This document shows, in pieces, positions 1-64,000 of a DNA stretch of 64,000 nt. A model generated the notes under the pieces. That model was not told the origin of the DNA and searched no databases. It was given only the letters and a program-made list of their open reading frames with translations. Position numbers and translations under genes: made by a program. The DNA lies in the NCBI RefSeq assembly GCF_964188315.1, contig NC_135656.1, forward strand, positions 120,714,001 through 120,778,000, in the 5' to 3' direction. The number at the start of each line of letters is the position of its first letter. The first letter of the stretch is position 1. Source of the DNA: Podarcis muralis. Its lineage: Eukaryota.

Positions 1-720
1 CTGCTCCACTTGTGAGGCCCCTCCCCACCCCCCACCCTCACAGCTAGAAGAAAATGAAAGAGTGTTATAAACAGAACTGAATGAAGACAAGGATGCTCAA
101 GGATATTTAAAATTCTGCAATTCTCAATTTCTCCTCTAAAGGACATAATATGTTATTGTTAAACACCATGGTGATTTTTTAAAAATGGGGAAAAAAAATA
201 ACACTGAAAAACTTTTGCAGTACCTGAACTTCGTAAACCTTTTGTGGAAGAAGCATTATTTTTTAGGAAAATGAAGTTGCAATGTTATTCTTTAAAAAAC
301 CCACACACCTTGAGTTTACAAATTATATTGCCTGGGAAGTGTAAATAATATGATCATGATTACCTGACAGTGTGGCACTTCTAGAATTTACTTTACGTTG
401 TCATTAAAAAGTCAGTTTTAAAATACATATTAAGAAGTAAACTACAACCATCAAATACAGTAAGGCTAAAATGTTTTCCTCTCCTAGCCTTCCTCATAGG
501 AAAATCTTCATCAAAATTTGTTTGTCTAAGTTTGTCACTTTCAGTGTACAGAATGCTCAGTGCGGACAACCTTTCTTGAGACATTGTGGCCCTTAATTCA
601 TTTTTAATTCTTTTGAGTCTTGAAAAAAATCCTCTCTCCTGAGCAGCTAGTGACCATAGGGCTAAGAAATAGCTGCAAGATTGCTTCCACATTAGGAAAG
701 GACACCTGGTGTTTTCCCTT
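1..720 (-). mobile_element. Decayed hAT transposon 3' end (C-terminal dimerisation-domain remnant)
   Basis: Frameshifted FPNVEAIL..VTSCSGE..SRLKRIKNELRATMSQERLSALSIL..DF..RKARR on the - strand, matching the hAT dimerisation region; the terminus lies just left of the window. Confidence 0.8.
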
Positions 721-1617
721 GTATATAATTTGATAAAGATGAGACAGAGACTTCTCTGCTGTTTACAATCCAGGGGTATATAAGATTTCTGAAATAAAGT
801 TTCCTGCAATGCAGGAATCAGAACGCGATCCTTTGCAGCCCTTTCAACTCTGCAGTTCTGTAATTCTGTGCGATATATATATATAAGACATTGCATATAT
901 AAATTGCAATTTCAGCTGAATTTGTGGGAACCACTTGAAGCATCCCTTGTGTTGAGCCATTTCCATTGCATTTGTTTATTTCCTCGTTGCAAACAGCTGA
1001 AAGTCTGTAAATGTTGATAATCAACTTGATTTTCAGTGGGTGGTTGAATAATTATAATTGCTACTGTAGATACATGCATATAGATTACATAGGTTTTGCC
1101 AGCCTTGGCTTCTTTCCTCTCCACCCCACCCCTTTTACATTTGCAAATGAAGCCAATCAAGCCAGGTAATTGCCCAGGGCATTCCCCATTGTTAAGCAGA
1201 TTTAAGGTGAGGCTGGTGACCTACTTTTCTGCCCTCAAAGACTTGTTGCCCTCCAGACCCCCAGGGGTCAAGTTAGTGATTAATTGGATTAGTTCAGTTT
1301 CACAGCTACACCCTCATAGCTTTTGCCAACCTGGGATGTCCTTTTAAATTTAGTCAGGAGTGTGTCTGGATATAAGTGAAGATTCTTTCTACCCTCTGCA
1401 AGGCAGGGTATGTTTGAAGTTTCAACACTCCAGGTGTTACAAGTCACAAGAACATTATTTTATTCTTCTTGTAAACCACTCTGTGAGGTTTTTGTGTCAA
1501 ACAAGCAGTATATAAATTTTAAGAAATGAATCATTTTGCCATTTCTGGGGCTTATAGACTGCCTTTCATACATCAGTGTAGAGGTATACAAATTAAAAAT
1601 GAAATGAAATATTTCCT

Positions 1618-2253
1618 ATTGGGAAATGATATATAATGAACTGATGAAAATATTGAAAACAACCTTTGTAAAAAAACAACCAGAAGCTTTCTTACTAGGT
1701 ATTTTTGGCCAAGACATACCAAAAGAAAAGAGGACCTTATTTATGTATGCCACTACAGCAGCAAGAATGTTGATTGTACAAAACTGGAAGACTGGAGAAA
1801 TGCCAACTAAAGAACAATGGCAAGAGAAGTTGATGAACTATGCAGAACTGGCAAAATCAACAGATAGATTAATAGAAAAAGACAACAGAGACTATGAAAA
1901 AGAATGGGAACCATTTATATTATACTTGCAGAAACAAAGAAAGTCGAAAGACTTGATGGCAGGATTTAAATAAACATTCACACTATTAGTGTTAGAAAAC
2001 GTGTAGAAGATAGAGAAATATTATGGCGTATTTACTTTTACTTTTATGTTTTTAGGTTTGATGTTATGTTATTAATAACTTTTTCTGTAAGGAGGTAGCA
2101 AAGTGGGTGAAAGGAGAAACAAACCGGAAGCGGAAGTTGGGGGAAGCCTAGGAGAGGAGGGAGGAAGGAATACATAGTAAATGTAAAGAATTTGAGATGT
2201 ATGTAATGAATGAAAAAGAAAAATGAATAAAATTTTTATATATAAAAAAAGAC
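1618..2253 (+). mobile_element. 5'-truncated L1-clade LINE (ORF2 C-terminus + 3'UTR), unit 1 only
   Basis: ORF 1626-1973 (W..IYNEL..EAFLLG..LFMYATTAAR..W..W) followed by a 3'UTR ending aataaa...aaaaaaa; absent from units 2-4. Confidence 0.82.
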
Positions 2254-2662
2254 GTTTCAACATTCCAGGTGTTACAGGTCATAAGAACATTATTTTATTC
2301 TTCTTGTAAATCACTCTGTGGGGTTTTCGTGTCAAACAAGCGGTATATAAATTTTGAGAAATAAATCATTTTGCCATTTCTGGGGCTTACAGACTGCCTT
2401 TTATACATCAGTGTAGAGGTATACAAATTAAAAATTGAAATGAAATATTTCCTTTTAGTTTTGTAAAGGAATGTTAACAGAGAATATTTATTCAACACAC
2501 ACATTAAATAAACAAGGGCATTTTTCACTGACCTGGCTGCATTTGGAAATATTTAATATAGAGGTCAATTTCATGTAGGTGCATATATGTGCATCTTAGA
2601 GGGCTTGTATTTATGTTTACTGTATCCATAATGCGAACTGATGGTGACATTCGATTATTCAT

Positions 2663-2663
<1 letters not shown>

Positions 2664-2703
<40 letters not shown>
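2664..2703. repeat. (ATT)n microsatellite
   Basis: Pure trinucleotide run; length varies in the other units (near 20200, 38505, 56640). Confidence 0.95.
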
Positions 2704-2705
<2 letters not shown>

Positions 2706-2931
2706 TTTGTGGAACTTGCAATTATTTATTTTTCATGCAAATAAATCACCTTCCTGAGAAATCGTATGAACAGAGGCAATAAATATACAAACAAATATCA
2801 GAAGCACAAACACACATAAGAAGGTAGGAAGAATCATAGAATTGTAGAGTTAGAAGAGACCCCAGAGGGTCATCTAGTCCAACCCCCTGCAATGCAGGAA
2901 TGCCTGCTGGATCAGGCCAGCGGCCCATCTA

Positions 2932-3190
2932 CCATATTTTTTGCTCTATAAGACGCACCAGACCACAAGATGCACCTAGTTTTTGGAGGAGGAAAACAAG
3001 AAAAAATATATTCTGAATCTCAGAAGCCAGAACATCAAGAAGGATCGCTGCGCAGTGAAAGCAGCAATCCCTCTTGCTGTTCTGGCTTCTGAGATAGCTG
3101 AGCAGCCTGCATTCGCCCCATAAGACGCACACACATTTCCCCTTACTTTTTAGGAGGGAAAAAGTGAGTCTTACAGAGTGAAAAATACAG
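2932..3190. mobile_element. Tc1/mariner (pogo/Tc2-type) MITE, unit 1 only
   Basis: Degenerate TIRs ccatattttttgctctataagacgcac / gtgagtcttacagagtgaaaaatacag with TA duplication; empty site ccatcTAgttttcac in units 3 and 4 (20462 cctatcTAgttttcac in unit 2). Confidence 0.85.
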
Positions 3191-3299
3191 TAGTTTTCAC
3201 AGTGGTAGCCCGCAACCAGGAACTAGTTTGTTTGTCATTGGCATCCATCTAACTCGAAAGATAATGGAGTGTGCTTGCAGGGGTGAAGTCAAACTGCTG

Positions 3300-3480
3300 C
3301 AATAGCAGCACGGAAGTGACCTCCCAAAGCAGCATCTGTGCACGCGCGGGTTGATTTCGGCGCTTCTGCGCATGTACAACTGCCGAAACCCAGAAGTAGC
3401 CTGTTCTGGTACTTCCAGGTTTCGGTGGTCTGCAACCCGAAAAAACGCAACCTGAAGCGGCTGTAACCCGAGGTGTGGCT
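3300..3480 (-). mobile_element. Degenerate mariner/Tigger-like MITE fragment
   Basis: Ends in tgtaacccgaggtatgact-like terminus (best preserved at 20772-20790); internal gcgcatg palindromes; the other end could not be defined. Confidence 0.55.
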
Positions 3481-3575
3481 ATAATAACAATATGATTCTA
3501 AGGTTTGTCCACTGTGTGAGCTATTTTATGCTTAGTGACAGAGTCACTGTGCCTGAAGCTTCTGGCTTAAACTTC

Positions 3576-3950
3576 AGCTTAGTTGGTAGAGCTCCAGGCG
3601 TCAGCAAACTTTTTCAGCAGGGGGCCGGTCCACTGTCCCTCAGACCTTGTGGGGGGCCGGACTATATTTTGGAAAAAAAATATGAACGAATTCCTATGCC
3701 CCACAAATAACCCAGAGATGCATTTTAAATAAAAGCACACATTTTACTCATGTAAAAACACGCTGATTCCCAGGCCGGATTTAGAAGGCGATGGGGCCTG
3801 ATCCAGCCCCCGGGCCTTAGTTTGCCTACCCATGCTCTAGACTCTTAATCTCAGGGTTTTGGGTTCAAGCTCCATCTAAGGCAAAAGATTCCTGCATTGC
3901 AGTGGGTTTGACTAGATGACCCTAATGGTCCCTTCCAACTCTGCAATTCT
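3576..3950 (+). mobile_element. tRNA-Lys-derived SINE with CR1-like tail (interrupted by the hAT MITE)
   Basis: A-box-like cttagttggtagagc, then actcttaatctcagggttttgggttcaagc, then a tail gattcctgcattgc...ttccaactctgcaattct. Confidence 0.7.
3595..3834 (+). mobile_element. Non-autonomous hAT MITE inserted into a tRNA-derived SINE
   Basis: Ends caggcgtcagcaaact / agtttgcctacccatg; splits the SINE head (agttggtagagc...actcttaatctcagg). Also at 20904-21143, 39195-39434, 57347-57579. Confidence 0.8.
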
Positions 3951-4056
3951 TAGTAAGAGCAGTTCAACAGCGGACTACCTGGGAATGTTATGGATTGCTT
4001 CCATGGAGGTTTATAAGCAGAGGCTGGATGGCCCTCTGTCATGGATGCTTCAGCTG

Positions 4057-4399
4057 TAAAGGTAAAAGGTAAAGGGACCCCTGACCGTTAGGTCCAGTCA
4101 TGACCGACTCTGGGGTTGCGACGCTCATCTCACTTTACTGGCCGACGGAGCCGGCGTACAGCTTCTGCGTCATGTGGCCAGCATGACTAAGCCGCTTCTG
4201 GCGAACCAGAGCAGCGCACGGAAACGCCGTTTACCTTCCCACCAGAGCGGTACCTATTTATCTACTTGCACTTTGACGTGCTTTCGAACTGCTAGGTTGG
4301 CAGGAGCAGGGACCGAGCAACGGGAGCTCACCCCGTCGCGGGGATTCAAACTGCCAACCTTCTGATCGGCAAGCCTTGGCCTCAGTGGTTTTTAGACCA
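4057..4399 (-). mobile_element. Sauria SINE, full length
   Basis: Recognisable Sauria SINE body with (acctttt)n-type tail; cagctg duplicated at 4051 and 4400; inserted in a CR1-like tail fragment. Confidence 0.9.
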
Positions 4400-4615
4400 C
4401 AGCTGAGATTCCTACATTGCAGTGGGTTGGACTAGATGACCCTTGGTGACCCCTTAGAACTCTATGATTCTATGATTGAAAGAGCCAGGGGGTAGTGCAG
4501 GACCTGGGTTCAAATCCTCACTCTCAGCCCTACCTACTTCACAGGGTTGTTGTTGGTGATTAAATGTGAAAAGCCCTGCATGCCAACTTTTTTGCTTCTT
4601 GGTGGAAAAGGCAGG

Positions 4616-4651
4616 AAATAAATAAAATAAAATAAAATAAAATAAAATAAA
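4616..4651. repeat. (AAAAT)n microsatellite
   Basis: Pentanucleotide run; longer at ~21917-21978 and ~58361-58426; coincides with the N gap in unit 3. Confidence 0.95.
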
Positions 4652-4859
4652 GACAGACCCCCCCCCCCAAGTGCGGTCTGCAAATGGTACCTGAGCCCAA
4701 CATCCCTCTCCCCATCTGCAATTCCTGGCAACTGACATTCACAGAATCATCGGGTTGCAGCGTTGGAACCAAAGGCTCATCTAATTCACCCCCCTACAAG
4801 AAGCTCCTTGGATGGGGGAAAAATAGAGAAGTGAATTAGATAAATGCAATAAACAAACA

Positions 4860-7260
4860 GCGCCCATATTTTTCAAATAGCGTGCTCGGGATCTGAAAAC
4901 CAGCCTGGGGCGTTAAACTCTCTCAAGTCTCCCGCTTTGATCCGAACAAGGTCAAAGCTCTCCATTCCGTGGTTGGGTGGGGGTAGGAGAGGGGGCGACG
5001 ACTTGGGAGGTCGCCACGCCTCCTGCCCTGCAACGACCCCACCCTTCTTTTCGGCAGCCGTGACTATTTATACCCTTAGTTTGCAAAGCTTTCTCACACG
5101 CGTTTGCGGGGTCGAGGATAGATCGCTGTCTTTTCTTCTCTGGGGAACGTGTGGATTACTGTACTGGAAATCATCTTTCGTCCAGCTTCCAGCAGCGCCC
5201 CTTTGGCTACAGAGAGTAGGATCGTCTGCCTAAAACCCTGAGGTTGGTTCCTTTTTACAATTGCTATGAAGTCTTTTTTTTCTTCAAATTGCCCACGTAG
5301 CCAGATTTAGCTTAAACCGCTCGGTTGTACTGGGTTTAAGCGAGACATGGCTGCAGCGGCGATTTGAAAAACACAATTGCGCACTGTAAACACGTTAACG
5401 CATTGGCAGGATTTTAAGAACACTTGTAATTTTAGTAATAACAAATTTAGTTGGAATCGAAGGTGCTGCTACTGGAAGGATTTTTTTATTATTATTTTGC
5501 TTCGACTACGGCAAAATAATTTTTGATTTTGATTAAAAATCAAAATACAGGCTACCTACCTGTAACTTGTAATTTTAGGGACACTATAGAAAATCTGAAG
5601 GAAAAAAATATGGTAAAGGAACCAGGAGGGGGGGAGGAAAGTCACGGGATTCAGGGAATCCCGGGGGGGCGGGCGGTTTAATATTGCTTTAGTATATTTT
5701 TGTATTTTTCATTTTTTGTTACTGTGTGTTTTTATTCTGTATAAAACCTAGTAAAATGTTATATATTTTCGCATTACGAAAGGCAGTCCAAAACATCCAG
5801 AGGGCAAGCCGTTGCAGTTATTTGAAATTATGTTCTGCAAATAACAGCATCGGCTTGCCCTTTCGATGACTGCGACTACCTTTCGTAATGCGAAACCTCC
5901 AGAGGTCTAGCAACTTGGCGTGCGCTCCCGTTGACGCAGGGATTTGCTCCGGGGAAAAGCGGAGTGTGTGTGGCTCTGTCCCAATTGATAGATCCGATCT
6001 TTAAAAATCAAATAGAGATGGGAGTAGCGGGATTGGGGGCCTGGACAGAGAGGGGAGTTTTCTGAAAACTTTTGCCGGCAACCAGAAACTCTTTTCTCTC
6101 TCTCCCGACACCGCCGTCGCCAAAAAGGGATGTTTGGCACGTTGGGGAACCAGGGGCGGACTGCATTGCAAGAAGGGTCAGTGGCGCAGCATATGCCGTC
6201 GCTGCCCAGGGCAGGCGCGTTCCCAAGGGGCGCGGGGGGCGCGCTCCGAGGGGCGCGGAGAGTGCGCTCCCAGGCGCGGGATAGCCGCGCGCGCGCACCC
6301 ACCGATCCGGCTTCCTTCCCGCTCTCTCCCTTGCTTGCTTGCCTGCCTCCTCCAGCTCTGAGCGCGGGGCAATTGCGCACCACCTGCCCGTGACTCCCGC
6401 GCCTACAGCCAGGGGAAGGCGAGAGCTGCTGCTGCTGCGCGCTCCCGGCTGGGGAAGGCAGGCAAGCAAGCAGGACGGGAAGGAGACGCGCGCGCACCCA
6501 CCGATCCGGCTTCCTTCCCGCTCTCTCCCCTGCTTGCTTGCCTGCCTCCTCCAGCCCTGAGCGCGGGGCAATTGCGCACCGCCTGCCCGTGACTCCCGCG
6601 CCTACAGTCAGGGGAAGGCGAGAGCTGCTGCTGCTGCGCGCTCCCGGCTGGGGAAGGCAGGCAAGCAAGCAGGACGGGAAGGAGACGCGCGCGCACCCAT
6701 CAATCCGGCTTCCTTCCCGCTCTCTCCCCTGCTTGCTTGCCTGCCTCTTCCAGCCCTGAGCCCGGGGCAATTGCGCACCGCCTGCCCGTGACTCCCGCGC
6801 CTACAGCCAGGGGAAGGCGGGAGCTGCTGCTGCTGCGCGCTCCCGGCTGGAGAAGGCAGGCAAGCAAGCAAGCAAGCAGGGGAGAGGACGGGAAGGAGAC
6901 GGGCAAAGCGGCACAGCAGCAAGAAGCTGTAAAAATGTGTGTTTGGAAAGCGGGGAGGCGAAAGCCCTGGGGAAAAATTTGTCTGCACTCATGGGCTTAT
7001 TCAGGATTTTTGTTTGCTATGCGTTTTTCTTGCTTGGGTTCGGGCAGCTGCCACCCCCCCCCCCCACCACGCCGGCTGCGCCCATGCATGCAAAAGATTG
7101 TGAGGTTGAAAAGGAAATGCTTCAGGGAAACTTCTGCGTAACGACAGCCCTTCGGCCCCCCCTCGCTCATGCACGCGACCTATCTAGGCTCCGTTTCTCG
7201 CTCTTTGAAATCTTAAGACGTGGGTAGGCAAACTTAAGGCCCAGTTGCCTTCCGGACGGT
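4860..7260. promoter_or_regulatory. CpG island, probable promoter region of gene copy 1
   Basis: Dense CpG retained in all four units, ~2.7 kb upstream of the first coding acceptor; GC box ggggcgga near 6153. The TSS is not defined. Confidence 0.6.
6288..6900. repeat. GC-rich VNTR, 3 x 199 bp
   Basis: gcgcgcaccc recurs at 6291, 6490 and 6689. Confidence 0.95.
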
Positions 7261-7438
7261 CGCGGAATCGGCGTATTTTTACATGAGTAGAATGTGCAGT
7301 TTTATTTAAAATGCATCTCTGGGTTATTTGTGGGGCATAGGAATTCGTTCATTCCCTCCCCCCCCCAAATATAGTCTCCCCCCCAGGGTCTGAGGGACAG
7401 TGGTCCGGTCCCCTGCTGAAAAGGTTTGCTGACCCCTC
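7219..7438 (-). mobile_element. Non-autonomous hAT MITE (same family as 3595-3834, opposite orientation)
   Basis: 8-bp TSD tcttaaga at 7211 and 7439; also at 24337-24560; right end eroded in units 3 and 4. Confidence 0.88.
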
Positions 7439-7939
7439 TCTTAAGATGTTCTGCCCTTGAATGCTGAGAAACCCCTTTTGCATCCCGTTGGGAGAAAACT
7501 GAATGGGCAACTTTCAATTAGAAGCAGGGAAGATCTTTGCTCCCAGCCCCCTTTAGAGCTATTTCATAGTCAACTCCCCCTCCATCAAAGGCATGAACCC
7601 TTCTCATGATACTATATTCCCATCCTGACTTTTAAACATGCCAGTGTCCATTTTTATTACTCCAGTTTGTATCCAACTAAGAACAAGTAGTTCATAGCTT
7701 TCTTAATTCCAGCAGGTCTCCTCTGAGCAAACCTGCTGAAATTAAGAAACCTATGAACTTCTGTGGGGCCTACTCTGAGTAGGACTAGCATTGGGCACAA
7801 CGCCATATTTGTACGTTAGTTGCAAATTGCTTTGGCACTATTATTATTTATTGTGTAATGGGAGGTTATGTGTGACTGTGTGTGCAAGTGTAAACACAAA
7901 ATATATACACAGCTCAAGTGTGTAAAACGAACAAATTTG

Positions 7940-8180
7940 TAGTGGTACCTTGGTTTACAACCATAATGTGTTCTGGAGGTCTGTTTGTAAACCAAAACAG
8001 GTTGTAACCCAAGGCATGCTTTCGCCAATGGGGCCTCCAAATATTTTTTCTCTCGTAATAATAAAAAAAGGGTTGTAATCCAAAAAAAGGTTGCAAACTG
8101 GGACACGCACTTCGGGGTTTGACGTGTTTGTAATCCAAAACGTATGCAAACCAGACTGTTTGCAAACCCAGGTACCACTG
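7940..8180. mobile_element. Tigger/mariner-like MITE
   Basis: TIRs tagtggtaccttggtttacaa / ttgcaaacccaggtaccactg followed by TA; present in all units (~25062, ~43597, ~61515). Confidence 0.8.
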
Positions 8181-9985
8181 TAGTTAAAAGCAAATATTGA
8201 AAACATTCAGAAGATTAAAATCCAGGGCAGTTAGTAAGAAAGGAAACACTTCTACATGTCAGGATTACATGGTGTGTTACAGAAATTAATGGAAAATTTC
8301 TAAAAATTTGTTGCCCCCCCCCCCCCCGCTAAATGCATTACACATAAAGTTAAGGGAGAAAAAGAGATGTTCAACAAATGGTTTTCCTCTGAGGTAAAGT
8401 TAAATTAGCTCTAGAAATGTACTGCAAAAAAACCAGTCATTTTTATCTTTCTTTATTAAAAAAATAAATGTCTGGATAGGCTTGCCTAAACAAAAATGTT
8501 TTAAGTGGGTGCTGAAAATAATTCAGCAAGGATGCCTGTTTGGTGTCAATAGACAGGCAGTTCCAAAGTTTAGGTGTTACCACACCCTGCATCAATTTAG
8601 CACCTCTTTTTGCTCACCTGTATTTAAATTGTTCTATGTATATTTTTGGGAGGGGCCATTGGTCAGTCTCATCTGGGGTGCAGTTGTCTGGGGTTGCAGG
8701 GGGCGAGTGGGTGGTAGACCCATTACGTTTTGGGGAGCAGGGTCCCTAAGACAGCATCCCAGGAGCCCCAGCACCCCAAAGGCGACTTCTGCCTCACCAC
8801 TGCAAAGTGCTGGTGCTATTTGCCCTCTTAGTAGCTAAATAGGTGCTTATATGCAGACTCACTGCAAAACATGGTCTGGAGCTTCATTAACTGCAAACCC
8901 TGAAATTTGGGGGCCCCTCCAAACTGGTGCCAAAGTTTTGCAATCCTTTCGCACTGCCCCTGAACCGTGTAATTGACTAGCCCCTGGTTCATAGTAATAC
9001 ATCAAACTGGGATCGCTAGAACAGGCATAGGCAAACTCGGCCCTCCAGATGTTTTGGACATTGGGTTTATTTGGTTAGATTTACAGATTATAGCCATCAT
9101 CCCTGACCACTGGTCCTGCTAACTAGGGATCATGGGAGTTATAAGTTCTGTGTTTTTAAAAAATGTTCTTTTTTTTCACATCCAGACATTTAATAATGTT
9201 ACGCCATTCTAAATTTCAATCACACCACAGTTGCCTGTTCTGTAATGTGAAAGGAAGGTTAGAAATGTAGATCCTGCCTTGTTTAGTGTTGTAGCACCTA
9301 CTCTACTTGCCTTCTGATCAAGCGCTTTTACGGCGCTTTTACGGTTGAGGGAATTTTAATAAGTTTTAGTTTTTTCGAAAAAATGTTTCAAAATGCAATG
9401 GGGTACCCTCCCTTGATGTTACAGTATTATCTTTTTTAAATTGATTTGAGGCTTTTAAAAAGCACACACAAAAAACCCAAGCAGTATAGAAATTCTATGA
9501 AATAAATTAATGCTATATTTCCAATAGTTTCTGAAACAGTGCCATGACCACACATGTTTCCTATTTCTGATGTGAGGCTTTTGCTTGTGGAAGAAAGTGC
9601 AGCAACAGGAAAAAATTGTATGTGTGTGTGTGGGGGGAAACACATGGTTTGGAGAAGAGTAAGTGACAAACTTGCAGAGAATAAAATCAACTTTTCTGCA
9701 AATCATCTGCACCTTGTTGTGAGTTGCAATCACTATGAGGTCCAAAAGACCTTGGGGATCAGTACAGAACCTGCAGGTTCTGACTTGGGAAATAAGGAGT
9801 TTCCAGCAACTTGGATGAATCCAAAAACTACAGTGCACATTTAAGCTCATACAAATTGCCTTCCATTAAATTTCAATGGGTGCTTCTATTGAAAAGCAGT
9901 GATTGATTGATTTTCTCTCTCTTTCTCTCCCACCAGAAAAAACTAGACTCTGCTGGATTGCTTCACAGTGACTGCCTCTTGCAGA

Positions 9986-11587
9986 ATGGGCAACCTGCAG
10001 AATAAGATGGAGAGGACAAACGAAAGGAACTGGTTGGGACCACAGTTCAGCATGAAAGAGGCATGGAGTGGTTCCCAAAACCCTATGGAAGAATCTCCAC
10101 TGGAGCCTTCCCAAGAGGATGATAAGAATTTTGTCCTGGCATTGGAGAGCAGCATGGAAGAAGAGAAGGAACCGTCCAGTTCTGACGTGCTGAACTTGCC
10201 GCTTCCAGCGCAAGCAGAAGCACATTGTGTCCAGGTTCCCCTGAACAGCACCCCAGGCGAGGTCCCAAAGCTGCGTAGAAGCAGGCGCCTCCTAAGACAG
10301 TCCTCCTCCCTTGAGCCAGAGGACACCACCACTATGGAGCCACCAGCAAAAAGGCAGAGGATCTCTTTTGTGTGGAGATACTTCACGACAACAAGTAAAT
10401 TTGTGGTCCAGTGCCGTGTCTGCCATAGGGCCGTTCGCCTTGGGAGGCCTGATGGTTGCCAACTGGTGGGAACCACGGCAATGCACAGTCACATGATGCG
10501 AAAGCACAGAGACGTCCTTGACAAGGCGTCAGAAAGTGGCAAGACTGCATCTTCCAGGCCTCGAACCCGGTCTGTCTCAGGCACCTTGAGGTCTCACTCC
10601 GCTCTTAATGAGGTAGCAGGAAGTGGCCAGATGACACCCTCCAGGCCTCACACTCGGTCCATGTCAGGCAGTTCTAGATTGCAGTCCACTCCGCCGACCT
10701 GTGTGGCATGCCAGCCAATGGAAGTCACTTTGCTAGAGAGCAACAGCAGCCAAGATTTTGAGTCCAGAGATGGCAACACTATGCTGGTACCGGAGGACTG
10801 TGCAAAGGCAAGGGCACTACCAGGACTCAAGGAAGGAGGAGCCTCTGGCTTCAAAAGGCCCCAAAAGAACCCACTTCAAAAGGTTGCCGCCAACATGGAA
10901 CCATCAGCCCATCGTGGGGAAACGTCTTTTGTGTGGAAACTCTTCGCCAAGGATGCCAATAGCAAATTTGCGGCCCGTTGCAGTCAAACTGTTAGTCTTG
11001 GGAAGCCCAGCGGCTGCCAGCAGGTGGGAGCCACCACAATGAACAGCCACCTCATGAAATGGCACAGAGATGTGGCTGACAAGGCCGAAAGAAGCAGCAG
11101 TACAACACGCTCCTTCCCTCCTAGGCAGAAAGAAAAGGCAAATGACCGGCTCTGTGGAGGAAAGATGGAAGAGCTAGGCTCTGTGGCAACTGACGCAGGG
11201 GAAAGAGCAAGGGTGGCTCCTCACTTTGTCCAGGCGAGGGACAGTGTGGCAGCCTCAAAGAGAACCGCACAGGAGATCCTGGGCGAGGAGGACGTCCTTG
11301 GCTCTGACGCTCGGCGCCAACGTTTCAGGCATTTCCGCTACCAGGAGGCCGAGGGGCCCCGAGAGGTTTGCAGCCAATTCCACCGCCTCTGCCAACAGTG
11401 GCTGAAGCCGAGGAGACTCACCAAGGCTCAGATGCTGGACCTGGTGATCCTGGAGCAGTTCCTGGCTGCCCTCCCCCCGGAGATGCAGAGCTGGGTCAAA
11501 GATTGTGGGCCGGAGACCAGCGCCGAGGCAGTGGCCCTGGCTGAAGGTTTTCTCATGAGCCAAGCGGAAGACCAGAAGGAGGCTGAG
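9986..11587 (+). CDS. Copy 1 coding exon 1: BED1 (10361-10507), degenerate BED2 (10922-11065), SCAN (~11291-11560)
   Basis: Acceptor ctctcccaccag/9937 and donor GAG/gtgaga. BED motif W-x2-F...CRVC...[17 protein letters not shown] motif [32 protein letters not shown]...LEQFLAALP. Confidence 0.93.
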
Positions 11588-14500
11588 GTGAGAGACTGTT
11601 TTGCTCTGGTAATTCCGAGGCCCTAAAATCCTTTATTTGCATTTGGATTCACTGCCTCGCGAAGTGCTGATCAATCTTCTAGCTGATAAATTAGACCCTC
11701 TCAGGTGCTGAGATCTGCAGATGGGGCCCTCTTGGTAGTCCTGCACCCTCAGGGGTTTGGTGGGTGGCAGAAGGCCTTCTCTGTGGTGGCCCCTAAGCTG
11801 TGGCACTCCTTCCCCACAGAGGCACATCTGGTACCTACATTATACGGCTTCCAGCGAATGCTGATGACGCTCATTTTTGCCCTGGCTTTTGAGGTGTATG
11901 CCTTTAGGACTCGCCTTCTATGAATCCAATTTTTGAATTGTTTTTAGTATTGTGTTTTACTGCTGCAACCTGCCCTGGGACCTTAGAGTGAAAGGGAGGG
12001 TAAATAATAATTATTAATGATGATGATACCGTATTGGCCCGAATATAAGCCGCTCCCTTCCTCGCTTTCTCCCTTCCCGGCCTTGGGGGAGAGGACATGG
12101 GACTACGCGTGGGACAGGCACCACTTTGCTGTGCTCCTGGCTGCATACTGGATAATTTTTGTAAGGTCGTGAATATAAGCTGCACTTTTAACTTTTCACG
12201 GTCGGAATTTGGGGGGAAAGTGCGGCTTATATACGGGCCAATACGGTAATAATAACTTAATACTTGAACATTGATTCATCTTGCGTTATTTAATGGCACC
12301 CCTGGCCTTTGCCTGACCTGTTTCCTGTCTCTCTCTCTCTCTCTCCCCCCCCCCCCACACTTTCTTGCATGGGTTCCTATCTCAGGCGCAGGAGATGTCA
12401 TCCAAAGCAACCTCACGTTTCATGGAGGCAGAGAACACCCTGCCAGATGCCACCGAGAGGCCGCTCTTCAGGGAGATCAAGCAGGAGGCTGACATGGGCA
12501 CCACCTTTCTGGGTAAGGACCATAACGGAGCAGGCTTCAACATAGCCTCTCCTTCTCTTGAATATGCCTGGATCCTGTGGTTAAATTACGGAGCCTAAAA
12601 CGCCTCCCCGTTTTCTTTGTCTTCTCCGTAGGATGTCAAACAACGTTTGGAGACAGCGAGATGGCCCCAGAGGTTCCTTCTAGGCCTCCTCCTCTTTGTG
12701 GTGGACTGGAAATGGCTTCTGCTCAGTTGGAACAGGTATGGGGTGGGTGGAATAGTTGGGGAGATGGGCAGGGGACCATCCAGGTTCCTTTTTCAGACCC
12801 TGCAAGAGGTGTGGGATTTGATGGGACATCCTCCTTTCAGGCTCCCGTGTCCCTTGAGGAGGTGGCAGTGCATTTCAAAGAGGATGAATGGGCTCTGCTG
12901 GATCCGGAGCAGAGAGCGCTGCACAAAGAAGTCATGGAGGAGAATTATGCGAGTCTGGTATCTCTAGGTAAGGCTCCTCCTTGGTTTTGGCTGCTAGATC
13001 CTGAAAGCAGGAATAGTTGCTGCTCTTTGTATGCGGCAGTGCATTGTGGGAAACGTCACGGCGTGTGACAGGGCCTTCTTTCAGACGTCTACATAGCTGT
13101 CAACTTTTCCCTTTTCTTGTGAGGAATCCTATTCGGAATAAGGGAATTTCCCTTTAAAAAAGGGAAACGTTGGCAGCTATGCGTCTCTTAAAAACTTTAC
13201 TTTTTAGTCTCATCTTTACAATATGGATTTCCCCTCCCCTTCAGCCAGCTAGTATCTGTTGCTGTTTTACTGATGTTTGTAAACACGTTTTACAGATATT
13301 AATTTTCATTATTTTAAAGTTTATTTATACTTTTCAAATTCATACATTTCATTAATTTCACAATCGTTTTAACATTTCAAAGTTTGGCTTCCTCCGCCCC
13401 CCCCCCCCTTTCGACGGTTCCTTAAATTTATTTTTTTAATATCTTCTGCATATACAAACACATTTAATTTGCTCATTTAATTATCTACTTTAAATATAAA
13501 CTCGAATGAAACTGCAGGTTATTGCACTAACCCTGCCAATGTTTTTATCTGTTTGCAATTTATCAGTAAATATTCACTAAGCCATTTCCATTCTTTTATA
13601 AAAAGTTTATCTTGATTTCTTATTCTTCCGGTAAATTTCGCCATTTCTGCATAGTCCATAAGTTTTTGCATCCTTGCTATTGTAGTCGCATACATAAATA
13701 AATTTCTATACAATTTAGGTAGTTCTGTCCCTAAATTTCCAAAAGAGAAGCTTCTGGTTTTTTTTCTTTCTTACAAAGGTTATTTTGAACATCCTCTTCA
13801 ATTCATTATATATCATTTCCCAATAAGCTTACTGGCTGACCATTTTACAGATATTTATTGACTGATTTAACGAGCTGCCTTGATATATGCTATGAAAGTG
13901 CAAATCAAAAAAATTCAAATAAATAAATAGTCAGTTAAATAAGCTCTGGCCCCATCCAAGCTATACATTTAAGACAGCATTATACCATTACCCAGGCCTA
14001 TGGCTATTAAATAATCTATGATCTGTAAAAGTGTGGGGACTATTATTATAATTAGGTTGTCTGTTAGAATGCTCTTTATTATGTTTTTGTCATTGATGCT
14101 GCGTAATGTGTTTTAATGTTGTACACCGCCCTAATAATATCTTCTTTCTCTTAAAAAAGGACTACCAGTTTCCAGATCTGACATCGCTTTGCAGAAAGAA
14201 TGGGAAAATGCATTCACTGAGGGCTGTGAAGAAGAGGAGAAATTAGCAGGTAGGAGCTGAATTGACATGAGGCTCCCTGCATTTTTAGCCTAGCAAGCTA
14301 TGCAAACACCTGGCAGACATTTTTATTTCTGTGTGACCAGACTCCCGTGCCCTCCTTAATTCAACTGGTGGGCACCAGAGGCAGGCAGGACCAGTGGCGT
14401 AGCGTGGGGGGTGCAGGGGGGGCCGGCCGCACCGGGCGCAACATCTGGGGTTAGGGCAAATCCATGGGTTAGGGGGCGCAAATCCACGGGTTAGGGGGCG

Positions 14501-15937
14501 CAAATTACTTGTCTTGCCCCGGGTGCTGACAACCCACGCTACGCCACTGGGCAGGACCTTTTTGGTAGTGTCTCCTGCACTCTGGAATTAATTTCTGAAA
14601 AGATATACAACAGGGGCTCCCCTCAGTTTAAGAAAGTCTTTATAAAAGCTTACCTGTTTTCTCTTACCTGTAACTGAATGCCGAAGAGGTAGCTCTCTAC
14701 CCTGGCCTTGAGACCTGAGACATGTTTTGAGAGCCTGCCCCTTTCCCAGGACTGTAATTTTTAAAATTCTTTTTAAAACTACAAATTTTAGATTGTTGTA
14801 AACCACCCCAGGACCTGCTGGCAGAGGGTGCGTAATAGATTTACTAATGCTAATAATTTATGCTACTTATTTCACGCACAAAAATACTTAGCACTTGATT
14901 ATAGAAAAACCTCAAAGCAAGGCACATGTTGTATCATCGAACTACAGCTATTTCCTTGCAGGATTTGGGTTGTGCTTCAGAGTTAAAACAGAAACCAAGG
15001 GTAAATTCAAATCATTAAAAATGGTAATAAACTACAAACACATCAGTATTCTAGATATCTGGGTAGACTTGCCTGAGCAAAAAACGTTTTTAGCAGGCCC
15101 CAAAAAGAGTACAGTGAAGGCACAATATGCAGGGAGTTCCGAAGTATAGAGACTGCCATACTAAAATATCAATTTCCCCAAAATGCGGAACATATTATGT
15201 GGCATGTGCAACAGTATCGGTTATTATTTCCTTTTCACCATCAGAGGCTGTTTGATGGAATTGAAAGGGATCTGCCTCCCCACTTAATATTTTCTGCTTT
15301 CTTTGATTTCTTTGAGTTTCCTTCCTTATTTGAGGACCTGTTCCTGATTTCTCTCTCGATTCTTTCAGGTGATGGGAGTGATAGTGATGAGGAAAACAGT
15401 CCTCAAAGAAAGCAGAAGCAGAAGAAGCGCTTGACGTCTGTAGGGACTGGCTTCCGTGGAGTTCCAATACTGGCAGAACGTCATGCAGGAAACAAAAGGA
15501 ATATTGAGAATGGAGAGAGGCTGTTGATGTGCTCAGAGTGTGGAAAGGGTTTCATTGGCTGGAAGAACCTTACTAAACATCAGAGAATCCACATGGGAGA
15601 AAAACCACATGAATACTCAGAGAACAGGAAGCCATTCTCTCGCAGCTCAGACCAGGGATTCCATGTTGGCACAAAGCCCTATAAATGCTCAGAGTGTGGA
15701 AAGAGCTTTGTTCAGAGCACGTACCTGCGAGTGCATAAAAGAATTCACACAGGGGAGAAGCCGTACAAATGCTTCGAGTGCGGAAAGAGCTTCGGCTGGA
15801 GCGGAAACCTCAACAGGCACCACAGAATCCACACAGGGGAGAAGCCGTATCAATGTTCCCAGTGTGAGAAGAGTTTCCGTCACGGATCAAGCCTTAAACT
15901 TCACCAGAGAATTCACGGAGGTGAACGCACTTTATAA
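9986..15937 (+). CDS. BED-BED-SCAN-KRAB-C2H2 zinc finger protein, copy 1 (872 aa, 6 coding exons)
   Basis: Exons 9986-11587, 12386-12512, 12632-12735, 12841-12967, 14160-14249, 15369-15937. All introns are GT-AG, phases 0/1/0/1/1 are consistent, total 2619 nt with no internal stop. An in-frame TAG at 9944 upstream of ATG 9986 fixes the start. Confidence 0.9.
11600..12010 (+). mobile_element. L2-clade LINE 3' fragment in coding intron 1
   Basis: [24 protein letters not shown]-like RT C-terminus and an L2-type tail. Confidence 0.7.
12029..12246. mobile_element. Tc1/mariner (pogo/Tc2-type) MITE in coding intron 1
   Basis: 25-bp TIR ccgtattggcccgaatataagccgc (1 mismatch) with TA on both sides; also at 29135-29345 and 47685-47901. 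Confidence 0.9.
12386..12512 (+). CDS. Copy 1 coding exon 2 (linker, PLFREIKQE motif)
   Basis: ctcag/GCG...CTGG/gtaagg, 127 nt, phase 0 to 1. Confidence 0.85.
12632..12735 (+). CDS. Copy 1 coding exon 3 (linker)
   Basis: tctccgtag/GA...CAG/gtatgg, 104 nt, phase 1 to 0. Confidence 0.83.
12841..12967 (+). CDS. Copy 1 coding exon 4: KRAB-A box
   Basis: [42 protein letters not shown]; canonical 127-nt KRAB-A exon; cctttcag/ and /gtaagg. Confidence 0.93.
13270..13825 (-). mobile_element. L1-clade LINE 3' fragment in the KRAB-A/KRAB-B intron
   Basis: [28 protein letters not shown] on the - strand, related to 1618-2253; also at ~30700-31262 and ~48880-49455. Confidence 0.8.
14160..14249 (+). CDS. 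Copy 1 coding exon 5: divergent KRAB-B box
   Basis: (G)[29 protein letters not shown](G) resembles the KRAB-B pattern GLPVSKPD...EEGEEP; 90 nt, phase 1-1, open in all three complete copies. Confidence 0.78.
14392..14549. mobile_element. Young hAT MITE, copy 1 only
   Basis: Perfect 17-bp TIR cagtggcgtagcgtggg and perfect 8-bp TSD ggcaggac; empty site in units 2 and 3. Confidence 0.95.
15369..15937 (+). CDS. Copy 1 coding exon 6: C2H2 array (4 intact fingers + 1 degenerate)
   Basis: tctttcag/GT; [10 protein letters not shown], then a Cys-less 24-aa finger, then three HTGEKP-linked fingers; stop TAA at 15935. Confidence 0.95.
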
Positions 15938-16001
15938 ACATCGAGGTTTTGGTGGAATACATACGTTAATTCGCATTACAAAACTTGCACTTGGGAGAAA
16001 C

Positions 16002-16127
16002 TCAACGGCCCTCCAGCTGTTTTGGGACTACACTTCCCATCATCCCTGACCACTGGTCCTGTTAACTAGGGATGATGGGAGTTGTAGTTCCAAAATACCT
16101 GGGGGGCCAAGTTTGCCTATGCCTGGA
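16002..16127. mobile_element. Palindromic hAT-type MITE in the 3'UTR (left end truncated)
   Basis: ggccctccagctgtttttgggactaca...gagttgtagttccaaaa...gtttgcctatgcctg; an intact version with TSD is at 52234-52369. Confidence 0.8.
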
Positions 16128-16803
16128 TAGTGGAGCGTGGATATTCTGGTATCCCTTCAGGAGAAAGCACATGAATAATTACAGCAACCTTCACAATCTG
16201 ATGCCCTCCAAATGTTTTGGACTACAATTCTCATCGGCCGCGTGCATCACAGCCACTGGGTTCCCCCAAAGAACATGGGTGGTGTTTGGTATTTTGTAGC
16301 AAAAATCCACCTTCCCACCAAAATACAGAACAACCACATAGGATTTGCACCAACCTGGAGCTACGATACTTTTATCACTGTCCCGTTGTGTTTGAAAGGA
16401 ACTATTGGACAGCACTTTGATTGACTTGTTTATTTCTAGAGTCACGTTTCCCCCTCATTATGACTTACTGGCATTGCATTGCAGTAGGATGTGAGGTTTT
16501 TCATCGTTTCTGCGGCTCCTGGGCTGCCTCAGGTGTAGCAGTGCAGAAAGGCGAGCGTACTAAACCACAAATGCAATGCAATGAGCTCTTTCTGCTTAGT
16601 TTTGTACACAGCACACACATTTTGATAAATAACAACCTTTTGCATTGCCTTGGCGACATTTGAAAATAGGTCTTGGAGATGCCAGTTTTGTGCGGATGCC
16701 TTTTGGATATCTAGACTGGATTTGGAACACATCAAAGAAGAGTTTCAGTTAAATGTGTTGTAAATTTAAACAGGGAAATCCGGGAGGGAAAGATGGGACT
16801 CCA

Positions 16804-16836
16804 CAGCGCCATCTGGTGGCACAGTGTTATATTGCA
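16804..16836 (-). promoter_or_regulatory. CTCF-binding site (core + upstream module), unit 1
   Basis: The - strand reads TGCAAT-N11-CCACCAGATGGCGCTG, a full match to the CCASYAGRKGGCRS core. Confidence 0.75.
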
Positions 16837-16975
16837 TACACAACACTTTTTCTTTACTAGCCTAGCCGAGTCCTTAATGTGATGAGCACTATGTATATAA
16901 TGTGTTATGTGTATTCTTATTTTGTTACTATTTGTATTTGTTATATAAGGTTATTTTTTATCTGTTGAATTTGCA

Positions 16976-16981
16976 AATAAA
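16976..16981 (+). terminator. Candidate polyadenylation signal
   Basis: First AATAAA I found after the stop codon, preceded by TGTA/T-rich sequence; conserved at 35270 and 53419. Confidence 0.55.
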
Positions 16982-17019
16982 CGGTTTTTTTAAATGAAAC
17001 AAAATTTTGGGGGGGGGGA

Positions 17020-17190
17020 ATTGTGTTATATGATCTCGGCAGGCACTCCCAGTCACCAGTCTAGCTGCCGAATTCTGGATTAGTTGCAGTTTCCGGGTCA
17101 CCTTCAAAGGTAGCCCCACGTAGAGCGCATTGCGGTAGTCCAAGCAGGAGATGACCAGAGCATGCACCACTCTGGCAAAACGGTCCACAG
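17020..17190 (-). mobile_element. L2-clade LINE RT fragment
   Basis: VVHALVISCLDYRNALYVGLPLKVTRKLQLIQNSAARLVTG; also at ~35315-35485 and ~53465-53640. Confidence 0.82.
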
Positions 17191-17546
17191 GCTAGATTCT
17201 CTTGCAACACATTCTCTTGCCCTTCAGAAGAGAAGGACATCCCTTCCTTCTCTATCCCTTCCTCTTTGAGCTTCCATATCTCCTGGAAACCTTGCCCTTG
17301 GTCTTCAGGATTCCCTATTACGGACACTCCTATCTCTCAGTTGCTGGATCAAAACAATTTTAAATGTAATCACTCTATTTTGGAGTTATTATGTTTACTG
17401 CATTTGTCAGACACTTTTTCTTAGTGGAAAAAAAAGAGTCTCAGAGCAACCTAACCAGATAAACTAAAACACCTAATAATTAATTAAATAATTAAAAACA
17501 CCTAAAATGCTCATCCGGCAGCATCCATGCTTTTATCTTGTATTTA

Positions 17547-17928
17547 TTTGTTGTTGTTTAGTTGTTTAGTCGATTAGGACTCTTTGTGACCCCATGGACC
17601 AGAGCACGCCAGGCACTCCTGTCTTCCACTGCCTCCCGCAGTTTGGTCAGACTCATGCTGGTAGCTTCGAGAACACTGTCCAAGCTTCTCCTTGTGCCCT
17701 CCATCTTTCCCAACATCAGGGTCTTTTCCAGGGAGTCTTCTCTTCTCGTGAGGTGGCCAAAGTATTGGAGCCTCAGCTTCAGGATCTGTCCTTCCAGTGA
17801 GCACTCAGGGCTGATTTCCTTCAGAATGGAGAGGTCTGATCTTCTTGCAGTCCATGGGACTCTCAAGAGTCTTCTCCAGCACCCTAATTCAAAAGCATCC
17901 ATTCTTCGGCGATCAGCCTTCTTTATGG
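17547..17928 (-). mobile_element. 5'-truncated RTE-BovB LINE
   Basis: DAFELGCWRRLLRVPWTARRS..SLEKTLMLGK..AWRALVHGVTKS; 13-bp TSD atcttgtatttat at 17534 and 17929. Confidence 0.92.
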
Positions 17929-18188
17929 ATCTTGTATTTATAGTTTGCTTTTATTTTTATTTTATCCCAGAACTGCCCTGAGATCTTTTGATGAGAGATG
18001 GCATATAAATCTAATTGAAAAATATAAAAAATAAAATTGGTTAAAAAAAATCCTAACCCACCTGATTAAAAGATGAGCAGCACCATAGAAGGCACCGGCT
18101 TGGGGGGGGGGGGGAACACATTTGGTGTCTGAAATACTTTCATCACATGATGAAAGGTTAGCTACTAGAGATAAGGCAATCAGTTAAT

Positions 18189-18970
18189 CAGGGCTGGATT
18201 TAGAAGAAGAGAGGCCCTGGGCTGCTCCACTTGTGAGGCCCCTCCCCACCCTCACAGCTAAAAGATAATGAAAGAGTGTTATAAACAGTACTGAATGAAG
18301 ACAAGGATGCTCAAGGGTATTTAAAATTCTGCAATTCTCAATTTCTCCTCCAAAGGACATAAGATGTTATTGTTAAACGCCATGGTGATTTTTTAAAAAT
18401 GAAAAAAAATTAACACTGAAAAACTTTTGCAGTACCTGAACTTCGTAAACCTTTTGAGGAAGAAGCATTATTTTTTAGGAAAATGAAGTTGCAATGTCAT
18501 TCTTTAAAAAAACCACACACCTTGAGTTTACAAATTATATTGCCTGGGAAGTGTAAATAATATGATCATGATTAGCTGACAGTGTGGCACTTCTAGAATT
18601 TACTTTACGTTAAAACAAAAAAAAAATCCTTCCAGTAGCACCTTACTTTACGTTGTCATTAAAAAGTCAGTTTTAAAATACATATTAAGAAGTAAACTAC
18701 AACCATCAAATACAGTAAGGCTAAAATGTTTTCCTCTCCTAGCCTTCCTCATAGGAAAATCTTCATCAAAATTTGTTTGTCTAAGTTTGTCACTTTCAGT
18801 ATACAGAATGCTCAGTGTGGACAACCTTTCTTGAGACATTGTGGCCCTTAATTGATTTTTAATTCTTTTGAGTCTTGAAAAAAATCCTCTCTCCTGAGCA
18901 GCAAGTGACCATAGGGCTAAGAAATAGCTGCAAGATTGCTTCCACATTAGGAAAGGACACCTGGTGTTTT
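18189..18970 (-). mobile_element. Decayed hAT transposon 3' end, unit 2
   Basis: hAT-type terminus cagggctggattta at 18189; same remnant as 1-720. Confidence 0.8.
18612..18642. mobile_element. 31-bp Penelope-like terminal fragment with 12-bp TSD (units 2 and 3 only)
   Basis: ttactttacgtt flanks aaaacaaaaaaaaaatccttccagtagcacc, which matches the end of the insert at 30317. Confidence 0.75.
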
Positions 18971-19613
18971 CCCTTGTATATAATTTGATAAAGATGAGAC
19001 AGAGACTTCTCTGCTGTTTACAATCCAGGGGTATATAAGATTTCTGAAATAAAGTTTCCTGCAATGCAGGAATCAGAATTCGATCCTTTGCAGCCCTTTC
19101 AACTCTGCAGTTCTGTAATTCTGTGCGATATATATATATATAAGACATTGCATATATAAATTGCAATTTCAGCTGAATTTGCGGGAACCACTTGAAGCAT
19201 TCCTTGTGTTGAGCCATTTCCATTGCTTTTGTTTATTTCCTCATTGCAAACAGCTGAAAGTCTGTAAATGTTGATAATCAACTTGATTTTCAGTGGGTGG
19301 TTGAATAATTATAATTGCTACTGTAGATACATGCATATAGATTACATAGGTTTTGCCAGCCTTGGCTTCTTTCCTCTCCACCCCACCCCTTTTACATTTG
19401 CAAATGAAGCCAATCAAGCCAGGTAATTGCCCAGGGCATTCCCCATTGATAAGCAGATGAAGGTGAGGCTGGTGACCTACTTTTCTGCCCTCAAAGTCAA
19501 AGACTTGTTGCCATCCAGACCCCCAGGGGTCAAGTTAGTGATTAATTGGATTAGTTCAGTTTCACAGCCATAGCCTCACAGCTTTTGCCAACCTGGGAGT
19601 CCTTTTAAGTTTA

Positions 19614-19697
19614 CAGATAGGTAGCCGTGTTGGTCTGCCATAGTCAAAACAAAAAAATATTCCTTCCAGTAGCTCCTACTGGAAGGAATATTTTTTT
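19614..19697. mobile_element. 84-bp Penelope-like fragment with fold-back end and 12-bp TSD (units 2-4)
   Basis: TSD cttttaagttta; ends in a perfect hairpin aaaaaatattccttccagtag-ctc-ctactggaaggaatatttttt; empty site at ~1341. Confidence 0.78.
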
Positions 19698-20197
19698 CTT
19701 TTAAGTTTAGTCAGGAGTGTGTCTGGATATAACTGAAGATTCTTTCTACCCTCTGCAAGGCAGGGTGTGTTTGAAGTTTCAACACTCCAGGTGTTACAAG
19801 TCACAAGAACATTATTTTATTCTTCTTGTAAACCACTCTGAGAGGTTTTTGTGTCGAACAAGCAGTATATAAATTGAGAAATTGAGAATTGGAGAAATGA
19901 ATCATTTTGCCATTTCTGGGGCTTACAGACTGCCTTTTATACATCAGTGTAGAGGTATACAAATTAAAAATGAAATGAAATATTTCCTTTTAGTTTTGTA
20001 AAGGAATGTTAACAGAGAATATTTATTCAACACACACATTAAATAAACAATGGCATTTTTCACTGACCTGGCTGCATTTGGAAATATTTAATATAGAGGT
20101 CAATTTCATGTAGGTGCATATATGGGCATCTTAGAGGGCTTGTATTTATGCTTACTGTATCCATAATGTGAACTGATGGTGACATTCCATTATTCAT

Positions 20198-20241
<44 letters not shown>

Positions 20242-21365
20242 TCTTTGTGGAATTTGCAATTATTTATTTTTCATGCAAATAAATCACCTTCCTGAGAAAT
20301 TGTATGAGCAGAGGCAATAAATATACAAACAAATATCAGAAGCACAAACACACATAAGAAGGCAGGAAGAATCATAGAATTGTAGAGTTGGAAGAGACCC
20401 CAGGGGGTCATCTAGCCCAACACCCTGCAATGCAGGAATGCCTGCTGGATCAGGCCAGTGGCCTATCTAGTTTTCACGGTGGAAGCCCGCAACCAGGAAC
20501 TAAGTTTGTTTGTCATTGGCATCCGTCTAACTCGAAAGACAATGGAGTGGCCTTGCAGGGGTGAAGTCAAACTGCTGCAATAGCAGCACTGAAGTGACCT
20601 CCCAAAGCAGCATCTGTGCACACGCGGGTTGATTTCGGTGCTTCTGTGCATGCGCAAAGTGCAATTTAGCGCTTCTGCGCATGTACAACCGCCGAAACCC
20701 GGAAGTCACCTGTTCCGGTACTTCCAGGTTCCGGTGGTCTGCAACCCGAAAAAACGCAACCTGAAGCGGCTGTAACCCGAGGTATGACTATAATAACAAT
20801 ATGATTCTAAGGTTTGTCCACTGTGTGAGCTATTTTATGCTTAGTGACAGAGTCACTGTGGCTGAAGCTTCTGACTTAAACTTCAGCTTAGTTGGTAGAG
20901 CTCCAGGCGTCAGCAAACTTTTTCAGCAGGGGGCCGGTCCACTGTCCCTCAGACCTTGTGGGGGGCCGGACTATATTTTGGAAAAAAAATATGAATGAAT
21001 TCCTATGCCCCACAAATAACCCAGAGATGCATTTTAAATAAAAGCACACATTTTACTCATGTAAAAACACGCTGATTCCCAGGCCGGATTTAGAAGGCGA
21101 TGGGGCCTGATCCAGCCCCCGGGCCTTAGTTTGCCTACCCATGCTCTAGACTCTTAATCTCAGGGTTTTGGGTTCAAGCTCCATCTAAGGCAAAAGATTC
21201 CTGCATTGCAGTGGGTTTGACTAGATGACCCTAATGGTCCCTTCCAACTCTGCAATTCTTAGTAAGAGCAGTTCAACAGCGGACTACCTGGGAATGTTAT
21301 GGATTGCTTCCATGGAGGTTTATAAGCAGAGGCTGGATGGCCCTCTGTCATGGATGCTTCAGCTG

Positions 21366-21708
21366 TAAAGGTAAAAGGTAAAGGGACCCCTGACCGTTAG
21401 GTCCAGTCGTGACCGACTCTGGGGTTGCGACGCTCATCTCACTTTACTGGCCGACGGAGCCGGCGTACAGCTTCTGCGTCATGTGGCCAGCATGACTAAG
21501 CCGCTTCTGGCGAACCAGAGCAGCGCACGGAAACGCCGTTTACCTTCCCGCCGGAGCGGTACCTATTTATCTACTTGCACTTTGACGTGCTTTCGAACTG
21601 CTAGGTTGGCAGGAGCAGGGACCGAGCAACGGGAGCTCACCCCGTCGCGGGGATTCGAACTGCCAACCTTCTGATCGGCAAGCCTTGGCCTCAGTGGTTT
21701 TTAGACCA
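21366..21708 (-). mobile_element. Sauria SINE, unit 2
   Basis: Orthologous position; cagctg duplication. Confidence 0.9.
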
Positions 21709-23597
21709 CAGCTGAGATTCCTACATTGCAGTGGGTTGGACTAGATGACCCTTGGTGACCCCTTCCGATTCTATGATTGAAAGAGCCAGGGGGTAGTGCA
21801 GGACCTGGGTTCAAATCCTCACTCTCAGCCCTACCTACTTCACAGGGTTGTTGTTGGTGATTAAATGTGAAAAGCCCTGCATGCCAACTTTTTTGCTTCT
21901 TGGTGGAAAAGGCAGGAAATAAATAAATAAAATAAAATAAAATAAAATAAAATAAAATAAAATAAAATAATAAATAAAGACAGACCCCCCCCCAAGTGCG
22001 GTCTGCAAATGGTACCTGAGCCCAACACCCCTCTCCCCATCTGCAATTCCTGGCAACTGACATTCACAGAATCATCGGATTGCAGCGTTGGAACCAAAGG
22101 CTCATCTAATTCACCCCCCTACAAGAAGCTCCTTGGATGGGAAAAAAAAGAGAAGTGAATTAGATAAATGCAATAAACAAACAGTACAAAAAATAAAAAA
22201 ACGTGCTCAGGATATGAAAACTAGCCGGAGGCGTTAAACTCTCTCAATTCTCCCGCTTTGATCCGAACAAGGTCAAAGCTCTCCATTCCGTGGTTGGGGG
22301 TGGGGGTAGGAGAGGGGGCGACGACTTGGGAGGTCGCCACGCCTCCTGCCCTGCAACGACCCCACCCTTCTTTTCGGCAGCCGTGACTATTTATACCCTT
22401 AGTTTGCAAAGCTTTCTCACACGCGTTTGCGGGGTCGAGGAGAGATCGCTGTCTTTTCTTCTCTGGGGAACGTGTGGATTACTGTACTGGAAATCATCCG
22501 GCTTCCAGCAGCGCCCCTTTGGCTACAGAGAGTAGGATCGTCTGCCTAAAACCCTGAGGTTGGTTCCTTTTTACAATTGCTATGAAGTCTTTTTTCCTCA
22601 AATTGCCCACGCAGCCAAATTTAGCTTAAACCGCTCGGTTGTGCTGGGTTTAAGCGAAACAGGGCTGCAGCGGCGATTTGAGAAACACAATTGCGCACTG
22701 TAAACACGTTAACGCATTGGCAGGATTTTAAGAACACTTGTAATTTTAGTAATAACAAATTTAGTTGGTCTCTAAGGTGCTACTACTGGAGGGATTTTTT
22801 ATTATTATTATTTTGCTTCGACTACGGCAGACCAACACGGCTACCTACCTGTAACTTGTAATTTTAGGGACACTATAGAAAATCTGAAGGAAAAATAAGA
22901 TATGCAGTAGAAAAAAATATGGTAAAGGAACCAGGAGAGGGGGGGAGGAAAGTCACGGGATTCAGGGAATCCCGGGGGGGCGGGCGGTTTAATATTGCTT
23001 TAGTATATTTTTGTATTTTTCATTTTTGTTACTGTGTGTTTTTATTCTGTATAAAACCTAGTAAAATGTTATATATTTTCGCATTACGAAAGGTAGTCCA
23101 AAACATACAGAGGGCAAGCCGATGCAGTTATTTGAAATTATGTTCTGCAAATAACAGCATCGGCTTGCCCTTTCGATGACTGCGACTACCTTTCGTAATG
23201 CGAAACCTCCAGAGGTCTAGCAACTTGGCGTGCGCTCCCGTTGACGCAGGGATTTGCTCCCGGGAAAAGCGGAGTGTGTGTGGCTCTGTCCCAATTGATA
23301 GATCCGATCTTTAAAAATCAAATAGAGATGGGAGTAGCGGGATTGGGGGCCTGGACAGAGAGGTGAGTTTTCTGAAAACTTTTGCCGGCAACCAGAAACT
23401 CTTTTCTCTCTCTCCCGACACCGCCGTCGCCAAAAAGGGATGTTTGGCACGTTGGGGAACCAGGGGCGGACTGCATTGCAAGAAGGGTCAGTGGCGCAGC
23501 ATATGCCGTCGCTGCCCAGGGCAGGCGCGTTCCCAAGGGGCGCGGGGGGCGCGCTCCGAGGAGCGCGGAGAGTGCGCTCCCAGGCGCGGGATAGCCG

Positions 23598-24012
23598 CGC
23601 GCGCGCACCCACCGATCCGGCTTCCTTCCCGCTCTCTCCCTTGCTTGCTTGCCTGCCTCCTCCAGCTCTGAGCGCGGGGCAATTGCGCACCGCCTGCCCG
23701 TGACTCCCGCGCCTACAGTCAGGGGAAGGCGAGAGCTGCTGCTGCTGCGCGCTCCCGGCTGGGGAAGGCAGGCAAGCAAGCAGGACGGGAAGGAGACGCG
23801 CGCGCACCCATCAATCCGGCTTCCTTCCCGCTCTCTCCCCTGCTTGCTTGCCTGCCTCCTCCAGCCCTGAGCGCGGGGCAATTGCGCACCGCCTGCCCGT
23901 GACTCACGCGGCTACAGTTCAGGGGAAGGCGAGAGCTGCTGCTGCTGCGCGCTCCCGGCTGGAGAAGGCAGGCAAGCAAGCAAGCAAGCAGGGGAGAGGA
24001 CGGGAAGGAAAC
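23598..24012. repeat. GC-rich VNTR, 2 x 199 bp
   Basis: Recurs at 23601 and 23800. Confidence 0.95.
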
Positions 24013-27000
24013 GGGCAAAGCGGCACAGCAGCAAGAAGCTGTAAAAATGTGCGTTTGGAAAGCGGGGAGGTGCGCACAAATGCGAAAGCCCTGGGGAAAA
24101 ATTTGTCTGCAATCACGGGCTTATTCAGGATTTTTGTTTGCTATGCGTTTTTCTTGCTTGGGTTCGGGCAGCTGCCCCCCCCCCCCACGCCGGCTGCGCC
24201 CATGCATGCAAAAGATTGTGAGGTTGAAAAGGAAATGCTTCAGGGAAACCTCTGCACAACGACAGCCCTTCGGCCCCCCCTCGCTCATGCACGCCACCTA
24301 TCTAGGCTCTGTTTCTCGCTCTTTGAAATCTTAAGACATGGGCAGGCAAACTTAAGGCCCAATTGCCTTCTAAATGCGGTCCCGGAATCGGCGTATTTTT
24401 ACATGAGTAGAATGCGCAGTTTTATTTAAAATGCATCTCTGGGTTATTTGTGGGGCATAGGAATTCGTTCATTCCCTCCCCCCCCAAATATAGTCTCCCC
24501 CCCCCCAGGGTCTGAGGGACAGTGGACCGGTCCCCTGCTGAAAAGGTTTGCTGACCCCTCTCTTAAGATGTTCTGCCCTTGAACCCGGAGAAACCCCTTT
24601 TGCAACCCGTTGGGAGAAAACTGAATGGGCAACTTTCAATTAGAAGCAGGGAAGAGCTTTGCTCCCACCTCCCTTTAGAGCTATTTCATAGTCAACTCCC
24701 CCTCCATCAAAGGCATGAACCCTTCTCATGATACTATATTCCCATCCTGACTTTTAAACATGCTAGTGTCCATTTTTATTACTCCAGTTTGTATCCAACT
24801 AAGAACAAGTAGTTCTTGGGTTTCTTAATTCCAGCAGGTCTCCTCTGAGTAAACCTGCTGAAATTAAGAAACCTATGAACTTCTGTGGGGCCTACTCTGA
24901 GTAGGACTAGCATTGGGCACAACGCCATATTTTTACGTTAGCTGCAAATTGCTTTGGCACTATTATTATTTATTGCGTAATGGGAGGTTATGTGTGCCTG
25001 TGTGTGTAAGTGTAAACACAAAATATATACACAGCTCGAGTGTGTAAAACAAACTAACTTGTAGAGGTACCTTGGTTTACAACCATAATCTGCTCCGGAG
25101 GTCTGTTTGTAAACCAAAACAGGTTGTAATCCAAGGCATGCTTTCGCCAATGGGGCCTCCAAATTTTTTTCCTCGTAATAATAAAAAAAGGGTTGTAATC
25201 CAAAAAAAGGTTGCAAACTGGGACACGCACTTCTGGGTTTGACGTGTTTGTAATCCAAAACGTATGCAAACCAGACTGTTTGCAAACCCAGGTACCACTG
25301 TAGTTAAAAGCAAATATTGAAAACATTCAGAGGATTAAAATCCAGGGCAGTTAGTAAGAAAGGAAACACTTCTACATGTCAGGATTACATGGTGTGTTAC
25401 AGAAATTAATGGAAAAATTCTAAAAATTTGTTGCCCCCCCCCCCCCCCCGCTAAATGCATTACACATAAAGTTAAGGGAGAAAAAGAGATGTTCAACAAA
25501 TGGTTTTCCTCTGAGGTAAAGTTAAATTAGCTCTAGAAATGTACTGCAAAAAACCAGTCATTTTTATCTTTCTTTATTAAAAAAATAAATGTCTGGATAG
25601 GCTTGCCTAAACAAAAATGTTTTAAGTGGGTGCTGAGAATAATACAGCGAGGATGCCTGTTTGGTGTCAATAGACAGGCAGTTCCAAAGTTTAGGTGTTA
25701 CCACACACTGCATCAACTTAGCACCTCTTTTTGCTCACCTGTATTTAAATTGTTCTATGTATATTTTTGGGAGGGGCCATTGGTCAGTCTCATCTGGGGT
25801 GCAGTTGTCTGGGGTTGCAGGGGGCGACTGGGTGGTAGACCCATTACGTTTTGGGGAGCAGGGTCCCTAAGACAGCATCCCAGGAGCCCCAAAAGCGACT
25901 TCTGCCTCACCACTGCAAAGTGCTGGTGCTATTTGTCCTCTTAGTAGCTAAATAGGTGCTTATACGCAGACTCACTGCAAAACATGGTCTGGAGCTTCAT
26001 TAACTGCAAACCCTGAAATTTGGGGGCCCCTCCAAACTGGTGCCAAAGTTTTGCAATCCTTTCTCACTGCCCCTGAACCGTTTAATTGACTTGCCCCTGG
26101 TTCATAGTAATACATCAAACTGGGATCGCTAGAACAGGCATAGGCAAACTCGGCCCTCCAGATGTTTTGGACATCGGGTTTATTTGTTTAGATTTACAGA
26201 TTATAGCCATCATCCCTGACCGCTGGTCCTGCTAACTAGGGATCATGGGAGTTATAAGTTCTGTGTTTTTAAAAAATGTTCTTTTTTCACATCCAGACAC
26301 TTAATAATGTTACGCCATTCTAAATTTCAATCACACCACAGTTGCCTGTTCTGTAATGTGAAAGGAAGGTTAGAAATGTAGATCCTGCCTTGTTTAGTGT
26401 TGTAGCACCTACTCTACTTGCCTTCTGATCAAGCGCTTTTACGGCTTAGAAGTTGAGGGAATTTTAATAAGTTTTAGGTTTTTCAAAAAAACGTTTCAAA
26501 ATACAATGGGGTTCCCTCCCTTGATGTTACAGTATTATCTTTTTTAAATTGATTTGAGGCTTTTAAAAAGCACACACAAAAAACCCAAGCGGTATAGAAA
26601 TTCTATGAAATAAATTAATGCTATATTTCCAATAGTTTCTGAAACAGTGCCATGACCACACATGTTTCCTATTTCTGATGTGAGGCTTTTGCTTGTGGAA
26701 GGAAGTGCAGCAACAGGAAAAATTTGTGTGTGTGTGTGGGGGGGGAAACACATGGTTTGGAGAAGAGTAAGTGACAAACTTGCAGAGAATAAAATCAACT
26801 TTTCTGCAAATCATCTGCATCTTGTTGTGAGTTGTAATCCCTATGAGGTCCAAAAGACCTTGGGGATCAGTACAGAACCTGCGGGTTCTGACTTGGGAAA
26901 TAAGGATCTTCCAGCAACTTGGATGAATCCAAAAACTACAGTGCACATTTAAGCTCATACAAATTGCCTTCCATTAAATTTCAATGGGTGCTTCTATTGA

Positions 27001-27089
27001 AAAGCAGTGATTGATTTTCTCTCTCTTTCTCTCCCTCCAGAAAAAACTAGACTTTGCTGGATTGCATCACAGTGACGGCCTCTTGCACA

Positions 27090-28697
27090 ATGGGCAACCT
27101 GCAGAATAAGATGGAGAGGACAAACGAAAGGAACTGGTTGGGACCACAGTTCAGCATGAAAGAGGCATGGAGTGGTTCCCAAAACCCTATGGAAGAATCT
27201 CCACTGGAGCCTTCCCAAGAGGATGATAAGAATTTCGTCCTGGCATTGGAGAGCAGCATGGAAGAAGAGAAGGAACCGTCCAGTTCTGACGTGCTGAACT
27301 TGCCGCTTCCAGCGCAAGCAGAAGCACATTGTGTCCAGGTTCCCCTGAACAGCACCCCAGGCGAGGTCCCAAAGCTGCGTAGAAGCAGGCGCCTCCTAAG
27401 ACAGTCCTCCTCCACGTCCCTTGAGCCAGAGGACACCACCACTATGGAGCCACCAGCAAAAAGGCAGAGGATCTCTTTTGTGTGGAGATACTTCACGACA
27501 ACAAGTAAATTTGTGGTCCAGTGCCGTGTCTGCCATAGGGCCGTTCGCCTTGGGAGGCCTGATGGTTGCCAACTGGTGGGAACCACTGCAATGCACAGTC
27601 ACATGATGCGAAAGCACAGAGACGTCCTTGACAAGGCGTCAGAAAGTGGCAAGAGTGCATCTTCCAGGCCTCGAACCCGGTCTGTCTCAGGCACCTTGAG
27701 GTCTCACTCCGCTCTTAACGAGGTAGCAGGAAGTGGCCAGATGACACCCTCCAGGCCTCACACTCGGTCCATGTCAGGCAGTTCTAGATTGCAGTCCACT
27801 CCGCCGACCTGTGTGGCATGCCAGCCAATGGAAGTCACTTTGCTAGAGAGCAACAGCAGCCAAGATTTTGAGTCCAGAGATGGCAACACTTTGCTGGTAC
27901 CGGAGGACTGTGCAAAGGAAAGGGCACTACCAGGACTCAAGGAAGGAGGAGCCTCTGGCTTCAAAAGGCCCCAAAAGAACCCACTTCAAAAGGTTGCATG
28001 CAACATGGAACCATCAGCCCATCGTGGGGAAACGTCTTTTGTGTGGAAACTCTTCGCCAAGGATGCCAATAGCAAATTTGCGGCCCGTTGCAGTCAAACT
28101 GTTAGTCTTGGGAAGCCCAGCGGCTGCCAGCAGGTGGGAACCACCACAATGAACAGCCACCTCATGAAATGGCACAGAGATGTGGCTGACAAGGCCGAAA
28201 GAAGCAGCAGTACAACACGCTCCTTCCCTCCTAGGCAGAAAGAAAAGGCAAATGACCGGCTCTGTGGAGGAAAGATGGAAGAGCTAGGCTCTGTGGCAAC
28301 TGACGCAGGGGAAAGAGCAAGGGTGGCTCCTCACTTTGTCCAGGCGAGGGACAGTGTGGCAGCCTCAAAGAGAACCACACAGGAGATCCTGGGCGAGGAG
28401 GACGTCCTTGGCTCTGACGCTCGGCGCCAACGTTTCAGGCATTTCCGCTACCAGGAGGCCGAGGGGCCCCGAGAGGTTTGCAGCCAATTCCACCGCCTCT
28501 GCCAACAGTGGCTGAAGCCGAGGAGACTCACCAAGGCTCAGATGCTGGACCTGGTGATCCTGGAGCAGTTCCTGGCTGCCCTCCCCCCGGAGATGCAAAG
28601 CTGGGTCAAAGATTGTGGGCCGGAGACCAGCGCCGAGGCAGTGGCCCTGGCTGAAGGTTTTCTCATGAGCCAAGCGGAAGACCAGAAGGAGGCTGAG
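27090..28697 (+). CDS. Copy 2 coding exon 1 (BED, BED, SCAN)
   Basis: Homologous to 9986-11587 with a 6-nt in-frame insertion (QSSSTSL). Confidence 0.92.
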
Positions 28698-31600
28698 GTG
28701 AGAGACTGTTTTGCTCTGGTAATTCCGAGGCCCTAAAATCCTTTATTTGCATTTGGATTCACTGCCTCGCGAAGTGCTGATCAATCTTCTAGCTGATAAA
28801 TTAGACCCTCTCAGGTGCTGAGATCTGCAGATGGGGCCCTCTTGGTAGTCCTGCACCCTCAGAGGTTTGGTGGGTGGCAGAAGGCCTTCTCTGTGGTGGC
28901 CCCTAAGCTGTGGCACTCCTTCCCCACAGAGGCACATCTGGTACCTACATTATACGGCTTCCAGCGAATGCTGATGACGCTCATTTTTACCCTGGCTTTT
29001 GAGGTGTATGCTTTTAGGACTCTCCTTACTTCTATGAATCCAATTTTTGAATTGTTTTTAGTATTGTGCAACCTGCCCTGGGACCTTAGAGTGAAAGGGA
29101 GGGTAAATAATAATTATTAATAATGATGATGATACTGTATTGGCCCGAATATAAGCTGCTCCCTTCCTCGCTTTCTCCCTTCCCGGCCTTGGGGGAGAGG
29201 ACGGGGGACTACGCGTGGGACAGGCACCACTTTGCTGTGCTGCATACTGGATAATTTTTGTAAGGTCGTGAATATAAGCTGCACTTTTAACTTTTCACGG
29301 TCGGAATTTGGGGGGAAAGTGCGGCTTATATACGGGCCAATACGGTAATAATAACTTAATACTTGAACATTGATTCATCTTGCGTTATTTAATGGCACCC
29401 CTGGCCTTTGCCTGACCTGTTTCCCGTCTCTCTCTCTCTCTCTCTCTCTCTCCCCCACACACTTTCTTGCATGGGTCCCTATCTCAGGCGCAGGAGATGC
29501 CATCCACAGCAACCTCACGTTGCATGGAGACAGAGAACACCCTCCCAGGTGCCACCGAGAGGCCGCTCTTCAGGGAGATCAAGCAGGAGGCTGACATGGG
29601 CACCACCTTTCTGGGTAAGGACCATAACGGAGCAGGCTTCAACATAGTCTCTCCTTCTCTTGACTATGCCTGGATCCTGTGGTTAAATTACGGAGCCTAA
29701 AACGCCTCCCCGTTTTCTTTGTCTTCTCCGTAGGATGTCGAACAACGTTTGGAGACACCGAGATGGCCCCAGAGGTTCCTTCTAGGCCTCCTCCTCTTTG
29801 TGGTGGACTGGAAATGGCTTCTGCTCAGTTGGAACAGGTACGGGGTGGGTGGAATCGTTGGGGAGACGGTTGGAATCACCCAGTGAGAGGTGTGGGATTT
29901 GATGGGACATCCTCCTTTCAGGCTCCCGTGTCCCTTGAGGAGGTGGCAGTGCATTTCAAAGAGGATGAACGGGCTCTGCTGGATCCGGGCCAGAGAGCGC
30001 TGCACAAAGAAGTCATGGAGGAGAATTATGCGAGTCTGGTATCTCTAGGTAAGGCTCCTCCTTGGTTTTGGCTGATAGATCCTGAAAGCAGGAATAGTTG
30101 CTGCTCTTTGTATGCGGCAGTGCATTGTGGGAAACGTCACGGCGTGTGACAGTAGCTGACAGGGCCTTTAGTGTGGCAGTCTCCACCCTGCCTTCTTTCA
30201 GGCGTCTACATAGCTGTCAACATTTCCTTTTTATTGCGAGGAATCCTATTCGGAATAAGGGAATTTCCCTTTAAAAAAGGGAAACGATGACAGCTATGTC
30301 TCTCTTAAAAACTTTAAAAACAAAAAAATTTCCTTCAAGTAGCACCTTAAAGACCAACTAAGTTAGTTCTTGGTATGAGCTTTCGTGTGCATGCACACTT
30401 CTTCAGATACACTGAAACAGAAGTTGCCAGATCCTTCTATATAGTGAGAAGGTGGGGAGGGGTATTACTCAGAAGGGTGGTGGGAATGGGTGATTGGCAG
30501 ATAGCTGTGATGAGCCTGTTGACAACCCTTAACGACTGCAATAGATCTTTAGTTGGTCTTTAAGGTGCTACTGGAAGGAATTTTTTTTGTTTTGACTATG
30601 GCAGACCAACACGGCTACCTATCTGTAACTGTTAAAACCTTTACTTTTTAGTTACCTCTTTACAATATGGATTCCCCCCCCCCCTTCAGCCAGCTAGTAT
30701 CTGTTGCTCTTTTACTGATGTTTGCAAACACGTTTTACAGATATTTATTTTCATTATTTTCAAGTTTATTTATACTTTTCAAATTTCAACATTTCATTAA
30801 TTTCGCAATCATTTCAACATTTCAAAGTTTGGCTTCCTCCGCCCCCCCCCCCTTCTGCAGTTCCTTAAATTTATTTTTTTAATATCTTCTGCATATCCAA
30901 ACTCATTTAATTTGCTCATTTAATTATCTACTTTAAATACAAACTCGAATGAAACTGCAGGTTATTGCAGTAATCCTGCCAATGTTTTTATCTGTTTGCA
31001 ATTTATCTGTAAATATTCACTAAGCCATTTCCATTCTTTTATAAAAAGTTTATCTTGATTTCTTATTCTTCTGGTAAATGTCGCCATTTCTGCATAGTCC
31101 ATAAGTTTTTGCATCCTTGCTATTGTAGTCGCATACATAAATAAATTTCTATACAATTTAGGTAGTTCTGTCCCTAAATTCCCAAAAGAGAAGGGTTTTT
31201 TGTTGTTTTTTTTTACAAAGGTTATTTTGAACATCCTCTTCAATTCATTATATATCATTTCCCAGTAAGCTTACTGGCTTACCATTTTACAGATATTTAT
31301 TGACAGATTTAATTGAATTTATGCCACGAGCTGCCTTGATATATGCTATGAAAGTGCAAATCAAAAAAATTCAAATAAATAAATAGTCAGTTAAATAAGC
31401 TCTGGCCCCATCCAAGCTATACATTTAAGACAGCATTACAGTGGTACCTCGCAAGACGAACGCCTCGCAAGACGGAAAACCCGCTAGACGAAAGGGTTTT
31501 CCGTTTCGGAGGCGCTTCGCAAAACGAATTTCCCTATGGGCTTGCTTCGCAAGACGACAGCCCATAGGGAAATCTCCGGGACAGCGGGGAAGCGCAGCGC

Positions 31601-34231
31601 GTCTTCCCCACTGTCCTCGGACCTCCTCCGAAGGCTGGTGGCGGGGCGGGGACACCTCCTCCCGCCGCCGCCGGGCTTCGGAATGCCTCCCCCCGCCGCC
31701 CGCCATCGGGACCATGCCCCGATGCCGGGCGGCGGGCGGGAACGGTCCCCGCCGCCGGCGTTTAAAAGCACTCTGGGGAAAGCAGCAAAGCGTGGCGCGC
31801 TTTGTTGCTTTCCCCGGAGTGCTTTTAAACGCGGGCGGCTGGGAGGGAATCCCTTGGACCCTCGCCGGACTTCAAAAGAGCTGCGAGAAGTCCGGGGGGG
31901 TCCAAGGGATTCCCTCACCGCCGCCCACCTTTAAAAGCACTCCGGGGAAAGCAGCAAAGCGCGGCGCGCTTTGTTGCTTTCCCCGGAGTGCTTTTAAACG
32001 CGGGCGGCTGGGAGGGAATCCCTTGGACCCTCGCCGGACTTCAAAAGAGCTTCGGGAAGTCCGGCGGGAGTCCAAGGGATTCCCTCACCGCCGCCCACCT
32101 TTAGAAGCGCTCGGGGAAAGCAGCGCGCTTCGCTGCTTTCCCCAGAGTACTTTTAAACACAGGCGGCAGTGAGGGAATCCCTTGGACCCCCTCCGGACTT
32201 CCCGCAGATCTTTTGAAGTCCGGTGGGGGGAGAAGGGCTTTTCTTCCTACCGCCAGCCTTCAGAACAGCCTTCTGAAGGCTGGCGGTGGGAAGAAAAGCC
32301 CTTGTCCCCCCCACCCAGCCTTCAGAAGAGGTCGGGGGACAGACTGTCCCCGGACCTGGTCTGAAGGCGGTTTCCATAGGAACGCATTGATTTTCAATGC
32401 ATTCCTATGGGGAACCGTGCTTCGCAAGACGAAAAACTCGCAAGAAGAAAAAACTCGTGGAACGAATTAATTTCGTCTTGCGAGGCACCACTGTATACCA
32501 TTACCCAGGCCTATGGCTATTAAATAATCTATGATCTGTAAAAGTGTGGGGACTATTATTATAATTAGGTTGTCTGTCAGAATGCTCTTTATTATGTTTT
32601 TGTCATTGATGCTGCGTAATGTGTTTTAATGTTGTACACCGCCCTAACAATATCTTCTTTCTCTCAAAAAAGGACTACCAGTTTCCAGATCTGACATCGC
32701 TTTGCAGAAAGAATGGGAAAATGCATTCACTGAGGGCTCTGAAGAAGAGGAGAAATTAGCAGGTAGGAGCTGAATTGACATAGGACTCCCTGCATTTTTG
32801 GCCTAGCAAGCTATGCAAACACCTGGCAGACATTTTTATTTCTGTGTGACCAGACTCCCGTGCCCTCCTTAATTCAGCTGGTGGGCACCAGAGGCAGGCA
32901 GGGCCTTTTTGGTAGTGTCTCCTGCACTCTGGAATTCATTTCTGAAAGATATACAACAGGGGCTCCCCTCAGTTTAAGAAAGTCTTTATAAAGGCTTACC
33001 TGTTTTCTCTTACCTGTAACTGAATGCTGAAGACGTAGCTCTCTACCCTGGCCTTGAGACCTGAGACATGTTTTGAGAGCCCGCCCCTTTCCCAGGACTG
33101 TAATTTTCAAAATTCTTTTTAAAATTACAAATTTATTTAATTTATGCTACTTATTTCACACACAAAAATACTTAGCAATTGATTATAGAAAAACCTCAAA
33201 GCAAGGCACATGTTGTATCATCGAACTACAGCTATTTCCTTGCAGGATTTGGGTTGTGCTTCAGAGTTAAAACAGAAATCAAGGGTAAATTCAAATCATT
33301 AAAAATGGTAATAAACTACAAACACACCAGTATTCTAGATATCTGGGTAGACTTGCCTGAGCAAAAAACGGTTTTAGCAGGCACCAAAAAGAGTACAGTG
33401 AAGGCACAATATGCAGGGAGTTCCGAAGTATAGAGACTGCCATACTAAAATATCAATTTCCCCAAAATGCGGAACATATTATGTGGCATGTGCAACAGTA
33501 TCAGTTATTATTTCCTTTTCACCATCAGAGGCTGTTTGATGGAATTGAAAGGGATCTGCCTCCCCACTTAATATTTTCTGCTTTTATTTGATTTCATTGA
33601 GTTTCCTTCCGGATTTGAGGACCTGTTCCTGATTTCTCTCTCGATTCTTTCAGGCGATGGGAGTGATAGTGATGAAGAAAACCGTCCTCAAAGAAAGAAA
33701 ACTGAACAAAAGCAGAAGAAGCGCTTGACTTCTGTAGGGGCTGGCTTCCGTGAAGTTCCAATACTGGCAGAACGTCATGCGGGAAACGAAAGGAATATTG
33801 AGAATGGAGAGACACTGTTGATGTGCTCAGAGTGTGGAAAGGGTTTCATTGGCTGGAAGAACCTTACTAAACATCAGAGAATCCACATGGGAGAAAAACC
33901 ACATGAATATTCAGAGAACAGGAAGCCATTCTCTCGCAGCTCAGACCAGGGATTCCATGTTGGCACAAAGCCCTATAAATGCTCAGAGTGTGGAAAGAGC
34001 TTTGTTCAGAGCACGTACCTGCGAGTGCATAAAAGAATTCACACAGGGGAGAAGCCGTACAAATGCTTCGAGTGCGGAAAGAGCTTCGTCTGGAGCGGAA
34101 ACCTCAACAGGCACCACAGAATCCACACAGGGGAGAAGCCGTATCAATGTTCCCAGTGTGAGAAGAGTTTCCGTCACAGATCAAGTCTTAAACTTCACCA
34201 GAGAATTCACGGAGGTGAACGCACTTTATAA
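27090..34231 (+). CDS. BED-BED-SCAN-KRAB-C2H2 zinc finger protein, copy 2 (877 aa)
   Basis: Exons 27090-28697, 29488-29614, 29734-29837, 29922-30048, 32673-32762, 33654-34231; frame open (2634 nt); KRAB-A W>R at 29970. Confidence 0.9.
29488..29614 (+). CDS. Copy 2 coding exon 2
   Basis: 127 nt, same splice sites as copy 1. Confidence 0.83.
29734..29837 (+). CDS. Copy 2 coding exon 3
   Basis: 104 nt, same splice sites as copy 1. Confidence 0.82.
29922..30048 (+). CDS. Copy 2 coding exon 4: KRAB-A (W>R variant)
   Basis: [36 protein letters not shown]; 127 nt. Confidence 0.92.
30317..30631 (-). mobile_element. Penelope-like retroelement fragment with inverted ends and a minimal hammerhead motif, copy 2 only
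   Basis: Imperfect 12-bp TSD ttaaaaacttta/ttaaaaccttta; inverted tccttcaagtagcaccttaaagaccaactaa ends; hammerhead core on the - strand at 30373-30410. Confidence 0.82.
30373..30410 (-). ncRNA. Minimal type I hammerhead ribozyme motif (Penelope-associated)
   Basis: The - strand reads GUAU-CUGAAGA-A-GUGUGCAUGCACAC-GAAA-GC-UC-AUAC: conserved core, palindromic stem II, and GUAU/AUAC stem I. Confidence 0.7.
31439..32493. mobile_element. 1055-bp non-autonomous Tc1/mariner (Tigger-like) element, copy 2 only
   Basis: 22-bp TIR cagtggtacctcgcaagacgaa (1 mismatch) with TA TSD; empty site cagcatTAtaccatta at 13976 and in unit 3; no transposase ORF. Confidence 0.95.
32673..32762 (+). CDS. Copy 2 coding exon 5: KRAB-B
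   Basis: 90 nt, aaaaag/GACTA...GCAG/gtagga. Confidence 0.77.
33654..34231 (+). CDS. Copy 2 coding exon 6: C2H2 array
   Basis: 578 nt, 9 nt longer than copy 1 (KKTEQKQKK); same finger set. Confidence 0.94.
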
Positions 34232-35097
34232 ACATCGAGGTTTTGGTGGAATACATACGTTAATTCGCATTACAAAACTTGCACTTGGGAGAAACTCAAC
34301 GGCCCTCCAGCTGTTTTGGGACTACACTTCCCATCATCCCTGACCACTGGTCCTGTTAACTAGGGATGATGGGAGTTGTAGTTCCAAAATACCTGGGGGG
34401 CCAAGTTTGCCTATGCCTGGATAGTGGAGCGTGGATATTCTGGTATCCCTTCAGGAGAAAGCACATGAATAATTACAGCAACCTTCACAATCTGATGCCC
34501 TCCAAATGTTTTGGACTACAATTCTCATCGGCCGCGTGCATCACAGCCACTGGGTTCCCCCAAAGAACATGGGTGGTGTTTGGTATTTTGTAGCAAAAAT
34601 CCACCTTCCCACCAAAATACAGAACAACCACATAGGATTTGCACCAACCTGGAGCTACGATACTTTTATCACTGTCCCGTTGTGTTTGAAAGGAACTATT
34701 GGACAGCACTTTGATTGACTTGTTTATTTCTAGAGTCACGTTTTCCCCTCATTATGACCTACTGGCATTGCATTGCAGTAGGATGTGAGGTTTTTCATCG
34801 TTTCTGCGGCTCCTGGGCTGCCTCAGGTGTAGCAGTGCAGAAAGGCGAGCCTACTAAACCACAAATGCAATGCAATGAGCTCTTTCTGCTTAGTTTTGTA
34901 CACAGCACACACATTTTGATAAATAACAACCTTTTGCATTGCCTTGGCGACATTTGAAAATATGTCCTAGAGATGCCAGTTTTGTGCGGATGCCTTTTGG
35001 ATATCTAGACTGGATTTGGAACACATCAAAGAAGAGTTTCAGTTAAATGTGTTGTAAATTTAAACAGGGAAATCCGGGAGGGAAAGATGGGACTCCA

Positions 35098-35130
35098 CAG
35101 CGCCATCTGGTGGCACAGTGTTATATTGCA
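35098..35130 (-). promoter_or_regulatory. CTCF-binding site, unit 2
   Basis: Identical to unit 1. Confidence 0.75.
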
Positions 35131-35845
35131 TACACAACACTTTTTCTTTACTAGCCTAGCCGAGTCCTTAATGTGATGAGCACTATGTATATAATGTGTT
35201 ATGTGTATTCTTATTTTGTTACTATTTGTATTTGTTATATAAGGTTATTTTTTATCTGTTGAATTTGCAAATAAACAGTTTTTTTAAATGAAACAAAATT
35301 TGGGGGGGGGGGGAATTGTGTTATATGATCTCGGCAGGCACTCCCAGTCACCAGTCTAGCTGCCGAATTCTGGATTAGTTGCAGTTTCCGGGTCACCTTC
35401 AAAGGTAGCCCCACGTAGAGCGCATTGCGGTAGTCCAAGCAGGAGAGGACCAGAGCATGCACCACTCTGGCAAAACGGTCCACAGGCTAGATTCTCTTGC
35501 AACACATTCTCTTGCCCTTCAGAAGAGAAGGACATCCCTTCCTTCTCTATCCCTTCCTCTTTGAGCTTCCATATCTCCTGGAAACCTTGCCCTTGGTCTT
35601 CAGGATTCCCTATTACGGACACTCCTATCTCTCAGTTGCTGGATCAAAACAATTTTAAATGTAATCACTCTATTTTGGGGTTGTTATTATGTTTACTGCA
35701 TTTGTTAGACACTTTTTCTTAGTGGAAAAAAAAGAGTCTCAGAGCAACCTAACCAGATAAACTAAAACACCTAATAATTAATTAAATAATTAAAAACACC
35801 TAAAATGCACATCCGGCAGCATCCATGCTTTTATCTTGTATTTAT

Positions 35846-36226
35846 TTGTTGTTGTTTAGTTGTTTAGTCGATTAGGACTCTTTGTGACCCCATGGACCAG
35901 AGCACGCCAGGCACTCCTGTCTTCCACTGCCTCCCGCAGTTTGGTCAGACTCATGCTGGTAGCTTCGAGAACACTGTCCAAGCTTCTCCTTGTGCCCTCC
36001 ATCTTTCCCAACATCAGGGTCTTTTCCAGGGAGTCTTCTCTTCTCGTGAGGTGGCCAAAGTATTGGAGCCTCAGCTTCACGATCTGTCCTTCCAGTGAGC
36101 ACTCAGGGCTGATTTCCCTAAGAATGGAGAGGTTTGATCTTCTTGCAGTCCATGGGACTCTCAAGAGTCTTCTCCAGCACCCTAATTCAAAAGCATCCAT
36201 TCTTTGGCGATCAGCCTTCTTTATGG
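35846..36226 (-). mobile_element. 5'-truncated RTE-BovB LINE, unit 2
   Basis: Same TSD; shares the internal deletion with unit 1. Confidence 0.92.
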
Positions 36227-36488
36227 ATCTTGTATTTATAGTTTGCTTTTATTTTTATTTTATCCCAGAACTGCCCTGAGATCTTTTGATGAGAGATGGC
36301 ATATAAATCTAATTGAAAAATATAAAAAATAAAATTGGTTAAAAAAAATCCTACCCCACCTGATTAAAAGATGAGAAGCACCATAGAAGGCACCGGCTTG
36401 GGGGGGGGGGGGGAAACACCTTTGGTGCCTGAAATACTTTCATCACATGATGAAAGGTTAGCTACTAGAGATAAGGCAATCAGTTAAT

Positions 36489-37270
36489 CAGGGCTGGATT
36501 TAGCAGAAGAGAGGCCCTGGGCTGCTCCACTTGTGAGGCCCCTCCCCACCCTCACAGCTAAAAGATAATGAAAGAGTGTTATAAACAGAACTGAATGAAG
36601 ACAAGGATGCTCAAGGGTATTTAAAATTCTGCAATTCTCAATTTCTCCTCCAAAGGACATAAGATGTTATTGTTAAACGCCATGGTGATTTTTTAAAAAT
36701 GAAAAAAAATTAACACTGAAAAACTTTTGCAGTACCTGAACTTCGTAAACCTTTTGTGGAAGAAGCATTACTTTTTAGGAAAATGAAGTTGCAATGTCAT
36801 TCTTTAAAAAAACCACACACCTTGAGTTTACAAATTATATTGCCTGGGAAGTGTAAATAATATGACCATGATTAGCTGCCAGTGTGGCACTTCTAGAATT
36901 TACTTTACGTTAAAACAAAAAAAAAAATCCTTCCAGTAGCACCTTACTTTACGTTGTCATTAAAAAGTCAGTTTTAAAATACATATTAAGAAGTAAACTA
37001 CAACCATCAAATACAGTAAGGCTAAAATGTTTTCCTCTCCTAGCCTTCCTCATAGGAAAATCTTCATCAAAATTTGTTTGTCTAAGTTTGTCACTTTCAG
37101 TATACAGAATGCTCAGTGTGGACAACCTTTCTTGAGACATTGTGGCCCTTAATTGATTTTTAATTCTTTTGAGTCTTGAAAAAAATCCTCTCTCCTGAGC
37201 AGCTAGTGACCATAGGGCTAAGAAATAGCTGCAAGATTGCTTCCACATTAGGAAAGGACACCTGGTGTGT
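36489..37270 (-). mobile_element. Decayed hAT transposon 3' end, unit 3
   Basis: As for unit 2. Confidence 0.8.
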
Positions 37271-38500
37271 TCCCTTGTATATAATTTGATAAAGATGAGA
37301 CAGAGACTTCTCTGCTGTTTACAATCCAGGGGTATATAAGATTTCTGAAATAAAGTTTCCTGCAATGCAGGAATCAGAATTCGATCCTTTGCAGCCCTTT
37401 CAACTCTGCAGTTCTGTAATTCTGTGCGATATATATATATATAAGACATTGCATATATAAATTGCAATTTCAGCTGAATTTGCGGGAACCACTTGAAGCA
37501 TTCCTTGTGTTGAGCCATTTCCATTGCTTTTGTTTATTTCCTCGTTGCAAACAGCTGAAAGTCTGTAAATGTTGATAATCAACTTGATTTTCAGTGGGTG
37601 GTTGAATAATTATAATTGCTACTGTAGATACATGCATATAGATTACATAGGTTTTGCCAGCCTTGGCTTCTTTCCTCTCCACCCCACCCCTTTTACATTT
37701 GCAAATGAAGCCCATCAAGCCAGGTAATTGCCCAGGGCATTCCCCATTGATAAGCAGATGAAGGTGAGGCTGGTGACCTACTTTTCTGCCCTCAAAGTCA
37801 AAGACTTGTTGCCATCCAGACCCCCAGGGGTCAAGTTAGTGATTAATTGGATTAGTTCAGTTTCACAGCCATAGCCTCACAGCTTTTGCCAACCTGGGAT
37901 GTCCTTTTAAGTTTACAGATAGGTAGCCATGTTGGTCTGCCATAGTCAAAACAAAAAAATATTCCTTCCAGTAGCTCCTACTGGAAGGAATATTTTTTTC
38001 TTTTAAGTTTAGTCAGGAATGTGTCTGGATACAACTGAAGATTCTTTCTACCCTCTGCAAGGCAGGGTGTGTTTGAAGTTTCAACACTCCAGGTGCTACA
38101 GGTCATAAGAAGATTATTTTATTCTTCTTGTAAACCACTCTGTGAGGTTTTTGTGTCGGACAAGCAGTATCTAAATTGAGAATTTGAGAATTTGAGAGAT
38201 GAATCATTTTACCATTTCTGGGGCTTACAGACTGCCTTTTATACATCAGTGTAGAGGTATACAAATTAAAAATTGAAATGAAATATTTCCTTTTAGTTTT
38301 GTAAAGGAATGTTAACAGAGAATATTTATTCAACACACACATTAAATAAACAAGGGCATTTTTCACTGACCTGGCTGCATTTGGAAATATTTAATATAGA
38401 GGTCAATTTCATGTAGGTGCATATATGGGCATCTTAGAGGGCTTGTATTTATGCTTACTGTATCCATAATGTGAACTGATGGTGACATTCCATTATTCAT

Positions 38501-38532
<32 letters not shown>

Positions 38533-39655
38533 TCTTTGTGGAATTTGCAATTATTTATTTTTCATGCAAATAAATCACCTTCCTGAGAAATTGTATGAGC
38601 AGAGGCAATAAATATACAAACAAATATCAGAAGCACAAACACACATAAGAAGGCAGGAAGAATCATAGAATTGTAGAGTTGGAAGAGACCCCAGGGGGTC
38701 ATCTAGCCCAACCCCCTGCAATGCAGGAATGCCTGCTGGATCAGGCCAGTGGCCCATCTAGTTTTCACGGTGGAAGCCCGCAACCAGGAACTAAGTTTGT
38801 TTGTCATTGGCATCCGTCTAACTCGAAAGACAATGGAGTGGCCTTGCAGGGGTGAAGTCAAACTGCTGCAATAGCAGCACTGAAGTGACCTCCCAAAGCA
38901 GCATCTGTGCACACGCGGGTTGATTTCGGCGCTTCTGTGCACGCGCAAAGTGCAATTTAGCGCTTCTGCGCATGTACAACCGCCGAAACCCGGAAGTCAC
39001 CTGTTCCGGTACTTCCAGGTTTCGGTGGTCTGCAACCCGAAAAAACGCAACCTGAAGCGGCTGTAACCCGAGGTATGGCTATAATAACAATATGATTCTA
39101 AGGTTTGTCCACTGTGTGAGCTATTTTATGCTCAGTGACAGAGTCACTGTGCCTGAAGCTTCTGGCTTAAACTTCAGCTTAGTTGGTAGAGCTCCAGGCG
39201 TCAGCAAACTTTTTCAGCAGGGGGCCGGTCCACTGTCCCTCAGACCTTGTGGGGGGCCGGACTATATTTTGGAAAAAAAATATGAATGAATTCCTATGCT
39301 CCACAAATAACCCAGAGATGCATTTTAAATAAAAGCACACGTTCTACTCATGTAAAAACACGCTGATTCCCAGGCCGGATTTAGAAGGCGATGGGGCCTG
39401 ATCCAGCCCCCGGGCCTTAGTTTGCCTACCCATGCTCTAGACTCTTAATCTCAGGGTTTTGGGTTCAAGCTCCATCTTGGCCAAAGATTCCTGCATTGCA
39501 GTGGGTTGGACTAGATGACCCTCATGGTCCCTTCCAACTCTGCAATTCTTAGTAAGAGCAGTTCAACAGCGGACTACCTGGGAAGGTTGTGGATTGATCC
39601 CATGGAGGTTTATAAGCAGAGGCTGGATGGCCCTCTGTCATGGATGCTTCAGCTG

Positions 39656-39998
39656 TAAAGGTAAAGGGTAAAGGGACCCCTGACCGTTAGGTCCAGTCGT
39701 GACCGACTCTGGGGTTGCGACGCTCATCTCGCTTTACTGGCCGAGGGAGCCGGCGTACAGCTTCCGGGTCATGTGGCCAGCATGACTAAGCCTCTTCTGG
39801 CGAAGCAGAGCAGCGCACGGAAACGCCGTTTACCTTCCTGCCGGAGTGGTACCCATTTATCTACTTGCACTTTGACGTGCTTTCGAACTGCTAGGTTGGC
39901 AGGAGCTGGGACCGAGCAACGGGAGCTCACCCCGTCGCGGGGATTCAAACTGCCGACCTTCTGATCGGCAAGCCTTGGCCTCAGTGGTTTTTAGACCA
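39656..39998 (-). mobile_element. Sauria SINE, unit 3
   Basis: Orthologous position; cagctg duplication. Confidence 0.9.
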
Positions 39999-40215
39999 CA
40001 GCTGAGATTCCTACATTGCAGTGGGTTGGACTAGATGACCCTTGGTGACCCCTTAGAACTCTATGATTCTATGATTGAAAGAGCCAGGGGGTAGTGGGTT
40101 CAAATCTTCACTCTCAGCCCTGGGTTCAAATCTTCACTCTCAGCCCTACCTACTTCACAGGGTTGTTGTTGGTGATTAAATGTGAAAAGCCCTGCATGCC
40201 AACTTTTTTGCTTCT

Positions 40216-40352
40216 NNNNNNNNNNNNNNNNNNNNNNNNNNNNNNNNNNNNNNNNNNNNNNNNNNNNNNNNNNNNNNNNNNNNNNNNNNNNNNNNNNNNN
40301 NNNNNNNNNNNNNNNNNNNNNNNNNNNNNNNNNNNNNNNNNNNNNNNNNNNN
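40216..40352. other. Assembly gap (137 N)
   Basis: N run at the position of the (AAAAT)n + poly-C tract of the other units. Confidence 0.99.
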
Positions 40353-41951
40353 AAATGGTACCTGAGCCCAACACCCCTCTCCCCATCTGCAATTTCTGGC
40401 AACTGACATTCACAGAATCATCGGATTGCAGCGTTGGAACCAAAGGCTCATCTAATTCACCCCCCTACAAGAAGCTCCTTGGATGGGGAAAAAAAGAGAA
40501 GTGAATTAGATAAATGCAATAAACAAACAGTACAAAAAATAAAAAAACGTGCTCAGGATATGAAAACTAGCCGGAGGCGTTAAACTCTCTCAAGTCTCCC
40601 GCTTTGATCCGAACAAGGTCAAAGCTCTCCATTCCGTGGTTGGGGGTGGGGGTAGGAGAGGGGACGACGACTTGGGAGGTCGCCACGCCTCCTGCCCTGC
40701 AACGACCCCACCCTTCTTTTCGGCAGCCGTGACTATTTATACCCTTCGTTTGCAAAGCTTTCTCACACGCGTTTGCGGGGTCGAGGAGAGGTCGCTGTCT
40801 TTTCTTCTCTGGGGAACGTGTGGATTACTGGAAATCATCTTTCGTCCAGTTTCCAGCAGCGCCCCTTTGGCTACAGAGAGCAGGATCGTCTGCCTAAAAC
40901 CCTGAGGTTGGTTCCTTTTTACAATTGCTATGAAGTCTTTTTTCCTTTTCAAATTGCCCACGCAGCCAAATTTAGCTTAAACCGCTCGGTTGTGCTGGGT
41001 TTAAGCGACACATGGCTGCAGCGGCGATTTGAGAAACACAATTGCGCACTGTAAACACGTTACCGCATTGGCAGGGTTTTAAGAACTCTTGTAATTTTAG
41101 TAAGAACAAATTTAGTTGGTCTCTAAGGTGCTACTACTGGAAGGATTTTTTTTATTATCATTTTGCTTCGACTACGGCAGACCAACACGGCTACCTACCT
41201 TTTTTTAGGGACACTATAGAAAATCTGAAGGAAAAATAAGATATGCAGTAGAAAAAAATATGGTAAAGGAACCAGGAGGGGTGGTGGTGGAGGAAAGTCA
41301 CGGGATTCAGGGAATCCCGGGGGCGGCGGGCGGTTTAATATTGCTTTAGTATATTTTTGTATTTTTCACTTTTGTTACTGTGCGTTTTTATTCTTGTGAT
41401 ATTTGTATAAAACCTAGTAAAATGTTATATATTTTCGCATTACGAAAGGCAGTCCAAAACATCCAGAGGGCAAGCCGATGCAGTTATTTGAAATTATGTT
41501 CTGCAAATAACACCATCGGCTTGCCCTTTCGATGATTGCGACTACCTTTCGTAATGCGAAACCTCCAGAGGTCTAGCAACTTGGCGTGCGCTCCCGTTGA
41601 CGCAGGGATTTGCTCCGGGGAAAAGCGGAGTGTGTGTGGCTCTGTCCCAATTGATAGATCCGATCTTTAAAAATCAAATAGAGATGGGAGTAGCGGGATT
41701 GGGGGCCTGGACAGAGAGGGGAGTTTTCTGAAAACTTTTGCCGGCAACCAGAAACTCTTTTCTCTCTCTCCCGACACCGCCGTCGCCAAAAGGGGATGTT
41801 TGGCACGTTGGGGAACCAGGGGCGGACTGCATTGCAAGAAGGGTCAGTGGCGCAGCATATGCCGTCGCTGCCCAGGGCAGGCGCGTTCCCAAGGGGCGCG
41901 GGGGGCGCGCTCCGAGGGGCGCGGAGAGTGCGCTCCCAGGCGCGGGATAGC

Positions 41952-42565
41952 CGCGCGCGCGCACCCAGCGATCCGGCTTCCTTCCCGCTCTCTCCCCTGC
42001 TTGCTTGCTTGCATGCCTCCTCCAGCCCTGAGCGCGGGGCAATTACGCACCGCCTGCCCGTGACTCCCGCGCCTACAGCCAGGGGAAGGCGAGAGCTGCT
42101 GCTGCTGCGCGCTCCCGGCTGGGGAAGGCAGGCAAGCAAGCAGGACGGGAAGGAGACGCGCGCGCACCCATCAATCCGGCTTCCTTCCCGCTCTCTCCCC
42201 TGCTTGCTTGCCTTGCCTCCTCCATCCCTGAGCGCGGGGCAATTGCGCACCGCCTGCCCGTGACTCCCGCGCCTACAGTCAGGGGAAGGCGAGAGCTGCT
42301 GCTGCTGCGCGCTCCCGGCTGGGGAAGGCAGGCAAGCAAGCAGGACGGGAAGGAGACGCGCGCGCACCCATCAATCCGGCTTCCTTCCCGCTCTCTCCCC
42401 TGCTTGCTTGCCTTGCCTCCTCCATCCCTGAGCGCGGGGCAATTGCGCACCGCCTGCCCGTGACTCCCGCGCCTACAGTCAGGGGAAGGCGAGAGCTGCT
42501 GCTGCTGCGCGCTCCCGGCTGGAGAAGGCAGGCTAGTGAGCGGGGGAGAGGACGGGAAGGAGACG
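41952..42565. repeat. GC-rich VNTR, 3 x 200-203 bp
   Basis: Recurs at 41957, 42160 and 42360. Confidence 0.95.
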
Positions 42566-45500
42566 GGCAAAGCGGCACAGCAGCAAGAAGCTGTAAAAAT
42601 GTGTGTTTGGAAAGCGGGGAGGCGAAAGCCCTGGGGAAAAATTTGTCTGCAATCACGGGCTTATTCAGGATTTTTGTTTGCTATGCGTTTTTCTTGCTTG
42701 GGTTCGGGCAGCTGCCCCCCCCCCCCCACGCCGGCTGCGCCCATGCATGCAAATGCAACAGATTGTGAGGTTGAAAAGGAAACGCTTCAGGGAAACCTCT
42801 GCACAACGACAGCCCTTCGGCCCCCCCTCGCTCATGCACGCCACCTATCTAGGCTCCGTTTCTCGCTCTTTGAAATCTCAAGACATGGGTAGGCAAACTT
42901 AAGGCCCAATTGCCTTTTAAATGCGGCCCGCGGACGGTCCCGGAATCGGCGTATTTTTGCATGAATAGAATGTGCAGTTTTATTTAAAATGCATCTCTGG
43001 GTTATTTGTGGGGCATAGGAATTCGTTCATCCCCCCCCCCCCAAATATAGTCTCCCCCCAGGGTCTGAGGGACAGTGGTCCGGTCCCCTGCTGAAAAGGT
43101 TTGCTCTTAAGATGTTCTGCCCTTGGAAACCCCTTTTGCATCCCGTTGGGAGAAAACTGAATGGGCAACTTTCAATCAGAAGCAGGGAAGATCTTTGCTC
43201 CCACCTCCCTTTAGAGCTATTTCATAGTCAACTCCCCCTCCATCAAAGGCATGAACCCTTCTCATGATACTATATTCCCATCCTGACTTTTAAACATGCC
43301 AGTGTCCATTTTTATTACTCCAGTTTGTATCCAACTAAGAACAAGTAGTTCATAGCTTTCTTAATTTCTGCAGGTCTCCTCTGAGTAAACCTGCTGAAAT
43401 TAAGAAACCTATGAACTTCTGTGGGGCCTACTCTGAGTAGGACTAGCATTGGGCACAACGCCATATTTTTACGTTAGTTGCAAATTGCTTTGGCACTATT
43501 ATTATTTATTGTGTAATGGGAGGTTATGTGTGGCTGTGTGTGCAAGTGTAAACACAAAATATATACGCAGCTCGAGTGTGTAAAACAAACAAACTTGTAG
43601 TGGTACCTTGGTTTACAACCATAATCTGTTCCGGAGATCTGTTTGTAAACCAAAACAGGTTGTAACCCAAGGCATGCTTTCGCCAATGGGGCCTCCAATT
43701 TTTTTCTCTCGTAATAATAAAAAAAGGGTTGTAATCCAAAAAAGGGTTGCAAACTGGGACACGCACTTCTGGGTTTGATGTGTTTGTAATCCAAAACGTA
43801 TGCAAACCAGACTGTTTGCAGACCCAGGTACCACTGTAGTTAAAAGCAAATATTGAAAACATTCAGAAGATTAAAATCCAGGGCAGTTAGTAAGAAAGGA
43901 AACACTTCTACATGTCAGGATTACATGGTGTGTTACAGAAATTAATGGAAAATTTCTAAAAATTTGTTGCCCCCCCCCCCCCGCTAAATGCATTACACAT
44001 AAAGTTAAGGGAGAAAAAGAGATGTTCAACAAATGGTTTTTTTCTGAGGTAAAGTTAAATTAGCTCTAGAAATGTACTGCAAAAAAACCAGTCATTTTTA
44101 TCTTTCTTTATTAAAAAAATAAATGTCTGGATAGGCTTGCCTAAACAAAAATGTTTTAAGTGGGTGCTGAGAATAATACAGCGAGGATGCCTGTTTGATG
44201 TCAATAGACAGGCAGTTCCAAATTTTAGGTGTTACCACACGCTGCATCAATTTAGCACCTCTTTTTGCTCACCTGTATTTAAATTGTTCTATGTATATTT
44301 TTGGGAGAGGCCATTGGTCAGTCTCATCTGGGGTGCAGTTGTCTGGGGTTGCAGGGGGGCGACTGGGTGGTAGACCCATTACGTTTTGGGGAGCAGGGTC
44401 CCTAAGACAGCATCCCAGGAGCCCCAGCACCCCAAAAGCGACTTCTGCCTCACCACTGCAAAGTGCTGGTGCTATTTGCCCTCTTAGTAGCTAAATAGGT
44501 GCTTATACGCAGACTCACTGCAAAACATGCTCTGGAGCTTCATTAACTGCAAACCCTGAAATTTGGGGGCCCCTCCAAACTGGTGCCAAAGTTTTGCAAT
44601 CCTTTCGCACTGCCCCTGAACCTTGTAATTGACTTGCCCCTGGTTCATAGTAATACATCAAACTGGGATCGCTAGAACAGGCATAGGCAAACTCGGCCCT
44701 CCAGATGTTTTGGACATCGGTTTTATTTGGTTAGATTATAGCCATCATCCCTGACCACTGGTCCTGCTAACTAGGGATCATGGGAGTTATAAGTTCTGTG
44801 TTTTTAAAAAATGTTCTTTTTTCACATCCAGACATTTAATAATGTTATGCCATTCTAAATTTCAATCACCCCACAGTTGCCTGTTCTGTAATGTGAAAGG
44901 AAGGTTAGAAATGTAGATCCTGCCTTGTTTAGTGTTGTAGCACCTACTCTACTTGCCTTCTGATCAACCGCTTTTACGGCTTAGAAGTTGAGGGAATTTT
45001 AATAAGTTTTAGTTTTTTCAAAAAAATGTTTCAAAATACAATGGGGTTCCCTCCCTTGATGTTACAGTATTATCTTTTTTTAATTGATTTGAGGCTTTTA
45101 AAAAGCACACACAAAAAACCCAAGCGGTATAGAAATTCTATGAAATAAATTAATGCTATATTTCCAATAGTTTCTGAAACAGTGCCATGACCACACATGT
45201 TTCCTATTTCTGATGTGAGGCTTTTGCTTGTGGAAGGAAGTGCAGCAACAGGAAAAATTTGTGTGTGGGGGGGGGGGAAACACATGGTTTGGAGAAGAGT
45301 AAGTGACAAACTTGCAGAGAATAAAATCAACTTTTCTGCAAATCATCTGCACCTTGTTGTGAGTTGCAATCACTATGAGGTCCAAAAGACCTTGGGGATC
45401 AGTACAGAACCTGCAGGTTCTGACTTGGGAAATAAGGAGTTTCCAGCAACTTGGATGAATCCAAAAACTACAGTGCACATTTAAGCTCATACAAATTGCC

Positions 45501-45626
45501 TTCCATTAAATTTCAATGGGTGCTTCTATTGAAAAGCAGTGATTGATTGATTTCTCTCTCTCTTTCTCTCCCACCAGAAAAAACTAGACTCTGCTGGATT
45601 GCTTCACAGTGACTGCCTCTTGCACA

Positions 45627-47243
45627 ATGGGCAACCTGCAGAATAAGATGGAGAGGACAAACGAAAGGAACTGGTTGGGACCACAGTTCAGCATAAAAGA
45701 GGCATGGAGTGGTTCCCAAAACCCTATGGAAGTATCTCCACTGGAGCCTTCCCAAGAGGATCTTTTTGAGTTGGATGATAAGAATTTCGTTCTGGCATTG
45801 GAGAGCAGCATGGAGGAAGAGAAGGAACCGTCCAGTTCTGACGTGCTGAACTTGCCACTTCCAGCGCAAGCAGAAGCACATTGTGTCCAGGTTCCCCTGA
45901 ACAGCACCCCAGGCGAGGTCCCAAAGTTGCGTAGAAGCAGGCGTCTCCTAAGACAGTCCTCCTCCCTTGAGCCAGAGGACACCACCACTATGGAGCCACC
46001 AGCAAAAAGGCAGAGGATCTCTTTTGTGTGGAGATACTTCACGACAACAAGCAAATTTGTGGTCCAGTGCCGTGTCTGCCATAGGGCTGTTCGCCTTGGG
46101 AGGCCTGATGGTTGCCAACTGGTGGGAACCACTGCAATGCACAGTCACATGATGAGAAAGCACAGGGACGTCCTTGAGAAGGCGTCAAAAAGTGGCAAGA
46201 CTGCATCTTCCAGGCCTCGAACCCGGTCTGTCTCGGGTACTTTGGGATCTCACTCCGCTCTTAACAAGCCAGCAGGAAGTGGCCAGATGACACCCTCCAG
46301 GCCTCACACTCGCTCCATGTCAGGCAGTTCTAGATTGCAGTCCACTCCGCTGACCTGTGTGGCATGCCAGCCAATGGAATTCCCTTTGCTAGAGAGCAAC
46401 AGCAGCCAAGATTTTGAGTCCAGGGATGGCAACACTATGCTGGTACCGGAGGACTGTGCAAAGGAAAGGGCACTACCAGGACTCAAGGAAGGAGGAGCCT
46501 CTGGCTTCAAAAGGCCCCAAAAGAACCCACTTCAAAAGGTTGCCGCCAACATGGAACCATCAGCCCATCGTGGGGAAACGTCTTTTGTGTGGAAACTCTT
46601 CGCCAAGGATGCCAATAGCAAATTTGCGGCCCGTTGCAGTCAAACTGTTAGTCTTGGGAAGCCCAGCGGCTGCCAGCAGATGGGAACCACCACAATGCAC
46701 AGTCACCTCATGAAATGGCACAGAGATGTGGCTGACAAGGCCAAAAGAAGCAGCAATACAACACGCTCCTTCCCTCCTAGGCAGAAAGAAAAGGCAAATG
46801 ACCGGCTCTGTGGAGGACAGATGGAAGAGCTAGGCTCTGTGGCAACTGACGCAGGGGAAAGAGCAGGGGTAGCTCCTCACGTCGTCCAGGCGAGGGGCAG
46901 TGTGGCAGCCTCAAAGAGAACCGCACAGGAGATCCTGGTTGAGGAGGACGTCCTTGGCTCTGATGCTCGGCGCCAACGTTTCAGGCATTTCCGCTACCAG
47001 GAGGCCGAGGGGCCCCGAGAGGTTTGCAGCCAATTCCACCGCCTCTGCCAACAGTGGCTGAAGCCGAGGAGACTCACCAAGGCTCAGATGCTGGACCTGG
47101 TGATCCTGGAGCAGTTCCTTGCTGCCCTCCCCCCGGAGATGCAAAGCTGGGTCAAAGATTGTGGGCCGGAGACCAGCGCCGAGGCAGTGGCCCTGGCTGA
47201 AGGTTTTCTCATGAGCCAAGTGGAAGACCAGAAGGAGGCTGAG
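45627..47243 (+). CDS. Copy 3 coding exon 1 (BED, BED, SCAN), open
   Basis: 539 codons with a 15-nt insertion (LFELD); BED1 and SCAN are identical to copy 1 at protein level. Confidence 0.9.
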
Positions 47244-48477
47244 GTGAGAGACTGTTTTGCTCTGGTAATTCCGAGGCCCTAAAATCCTTTATTTGCATTT
47301 GGATTCACTGCCTCGCGAAGTGCTGATCAATCTTCTAGCTGATAAATTAGACCCTCTCAGGTGCTGAGATCTGCAGATGGGGCCCTCTTGGTAGTCCTGC
47401 ACCCTCAGAGGTTTGGTGGGTGGCAGAAGGCCTTCTCTGTGGTGGCCCCTAAGCTGTGGCACTCCTTCCCCACAGAGGCACATCTGGTACCTACATTATA
47501 CGGCTTCCAGCGAATGCTGATGACGCTCATTTTTGCCCTGGCTTTTGAGGTGTATGCCTTTAGGACTCGCCTTCTATGAATCCAATTTTTGAATTGTTTT
47601 TAGTATTGTGTTTTACTGCTGCAACCTGCCCTGGGACCTTAGAGTGAAAGGGAGGGTAAATAATAATTATTAATGATGATGATACCGTATTGGCCCGAAT
47701 ATAAGCCGCTCCCTTCCTCGCTTTCTCCCTTCCCGGCCTTGGGGGAGAGGACATGGGACTACGCGTGGGACAGGCACCACTTTGCTGTGCTCCTGGCTGC
47801 ATACTGGATAATTTTTGTAAGGTTGTGAATATAAGCTGCACTTTAACTTTTCACGGTCGGAATTTGGGGGGAAAGTGCGGCTTATATACGGGCCAATACG
47901 GTAATCATAACTTGAACATTTATTCATCTTGCGTTATTTAATGGCACCCCTGGCCTTTGCCTGACCTGTTTCCTGTCTCTCCCTCCCCCCCTCCACTTTC
48001 TTGCATGGGTTCCTATCTCAGGCGCAGGAGATGCCATCCACAGCAACCTCACGTTTCATGGAGGCAGAGAACACCCTCCCAGGTGCCACCGAGAGGCCGC
48101 TCTTCAGGGAGATCAAGCAGGAGGCTGACATGGGGAACCACCTGTCTGGGTAAGGACCATAACGGAGCAGGCTTCAAGATAGCCTCTCCTTCTCTTGACC
48201 ATGCCTGGATCCTGTGGTTAAATTACGGAGCCTAAAACGCCTCCCCATTTTCTTTGTCTTCCCCATAGGATGTCGAACAACGTTTGGAGACAGCGAGATG
48301 GCCCCAGAGGTTCCTTCTAGGCCTCCTCCTCTTTGTGGTGGACTGGAAATGGCTTCTGCTCAGTTGGAACAGGTATGGGGTGGACAGAATCCTTGGGGAG
48401 ACGGGCAGGGAACCTCCCAGGTTCCTTTTTCAGACCCAGCGAGAGGTGTGGGATTTGATGGGACATCCTCCTTTCAG

Positions 48478-48604
48478 GCTCCCGTGTCCCTTGAGGAGGT
48501 GGCAGTGCATTTTAAAGAGGATGAATGGGCTCTGCTGGATCCGGAGCAGAGAGCGCTGCACAAAGAAGTCATGGAGGAGAATTATGCGAGTCTGGTATTT
48601 CTAG
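48478..48604 (+). CDS. Copy 3 KRAB-A exon (intact, downstream of the frameshift)
   Basis: 127 nt, intact splice sites, conserved W retained. Confidence 0.75.
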
Positions 48605-49838
48605 GTAAGGCTCCTCCTTGGTTTTGGCTGCTAGATCCTGAAAGCAGGAATAGTTGCTGCTCTTTGTATGCGGCAGTGCATTGTGGGAAACGTCACGGCG
48701 TGTGACAGGGCCTTCTTTCAGACGTCTACATAGCTGTCAACTTTTCCCTTTTCTTGTGAGGAATCCTATTCGGAATAAGGGAATTTCCCTTTAAAAAAGG
48801 GAAACGTTGACAGCTATGCGTCTCTTAAAAACTTTACTTTTTAGTCTCATCTTTACAATATGGATTTCCCCTCCCCTTCAGCCAGCTAGTATCTGTTGCT
48901 GTTTTACTGATGTTTGTAAACACGTTTTACAGATATTAATTTTCATTATTTTAAAGTTTATTTATACTTTTCAAATTCATACATTTCATTAATTTCACAA
49001 TCGTTTTAACATTTCAAAGTTTGGCTTCCTCCGCCCCCCACCCCTTCTGCAGTTCCTTAAATTTATTTTTTTAATATCTTCTGCATATCCAAACACATTT
49101 AATTTGCTCATTTAATTATCTACTTTAAATATAAACTCGAATGAAACTGCAGGTTATTGCAGTAATCCTGCCAATGTTTTTATCTGTTTGCAATTTATCT
49201 GTAAATATTCACTAAGTCATTTCCATTCTTTTATAAAAAGTTTATCTTGATTTCTTATTCTTCCGGTAAATTTCACCATTAATGCATAGTCCATAAGTTT
49301 TTGCATCCTTGCTATTGTAGTCGCATACATAAATAAATTTCTATACAATTTAGGTAGTTCTGTCGCTAAATTCCCAAAAGAGAAGGGTTTTTTGTTGTGT
49401 TTTTTTTAAGAAAGGTTATTTTGAACATCCTCTTCAATTGATTATATATCATTTCCCAGTAAGCTTACTGGCTTACCATTTTACAGATATTTATTGACTG
49501 ATTTAATTGAATTTATGCCACGAGCTGCGTTGATATATGCTATGAAAGTGCAAATAAAAAAAATCAAATAAATAAATAGTCAGTTAAATAAGCTCTGGCC
49601 CCATCCAAGCTATACATTTAAGGCAGCATTATACCATTACCCAGGCCTATGGCGATTAAATAATCTATGACCTGTAAAAGTGTGGGGACTATTATTCTAA
49701 TTAGGTTGTCTGTCAGAATGCTCTTTATTATGTTTTTGTCATTGATGCTGCGTAATGTGTTTTAACGTTGTACACCGCCCTGATAAAGGGCAGTATATAA
49801 ATTGAATAAATAATAATATCTTCTTTCTCTCAAAAAAG

Positions 49839-49928
49839 GACTACCAGTTTCCAGATCTGACATCGCTTTGCAGAAAGAATGGGAGAATGCATTCACTGAG
49901 GGCTCTGAAGAGGAGGAGAAATTAGCAG
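49839..49928 (+). CDS. Copy 3 KRAB-B exon
   Basis: 90 nt, open, splice sites intact. Confidence 0.65.
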
Positions 49929-50879
49929 GTAGGTGCTTAATTGAGATGGGACTCCCTGCATTTTTGGCCTAGCAAGCTATGAAGACACCTGGCAGACATT
50001 TTTATTTCTGTGTGACCAGACCCCCATGCCCTCCTTAATTAAACTGGTGGGCACCAGAGGCAGGCAGGACCCTTTTAGTAGTGTCTCCTGCACTCTGGAA
50101 TTCACTTCTGAAAGATATACAACGGGGGCTCCCCTCAGTTTAAGAAAGTCTTTATAAAAGCTTACCTGTTTTCTCTTACCTGTAACTGAATGCCGAAGAG
50201 GTAGCTCTCTACCCTGGCCTTGAGACCTGAGACATGTTTTGAGAGCCTTCCCCTTTCCCAGGACTGTAATTTTTAAAATTCTTTTTAAAACTAAAAATTT
50301 TAGATTGTTGTAAACCACCCCAGGACCTGCTGGCAGAGGGTGCGTAATAGATTTACTAATGCTAATAATTTATGCTACTTATTTCACGCACAAAAATACT
50401 TAGCACTTGATTATAGAAAAACCTCAAAGCAAGGCACATGTTGTATCATCGAACTACAGCTATTTCCTTGCAGGATTTGGGTTGTGCTTCAGAGTTAAAA
50501 CAGAAACCAAGGGTAAATTCAAATAATTAAAAATGGTAATAAACTACAAACACATCAGTATTGTAGATATCTGGGTAGACTTGCCTGAGCAAAAACATTT
50601 TTAGCAGGCACCAAAAAGAGCACAGTGAAGGCACAATATGCAGGGAGTTCCGAAGTATAGAGACTGCCATACTAAAATATCAATTTCCCCAAAATGCGGA
50701 ACATATTATGTGGCATGTGCAACAGTATCAGTTATTATTTCCTTTTCACCATCAGAGGCTGTTTGATGGAATTGAAAGGGATCTGCCTCCCCACTTAATA
50801 TTTTCTGCTTTCTTTGATTTCATTGAGTTTCCTTCCTGATTTGAGGACCTGTTCCTGATTTCTCTCTCGATTCTTTCAG

Positions 50880-51457
50880 GTGATGGGAGTGATAGTGATG
50901 AAGAAAACCGTCCTCAAAGTAAGAAAACTGAACAAAAGCAGAAGAAGCGCTTGACTTCTGAAGGGACTGGCTTCCGTGAAGTTTCAATACTGGCAGAACG
51001 TCATGCGGGAAACAAAAGTAATATGGAGAATGGAGAGAGGCTGTTGATGTGCTCAGAGTGTGGAAAGGGTTTCATTGGCTGGCTGAATCTTACTAAACAT
51101 CAGAGAATCCACATGGGAGAAAAACCACATGAATATTCAGAGAACAGGAAGCCATTCTCTCGCAGCTCAGACCAGGGATTCCATGTTGGCACAAAGCCCT
51201 ATAAATGCTCAGAGTGTGGAAAGAGCTTTGTTCAGAGCACGTACCTGCGAGTGCATAAAAGAATTCACACAGGGGAGAAGCCGTACAAATGCTTCGAGTG
51301 CGGAAAGAGCTTCGGCTGGAGCGGAAACCTCAACAGGCACCACAGAATCCACACAGGGGAGAAGCCGTATCAATGTTCCCAGTGTGAGAAGAGTTTCCGT
51401 CACAGATCAAGCCTTAAACTTCACCAGAGAATTCACGGAGGTGAACGCACTTTATAA
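50880..51457 (+). CDS. Copy 3 C2H2 exon (intact, downstream of the frameshift)
   Basis: 578 nt open frame; K>L in the finger 1 helix. Confidence 0.8.
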
Positions 51458-52149
51458 ACATCGAGGTTTTGGTGGAATGCATACGTTAATTCGCATTACA
51501 AAACTTGCACTTGGGAGAAACTCAACGGCCCTCCAGCTGTTTTGGGACTACACTTCCCATCATCCCTGACCACTGGTCCTGTTAACTAGGGATGATGGGA
51601 GTTGTAGTTCCAAAATACCTGGGGGGCCAAGTTTGCCTATGCGTGGATAGTGGAGCGTGGATATTCTGGTATCCCTTCAAGAGAAAGCACATGAATAACT
51701 ACAGCAACCTTCACAATCTGGTGCCCTCCAAATGTTTTGGACTACAATTCTCATCGGCCGCGTGCATCACAGCCACTGGGTTCCCCCAAAGAACATGGGT
51801 GGTGTTTTGTCTTTTGTAGCAAAAATCCACCTTCCCACCAAAATACAGAACAACCACATAGGATTTGCACCAACCTGGAGCTACGATACTTTTGAATATT
51901 CATTTATTACAGTCCTGTTGTATTTGAAAGGAACTATTGGACAGCACTTTGATTGACTTGTTTATTTCTAGAGTCACGTTTTCTCTTACTGGCATTGCAT
52001 TGCGGTAGGATGTGAGGTTTTTCATCGTTTCTGTGGCTCCTGGGCTGCCTCATGTGTAGCAGGCAAGCCTACTAAACCACAAATGCAATGCAATGAGCTA
52101 TTTCTGCTTAGTTTTATACACAGCACACACATTTTGATAAATAACGACC

Positions 52150-53110
52150 GTAATGTTAATTCGCATTACAAAAATTTGTAATGTTAATTCGCATTACAAA
52201 ACTTGCACTTGGGAGAAACTCCACAGCTAAGAGCAGGCGTAGGCAAACTCGGCCCTCCAGCTGTTTTGGGACTACAATTCCCATCATCCCTGACCACTGG
52301 TCCTGTTAACTAGGGATGATGGGAGTTGTAGTCCCAAAACATCTGGAGGGCCGAGTTTGCCTATTCCTGGCTAAGAGCCATGAATTGCATTCAAGAATCC
52401 ACACAGGAGATGAGTTTGAGATGAGCATCCTTCAGAGCAGACCGCTTTAGGTCGTAGCAAAGAATGCCAGGAGAGCTTGGATATTCTGGTATCCTTTCAG
52501 GAGAAAGCACATGAATAACTACAGCAACCTTCACAATCTGGTGCCCTCCAGATGTTTTGGACTACAATTCTCATCGGCTGCATGCATCACAGCCACATAG
52601 GATTTGCGCCAGCCTGGGGCTTTGGGGAGTTGTACTCCAACAGCTCGTGACTTTGATACTTTTGAATATTCATTTATTACAGTCCTGTTGTAATCACAGC
52701 CACTGGGTTCCCCCAAAGAACATGGGTGGTGTTTTGTATTTTGTAGCAAAAACCCACCTTCCCACCAAAATACAGAACAACCACATAGGATTTGCACCAG
52801 CCTGGAGCTACGATACTTTTGAATATTCATTTATCACTGTCCCGTTGTGTTTGAAAGGAACTATTGGACAGCACTTTGATTGACTTGTTTATTTCTAGAG
52901 TCACGTTTTCCCTTACTGGCATTGCATTGCGGTAGGATGTAAGGTTTTTCATCGTTTCTGCGGCTCCTGGGCTGCCTCATGTGTAGCAGTGCAGAAAGGC
53001 GAGCCTACTAAACCACAAATGCAACACATTGAGCTCTTTCTACTTAGTTTTGTACATAGCACACACATTTTGATAAATAACGACCTTTTGCGTTGCCTTG
53101 GCGACATTTG
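52150..53110 (+). repeat. Second, divergent copy of the 3'UTR block in unit 3
   Basis: Restarts at gttaattcgcattacaaaacttgcac (homologous to 15965) and repeats the UTR with extra ancestral-looking sequence. Confidence 0.85.
52234..52369. mobile_element. Intact palindromic hAT-type MITE
   Basis: caggcgtaggcaaactcggcc...gagtttgcctattcctg with a perfect 8-bp TSD gctaagag. Confidence 0.92.
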
Positions 53111-53250
53111 AAAATAGGTCTTGGAGATGCCAGTTTTGTGCGGATGCCTTTTGGATATCTAGACTGGATTTGAACACATCAAAGAAGAGTTTCAATTAAA
53201 CGTGTTGTAAATTTAAACAGGGAAATCCGGGAGGGAAAGATGGGACTCCA

Positions 53251-53281
53251 CAGCGCCATCTGGTGGCAGTGTTATATTGCA
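53251..53281 (-). promoter_or_regulatory. CTCF-binding site, unit 3 (2-bp shorter spacer)
   Basis: Core identical; spacer to TGCAAT is 9 nt. Confidence 0.72.
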
Positions 53282-53988
53282 TACACAACACTTTCTTTAT
53301 CAGCCTAGCAGAGTCCTTAATGTGATGAGCACTATGTATATAATGTGTTGTTTGTATTCTTATTTTGTTACTATTTGTATTTGTTATATAAGGTTATTTT
53401 TTATCTGTTGAATTTGCAAATAAACGGTTTTTTTAAATGAAACAAAATTTTTTTGGGTGGGGGATTGTGTTATATGATCTCGGCAGCCACTCCCAGTCAC
53501 CAGTCTAGCTGCCGCATTCTGGATTAGTTGTAGTTTCCGGGTCACCTTCAAGGTAGCCCTACGTACAGCGCATTGCGGTAGTCCAAGCGGGAGATAACCA
53601 GAGCATGCACCACTCTGGCGAGACGGTCCACAGGCTACATTCTCTTACAACACATTCTCTTGCCCTTCAGAAGAGAAGGACATCCCTTCCTTCTCCATCC
53701 CTTCCCCTTTGAGCTTCCTTATCTCCTGGAAACCTTGCCCTTGGTCTTCAGGATTCCCTGTTACCGACACTCCTATCTCTCAGTTGCTGGATCAAAACCA
53801 TTTTAAATGTAATCACTCCATTTTGGGGTGGTTATTATATTTACTGCATTTGTCAGACACTTTTTCTCAGTGGGAAAAAAAGAGTCTCAGAGCAACCTAA
53901 CCAGATAAACTAAAACAGATAAAACCAGATAATTAAAAACATCTAAAATGCTCATCCGGCAACATCCATGCTTTTATCTTGTATTTAT

Positions 53989-54390
53989 TTGTTGTTGTTT
54001 AGTTGCTTAGTCGTTTAGGACTCTTCGTGACCCCATGGACCAGAGCACGCCAGGCACTCCTGTCTTCCACTGCCTCCCGCAGTTTGGTCAAATTCATGCT
54101 GGTAGCTTCGACAACACTGTCCAACCATCTCGTCCTCTGTCGCCCCCTTCTCCTTGCGCCCTCCATCTTTCCCAGCATCAGGGACTTTTCCAGGGAGTCT
54201 TCTCTTCTCATGAGGTGGCCAAAGTATTGGAGCCTCAGCTTCACGATCTGTCCTTCCAGTGAGCAATCAGGGCTGATTTCCTTCAGAATGGAGAGGTTTG
54301 ATCTTCTTGCAGTCCATGGGACTCTCAAGAGTCTTCTCCAGCACCCTAATTCAAAAGCATCAATTCTTCGGCGATCAGCCTTCTTTATGG
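53989..54390 (-). mobile_element. 5'-truncated RTE-BovB LINE, unit 3 (undeleted)
   Basis: Same TSD; retains RRRGRQRTRWLD. Confidence 0.92.
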
Positions 54391-54649
54391 ATCTTGTATT
54401 TATAGTTTGCTTTTATTTTCATTTTATCCCAGAACTGCCCTGAGATCTTTTGATGAGAGATGGCATATAAATCTAATTGAAAAATAAAAAAAATAAAATT
54501 GGTTAAAAAAAATCCTACCCCACCTGATTAAAAGATGAGCAGCACCATGGAAGGCACCGGCTTGGGGGGGGGGGAAACACCTTTGGTGCCTGAAATACTT
54601 TCATCACATGATGAAAGGTTAGCTACTAGAGATAAAGCAATCAGTTAAT

Positions 54650-55410
54650 CAGGGCTGGATTTAGAAGAAGAGAGGCCCTGGGCTGCTCCACTTGTGAGGC
54701 CCCTCCCCACCCTCACAGCTAAAAGAAAATGAAAGAGTGTTATAAACAGAACTGAATGAAGACAAGGATGCTCAAGGGTATTTAAAATTCTGCAATTCTC
54801 AATTACTCCTCCAAAGGACATAAGATGTTATTGTTAAACACCATGGTGATTTTAAAATAATGCATAAAATTAACACTGAAAAACTTTTGCAGTAACTGAA
54901 CTTTGTACACCTTTTGTGGAAGCATTATTTTTTAGGAAAATGAAGTTGTAATGTTATTCTTTTTTTAAAAAAACACACATTGAGTTTACAAATATTGCCT
55001 GGGAAGTGTAAATAATATGTAAATAATATGTTCATGATTACCTGACAGTGTGGCACTTTTAGAATTTACTTTACGTTGTCATTAAAAAGTTTTAAAATAC
55101 GTAAACTACAACCATCAAATACAGTAAGTAAGAAGTAAACTACAACCATCAAATGCAGTAAGGCTAAAATGTTTCCCCCTGCTAGCCTTCCTCATAGGAA
55201 AATCATCCAAAACTTCATCAAAATTTGTTTGTCTAAGTTTGTACAGAATGCTCAGTGCGGACACCCTTTCTTGAGACATTGTGGCCCTTAATTCATTTTT
55301 AATTCTTTTGAGTCTTGAAAAAAATCCTCTCTCCTGAGCAGCTAGTGACCATAGGGCTAAGAAATAGCTGCAAGATTGCTTCCACATTAGGAAAGGACAC
55401 CTGGTGTCCC
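54650..55410 (-). mobile_element. Decayed hAT transposon 3' end, unit 4
   Basis: As above; retains DEVLDDF where the other units have a deletion. Confidence 0.8.
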
Positions 55411-56634
55411 TTGTATATAATTTGATAAAGATGAGACAGAGAGTTCTCTGCTGTTTACAATCCAGGGGTATATAAGATTTCTGAAATAAAGTTTCCTGCA
55501 ATGCAGGAATCAGAACGCGATCCTTTGCAGCCCTTTCAACTCTGCAGTTCTGTAATTCTGTGTGATATATATATATAAGACATTGCATATATAAATTGCA
55601 ATTTCAGCTGAATTTGCGGGAACCACTTGAAGCATCCCTTGTGTTGAGCCATTTCCATTGCATTTGTTTATTTCCTCGTTGCAAACAGCTGAAAGTCTGT
55701 AAATGTTGATAATCAACTTGATTTTCAGTGGGTGGTTGAATAATTATAATTGCTACTGTAGATACATGCATATAGATTACATAGGTTTTGCCAGCCTTGG
55801 CTTCTTTCCTCTCCACCCCACCCCTTTTACATTTGCAAATGAAGCCCATCAAGCCAGGTAATTGCCCAGGGCATTCCCCATTGATAAGCAGATGAAGGTG
55901 AGGCTGGTGACCTACTTTTCTGCCCTCAAAGTCAAAGACTTGTTGCCATCCAGACCCCCAGGGGTCAGGTTAGTGATTAATTGGATTAGTTCAGTTTCAC
56001 AGCCATAGCCTCACAGCTTTTGCCAACCTGGGATGTCCTTTTAAGTTTACAGATAGGTAGCCGTGTTGGTCTGCCATAGTCAAAACAAAAAAATATTCCT
56101 TCCAGTAGCTCCTACTGGAAGGAATATTTTTTTCTTTTAAGTTTAGTCAGGAGTGTGTCTGGATATAACTGAAGATTCTTTCTACCCTCTGCAAGGCAGG
56201 GTGTGTTTGAAGTTTCAACACTCCAGGTGCTACAGGTCATAAGAAGATTATTTTATTCTTCTTGTAAACCACTCTGTGAGGTTTTTGTGTCGGACAAGCA
56301 GTATCTAAATTGAGAATTTGAGAATTTGAGAGATGAATCATTTTACCATTTCTGGGGCTTACAGACTGCCTTTTATACATCAGTGTAGAGGTATACAAAT
56401 TAAAAATTGAAATGAAATATTTCCTTTTAGTTTTGTAAAGGAATGTTAACAGAGAATATTTATTCAACACACACATTAAATAAACAAGGGCATTTTTCAC
56501 TGACCTGGCTGCATTTGGAAATATTTAATATAGAGGTCAATTTCATGTAGGTGCATATATGGGCATCTTAGAGGGCTTGTATTTATGCTTACTGTATCCA
56601 TAATGTGAACTGATGGTGACATTCCATTATTCAT

Positions 56635-56684
<50 letters not shown>

Positions 56685-57801
56685 TCTTTGTGGAATTTGC
56701 AATTATTTATTTTTCATGCAAATAAATCACCTTCCTGAGAAATTGTATGAACAGAGGCAATAAATATACAAACAAACATCAGAAGCACAAACACACATAA
56801 GAAGGTAGGAAGAATCATAGAATTGTAGAGTTGGAAGAGACCCCAGGGGGTCATCTAGTCCAACCCCCTGAAATGCAGGAATGCCTGCTGGATCAGGCCA
56901 GTGGCCCATCTAGTTTTCACGGTGGAAGCCCACAACCAGGAACTAAGTTTGTTTGTCATTGGCATCCGTCTAACTCGAAAGACAATGGAGTGCGCTTGCA
57001 GGGGTGAAGTCAAACGGCTGCAATAGCAGCACGGAAGTGACCTCCCAAAGCAGCATCTGTGCACACGCGGGTTGATTTCGGTGCTTCTGTGCATGCGCAA
57101 AGTGCAATTTAGCGCTTCTGCGCATGTACAACCGCCGAAACCCGGAAGTCACCTGTTCCGGTACTTCCAGGTTCCGGTGGTCTGCAACCCGAAAAAACGC
57201 AACCTGAAGCGGCTGTAACCCGAGGTATGACTATAATAACAATATGATTCTAAGGTTTGTCCACTGTGTGAGCTATTTTATGCTTAGTGACAGAGTCACT
57301 GTGCCTGAAGCTTCTGACTTAAACTTCAGCTTAGTTGGTAGAGCTCCAGGCGTCAGCAAACTTTTTCAGCAGGGGGCCTGTCCCTCAGACCTTGTGGGGG
57401 GCCGGACTATATTTTGGAAAAAGAATATGAATGAATTCCTATGCCCCACAAATAACCCAGAGATGCATTTTAAATAAAAGCACACATTCTACTCATGTAA
57501 AAACACGCTGATTCCCAGGCCAGATTTAGAAGGCGATGGGGCCTGATCCAGCCCCCGGGCCTTAGTTTGCCTGCCCAGGCTCTAGACTCTTAATCTCAGG
57601 GTTTTGGGTTCAAGCTCCATCTTGGGCAAAAGATTCCTGCATTGCAGTGGGTTGGACTAGATGACCCTAATGGTCCCTTCCAACTCTGCAATTCTTAGTA
57701 AGAGCAGTTCAACAGCGGACTACCTGGGTACGTTGTGGATTGCTTCCATGGAGATTTACAAGCAGAGGCTGAATGGCCCTCTGTCATGGATGCTTCAGCT
57801 G

Positions 57802-58144
57802 TAAAGGTAAAGGGTAAAGGGACCCCTGACCGTTAGGTCCAGTCGTGACCGGCTCTGGGGTTGCGGCGCTCATCTCGCTTTACTGGCCGAGGGAGCTGGC
57901 GTACAGCTTCTGGGTCATGTGGCCAGCATGACTAAGCCGCTTCTGGCGAACCAGAGCAGCGCACGGAAACGCCGTTTACCTTCCTGCCGGAGCGGTACCT
58001 ATTTATCTACTTGCACTTTGACGTGCTTTCGAACTGCTAGGTTGGCAGGAGCAGGGACCAAGCAATGGGAGCTCACCCCGTCGCGGGGATTCAAACTGCC
58101 GACCTTCTGATCGGCAAGCCCTAGGCTCTGTGGTTTTTAGACCA
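57802..58144 (-). mobile_element. Sauria SINE, unit 4
   Basis: Orthologous position; cagctg duplication. Confidence 0.9.
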
Positions 58145-60056
58145 CAGCTGAGATTCCTACATTGCAGTGGGTTGGACTAGATGACCCTTGGTGACCCCTT
58201 AGAACTCTATGATTCTATGATTGAAAGAGCCAGGGGGTAGTGCAGGACCTGGGTTCAAATCCTCACTCTCAGCCCTACCTACTTCACAGGGTTGTTGTTG
58301 GTGATTAAATGTGAAAAGCCCTGCATGCCAACTTTTTTGCTTCTTGGTGGAAAAGGCAGGAAATAAATAAAATAAAATAAAATAAAATAAAATAAAATAA
58401 AATAAAATAAAATAAAATAAAATAAAGACAGACCCCCCCCCCAAGTGCGGTCTGCAAATGGTACCTGAGCCCAACATCCCTCTCCCCATCTGCAATTCCT
58501 GGCAACTGACATTCACAGAATCATCGGGTTGCAGCGTTGGAACCAAAGGCTCATCTAATTCACCCCCCTACAAGAAGCTCCTTGGATGGGGGAAAAAAAG
58601 AGAAGTGAATTAGATAAATGCAATAAACAAACAGTGCCCATATTTTTCAAATAGCGTGCTCGGGATCTGAAAACCAGCCTGGGGCGTTAAACTCTCTCAA
58701 GTCTCCCGCTTTGATCCGAACAAGGTCAAAGCTCCCCATTCCGTGGTTGGGTGGGGGTAGGAGAGGGGGCGACGACTTGGGAGGTCGCCACGCCTCCTGC
58801 CCTGCAACGACCCCACCCTTCTTTTCGGCAGCCGTGACTATTTATACCCTTAGTTTGCAAAGCTTTCTCACACGCGTTTGCGGGGTCGAGGAGAGGTCGC
58901 TGACTTTTCTTCTCTGGGGAACGTGCGGATTACTGTACTGGAAATCATCTTTCGTCCGGCTTCCAGCAGCGCCCCTTTGGCTACAGAGAGTAGGATCGTC
59001 TGCCTAAAACCCTGAGGTTGGTTCCTTTTTACAATTGCTATGAAGTCTTTTTTTCCTTCAAATTGCCCACGTAGCCAGATTTAGCTTAAACCGCTCGGTT
59101 GTGCTGGGTTTAAGCGAGACATGGCTGCAGCGGCGATTTGAAAAACACAATTGCGCACTGTAAACACGTTAACGCATTGGCAGGATTTTAAGAACACTTG
59201 TAATTTTAGTAATAACAAATTTAGTTGGAATCTAAGGTGCTGCTACTGGAAGGATTTTTTTAATTATTATTTTGCTTCGACTACGGCAGACCAACACGGC
59301 TACCTACCTGTAACTTGTAATTTTAGGGACACTATAGAAAATCTGAAGGAAAAATAAGATATGCAGTAGAAAAAAATATGGTAAAGGAACCAGGAGAGGG
59401 GGGGAGGAAAGTCACGGGATTCAGGGAATCCCGGGGGGGCGAGCGGTTTAATATTGCTTTAGTATATTTTTGTATTTTTCATTTTTGTTACTGTGTGTTT
59501 TTATTCTGTATAAAACCTAGTAAAATGCTATATATTTTCGCATTACGAAAGGCAGTCCAAAACATCCAGAAGGCAAGCCGATGCAGTTATTTGAAATTAT
59601 GTTCTGCAAATAACAGCATCGGCTTGCCCTTTCGATGACTGCGACTACCTTTCGTAATGCGAAACCTCCAGAGGTCTGGCAACTTGGCGTGCGCTCCCGT
59701 TGAAGCAGGGATTTGCTCCGGGGAAAAGCGGAGTGTGTGTGGCTCTGTCCCAATTGATAGATCCGATCTTTAAAAATCAAATAGAGATGGGAGTAGCGGG
59801 ATTGGGGGCCTGGACAGAGAGGGGAGTTTTCTGAAAACTTTTGCCGGCAACCAGAAACTCTTTTCTCTCTCTCCCGACACCGCCGTCGCCAAAAAGGGAT
59901 GTTTGGCACGTTGGGGAACCAGGGGCGGACTGCATTGCAAGAAGGGTCAGTGGCGCAGCATATGCCGTCGCTGCCCAGGGCAGGCGCGTTCCCAAGGGGC
60001 GCGGGGGGCGCGCTCCGAGGGGCGCGGAGAGTGCGCTCCCAGGCGCGGGATAGCCG

Positions 60057-60471
60057 CGCGCGCGCACCCACCGATCCGGCTTCCTTCCCGCTCTCTCCCT
60101 TGCTTGCTTGCTTGCCTGCCTCCTCCAGCTCTGAGCGCGGGGCAATTGCGCACCGCCTGCCCGTGACTCACGCGGCTACAGTTCAGGGGAAGGCGAGAGC
60201 TGCTGCTGCTGCGCGCTCCCGGCTGGGGAAGGCAGGCAAGCAAGCAGGACGGGAAGGAGACGCGCGCGCACCCATCAATCCGGCTTCCTTCCCGCTCTCT
60301 CCCCTCCTTGCTTGCCTGCCTCCTCCAGCCCTGAGCGCGGGGCAATTGCGCACCGCCTGCCCGTGACTCCCGCGCCTACAGTCAGGGGAAGGCGAGAGCT
60401 GTTGCTGCTGCGCGCTCCCGGCTGGAGAAGGCAGGCAAGCAAGCAAGCAGGGGAGAGGACGGGAAGGAGAC
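60057..60471. repeat. GC-rich VNTR, 2 x ~204 bp
   Basis: Recurs at 60060 and 60264. Confidence 0.95.
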
Positions 60472-63400
60472 GGGCAAAGCGGCACAGCAGCAAGAAGCTG
60501 TAAAAATGTGTGTTTGGAAAGCGGGGAGGCGAAAGCCCTGGGGAAAAATTTGTCTGCACTCATGGGCTTATTCAGGATTTTTGTTTGCTATGCGTTTTTC
60601 TTGCTTGTTGTTCGGGCAGCTGCCCCCCCCCCCCCCCCCCCGCCGGCTGCGCCCATGCATGCAAATGCAACAGATTGTGAGGTTGAAAAGGAAACGCTTC
60701 AGGGAAACCTCTGCACAACGACAGCCCTCGGCCCCCCCTCGCTCATGCACGCGACCTATCTAGGCTCCGTTTCTTGCTCTTTGAAATCTTAAGACGTGGG
60801 TAGGCAAACTTAAGGCCCAATTGCCTTCTAAATGCGGCCCGCGGACGGTCCCGGAATCGGCGTATTTTTGCATGAGTAGAATGTGCAGTTTTATTTAAAA
60901 TGCATCTCTGGGTTATTTGTGGGGCATAGGAATTCGTTCATTCCCTCCCCCCCCCCAAATATAGTCTCCCCCCCCAGGGTCTGAGGGACAGTGGACCGGT
61001 CCCCTGCTGTTCTGCCCTTGATGTTCTGCCCTTGAACCCGGAGAAACCCCTTTTGCATCCCGTTGGGAGAAAACTGAATGGGCAACTTTCAATTAGAAGC
61101 AGGGGAGATCTTTGCTCCCACCTCCCTTTAGAGCTATTTCATAGTCAACTCCCCCTCCATCAAAGGCATGAACCCTTCTCATGATACTATATTCCCATCC
61201 TGACTTTTAAACATGCCAGTGTCCATTTTTATTACTCCAGTTTGTATCCAACTAAGAACAAGTAGTTCATAGCTTTCTTAATTTCTGCAGGTCTCCTCTG
61301 AGTAAACCTGCTGAAATTAAGAAACCTATGAACTTCTGTGGGGCCTACTCTGAGTAGGACTAGCATTGGGCACAACGCCATATTTTTACGTTAGTTGCAA
61401 ATTGCTTTGGCACTATTATTATTTATTGTGTAATGGGAGGTTATGTGTGACTGTGTGTGCAAGTGTAAACACAAAATATGTACACAGCTCGAGTGTGTAA
61501 AACAAACAAATTTGTAGTGGTACCTTGGTTTACAACCATAATCTGTTCCGGAGATCTGTTTGTAAACCAAAACAGGTTGTAACCCAAGGCATGCTTTCGC
61601 CAATGGGGCCTCCAAATTTTTTCTCTCGTAATAATAAAAAAAGGGTTGTAATCCAAAAAAAGGTTGCAAACTGGGACACGCACTTCGGGGTTTGACGTGT
61701 TTGTAATCCAAAACGTATGCAAACCAGACTGTTTGCAAACCCAGGTACCACTGTAGTTAAAAGCAAATATTGAAAACATTCAGAGGATTAAAATCCAGGG
61801 CAGTTAGTAAGAAAGGAAACACTTCTACATGTCAGTATTACATGGTGTGTTACAGAAATTAATGGAAAATTTCTAAAAATTTGTTCCCCCCCCCCCCCCC
61901 CCGCTAAATGCATTACACATAAAGTTAAGGGAGAAAAAGAGATGTTCAACAAATGGTTTTCCTCTGAGGTAAAGTTAAATTAGCTCTAGAAATGTACTGC
62001 AAAAAAACCAGTCATTTTTATCTTTCTTTATTAAAAAAATAAATGTCTGGATAGGCTTGCCTAAACAAAAATGTTTTAAGTGGGTGCTGAGAATAATACA
62101 GCGAGGATGCCTGTTTGGTGTCAATAGACAGGCAGTTCCAAAGTTTAGGTGTTACCACACACTGCATCAATTTAGCACCTCTTTTTGCTCACCTGTATTT
62201 AAATTGTTCTATGTATATTTTTGGGAGGGGCCATTGGTCAGTCTCATCTGGGGTGCAGTTGTCTGGGGTTGCAGGGGGGCGAGTGGGTGGTAGACCCATT
62301 ACGTTTTGGGGAGCAGGGTCCCTAAGACAGCATCCCAGGAGCCCCAAAAGCATATTCTGCCTCACCACTGCAAAGTGCTGGTGCTATTTGCCCTCTTAGT
62401 AGCTAAATAGGTGCTTATATGCAGACTCACTGCAAAACATGCTCTGGAGCTTCATTAACTGCAAACCCTGAAATTTGGGGGCCCCTCCAAACTGGTGCCA
62501 AAGTTTTGCAATCCTTTCGCACTGCCCCTGAACCGTGTAATTGACTAGCCCCTGGTACATAGTAATACACCAAACTGGGATCGCTAGAACAGGCATAGGC
62601 AAACTCGGCCCTCCAGATGTTTTGGACATCGGTTTTATTTGGTTAGATTATAGCCATCATCCCTGACCACTGGTCCTGCTAACTAGGGATCATGGGAGTT
62701 ATAAGTTCTGTGTTTTTAAAAAATGTTCTTTTTTCACATCCAGACATTTAATAATGTTACGCCATTCTAAATTTCAATCACACCACAGTTGCCTGTTCTG
62801 TAATGTGAAAGGAAGGTTAGAAATGTAGATCCTGCCTTGTTTAGTGTTGTAGCACCTACTCTACTTGCCTTCTGATCAAGCGCTTTTACGGCTTAGAAGT
62901 TGAGGGAATTTTAATAAGTTTTAGTTTTTTCAAAAAAACGTTTCAAAATACAATGGGGTTCCCTCCCTTGATGTTACAGTATTATCTTTTTTAAATTGAT
63001 TTGAGGCTTTTAAAAAGCACACACAAAAAACCCAAGCGGTATAGAAATTCTATGAAATAAATTAATGCTATATTTCCAATAGTTTCTGAAACAGTGCCAT
63101 GACCACACATGTTTCCTATTTCTGATGTGAGGCTTTTGCTTGTGGAAGAAAGTGCAGCAACAGGAAAAATTTGTGGGGGGGGCACATGGTTTGGAGAAGA
63201 GTAAGTGACAAACTTGCAGAGAATAAAATCAACTTTTCTGCAAATCATCTGCACCTTGTTGTGAGTTGCAATCACTATGAGGTCCAAAAGACCTTGGGGA
63301 TCAGTACAGAACCTGCAGGTTCTGACTTGGGAAATAAGGAGCTTCCAGCAACTTGGATGAATCCAAAAACTACAGTGCACATTTAAGCTCATACAAATTG

Positions 63401-63528
63401 CCTTCCATTAAATTTCAATGGGTGCTTCTATTGAAAAGCAGTGATTGATTGATTTCTCTCTCTCTTTCTCTCCCTCCAGAAAAAACTAGACTCTGCTGGA
63501 TTGCTTCACAGTGACTGCCTCTTGCAGA

Positions 63529-64000
63529 ATGGGCAACCTGCAGAATAAGATGGAGAGGACAAACGAAAGGAACTGGTTGGGACCACAGTTCAGCATGAAA
63601 GAGGCATGGAGTGGTTCCCAAAACCCTATGGAAGAATCTCCACTGGAGCCTTCCCAAGAGGATGATAAGAATTTCGTCCTGGCATTGGAGAGCAGCATGG
63701 AAGAAGAGAAGGAACCGTCCAGTTCTGACGTGCTGAACTTGCCGCTTCCAGCGCAAGCAGAAGCACATTGTGGCCAGGTTCCCCTGAACAGCACCCCAGG
63801 CGAGGTCCCAAAGCTGCGTAGAAGCAGGCGCCTCCTAAGACAGTCCTCCTCCACGTCGCTTGAGCCAGAGGACACCACCACTATGGAGCCACCAGCAAAA
63901 AGGCAGAGGATCTCTTTCGTGTGGAGATACTTCACGACAACAAGCAAATTTGTGGTCCAGTGCCGTGTCTGCCATAGGGCCGTTCGCCTTGGGAGGCCTG
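63529..64000 (+). CDS. Copy 4 coding exon 1, 5' part (runs off the window inside BED1)
   Basis: Acceptor ccctccag/63480, ATG at 63529 ([10 protein letters not shown]...), open to the window end. Confidence 0.9.
   Translation, partial: MGNLQNKMERTNERNWLGPQFSMKEAWSGSQNPMEESPLEPSQEDDKNFVLALESSMEEEKEPSSSDVLNLPLPAQAEAHCGQVPLNSTPGEVPKLRRSRRLLRQSSSTSLEPEDTTTMEPPAKRQRISFVWRYFTTTSKFVVQCRVCHRAVRLGRP

Follow-up and report, generated by a model that had tools for sequence, protein, structure and literature searches.

A transcription factor gene that is repeated head to tail in the genome of the wall lizard Podarcis muralis raises the question of whether its altered copies adjust the activity of the intact ones or are products of the ordinary growth of a zinc-finger gene family. 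Here, the locus was examined in a window of 64,000 nucleotides (OZ076955.1, 120,714,001-120,778,000), to which all positions below refer. Self-BLAST of the window returned collinear plus-strand matches with 92-98% identity at offsets of 17.1-18.5, 35.5-36.5, and 53.6-54.7 kb, corresponding to 3.5 head-to-tail units (U1 to U4) of ~18.2 kb each (Table 1). The tandem array of at least four ~18.2-kb copies described in the initial annotation is thereby confirmed, although only 3.5 of the units lie inside the window. The last of these was completed from the downstream locus L002, in which array homology stops at window-equivalent 70,676. This places the end of U4 6.7 kb past the window, and no fifth unit was detected downstream of U4 in this sequence beyond the window. 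The interpretation favored here, with a probability of about three in four, is that a single conserved lacertid gene was amplified in the P. muralis lineage specifically, yielding four such units that evolve by birth-and-death.

Each unit includes one CpG-island region and one six-exon gene. Under the six-exon model, splice sites are canonical throughout all four units, and exons 1 to 6 encode, in order, a BED finger (BED1), a degenerate BED-like repeat (BED2), a SCAN domain, a KRAB-A domain, and four C2H2 fingers together with one dead finger. BED1 (PF02892), a domain type of hAT origin, scored 28.4 bits, above the curated cut-off of 20.6, and has its Cys and His ligands, while the second BED-like repeat is without its second Cys. 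The SCAN profile (PF02023) was matched at positions 2-89/90 in U1, U2, and U3 (E 2e-36 to 4e-36), and the U4 domain is identical in protein sequence to those of the other units. The KRAB profile was matched at positions 1-42/42 with E values of 1.7e-18 (U1), 6.6e-16 (U2), and 9.2e-18 (U3). Four C2H2 fingers with TGEKP-type linkers were matched in every complete unit, and all lacertids share one degenerate position that lies between fingers 1 and 3. Pfam gave no match for exons 2, 3, and 5 or for the second BED-like repeat. An unbroken six-exon ORF was also observed in P. raffonei (880 aa) and P. lilfordi (877 aa) and in a pair of Zootoca copies (903 aa). Transposon-like ORFs were observed in the intergenic part and were likewise without a Pfam match. 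A U1 segment at 1353-2250 is common to P. lilfordi and is shortened in U2-U4.

Table 1. Units, genes, and other features of the array, in window positions.
Feature	Position	Strand	Remarks
Unit U1	1..18221	+	self-BLAST; left end cut by window edge, so array start may lie further left
Unit U2	18222..36521	+	self-BLAST
Unit U3	36522..54682	+	self-BLAST; N gap within
Unit U4, first 9.3 kb	54683..64000	+	remainder beyond window
199-bp minisatellite, U1	6277..6873		3 copies; GC-rich region upstream of gene
199-bp minisatellite, U2	23587-23918		about 2 copies
199-bp minisatellite, U3	42014-42613		3 copies
199-bp minisatellite, U4	60061-60382		about 2 copies
Assembly gap, 137 N	40216..40352		U3 non-coding DNA, 5.3 kb upstream of U3 start codon
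U1 exon 1	9986..11587	+	N-terminal region; BED1 10361-10519; degenerate BED2 10922-11077; SCAN 11306-11563
U1 exon 2	12386..12512	+	127 nt; IKQE motif; no Pfam match
U1 exon 3	12632..12735	+	
U1 exon 4	12841..12967	+	KRAB-A
U1 exon 5	14160..14249	+	
U1 exon 6	15369..15937	+	four C2H2 fingers and one degenerate finger, then stop codon
U2 gene	27090..34231	+	exons 27090-28697, 29488-29614, 29734-29837, 29922-30048, 32673-32762, 33654-34231
U2 KRAB-A codon CGG (Arg)	29970..29972	+	TGG (Trp) elsewhere; equivalent to Trp18 of ZNF93
U3 gene	45627..51457	+	exons 45627-47243, 48022-48149, 48269-48372, 48478-48604, 49839-49928, 50880-51457
U3 exon 2 extra base	48132..48135	+	within run of four G, adjoining C->A change; exon 128 nt vs 127
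U3 premature stop, exon 3	48318..48320	+	after canonical splicing
U4 exon 1 start (first 157 codons)	63529..64000	+	full 877-aa ORF intact in L002

The origin of the array can be placed by comparison with two congeners. P. raffonei (L003) and P. lilfordi (L004) each carry a single copy within the same flanks, and no internal tandem repeat was found in their 25.8-kb loci, which reach leftwards only to window-equivalent 557-760. In both loci, the downstream flank matches the DNA found past U4 in P. muralis. Since a single copy occupies the same flanks in both congeners, the amplification is attributed to the P. muralis lineage. Consistent with this, U1-U4 form a clade (100/99) relative to the two congeners in a star-like tree whose terminal branches measure 0.011-0.015 and whose stem measures 0.009. 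Squamates are already known to have undergone lineage-specific expansion of SCAN zinc-finger genes (10.1101/2025.03.03.638093). Between units, pairwise substitution divergence is 2.4-3%, about half of the distance to the congeners, and the units differ additionally by indels of about 0.9-1 kb; by rough scaling, the divergence of the units dates to ~10 My. The designation of the array as young thus holds in a relative sense only. The most closely related pair shifts along the unit, with U2-U3 (0.7%), U3-U4 (0.2%), and U1-U2 (0.9%) being closest in different 1-kb windows, and this mosaic identity points to exchange between units. The array would most likely have arisen by unequal crossing-over, with each unit bringing its own GC-rich upstream region, and segments have since been exchanged among the units.

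Several differences in the state of the copies had been reported in the initial annotation, and such differences are present. U1 was found to be fully intact, as claimed, with an ORF of 872 aa. U2 also encodes an intact ORF, corresponding to the annotated protein P0001 (877 aa), and the damage ascribed to its KRAB-A domain amounts to a single Trp to Arg substitution, at a residue that is required for silencing in human KRAB and that is kept in U1, U3, U4, and four orthologues. For U3, the annotation has a pair of proteins, P0125 (582 aa) and P0121 (289 aa), and the predicted product of this unit is a 598-aa protein that would comprise BED, SCAN, and exon 2. The annotations of U4 and Zootoca are split in a way that hints at transcripts with an end in intron 2. 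The U3 exons past the break are free of additional stops when read in frame. The truncation of this copy after SCAN is present in the assembly as a frameshift and a stop but is without clear independent read support; in Logan contigs, in which paralogues are collapsed and which break at this point, a form lacking one base at 48132 has a depth of 3.5 of 12.7. The finger helices differ among copies, as had been noted. At position 2 of finger 1, the ancestral Met persists in U4 and has been replaced by Lys in U1 and U2 and by Leu in U3; position 6 of the same finger changed from Lys to Arg in U4. A Gly to Val change occurs at position -2 of finger 4 in U2, and at position 1 of finger 5, U1 has Gly where U2-U4 have Arg. 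Every replacement in the finger region falls in a recognition helix.

The distribution of changes along the coding sequence is uneven. The SCAN domains, described previously as identical among copies, are the same at the protein level in U1-U4 despite silent differences, and the same is true of BED1: variable sites in these two modules are 10 silent and 0 replacement, compared to 34 silent and 69 replacement elsewhere (Fisher P = 4e-5). Overall dN/dS is 0.32-0.48. These counts indicate that selection is holding the BED1 and SCAN modules constant in every unit and that, outside of them, the copies evolve nearly neutrally, with linkers that drift in an almost neutral manner and with few finger changes, located in the DNA-reading helices. 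On the U3 branch, 5 silent and 5 replacement changes precede the break and 3 and 4, respectively, follow it, numbers too few for a test of relaxation in the KRAB-finger half.

Residues involved in silencing or in KAP1 contact have been listed, in ZNF93 numbering, as D8, V9, I11, F13, E17, W18, L21, Y29, V32, M33, E35, and N36 (PMC9753469). D8->E, I11->V, and Y29->H occur in all units, with W18->R in U2 in addition, and the other listed residues are kept. The Asp8 to Glu and Tyr29 to His changes, both at positions required for silencing in human KRAB (PMC9753469), are shared by all lacertid copies, so that these KRAB domains are only putative repressors. Moreover, the majority of SCAN-KRAB domains in humans fail to bind TRIM28 (10.1101/2025.03.03.638093).

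In the ~12% sampled from each of two raw RNA-seq runs (X23 and X24), the exons received no reads, and all matching reads fell on a high-copy repeat in intron 4. RNA contigs of run X15 include a transcript that is spliced in frame through all five introns with GT..AG boundaries and that carries the majority states along with six states present in no unit. Given these mixed states, the transcript was assigned to no particular unit. A U3-specific transcript was not seen among the X15 RNA contigs, which collapse paralogues. In DNA run X3, from a different study, a 1,064-nt contig is 99.8% identical to U3 exon 1, and further contigs carry the states of other units. It should be noted that the Logan contigs of both X15 and X3 collapse paralogues and hence yield no copy number for other individuals.

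The assembly gap within the array means that the unit count could be wrong, and tandem arrays are hard to assemble. If alternative haplotypes or mis-scaffolded contigs had been joined at this gap, the true locus might hold one or two copies. This is considered very unlikely. Every pair of units differs by more substitutions than is usual between alleles as well as by large indels, U1 and U2 lie on a single uninterrupted contig, and U4 continues into the single-copy flank found after the gene in both congeners. The gap is crossed by no reading frame, and its flanks are collinear with other units (on the left with U2 up to 21900, on the right from 22007). The X3 contig matching U3 exon 1, found in a run that also shows the states of other units, argues further against an artefact. 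In the current assembly, these four units are the only P. muralis members of the 90% protein cluster. Two proteins from an older P. muralis assembly (P0128 and P0129), for which no contig placement is on record, reach no more than 94-95% identity with any unit, indicating either that array content varies among individuals or lineages or that a further copy exists. It is also very unlikely that just a single unit still functions, with the remaining three being young pseudogenes. While the frameshift in U3, the loss of a key KRAB residue in U2, and a replacement-to-silent ratio in the linkers close to neutral would fit plain decay, complete ORFs (872-877 aa) and every splice site have survived in three of the four units over a span that rough scaling puts at ~10 My. 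Furthermore, BED1 and SCAN are free of replacements in every unit, and the U3 exons downstream of the break have acquired no additional stop in their own frame.

SCAN domains homo- and heterodimerise, and their identity in all units makes mixed dimers plausible. The array could accordingly be imagined, in line with the initial annotation, as an adaptive device of dosage and composition, with a full repressor (U1, U4), a weakened one (U2), and a finger-less decoy (U3) that use one SCAN interface and in which the ratio of mixed dimers tunes repression of targets common to them. Such a device would be in keeping with SCAN proteins that stay identical despite silent differences, with the lack of a replacement excess in the BED-SCAN part of U3, with the variable array content hinted at by the older-assembly proteins, and with the precedent of finger-less SCAN proteins that modulate SCAN zinc-finger factors, as SCAND1 does with MZF1 (PMC6627353). 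It is nevertheless considered unlikely. Only one transcript was seen, which is in frame over its full length, the extra base in U3 is assembly-derived, and the mRNA of U3, with a stop in the third of six exons, would likely be a target of nonsense-mediated decay. Every copy departs from the human KRAB consensus at Asp8 and Tyr29, and plain redundancy would itself predict the near-neutral drift seen outside the BED1 and SCAN modules, such that ordinary birth-and-death fits as well as tuning. Regarded as decidedly improbable is a variable allelic series in cis, in which lineages would differ in their numbers of full, KRAB-weakened, and BED-SCAN-only units and the mixture, through the shared SCAN domain, would determine how active a conserved BED/C2H2 regulator is; if this were true, the older-assembly proteins that match no unit would provide the earliest indication of it. 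Under the favored reading, amplification of one BED-finger/SCAN/KRAB/C2H2 transcription factor followed by the birth-and-death usual for zinc-finger clusters, the immediate effect is probably a higher dosage and a slight diversification of targets. The unit products would probably be able to pair, U2 has lost a Trp needed for silencing in human KRAB, and U3, according to the assembly, is reduced to a BED-SCAN protein.

Parts of this organization have counterparts in known systems. The predicted U3 product, which is without KRAB and C2H2 parts, resembles SCAND1, which pairs with MZF1 (PMC6627353, PMC9777339), in having SCAN without C2H2 fingers and could likewise act as a partner. Unlike SCAND1, it retains a BED finger and may still bind DNA, and its predicted form is due to frameshifting of a young paralogue rather than to an old dedicated gene. 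Host-transposase fusion transcription factors similarly combine a transposase-type DNA-binding domain with KRAB and SCAN in one protein (10.1101/2020.05.07.082677), although the name of the present gene was not found in the main text of that study. Clusters of KRAB/SCAN zinc-finger genes in mammals (PMC2443715) and squamates (10.1101/2025.03.03.638093) show the same head-to-tail duplication of whole genes, likewise with conserved effector domains, changes concentrated in recognition helices, and occasional loss of effectors or fingers. Growth of the array is the ordinary route of such gene families, and existing knowledge of these is unchanged by it. What sets the P. muralis case apart is that the amplified gene departs from the usual layout in carrying BED fingers in front of SCAN and that the array is very small and datable. 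It is a well-bounded example of zinc-finger family growth, from one gene in two congeners to four in the wall lizard, with units close enough for mutations (helix changes, loss of the KRAB Trp, and BED-SCAN truncation) to be ordered against outgroups. As such, it offers a convenient natural system for asking if SCAN pairing between young paralogues has a regulatory effect.

The array is an ordinary example, if one with neat limits, of a SCAN-KRAB zinc-finger gene amplified in a single species; lineage-specific expansions of such genes are already known in squamates (10.1101/2025.03.03.638093). On the Podarcis muralis record examined (OZ076955.1, assembly GCA_964188315.1, 120,714,001-120,778,000), k-mer offsets and self-BLAST revealed collinear plus-strand repeats at ~18.2, 36, and 54 kb, with 92-98% identity including gaps. 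The initial annotation had counted at least four copies in the window; there are indeed four units, termed U1 to U4, but the window itself holds only 3.5 of them, and U4 is completed outside. The locus obtained via the annotated U4 proteins reaches 15.6 kb past the window, where unit homology ends at window-equivalent position 70,676 and no fifth unit was found beyond U4. The left end of the array is cut off by the window edge. Since the only proteins from this assembly in the 90% protein cluster are those of these four units, the array likely totals four. This count rests on one scaffold join, because one contig runs from U1 through U2 into the beginning of U3 while another carries the remainder of U3 and U4, the two meeting at the only assembly gap in the window. 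In self-BLAST, U3 and U2 are collinear on both sides of the gap, as far as 40215 on the left (U2 21900) and from 40353 onwards on the right (U2 22007); the gap flanks are likewise collinear with U1 and U4. The gap lies in non-coding DNA and thus leaves all reading frames unaffected.

Searches with an annotated protein (tblastn) and alignment of the copies identified six coding exons per unit, with canonical donor and acceptor sites in all four units. The model is supported by an RNA contig from run X15 that is spliced across all five introns at exactly the GT..AG sites predicted. Pfam searches matched SCAN, zf-BED, KRAB, and C2H2 domains in every complete unit; these searches ran exon by exon, and joined exons were used only for frame checks and substitution counts, with U3 read through and an X placed at its frame break. 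By eye, a second BED-like repeat (10922-11077 and equivalents) is a clear duplicate of BED1. With the second cysteine missing from every lacertid copy and no Pfam match, it is probably no longer a zinc finger.

Features of the array in window coordinates, and organization of the gene in each unit
Feature	Position	Location	Description
Minisatellite	6277-6873, 23587-23918, 42014-42613, 60061-60382	GC-rich region upstream of each gene	199-200-bp repeats
U2-specific insertion	31439-32493	U2 intron 4	GC-rich, ~1.05 kb, 159-169-bp tandem repeats
Junction segments	17007-18221, 35301-36521, 53450-54682	between units	
N run	40216-40352	U3, non-coding, 5.3 kb upstream of start codon	sole one in window
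Exon 1		each unit	BED finger, degenerate second BED-like repeat, SCAN
Exon 2		each unit	127 nt, IKQE motif
Exon 3		each unit	short
Exon 4		each unit	KRAB-A, 127 nt
Exon 5		each unit	short
Exon 6		each unit	finger exon: four C2H2 fingers and one dead finger

A single family member is annotated in each of Podarcis raffonei and Podarcis lilfordi. Self-comparison of their 25.8-kb loci gave no tandem match, and past the gene their sequence continues into that found downstream of U4 in P. muralis. A maximum-likelihood tree of ~9 kb per copy placed U1-U4 in one clade (100/99) with the internal order unresolved; its terminal branches measured 0.011-0.015 and its stem 0.009. Scaled to the published estimate of 18-20 My for the P. 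muralis/P. lilfordi split (PMC10214862), the divergence among units would correspond to roughly 10 My in the absence of any sequence exchange. The units do exchange sequence: which pair is closest varies between successive windows, and stretches of 0.2-0.9% divergence lie beside stretches of 3-5%. Zootoca vivipara carries two copies 184 kb apart, and copy number in lacertids has therefore changed more than once.

Several non-coding differences accompany the units. The minisatellite comprises three repeats in U1 and in U3, but about two in each of U2 and U4; repeat number might affect promoter strength. U1 shares a ~900-bp segment (1353-2250) with the single copy of P. lilfordi, but ~160 bp of it are left in U2-U4; these three units therefore have a deletion in common, and U1 looks nearest to the ancestral upstream region. 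A 232-bp piece of the U2 insertion is 96% identical to P. raffonei sequence downstream of the gene (17510-17741 of that locus). The junction segment holds a retrotransposon-like ORF (17558-17981) with a 95% match in P. lilfordi and P. raffonei, ~8.6 kb past the gene, and this could be a trace of the duplication mechanism or merely a young dispersed repeat. In U3 intron 4, 48729-48818 is a short repeat of high copy number (contig depths sum to ~130,000 in a DNA run). Hundreds of RNA reads fit it partly and have diverse flanks, and it resembles a transcribed SINE-type element.

The copies differ in state. The U1 ORF is uninterrupted (872 aa), as the initial annotation had stated; that of U2 is also intact (877 aa). 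The KRAB-A of U2, described there as damaged, has Arg in place of a Trp kept in the other units, P. raffonei, P. lilfordi, and both Zootoca copies. This site corresponds to Trp18 of ZNF93, which is highly conserved and needed for silencing, yet outside the KAP1 interface (PMC9753469). A neighbouring Glu/Gly difference was rejected as damage, the position being variable among species. Truncation of the third copy after SCAN is predicted from the assembly. Exon 2 of U3 is 128 nt, with one extra base in a G run and an adjoining C-to-A change relative to the other units, and the difference is therefore more than bare homopolymer length. Under normal splicing the frame stops at 48318-48320, predicting a BED-SCAN product of 598 aa; the exons downstream of the break contain no stop in their own frame, and the public annotation splits the unit into 582-aa and 289-aa proteins. 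In DNA run X3, from another study, a contig of 1,064 nt matches U3 exon 1 at 99.8% identity, but contigs break at the frameshift site, where a form one base shorter has depth 3.5/12.7, and the reads speak neither for nor against the extra base. In all units the end of exon 1 and the start of exon 4 are both in phase 0, so skipping of exons 2 and 3 would leave every unit in frame, U3 included; the exon 1-exon 4 joint was not seen in the single available transcript contig. Under the six-exon model U4 is intact (877 aa) and annotated as 606 + 289 aa. Both Zootoca ORFs are intact (903 aa); the annotation gives them as BED-SCAN proteins, one of 567 aa and one of 598 aa, with a separate 296-aa KRAB-finger gene listed beside the latter. 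Such split annotation in U4 and Zootoca may reflect transcripts ending in intron 2 or an annotation artefact.

Two raw RNA-seq runs (~12% of each) gave no depth on any exon. The X15 contig, in which exon 2 ends in frame, combines mixed states, six of them absent from every unit. Two family proteins from an older P. muralis assembly, P0128 and P0129, each have Asp for His in KRAB-A; P0128 additionally has replacements in BED1 and SCAN, and P0129 begins in the shifted frame of exon 3. Their identity to each of U1-U4 is at most 94-95%, and the two assemblies thus seem to differ in array content. The array probably varies in content among individuals or lineages, unless there is a further copy.

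The claimed identity of the SCAN domains holds despite silent variation: across the four units, the variable sites of BED1 and SCAN together comprise 10 silent and no replacement sites, versus 34 silent and 69 replacement sites in the rest of the protein (Fisher P = 4e-5). Pairwise dN/dS among units is 0.32-0.48 over the whole protein; it falls to 0 in BED1 and SCAN and reaches ~0.5-1.5 in linkers. Finger helices also differ between copies, as proposed, with all five replacement sites of the finger region (four codons) falling within recognition helices, an enrichment based on small numbers and noted post hoc. Outgroups indicate Met at position 2 of finger 1 and Gly at position 1 of finger 5 as ancestral. 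Apart from these sites, Podarcis and Zootoca have the same helices, and the changes therefore cluster after duplication.

The majority of SCAN-linked KRAB domains do not recruit TRIM28 (10.1101/2025.03.03.638093). The KRAB domain here retains most key residues, but every lacertid copy carries Asp8 to Glu and Tyr29 to His, so that repression by the full-length protein is an assumption. The further proposal, that mixed SCAN dimers could tune repression, has a precedent in SCAND1 and MZF1 (PMC6627353). Identical SCAN domains would allow mixed dimers among the unit products.

Follow-up and report, generated by a model that had tools for sequence, protein, structure and literature searches.

Results

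A tandem array of six-exon genes

The window analysed here is a stretch of 64,000 nucleotides from Podarcis muralis (contig NC_135656.1, positions 120,714,001 to 120,778,000). It contains one gene in tandem array, with three copies complete and a fourth running off the window edge; their ATG codons lie at 9986, 27090, 45627 and 63529. The period of the array is 17.1-18.5 kb and whole units are 95-96.5% identical, bearing out the amplified tandem family that had been proposed in an initial annotation of this DNA.

Copy 1 consists of six exons. The first (9986..11587, +) lies within an open reading frame at 9968-11626 whose first ATG, at 9986, is flanked by A (-3) and G (+4), and encodes a BED finger (BED1), the remnant of a second one (BED2), an ancestral Met that is discussed below and a SCAN domain, ending in the donor GAG/gt in phase 0; it matches residues 1-537 of gene model P0183 at 99.4%. 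The SCAN domain (11306..11569, +) scores 124 bits with the Pfam SCAN profile (PF02023; 123-124 bits against a cut-off of 27). Exons 2 (12386..12512, +; 127 nt, phase 0 to 1) and 3 (12632..12735, +; 104 nt) encode linker sequence and were placed, as was exon 5, using tblastn with pieces of P0001 together with GT-AG signals. Exon 4 (12841..12967, +) carries a KRAB-A box (Pfam KRAB 66 bits, with scores ranging from 55 to 66 bits) and exon 5 (14160..14249, +; phase 1 to 1) a KRAB-B-like segment that gives no Pfam match when scanned alone. Residues of KRAB that contact TRIM28 include, in ZNF93 numbering, Glu17, Glu35, Asn36 and aliphatics at positions 40 and 43 (PMC9753469). All of these are retained in copy 1. 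Compared with strong TRIM28 binders it has two substitutions, His in place of Tyr29 and Glu in place of Leu34 (same numbering). Exon 6 (15369..15937, +; stop codon 15935-15937) begins with a linker and continues into C2H2 fingers recognised by Pfam zf-C2H2 and zf-H2C2_2. Four fingers are intact (15530-15592, 15686-15748, 15770-15832 and 15854-15916, all +), joined by TGEKP-type linkers, and a degenerate fifth finger position (15608-15664, +) has lost both Cys. The AlphaFold model, with a mean pLDDT of 31, gave no useful structural information.

The exon 1-6 junctions are GT-AG throughout with matching phases (0/1/0/1/1), giving six-exon frames of 872 aa in copy 1 and 877 aa in copies 2 and 4. 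Copy 2 (27090..34231, +; exons 27090-28697, 29488-29614, 29734-29837, 29922-30048, 32673-32762 and 33654-34231) is 100% identical to gene model P0001 over all six exons. Copy 4 (63529..64000, +) comprises the start of exon 1 up to the window edge, matching residues 1-157 of P0182 at 100%; its remainder, read in L006, completes the six exons and the intact frame. In copy 3 (45627..51457, +; exons 45627-47243, 48022-48149, 48269-48372, 48478-48604, 49839-49928 and 50880-51457) exon 2 disrupts the frame, as DNA alignment places one extra G in its G-run at 48132..48135 (+) relative to copies 1 and 2 and to Zootoca, leading to a stop at codon 598, in exon 3. Removal of exons 2 and 3 restores a frame of 803 aa. 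Pfam profiles find BED, SCAN, KRAB and C2H2 in the spliced product P0001, and these profiles together with the splice phases show that copies 1 and 2 encode all four in a single frame, as the initial annotation had claimed for the chimera. Its further statement that the frame continues through every complete copy fails at copy 3. KRAB-A and the C2H2 array follow each other in a single frame in copies 1, 2 and 4, a frame that is broken in copy 3.

Each unit also contains a CpG-island-like block (GC 0.65-0.70, CpG observed/expected 0.67-0.86), at 6001..7000, 3-4 kb upstream of the copy-1 ATG, and again at 23251-24000, 41501-42500 and 59751-60500. Inside it lies a 199-bp tandem repeat (TRF array 6288-6870), and the block is a candidate promoter. 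Exons and introns of copies 1 and 3 have diverged equally, by 2.9% each, so that at this level the youngest paralogues show no evident constraint.

One canonical and one degenerate BED module

BED1 (10364..10516, +) has an intact CxxC...HxxxxH pattern, with all four zinc ligands of the Cx2C...Hx3-5H arrangement in place. A Pfam zf-BED match (PF02892), expected by the initial annotation at 10361-10507, is indeed found at nucleotides 10370-10510 with 28.4 bits against a cut-off of 20.6; scores are 27.6-28.4 bits in Podarcis and 24.9 bits in Zootoca. BED1 also matches the solved BED finger of ZBED2, 2DJR (E 0.002). BED2 (10925..11074, +) is a degenerate duplicate of BED1 with a 3-residue deletion (48% identity over 81 aa, E 4e-24), in which the CxxC is reduced to a single Cys in Podarcis and Zootoca alike and for which Pfam gives no match even at E<=1. 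Of the two BED fingers and SCAN domain that had been assigned to this one exon, BED1 and SCAN therefore stand, while BED2 has neither a Pfam match nor a full CxxC, and since it is degenerate the term "tandem BED fingers" overstates the capacity for DNA binding.

Comparison of Podarcis with Zootoca indicates that BED1 is under purifying selection, with a pN/pS of 0.21 (p=0.0016) that is the lowest of all protein segments. The finger array (0.36, p=0.005) and the N-terminal extension as a whole (0.59, p=0.0014) have higher values, and neither BED2 (0.70) nor the linker (0.82) is significant; BED2 evolves near-neutrally. The frame that begins at the common ATG stays open for approximately 395 codons in six copies, four of them from Podarcis and two from Zootoca, and the indels in exon 1 between the two genera are in frame without exception.

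The subtype of BED1 points to its source. A search of 1.84 billion representative proteins with the N-terminal extension recovered this subtype in proteins that have a Dimer_Tnp_hAT domain, P0132, P0136, P0143, P0156 and P0162 among them. The seven proteins P0132 and P0136 (both tick), P0143 (Phrynocephalus), P0156, P0162 (Sceloporus), P0163 and P0150 match BED1 at 31-48% identity and carry the Dimer_Tnp_hAT domain, the BED having been assigned by Pfam in all except P0143, where it is a BLAST match. The transposase-type character that had been ascribed to the finger is thus supported by the occurrence of the same subtype in proteins with a hAT dimerisation domain. Beyond BED, no hAT parts were found in the window by tblastn with nine queries, including the seven relatives that bear hAT domains, and P0001 has no Pfam hAT domain.

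The host gene and the junction

The putative ancestral start codon (11165..11167, +) encodes Met394 of copy 1, equivalent to Met396 of P0001, in the motif MEELGS. Among the matches listed, 22 ordinary squamate SCAN zinc-finger proteins have their best alignment starting at Met396, opposite residue 1 of the subject, and none of the alignments to such proteins starts before P0001 residue 390. For more than 100 squamate paralogues the alignment starts at their own Met1. Judged from these alignments, the ∼395 residues upstream of the ancestral Met are an acquired in-frame extension; BED and SCAN are encoded by a single uninterrupted exon, with BED upstream of the ancestral ATG. Among the database hits, no ordinary member had an N-terminal BED extension, which occurred in Podarcis, Zootoca and Rhineura genes only.

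Zootoca has two loci, both with the six-exon architecture intact. In Rhineura a single exon encodes the same N-terminus, three BED modules (one of them frameshifted) and SCAN, followed downstream by an exon-2-like piece, KRAB-A and C2H2. A novelty confined to Podarcis is rejected by the occurrence of the same layout in Zootoca and in the amphisbaenian Rhineura, and the architecture thus predates the split of Lacertidae and Amphisbaenia; on published squamate timetrees the family would be well over 100 million years old. In a tree of BED modules all lacertoid modules form one clade (support 97), and BED2 groups with the intact module C of Rhineura (support 83). Together with the 48% identity of BED1 and BED2, these groupings argue for a single BED capture followed by internal duplication. 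Gene copies differ by 1.5-2.9% within species and ∼10% between species and cluster by species which, with the high identity of whole units, indicates that amplification was recent.

Discussion

Origin of the family

We consider it likely that these genes form a lineage-restricted subfamily of SCAN-KRAB-C2H2 genes, confined to Lacertidae and Amphisbaenia, that arose by extension, internal duplication and later amplification. Before lacertids and amphisbaenians separated, coding exon 1 would have gained an in-frame extension of ∼395 residues that carried a start codon of its own and lay ahead of the old one, and this would have brought in a BED finger of the hAT-transposase subtype without catalytic or dimerisation parts. 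The BED module would then have duplicated within the exon, to two modules in lacertids and three in Rhineura. BED1 presumably remained canonical under selection in lacertids while BED2 lost a zinc ligand and drifted. Amplification of the whole gene would have followed later and independently in Podarcis and Zootoca, in Podarcis through tandem segmental duplication of 17-18 kb, and the copies may now be starting to diverge and decay, copy 3 being frameshifted and a few DNA-contact residues differing among copies.

Predicted products of the locus

The evidence that exon 1 is spliced to the exons for KRAB and C2H2 consists of predicted gene models, namely those of copies 1 and 2, P. lilfordi (877 aa) and P. 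raffonei (880 aa), the latter two filed under uninformative names; a search for junction-spanning protein fragments from transcript assemblies found none. The full-length product would be a sequence-specific chromatin repressor, reading DNA through BED1 and a short array of four C2H2 fingers, dimerising via SCAN and recruiting co-repressors through KRAB, for which TRIM28 is a candidate. Its two DNA-reading ends might, as the initial annotation proposed, recognise hAT termini or bridge two loci. A shorter BED-SCAN product probably coexists with the full-length one, arising from transcripts that either end in an alternative terminal exon or retain the 119-nt intron 2.

A different reading of the same models is that the locus makes mainly two proteins, the full-length chimera being a minor isoform or a prediction only. 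One would be a BED-SCAN protein without an effector that, by analogy with SCAND1, could serve as a SCAN-mediated adaptor or competitor bringing BED to SCAN zinc-finger proteins; the other would be a plain KRAB-C2H2 repressor initiated at a Met within exon 3, where the split KRAB-C2H2 gene models start. Several annotations are of this form. Copy 3 is annotated as two genes, P0185 and P0181 (a 582-aa BED-SCAN and a 289-aa KRAB-C2H2 protein), and would make the short form only, unless exons 2 and 3 are skipped. For copy 4 the annotation gives a 606-aa protein that runs on into intron 2 and a second one of 289 aa, and for Zootoca L005 adjacent genes of 598 aa (BED-SCAN) and 296 aa (KRAB-C2H2), in both cases despite an intact six-exon frame. 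In the public models that divide the locus the split falls after exon 2, except at Zootoca L001, where it falls after exon 1; P0204 is a split model from the second Zootoca locus, and the Zootoca model P0002 uses the exon-1 donor and has as its last exon an alternative one that lies within intron 1. Set against these are the four models that join all exons, the compatible phases and strong splice signals of exons 2 and 3 in five of the six lacertid copies examined, and the presence of SCAN, KRAB and C2H2 in one protein as the default for the ∼100 paralogues found. We therefore regard a locus devoted mainly to two proteins as possible, if on the unlikely side. It is not exclusive of the full-length chimera, and the two readings are compatible with each other.

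It could also be argued that the BED stretch is a non-functional 5' leader or upstream ORF, or that the whole array consists of decaying pseudogenes. The frameshift of copy 3, the near-neutral evolution of BED2 and the linkers, and an internal Met at the position of residue 1 of ordinary paralogues would fit such a scenario. A leader or pseudogene would not, however, be expected to keep ∼395 codons open in six copies of two genera with only in-frame indels, nor to show its strongest constraint in BED1; the N-terminus is still recognisable in Rhineura and the ATG at 9986 has the context described above. We judge this explanation very improbable.

A recent classical fusion, in which a hAT element in an intron of a KRAB zinc-finger gene supplies a transposase exon through a transposon-borne acceptor as in KRABINER, has a well-documented mechanism (eight of the nine cases traced by Cosby et al.) and precedents in squamates with that order of domains, in Eublepharis P0163 (SCAN-KRAB-C2H2-BED-hAT) and Sceloporus P0150 (SCAN-BED-hAT), but can be dismissed almost entirely, as BED is N-terminal and shares the exon of SCAN upstream of the ancestral ATG, the locus yields no trace of the catalytic or dimerisation parts of the matching hAT family, and a fusion common to Rhineura must be old. 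Birth by a transposon-borne splice site is likewise rejected by the exon structure, with BED and SCAN uninterrupted by an intron.

Returning to the extension of an existing SCAN-KRAB-C2H2 gene, the N-terminal addition of BED within an exon suggests a route of capture that is different from splice-acceptor capture. A bolder version, which we put forward tentatively and consider rather doubtful as a whole, is that this is a second capture route in which a hAT BED with its own ATG was grafted into the 5' leader of a SCAN exon, that both DNA readers were kept, that processing of introns 1 and 2 toggles between repressor and BED-SCAN adaptor, and that the family engages hAT-derived sequences in lacertoid genomes. 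If true, the adaptor form could redirect other SCAN zinc-finger proteins.

Fusion of host domains to transposases is known to have given vertebrates new transcription factors. Because the C2H2 array is kept, two unrelated DNA-reading modules here lie within one KRAB/SCAN protein, in a family whose amplification and pruning continue in present-day lacertids. The side-by-side occurrence of intact, frameshifted and split copies offers a natural system for studying the effects of a captured finger on the targeting of KRAB/SCAN zinc-finger proteins, and predicted proteins with this architecture already lie in public databases under names that give no hint of it.

Comparison with known systems

Our literature search found no published description of a BED-SCAN-KRAB-C2H2 architecture, in agreement with the initial annotation, which knew of none. 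The family is nevertheless an undescribed variant of established host-transposase fusion factors rather than a system of a new kind. BED fingers that come from hAT transposons serve as host DNA-binding modules in the ZBED family, among whose members ZBED9/SCAND3 joins SCAN to sequence of hAT origin and ZBED4 contains several BED fingers. To our knowledge ZBED proteins keep the hAT dimerisation region and have neither KRAB nor C2H2 arrays, whereas the lizard protein has no hAT part beyond BED and is otherwise a standard SCAN-KRAB-C2H2 protein. The name "Zinc finger BED-type containing 4", borne by a UniProt record in the 90%-identity cluster of the window proteins, thus reflects annotation transfer and not orthology. 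A treatment of the ZBED family is given by Hayward et al. (PMC3606216).

Fusions of KRAB or SCAN host domains to transposase DNA-binding domains are an established class (Cosby et al., bioRxiv 10.1101/2020.05.07.082677), in which hAT is a common donor superfamily, the transposase part is under purifying selection and expansion occurs by gene duplication. In that study the transposase part usually forms the C-terminus, having been captured through a splice acceptor that precedes the transposase ORF (transposon-borne in the eight traced cases noted above), and as a rule the fusion transcript has it in place of the zinc-finger array. The lizard gene resembles KRABINER-type fusions in joining a transposase DNA-binding domain to KRAB and SCAN and in the purifying selection on BED1, and differs from them in that BED is N-terminal, in the SCAN exon and upstream of the old ATG, and in that the C2H2 array is kept. 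With BED and SCAN in one coding exon and the low pN/pS of BED1 it belongs among host-transposase fusions, for which birth by splicing to a transposon-borne site is the typical route and not a strict definition.

Expansion of squamate SCAN zinc-finger genes has been published (bioRxiv 10.1101/2025.03.03.638093), and from Met396 onward the sequence, the exon phases and the tandem clustering are those of such SCAN(-KRAB) expansions and of mammalian ZKSCAN genes (PMC3971581); the N-terminal BED extension sets the family apart from ordinary members. Other SCAN-transposase chimeras occur in squamates, in Eublepharis (P0163), Sceloporus (P0150 and P0085) and Hemicordylus (P0118). Like the lizard family they illustrate that SCAN/KRAB genes repeatedly combine with DNA-transposon domains, and P0163 and P0150 share the BED subtype, but their transposon part is C-terminal to SCAN/KRAB. 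P0163 and P0150 retain the hAT dimerisation domain and so look like products of the classical capture route. Finally, proteins of the CGGBP1 type have a stand-alone BED plus Hermes-type DNA-binding domain and are not known to have a SCAN, KRAB or C2H2 partner. They share with the lizard protein the use of the hAT zf-BED region, which has been domesticated many times independently into sequence-specific DNA binders (PMC8097297).

Organization of the Array and Gene Structure

With the three large ORFs that lie in the interval described in the initial annotation as tblastn queries, the same gene is found to begin at 9986, 27090, 45627 and 63529 of the window, with the fourth copy truncated by the window end. 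Four gene starts in units that are 95-96.5% identical, introns and intergenic DNA included, bear out the proposed tandem amplification; bases 1-9985 are the tail of a preceding array unit, and a run of 137 N occupies 40216-40352, in intergenic DNA of unit 2. Mapping pieces of the nearest database protein, P0001 (877 aa), onto the copies gives six exons in each, every junction GT-AG, with phases 0/1/0/1/1. Copy 2 encodes exactly P0001 and copy 1 a protein of 872 aa. In the latter Pfam places zf-BED at 10370-10510 (28.4 bits, cut-off 20.6) and SCAN (124 bits) within the ORF 9968-11626, and KRAB (66 bits) in the exon 12841-12967, and the last exon carries four intact C2H2 fingers and one degenerate finger. 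The chimeric BED, SCAN, KRAB and C2H2 gene that had been suggested is therefore established by its Pfam domains, GT-AG exons and open frames in copies 1 and 2, and the zf-BED profile does match at the first finger. Scans of the window for tRNA genes and Rfam families gave zero matches.

The claim that the exons splice in frame in every complete copy fails for copy 3, where an extra G in exon 2 (48132-48135) leads to a stop at codon 598 when all six exons are joined; the frame would be restored by skipping exons 2 and 3, and in the public annotation copy 3 is represented by two genes, P0185 (582 aa) and P0181 (289 aa). Copy 4 is intact (877 aa) when the sequence past the window end is taken from L006, a Podarcis locus that shares only 56198-64000 with the window.

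One Product or Two

All exons are joined in the models of copies 1 and 2 and in those of P. lilfordi (877 aa, "zinc finger protein 2 homolog") and P. raffonei (880 aa). A split model, with a BED-SCAN gene followed by a KRAB-C2H2 gene that starts at the exon 3 Met, has been given to copy 4 and to the Zootoca locus L005 despite their intact frames, and a second Zootoca locus, L001, has a BED-SCAN model only. In P0182, the copy 4 protein, coding continues through the 119-nt intron 2, and in the Zootoca protein P0002 the exon 1 donor is used with an alternative terminal exon within intron 1. That terminal exon lies at ∼11887-11925 of L001 and may be an exonized interspersed repeat, since the homologous Podarcis intron region, 11705-11923, holds a similar repeat-like ORF. 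A search with the P0001 segment spanning the SCAN-to-KRAB junction turned up the Zootoca paralogue P0204 and no transcript-assembly fragments, the matches being genome-derived models only. Judging from these models, the locus may plausibly yield a full-length product as well as a short BED-SCAN one.

Host Gene and Junction

In BLASTP of exon 1, 118 ordinary squamate SCAN zinc-finger proteins show homology only from residues 390-442 onward, and for 22 of the 118 the alignment opens at Met396 of P0001, facing subject residue 1 in every listed case; the motif here is MEELGS, as against the usual MDEQ or MEEQ start of the ordinary proteins. The host is therefore a standard SCAN-KRAB-C2H2 gene, and the ∼395 upstream residues are an in-frame extension before the old start codon, within the same exon. 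An antisense ORF of 177-182 aa overlies exon 1 in every copy (9943-10476, 27047-27586 and 45584-46132, minus strand), and the simplest reading is that it comes as a side effect of the GC-rich coding strand.

State and Origin of the BED Modules

Of the two BED fingers initially annotated in exon 1 the first stands, as BED1 is Pfam-valid and aligns with the solved ZBED2 BED finger 2DJR (E 0.002), its Cys and His ligands matched. BED2 derives from BED1 by internal duplication, the two being 48% identical over 81 aa (E 4e-24), and has degenerated; it is not recognized by Pfam in either Podarcis or Zootoca, lax thresholds included, and lacks one Cys of the CxxC pair, through a 3-residue deletion in Podarcis and replacement of the first Cys by Arg in Zootoca.

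A phmmer search of 1.84 billion representative proteins with the extension returned 53 matches, and those beyond the lacertid and Rhineura relatives are proteins that contain BED. Among them are several full hAT transposase-like proteins in which Dimer_Tnp_hAT is present, from Sceloporus, Phrynocephalus, the ticks Ixodes and Dermacentor, and one further assembly. The modules have in common the subtype motif VW-xF ... C-x2-C ... VRLGK-GGC-x-VGTT-AM-xH ... H. In a tree of BED domains lacertid BED1 and BED2 and modules A and C of the amphisbaenian Rhineura floridana form one clade (support 97), in which BED2 pairs with Rhineura module C (support 83) and which is sister to gecko modules (support 94) among squamate hAT BEDs. 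Because the lacertid and Rhineura modules form a single clade, the tree fits one BED capture followed by duplication within the exon. Transposase parts other than BED are absent from the window, as judged by tblastn with BED-bearing hAT transposases. Tick proteins P0132 (Dermacentor) and P0136 (Ixodes), each with two tandem BEDs, are among the nearest full-length hAT transposases of the subtype. Their likeness to the BED finger, 35-48% identity, is limited to the short domain; since lizards are tick hosts, horizontal transfer of a tick-type hAT BED is conceivable.

Age and Divergence

Zootoca vivipara has two loci ∼190 kb apart, each intact with six exons and canonical splice sites (903 aa). 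In Rhineura exon 1 a recognizably homologous N-terminus is followed by three BED modules and then SCAN, all in one exon, with the middle module frameshifted in the copy read; a piece resembling exon 2, a KRAB-A of 76% identity and a C2H2 exon lie downstream. Because Zootoca and Rhineura have the same layout the fusion is older than the Lacertidae-Amphisbaenia split, which on published timetrees lies well over 100 My back, and because the SCAN-proximal BED of Rhineura is intact (22.8 bits) the decay of BED2 is specific to lacertids. Gecko proteins P0125 and P0128 were considered as orthologues and rejected; they have the BED subtype in common, but their loci are without SCAN, KRAB or C2H2 within 10 kb. 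The same subtype is seen in other contexts in geckos (P0125, P0128, P0121 and P0122; loci L003 of Eublepharis macularius and L004 of Heteronotia binoei), some of the proteins having a coiled-coil-like N-terminus and then two BEDs, and tandem arrays of 5 and of 10 BED fingers are seen in Gekko kuhli proteins. The BED module seems to have been shuffled repeatedly in squamate genomes.

The four Podarcis copies are 1.5-2.9% diverged in coding sequence and the two Zootoca copies 2.4%, against ∼10% between species, and gene copies group by species. This clustering and the low within-species divergence indicate either recent duplication, independent in each species, or concerted evolution. Between Podarcis and Zootoca all exon 1 length differences are in frame, and pN/pS values (p from one-sided Fisher tests) are 0.21 for BED1 (p 0.0016), 0.36 for the C2H2 array (p 0.005), 0.37 for KRAB-A (p 0.09), 0.52 for SCAN (p 0.095) and 0.59 for the whole extension, residues 1-395 (p 0.0014), with BED2 (0.70) and the inter-BED linker (0.82) not significant. 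BED1 and the C2H2 fingers are thereby shown to be constrained. The comparison of exon with intron divergence between copies gave a mixed picture and carries no weight for selection. A few predicted DNA-contact residues vary among copies; finger 1, for example, has K, L or M at its position 2.

Other Elements of the Window

Every copy has, 3-4 kb upstream of its ATG, a CpG-island-like block (GC 0.6-0.7, CpG o/e 0.66-0.95), at 6001-7000, 23251-24000, 41501-42500 and 59751-60500, which is likely a promoter or 5' non-coding exon. Within it is a tandem repeat of 199 bp (2.9 copies at 6288-6870), and the long ORFs in the block are not the same from unit to unit, a hint at a variable repeat number. 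In copy 2, at about 31440-32250, intron 4 exceeds that of copies 1 and 3 by ∼1.4 kb; the added DNA is CpG-rich (o/e up to 1.03), with long ORFs on both strands and internally repeated peptide motifs, and is probably a young transposon insertion.

Each unit has on the minus strand, ∼2.7 kb past its last exon, an ORF of 157-191 aa (393-896, 18648-19223, 36949-37524 and 55115-55588). One of its motifs bears what we take to be a resemblance to the hAT C-terminal dimerization region. A role as hAT C-terminal remnant or donor was rejected, Pfam (E ≤ 1), solved structures and tblastn with BED-bearing hAT transposases all being negative. A plus-strand ORF of 139-146 aa, also once per unit (17562-17981, 35860-36279 and 54003-54443), has no Pfam match and resembles the translation of an interspersed repeat more than a gene.

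Proposed Function

From the families to which its domains belong we expect the predicted product to be a dimeric, sequence-specific repressor that would read DNA through BED1 and the four C2H2 fingers, with BED2 probably a spacer. By the same reasoning KRAB-A would recruit TRIM28. BED fingers of hAT transposases reportedly bind subterminal and terminal repeats, from work on Hermes, and that BED1 still recognizes hAT ends is speculation. KRAB-transposase fusions repress reporters with cognate terminal repeats (Cosby et al., bioRxiv 10.1101/2020.05.07.082677), and SCAN mediates dimerization, SCAN zinc-finger proteins binding transposon sequences (bioRxiv 10.1101/2025.03.03.638093). Among the KRAB-A contact residues, numbered as in ZNF93 (PMC9753469), Glu17, Glu35, Asn36 and the aliphatic residues 40 and 43 are kept, with Tyr29 changed to His and Leu34 to Glu. 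An AlphaFold2 model from a 10-sequence alignment of exon 1 (mean pLDDT 31, pTM 0.20) is too poor for use.

Comparison with Known Fusions

The class to which the gene belongs is already known, that of host-transposase fusion transcription factors, which have KRAB or SCAN host domains and frequently a hAT donor. We found no published description of the BED-SCAN-KRAB-C2H2 architecture in the BED, SCAN, KRAB and squamate literature; predicted proteins of the same architecture are already in public databases. SCAN-KRAB proteins with other transposase domains were also noted, P0118 of Hemicordylus capensis and P0085 of Sceloporus undulatus, the domains of this type being MULE transposase plus FLYWCH or a Tc5/CENP-B-type HTH in precomputed Pfam lists; their presence points to frequent capture of transposases by SCAN-KRAB genes in squamates. 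Fusions with the same BED subtype also occur in the usual order, as in Sceloporus P0150 and in Eublepharis P0163, which is SCAN-KRAB-C2H2-BED-hAT. Unlike these, the family described here has its BED at the N-terminus, within an existing exon and upstream of the old ATG; it is unusual as well in that the C2H2 array has been kept and in that the BED module was duplicated internally and then decayed in part.
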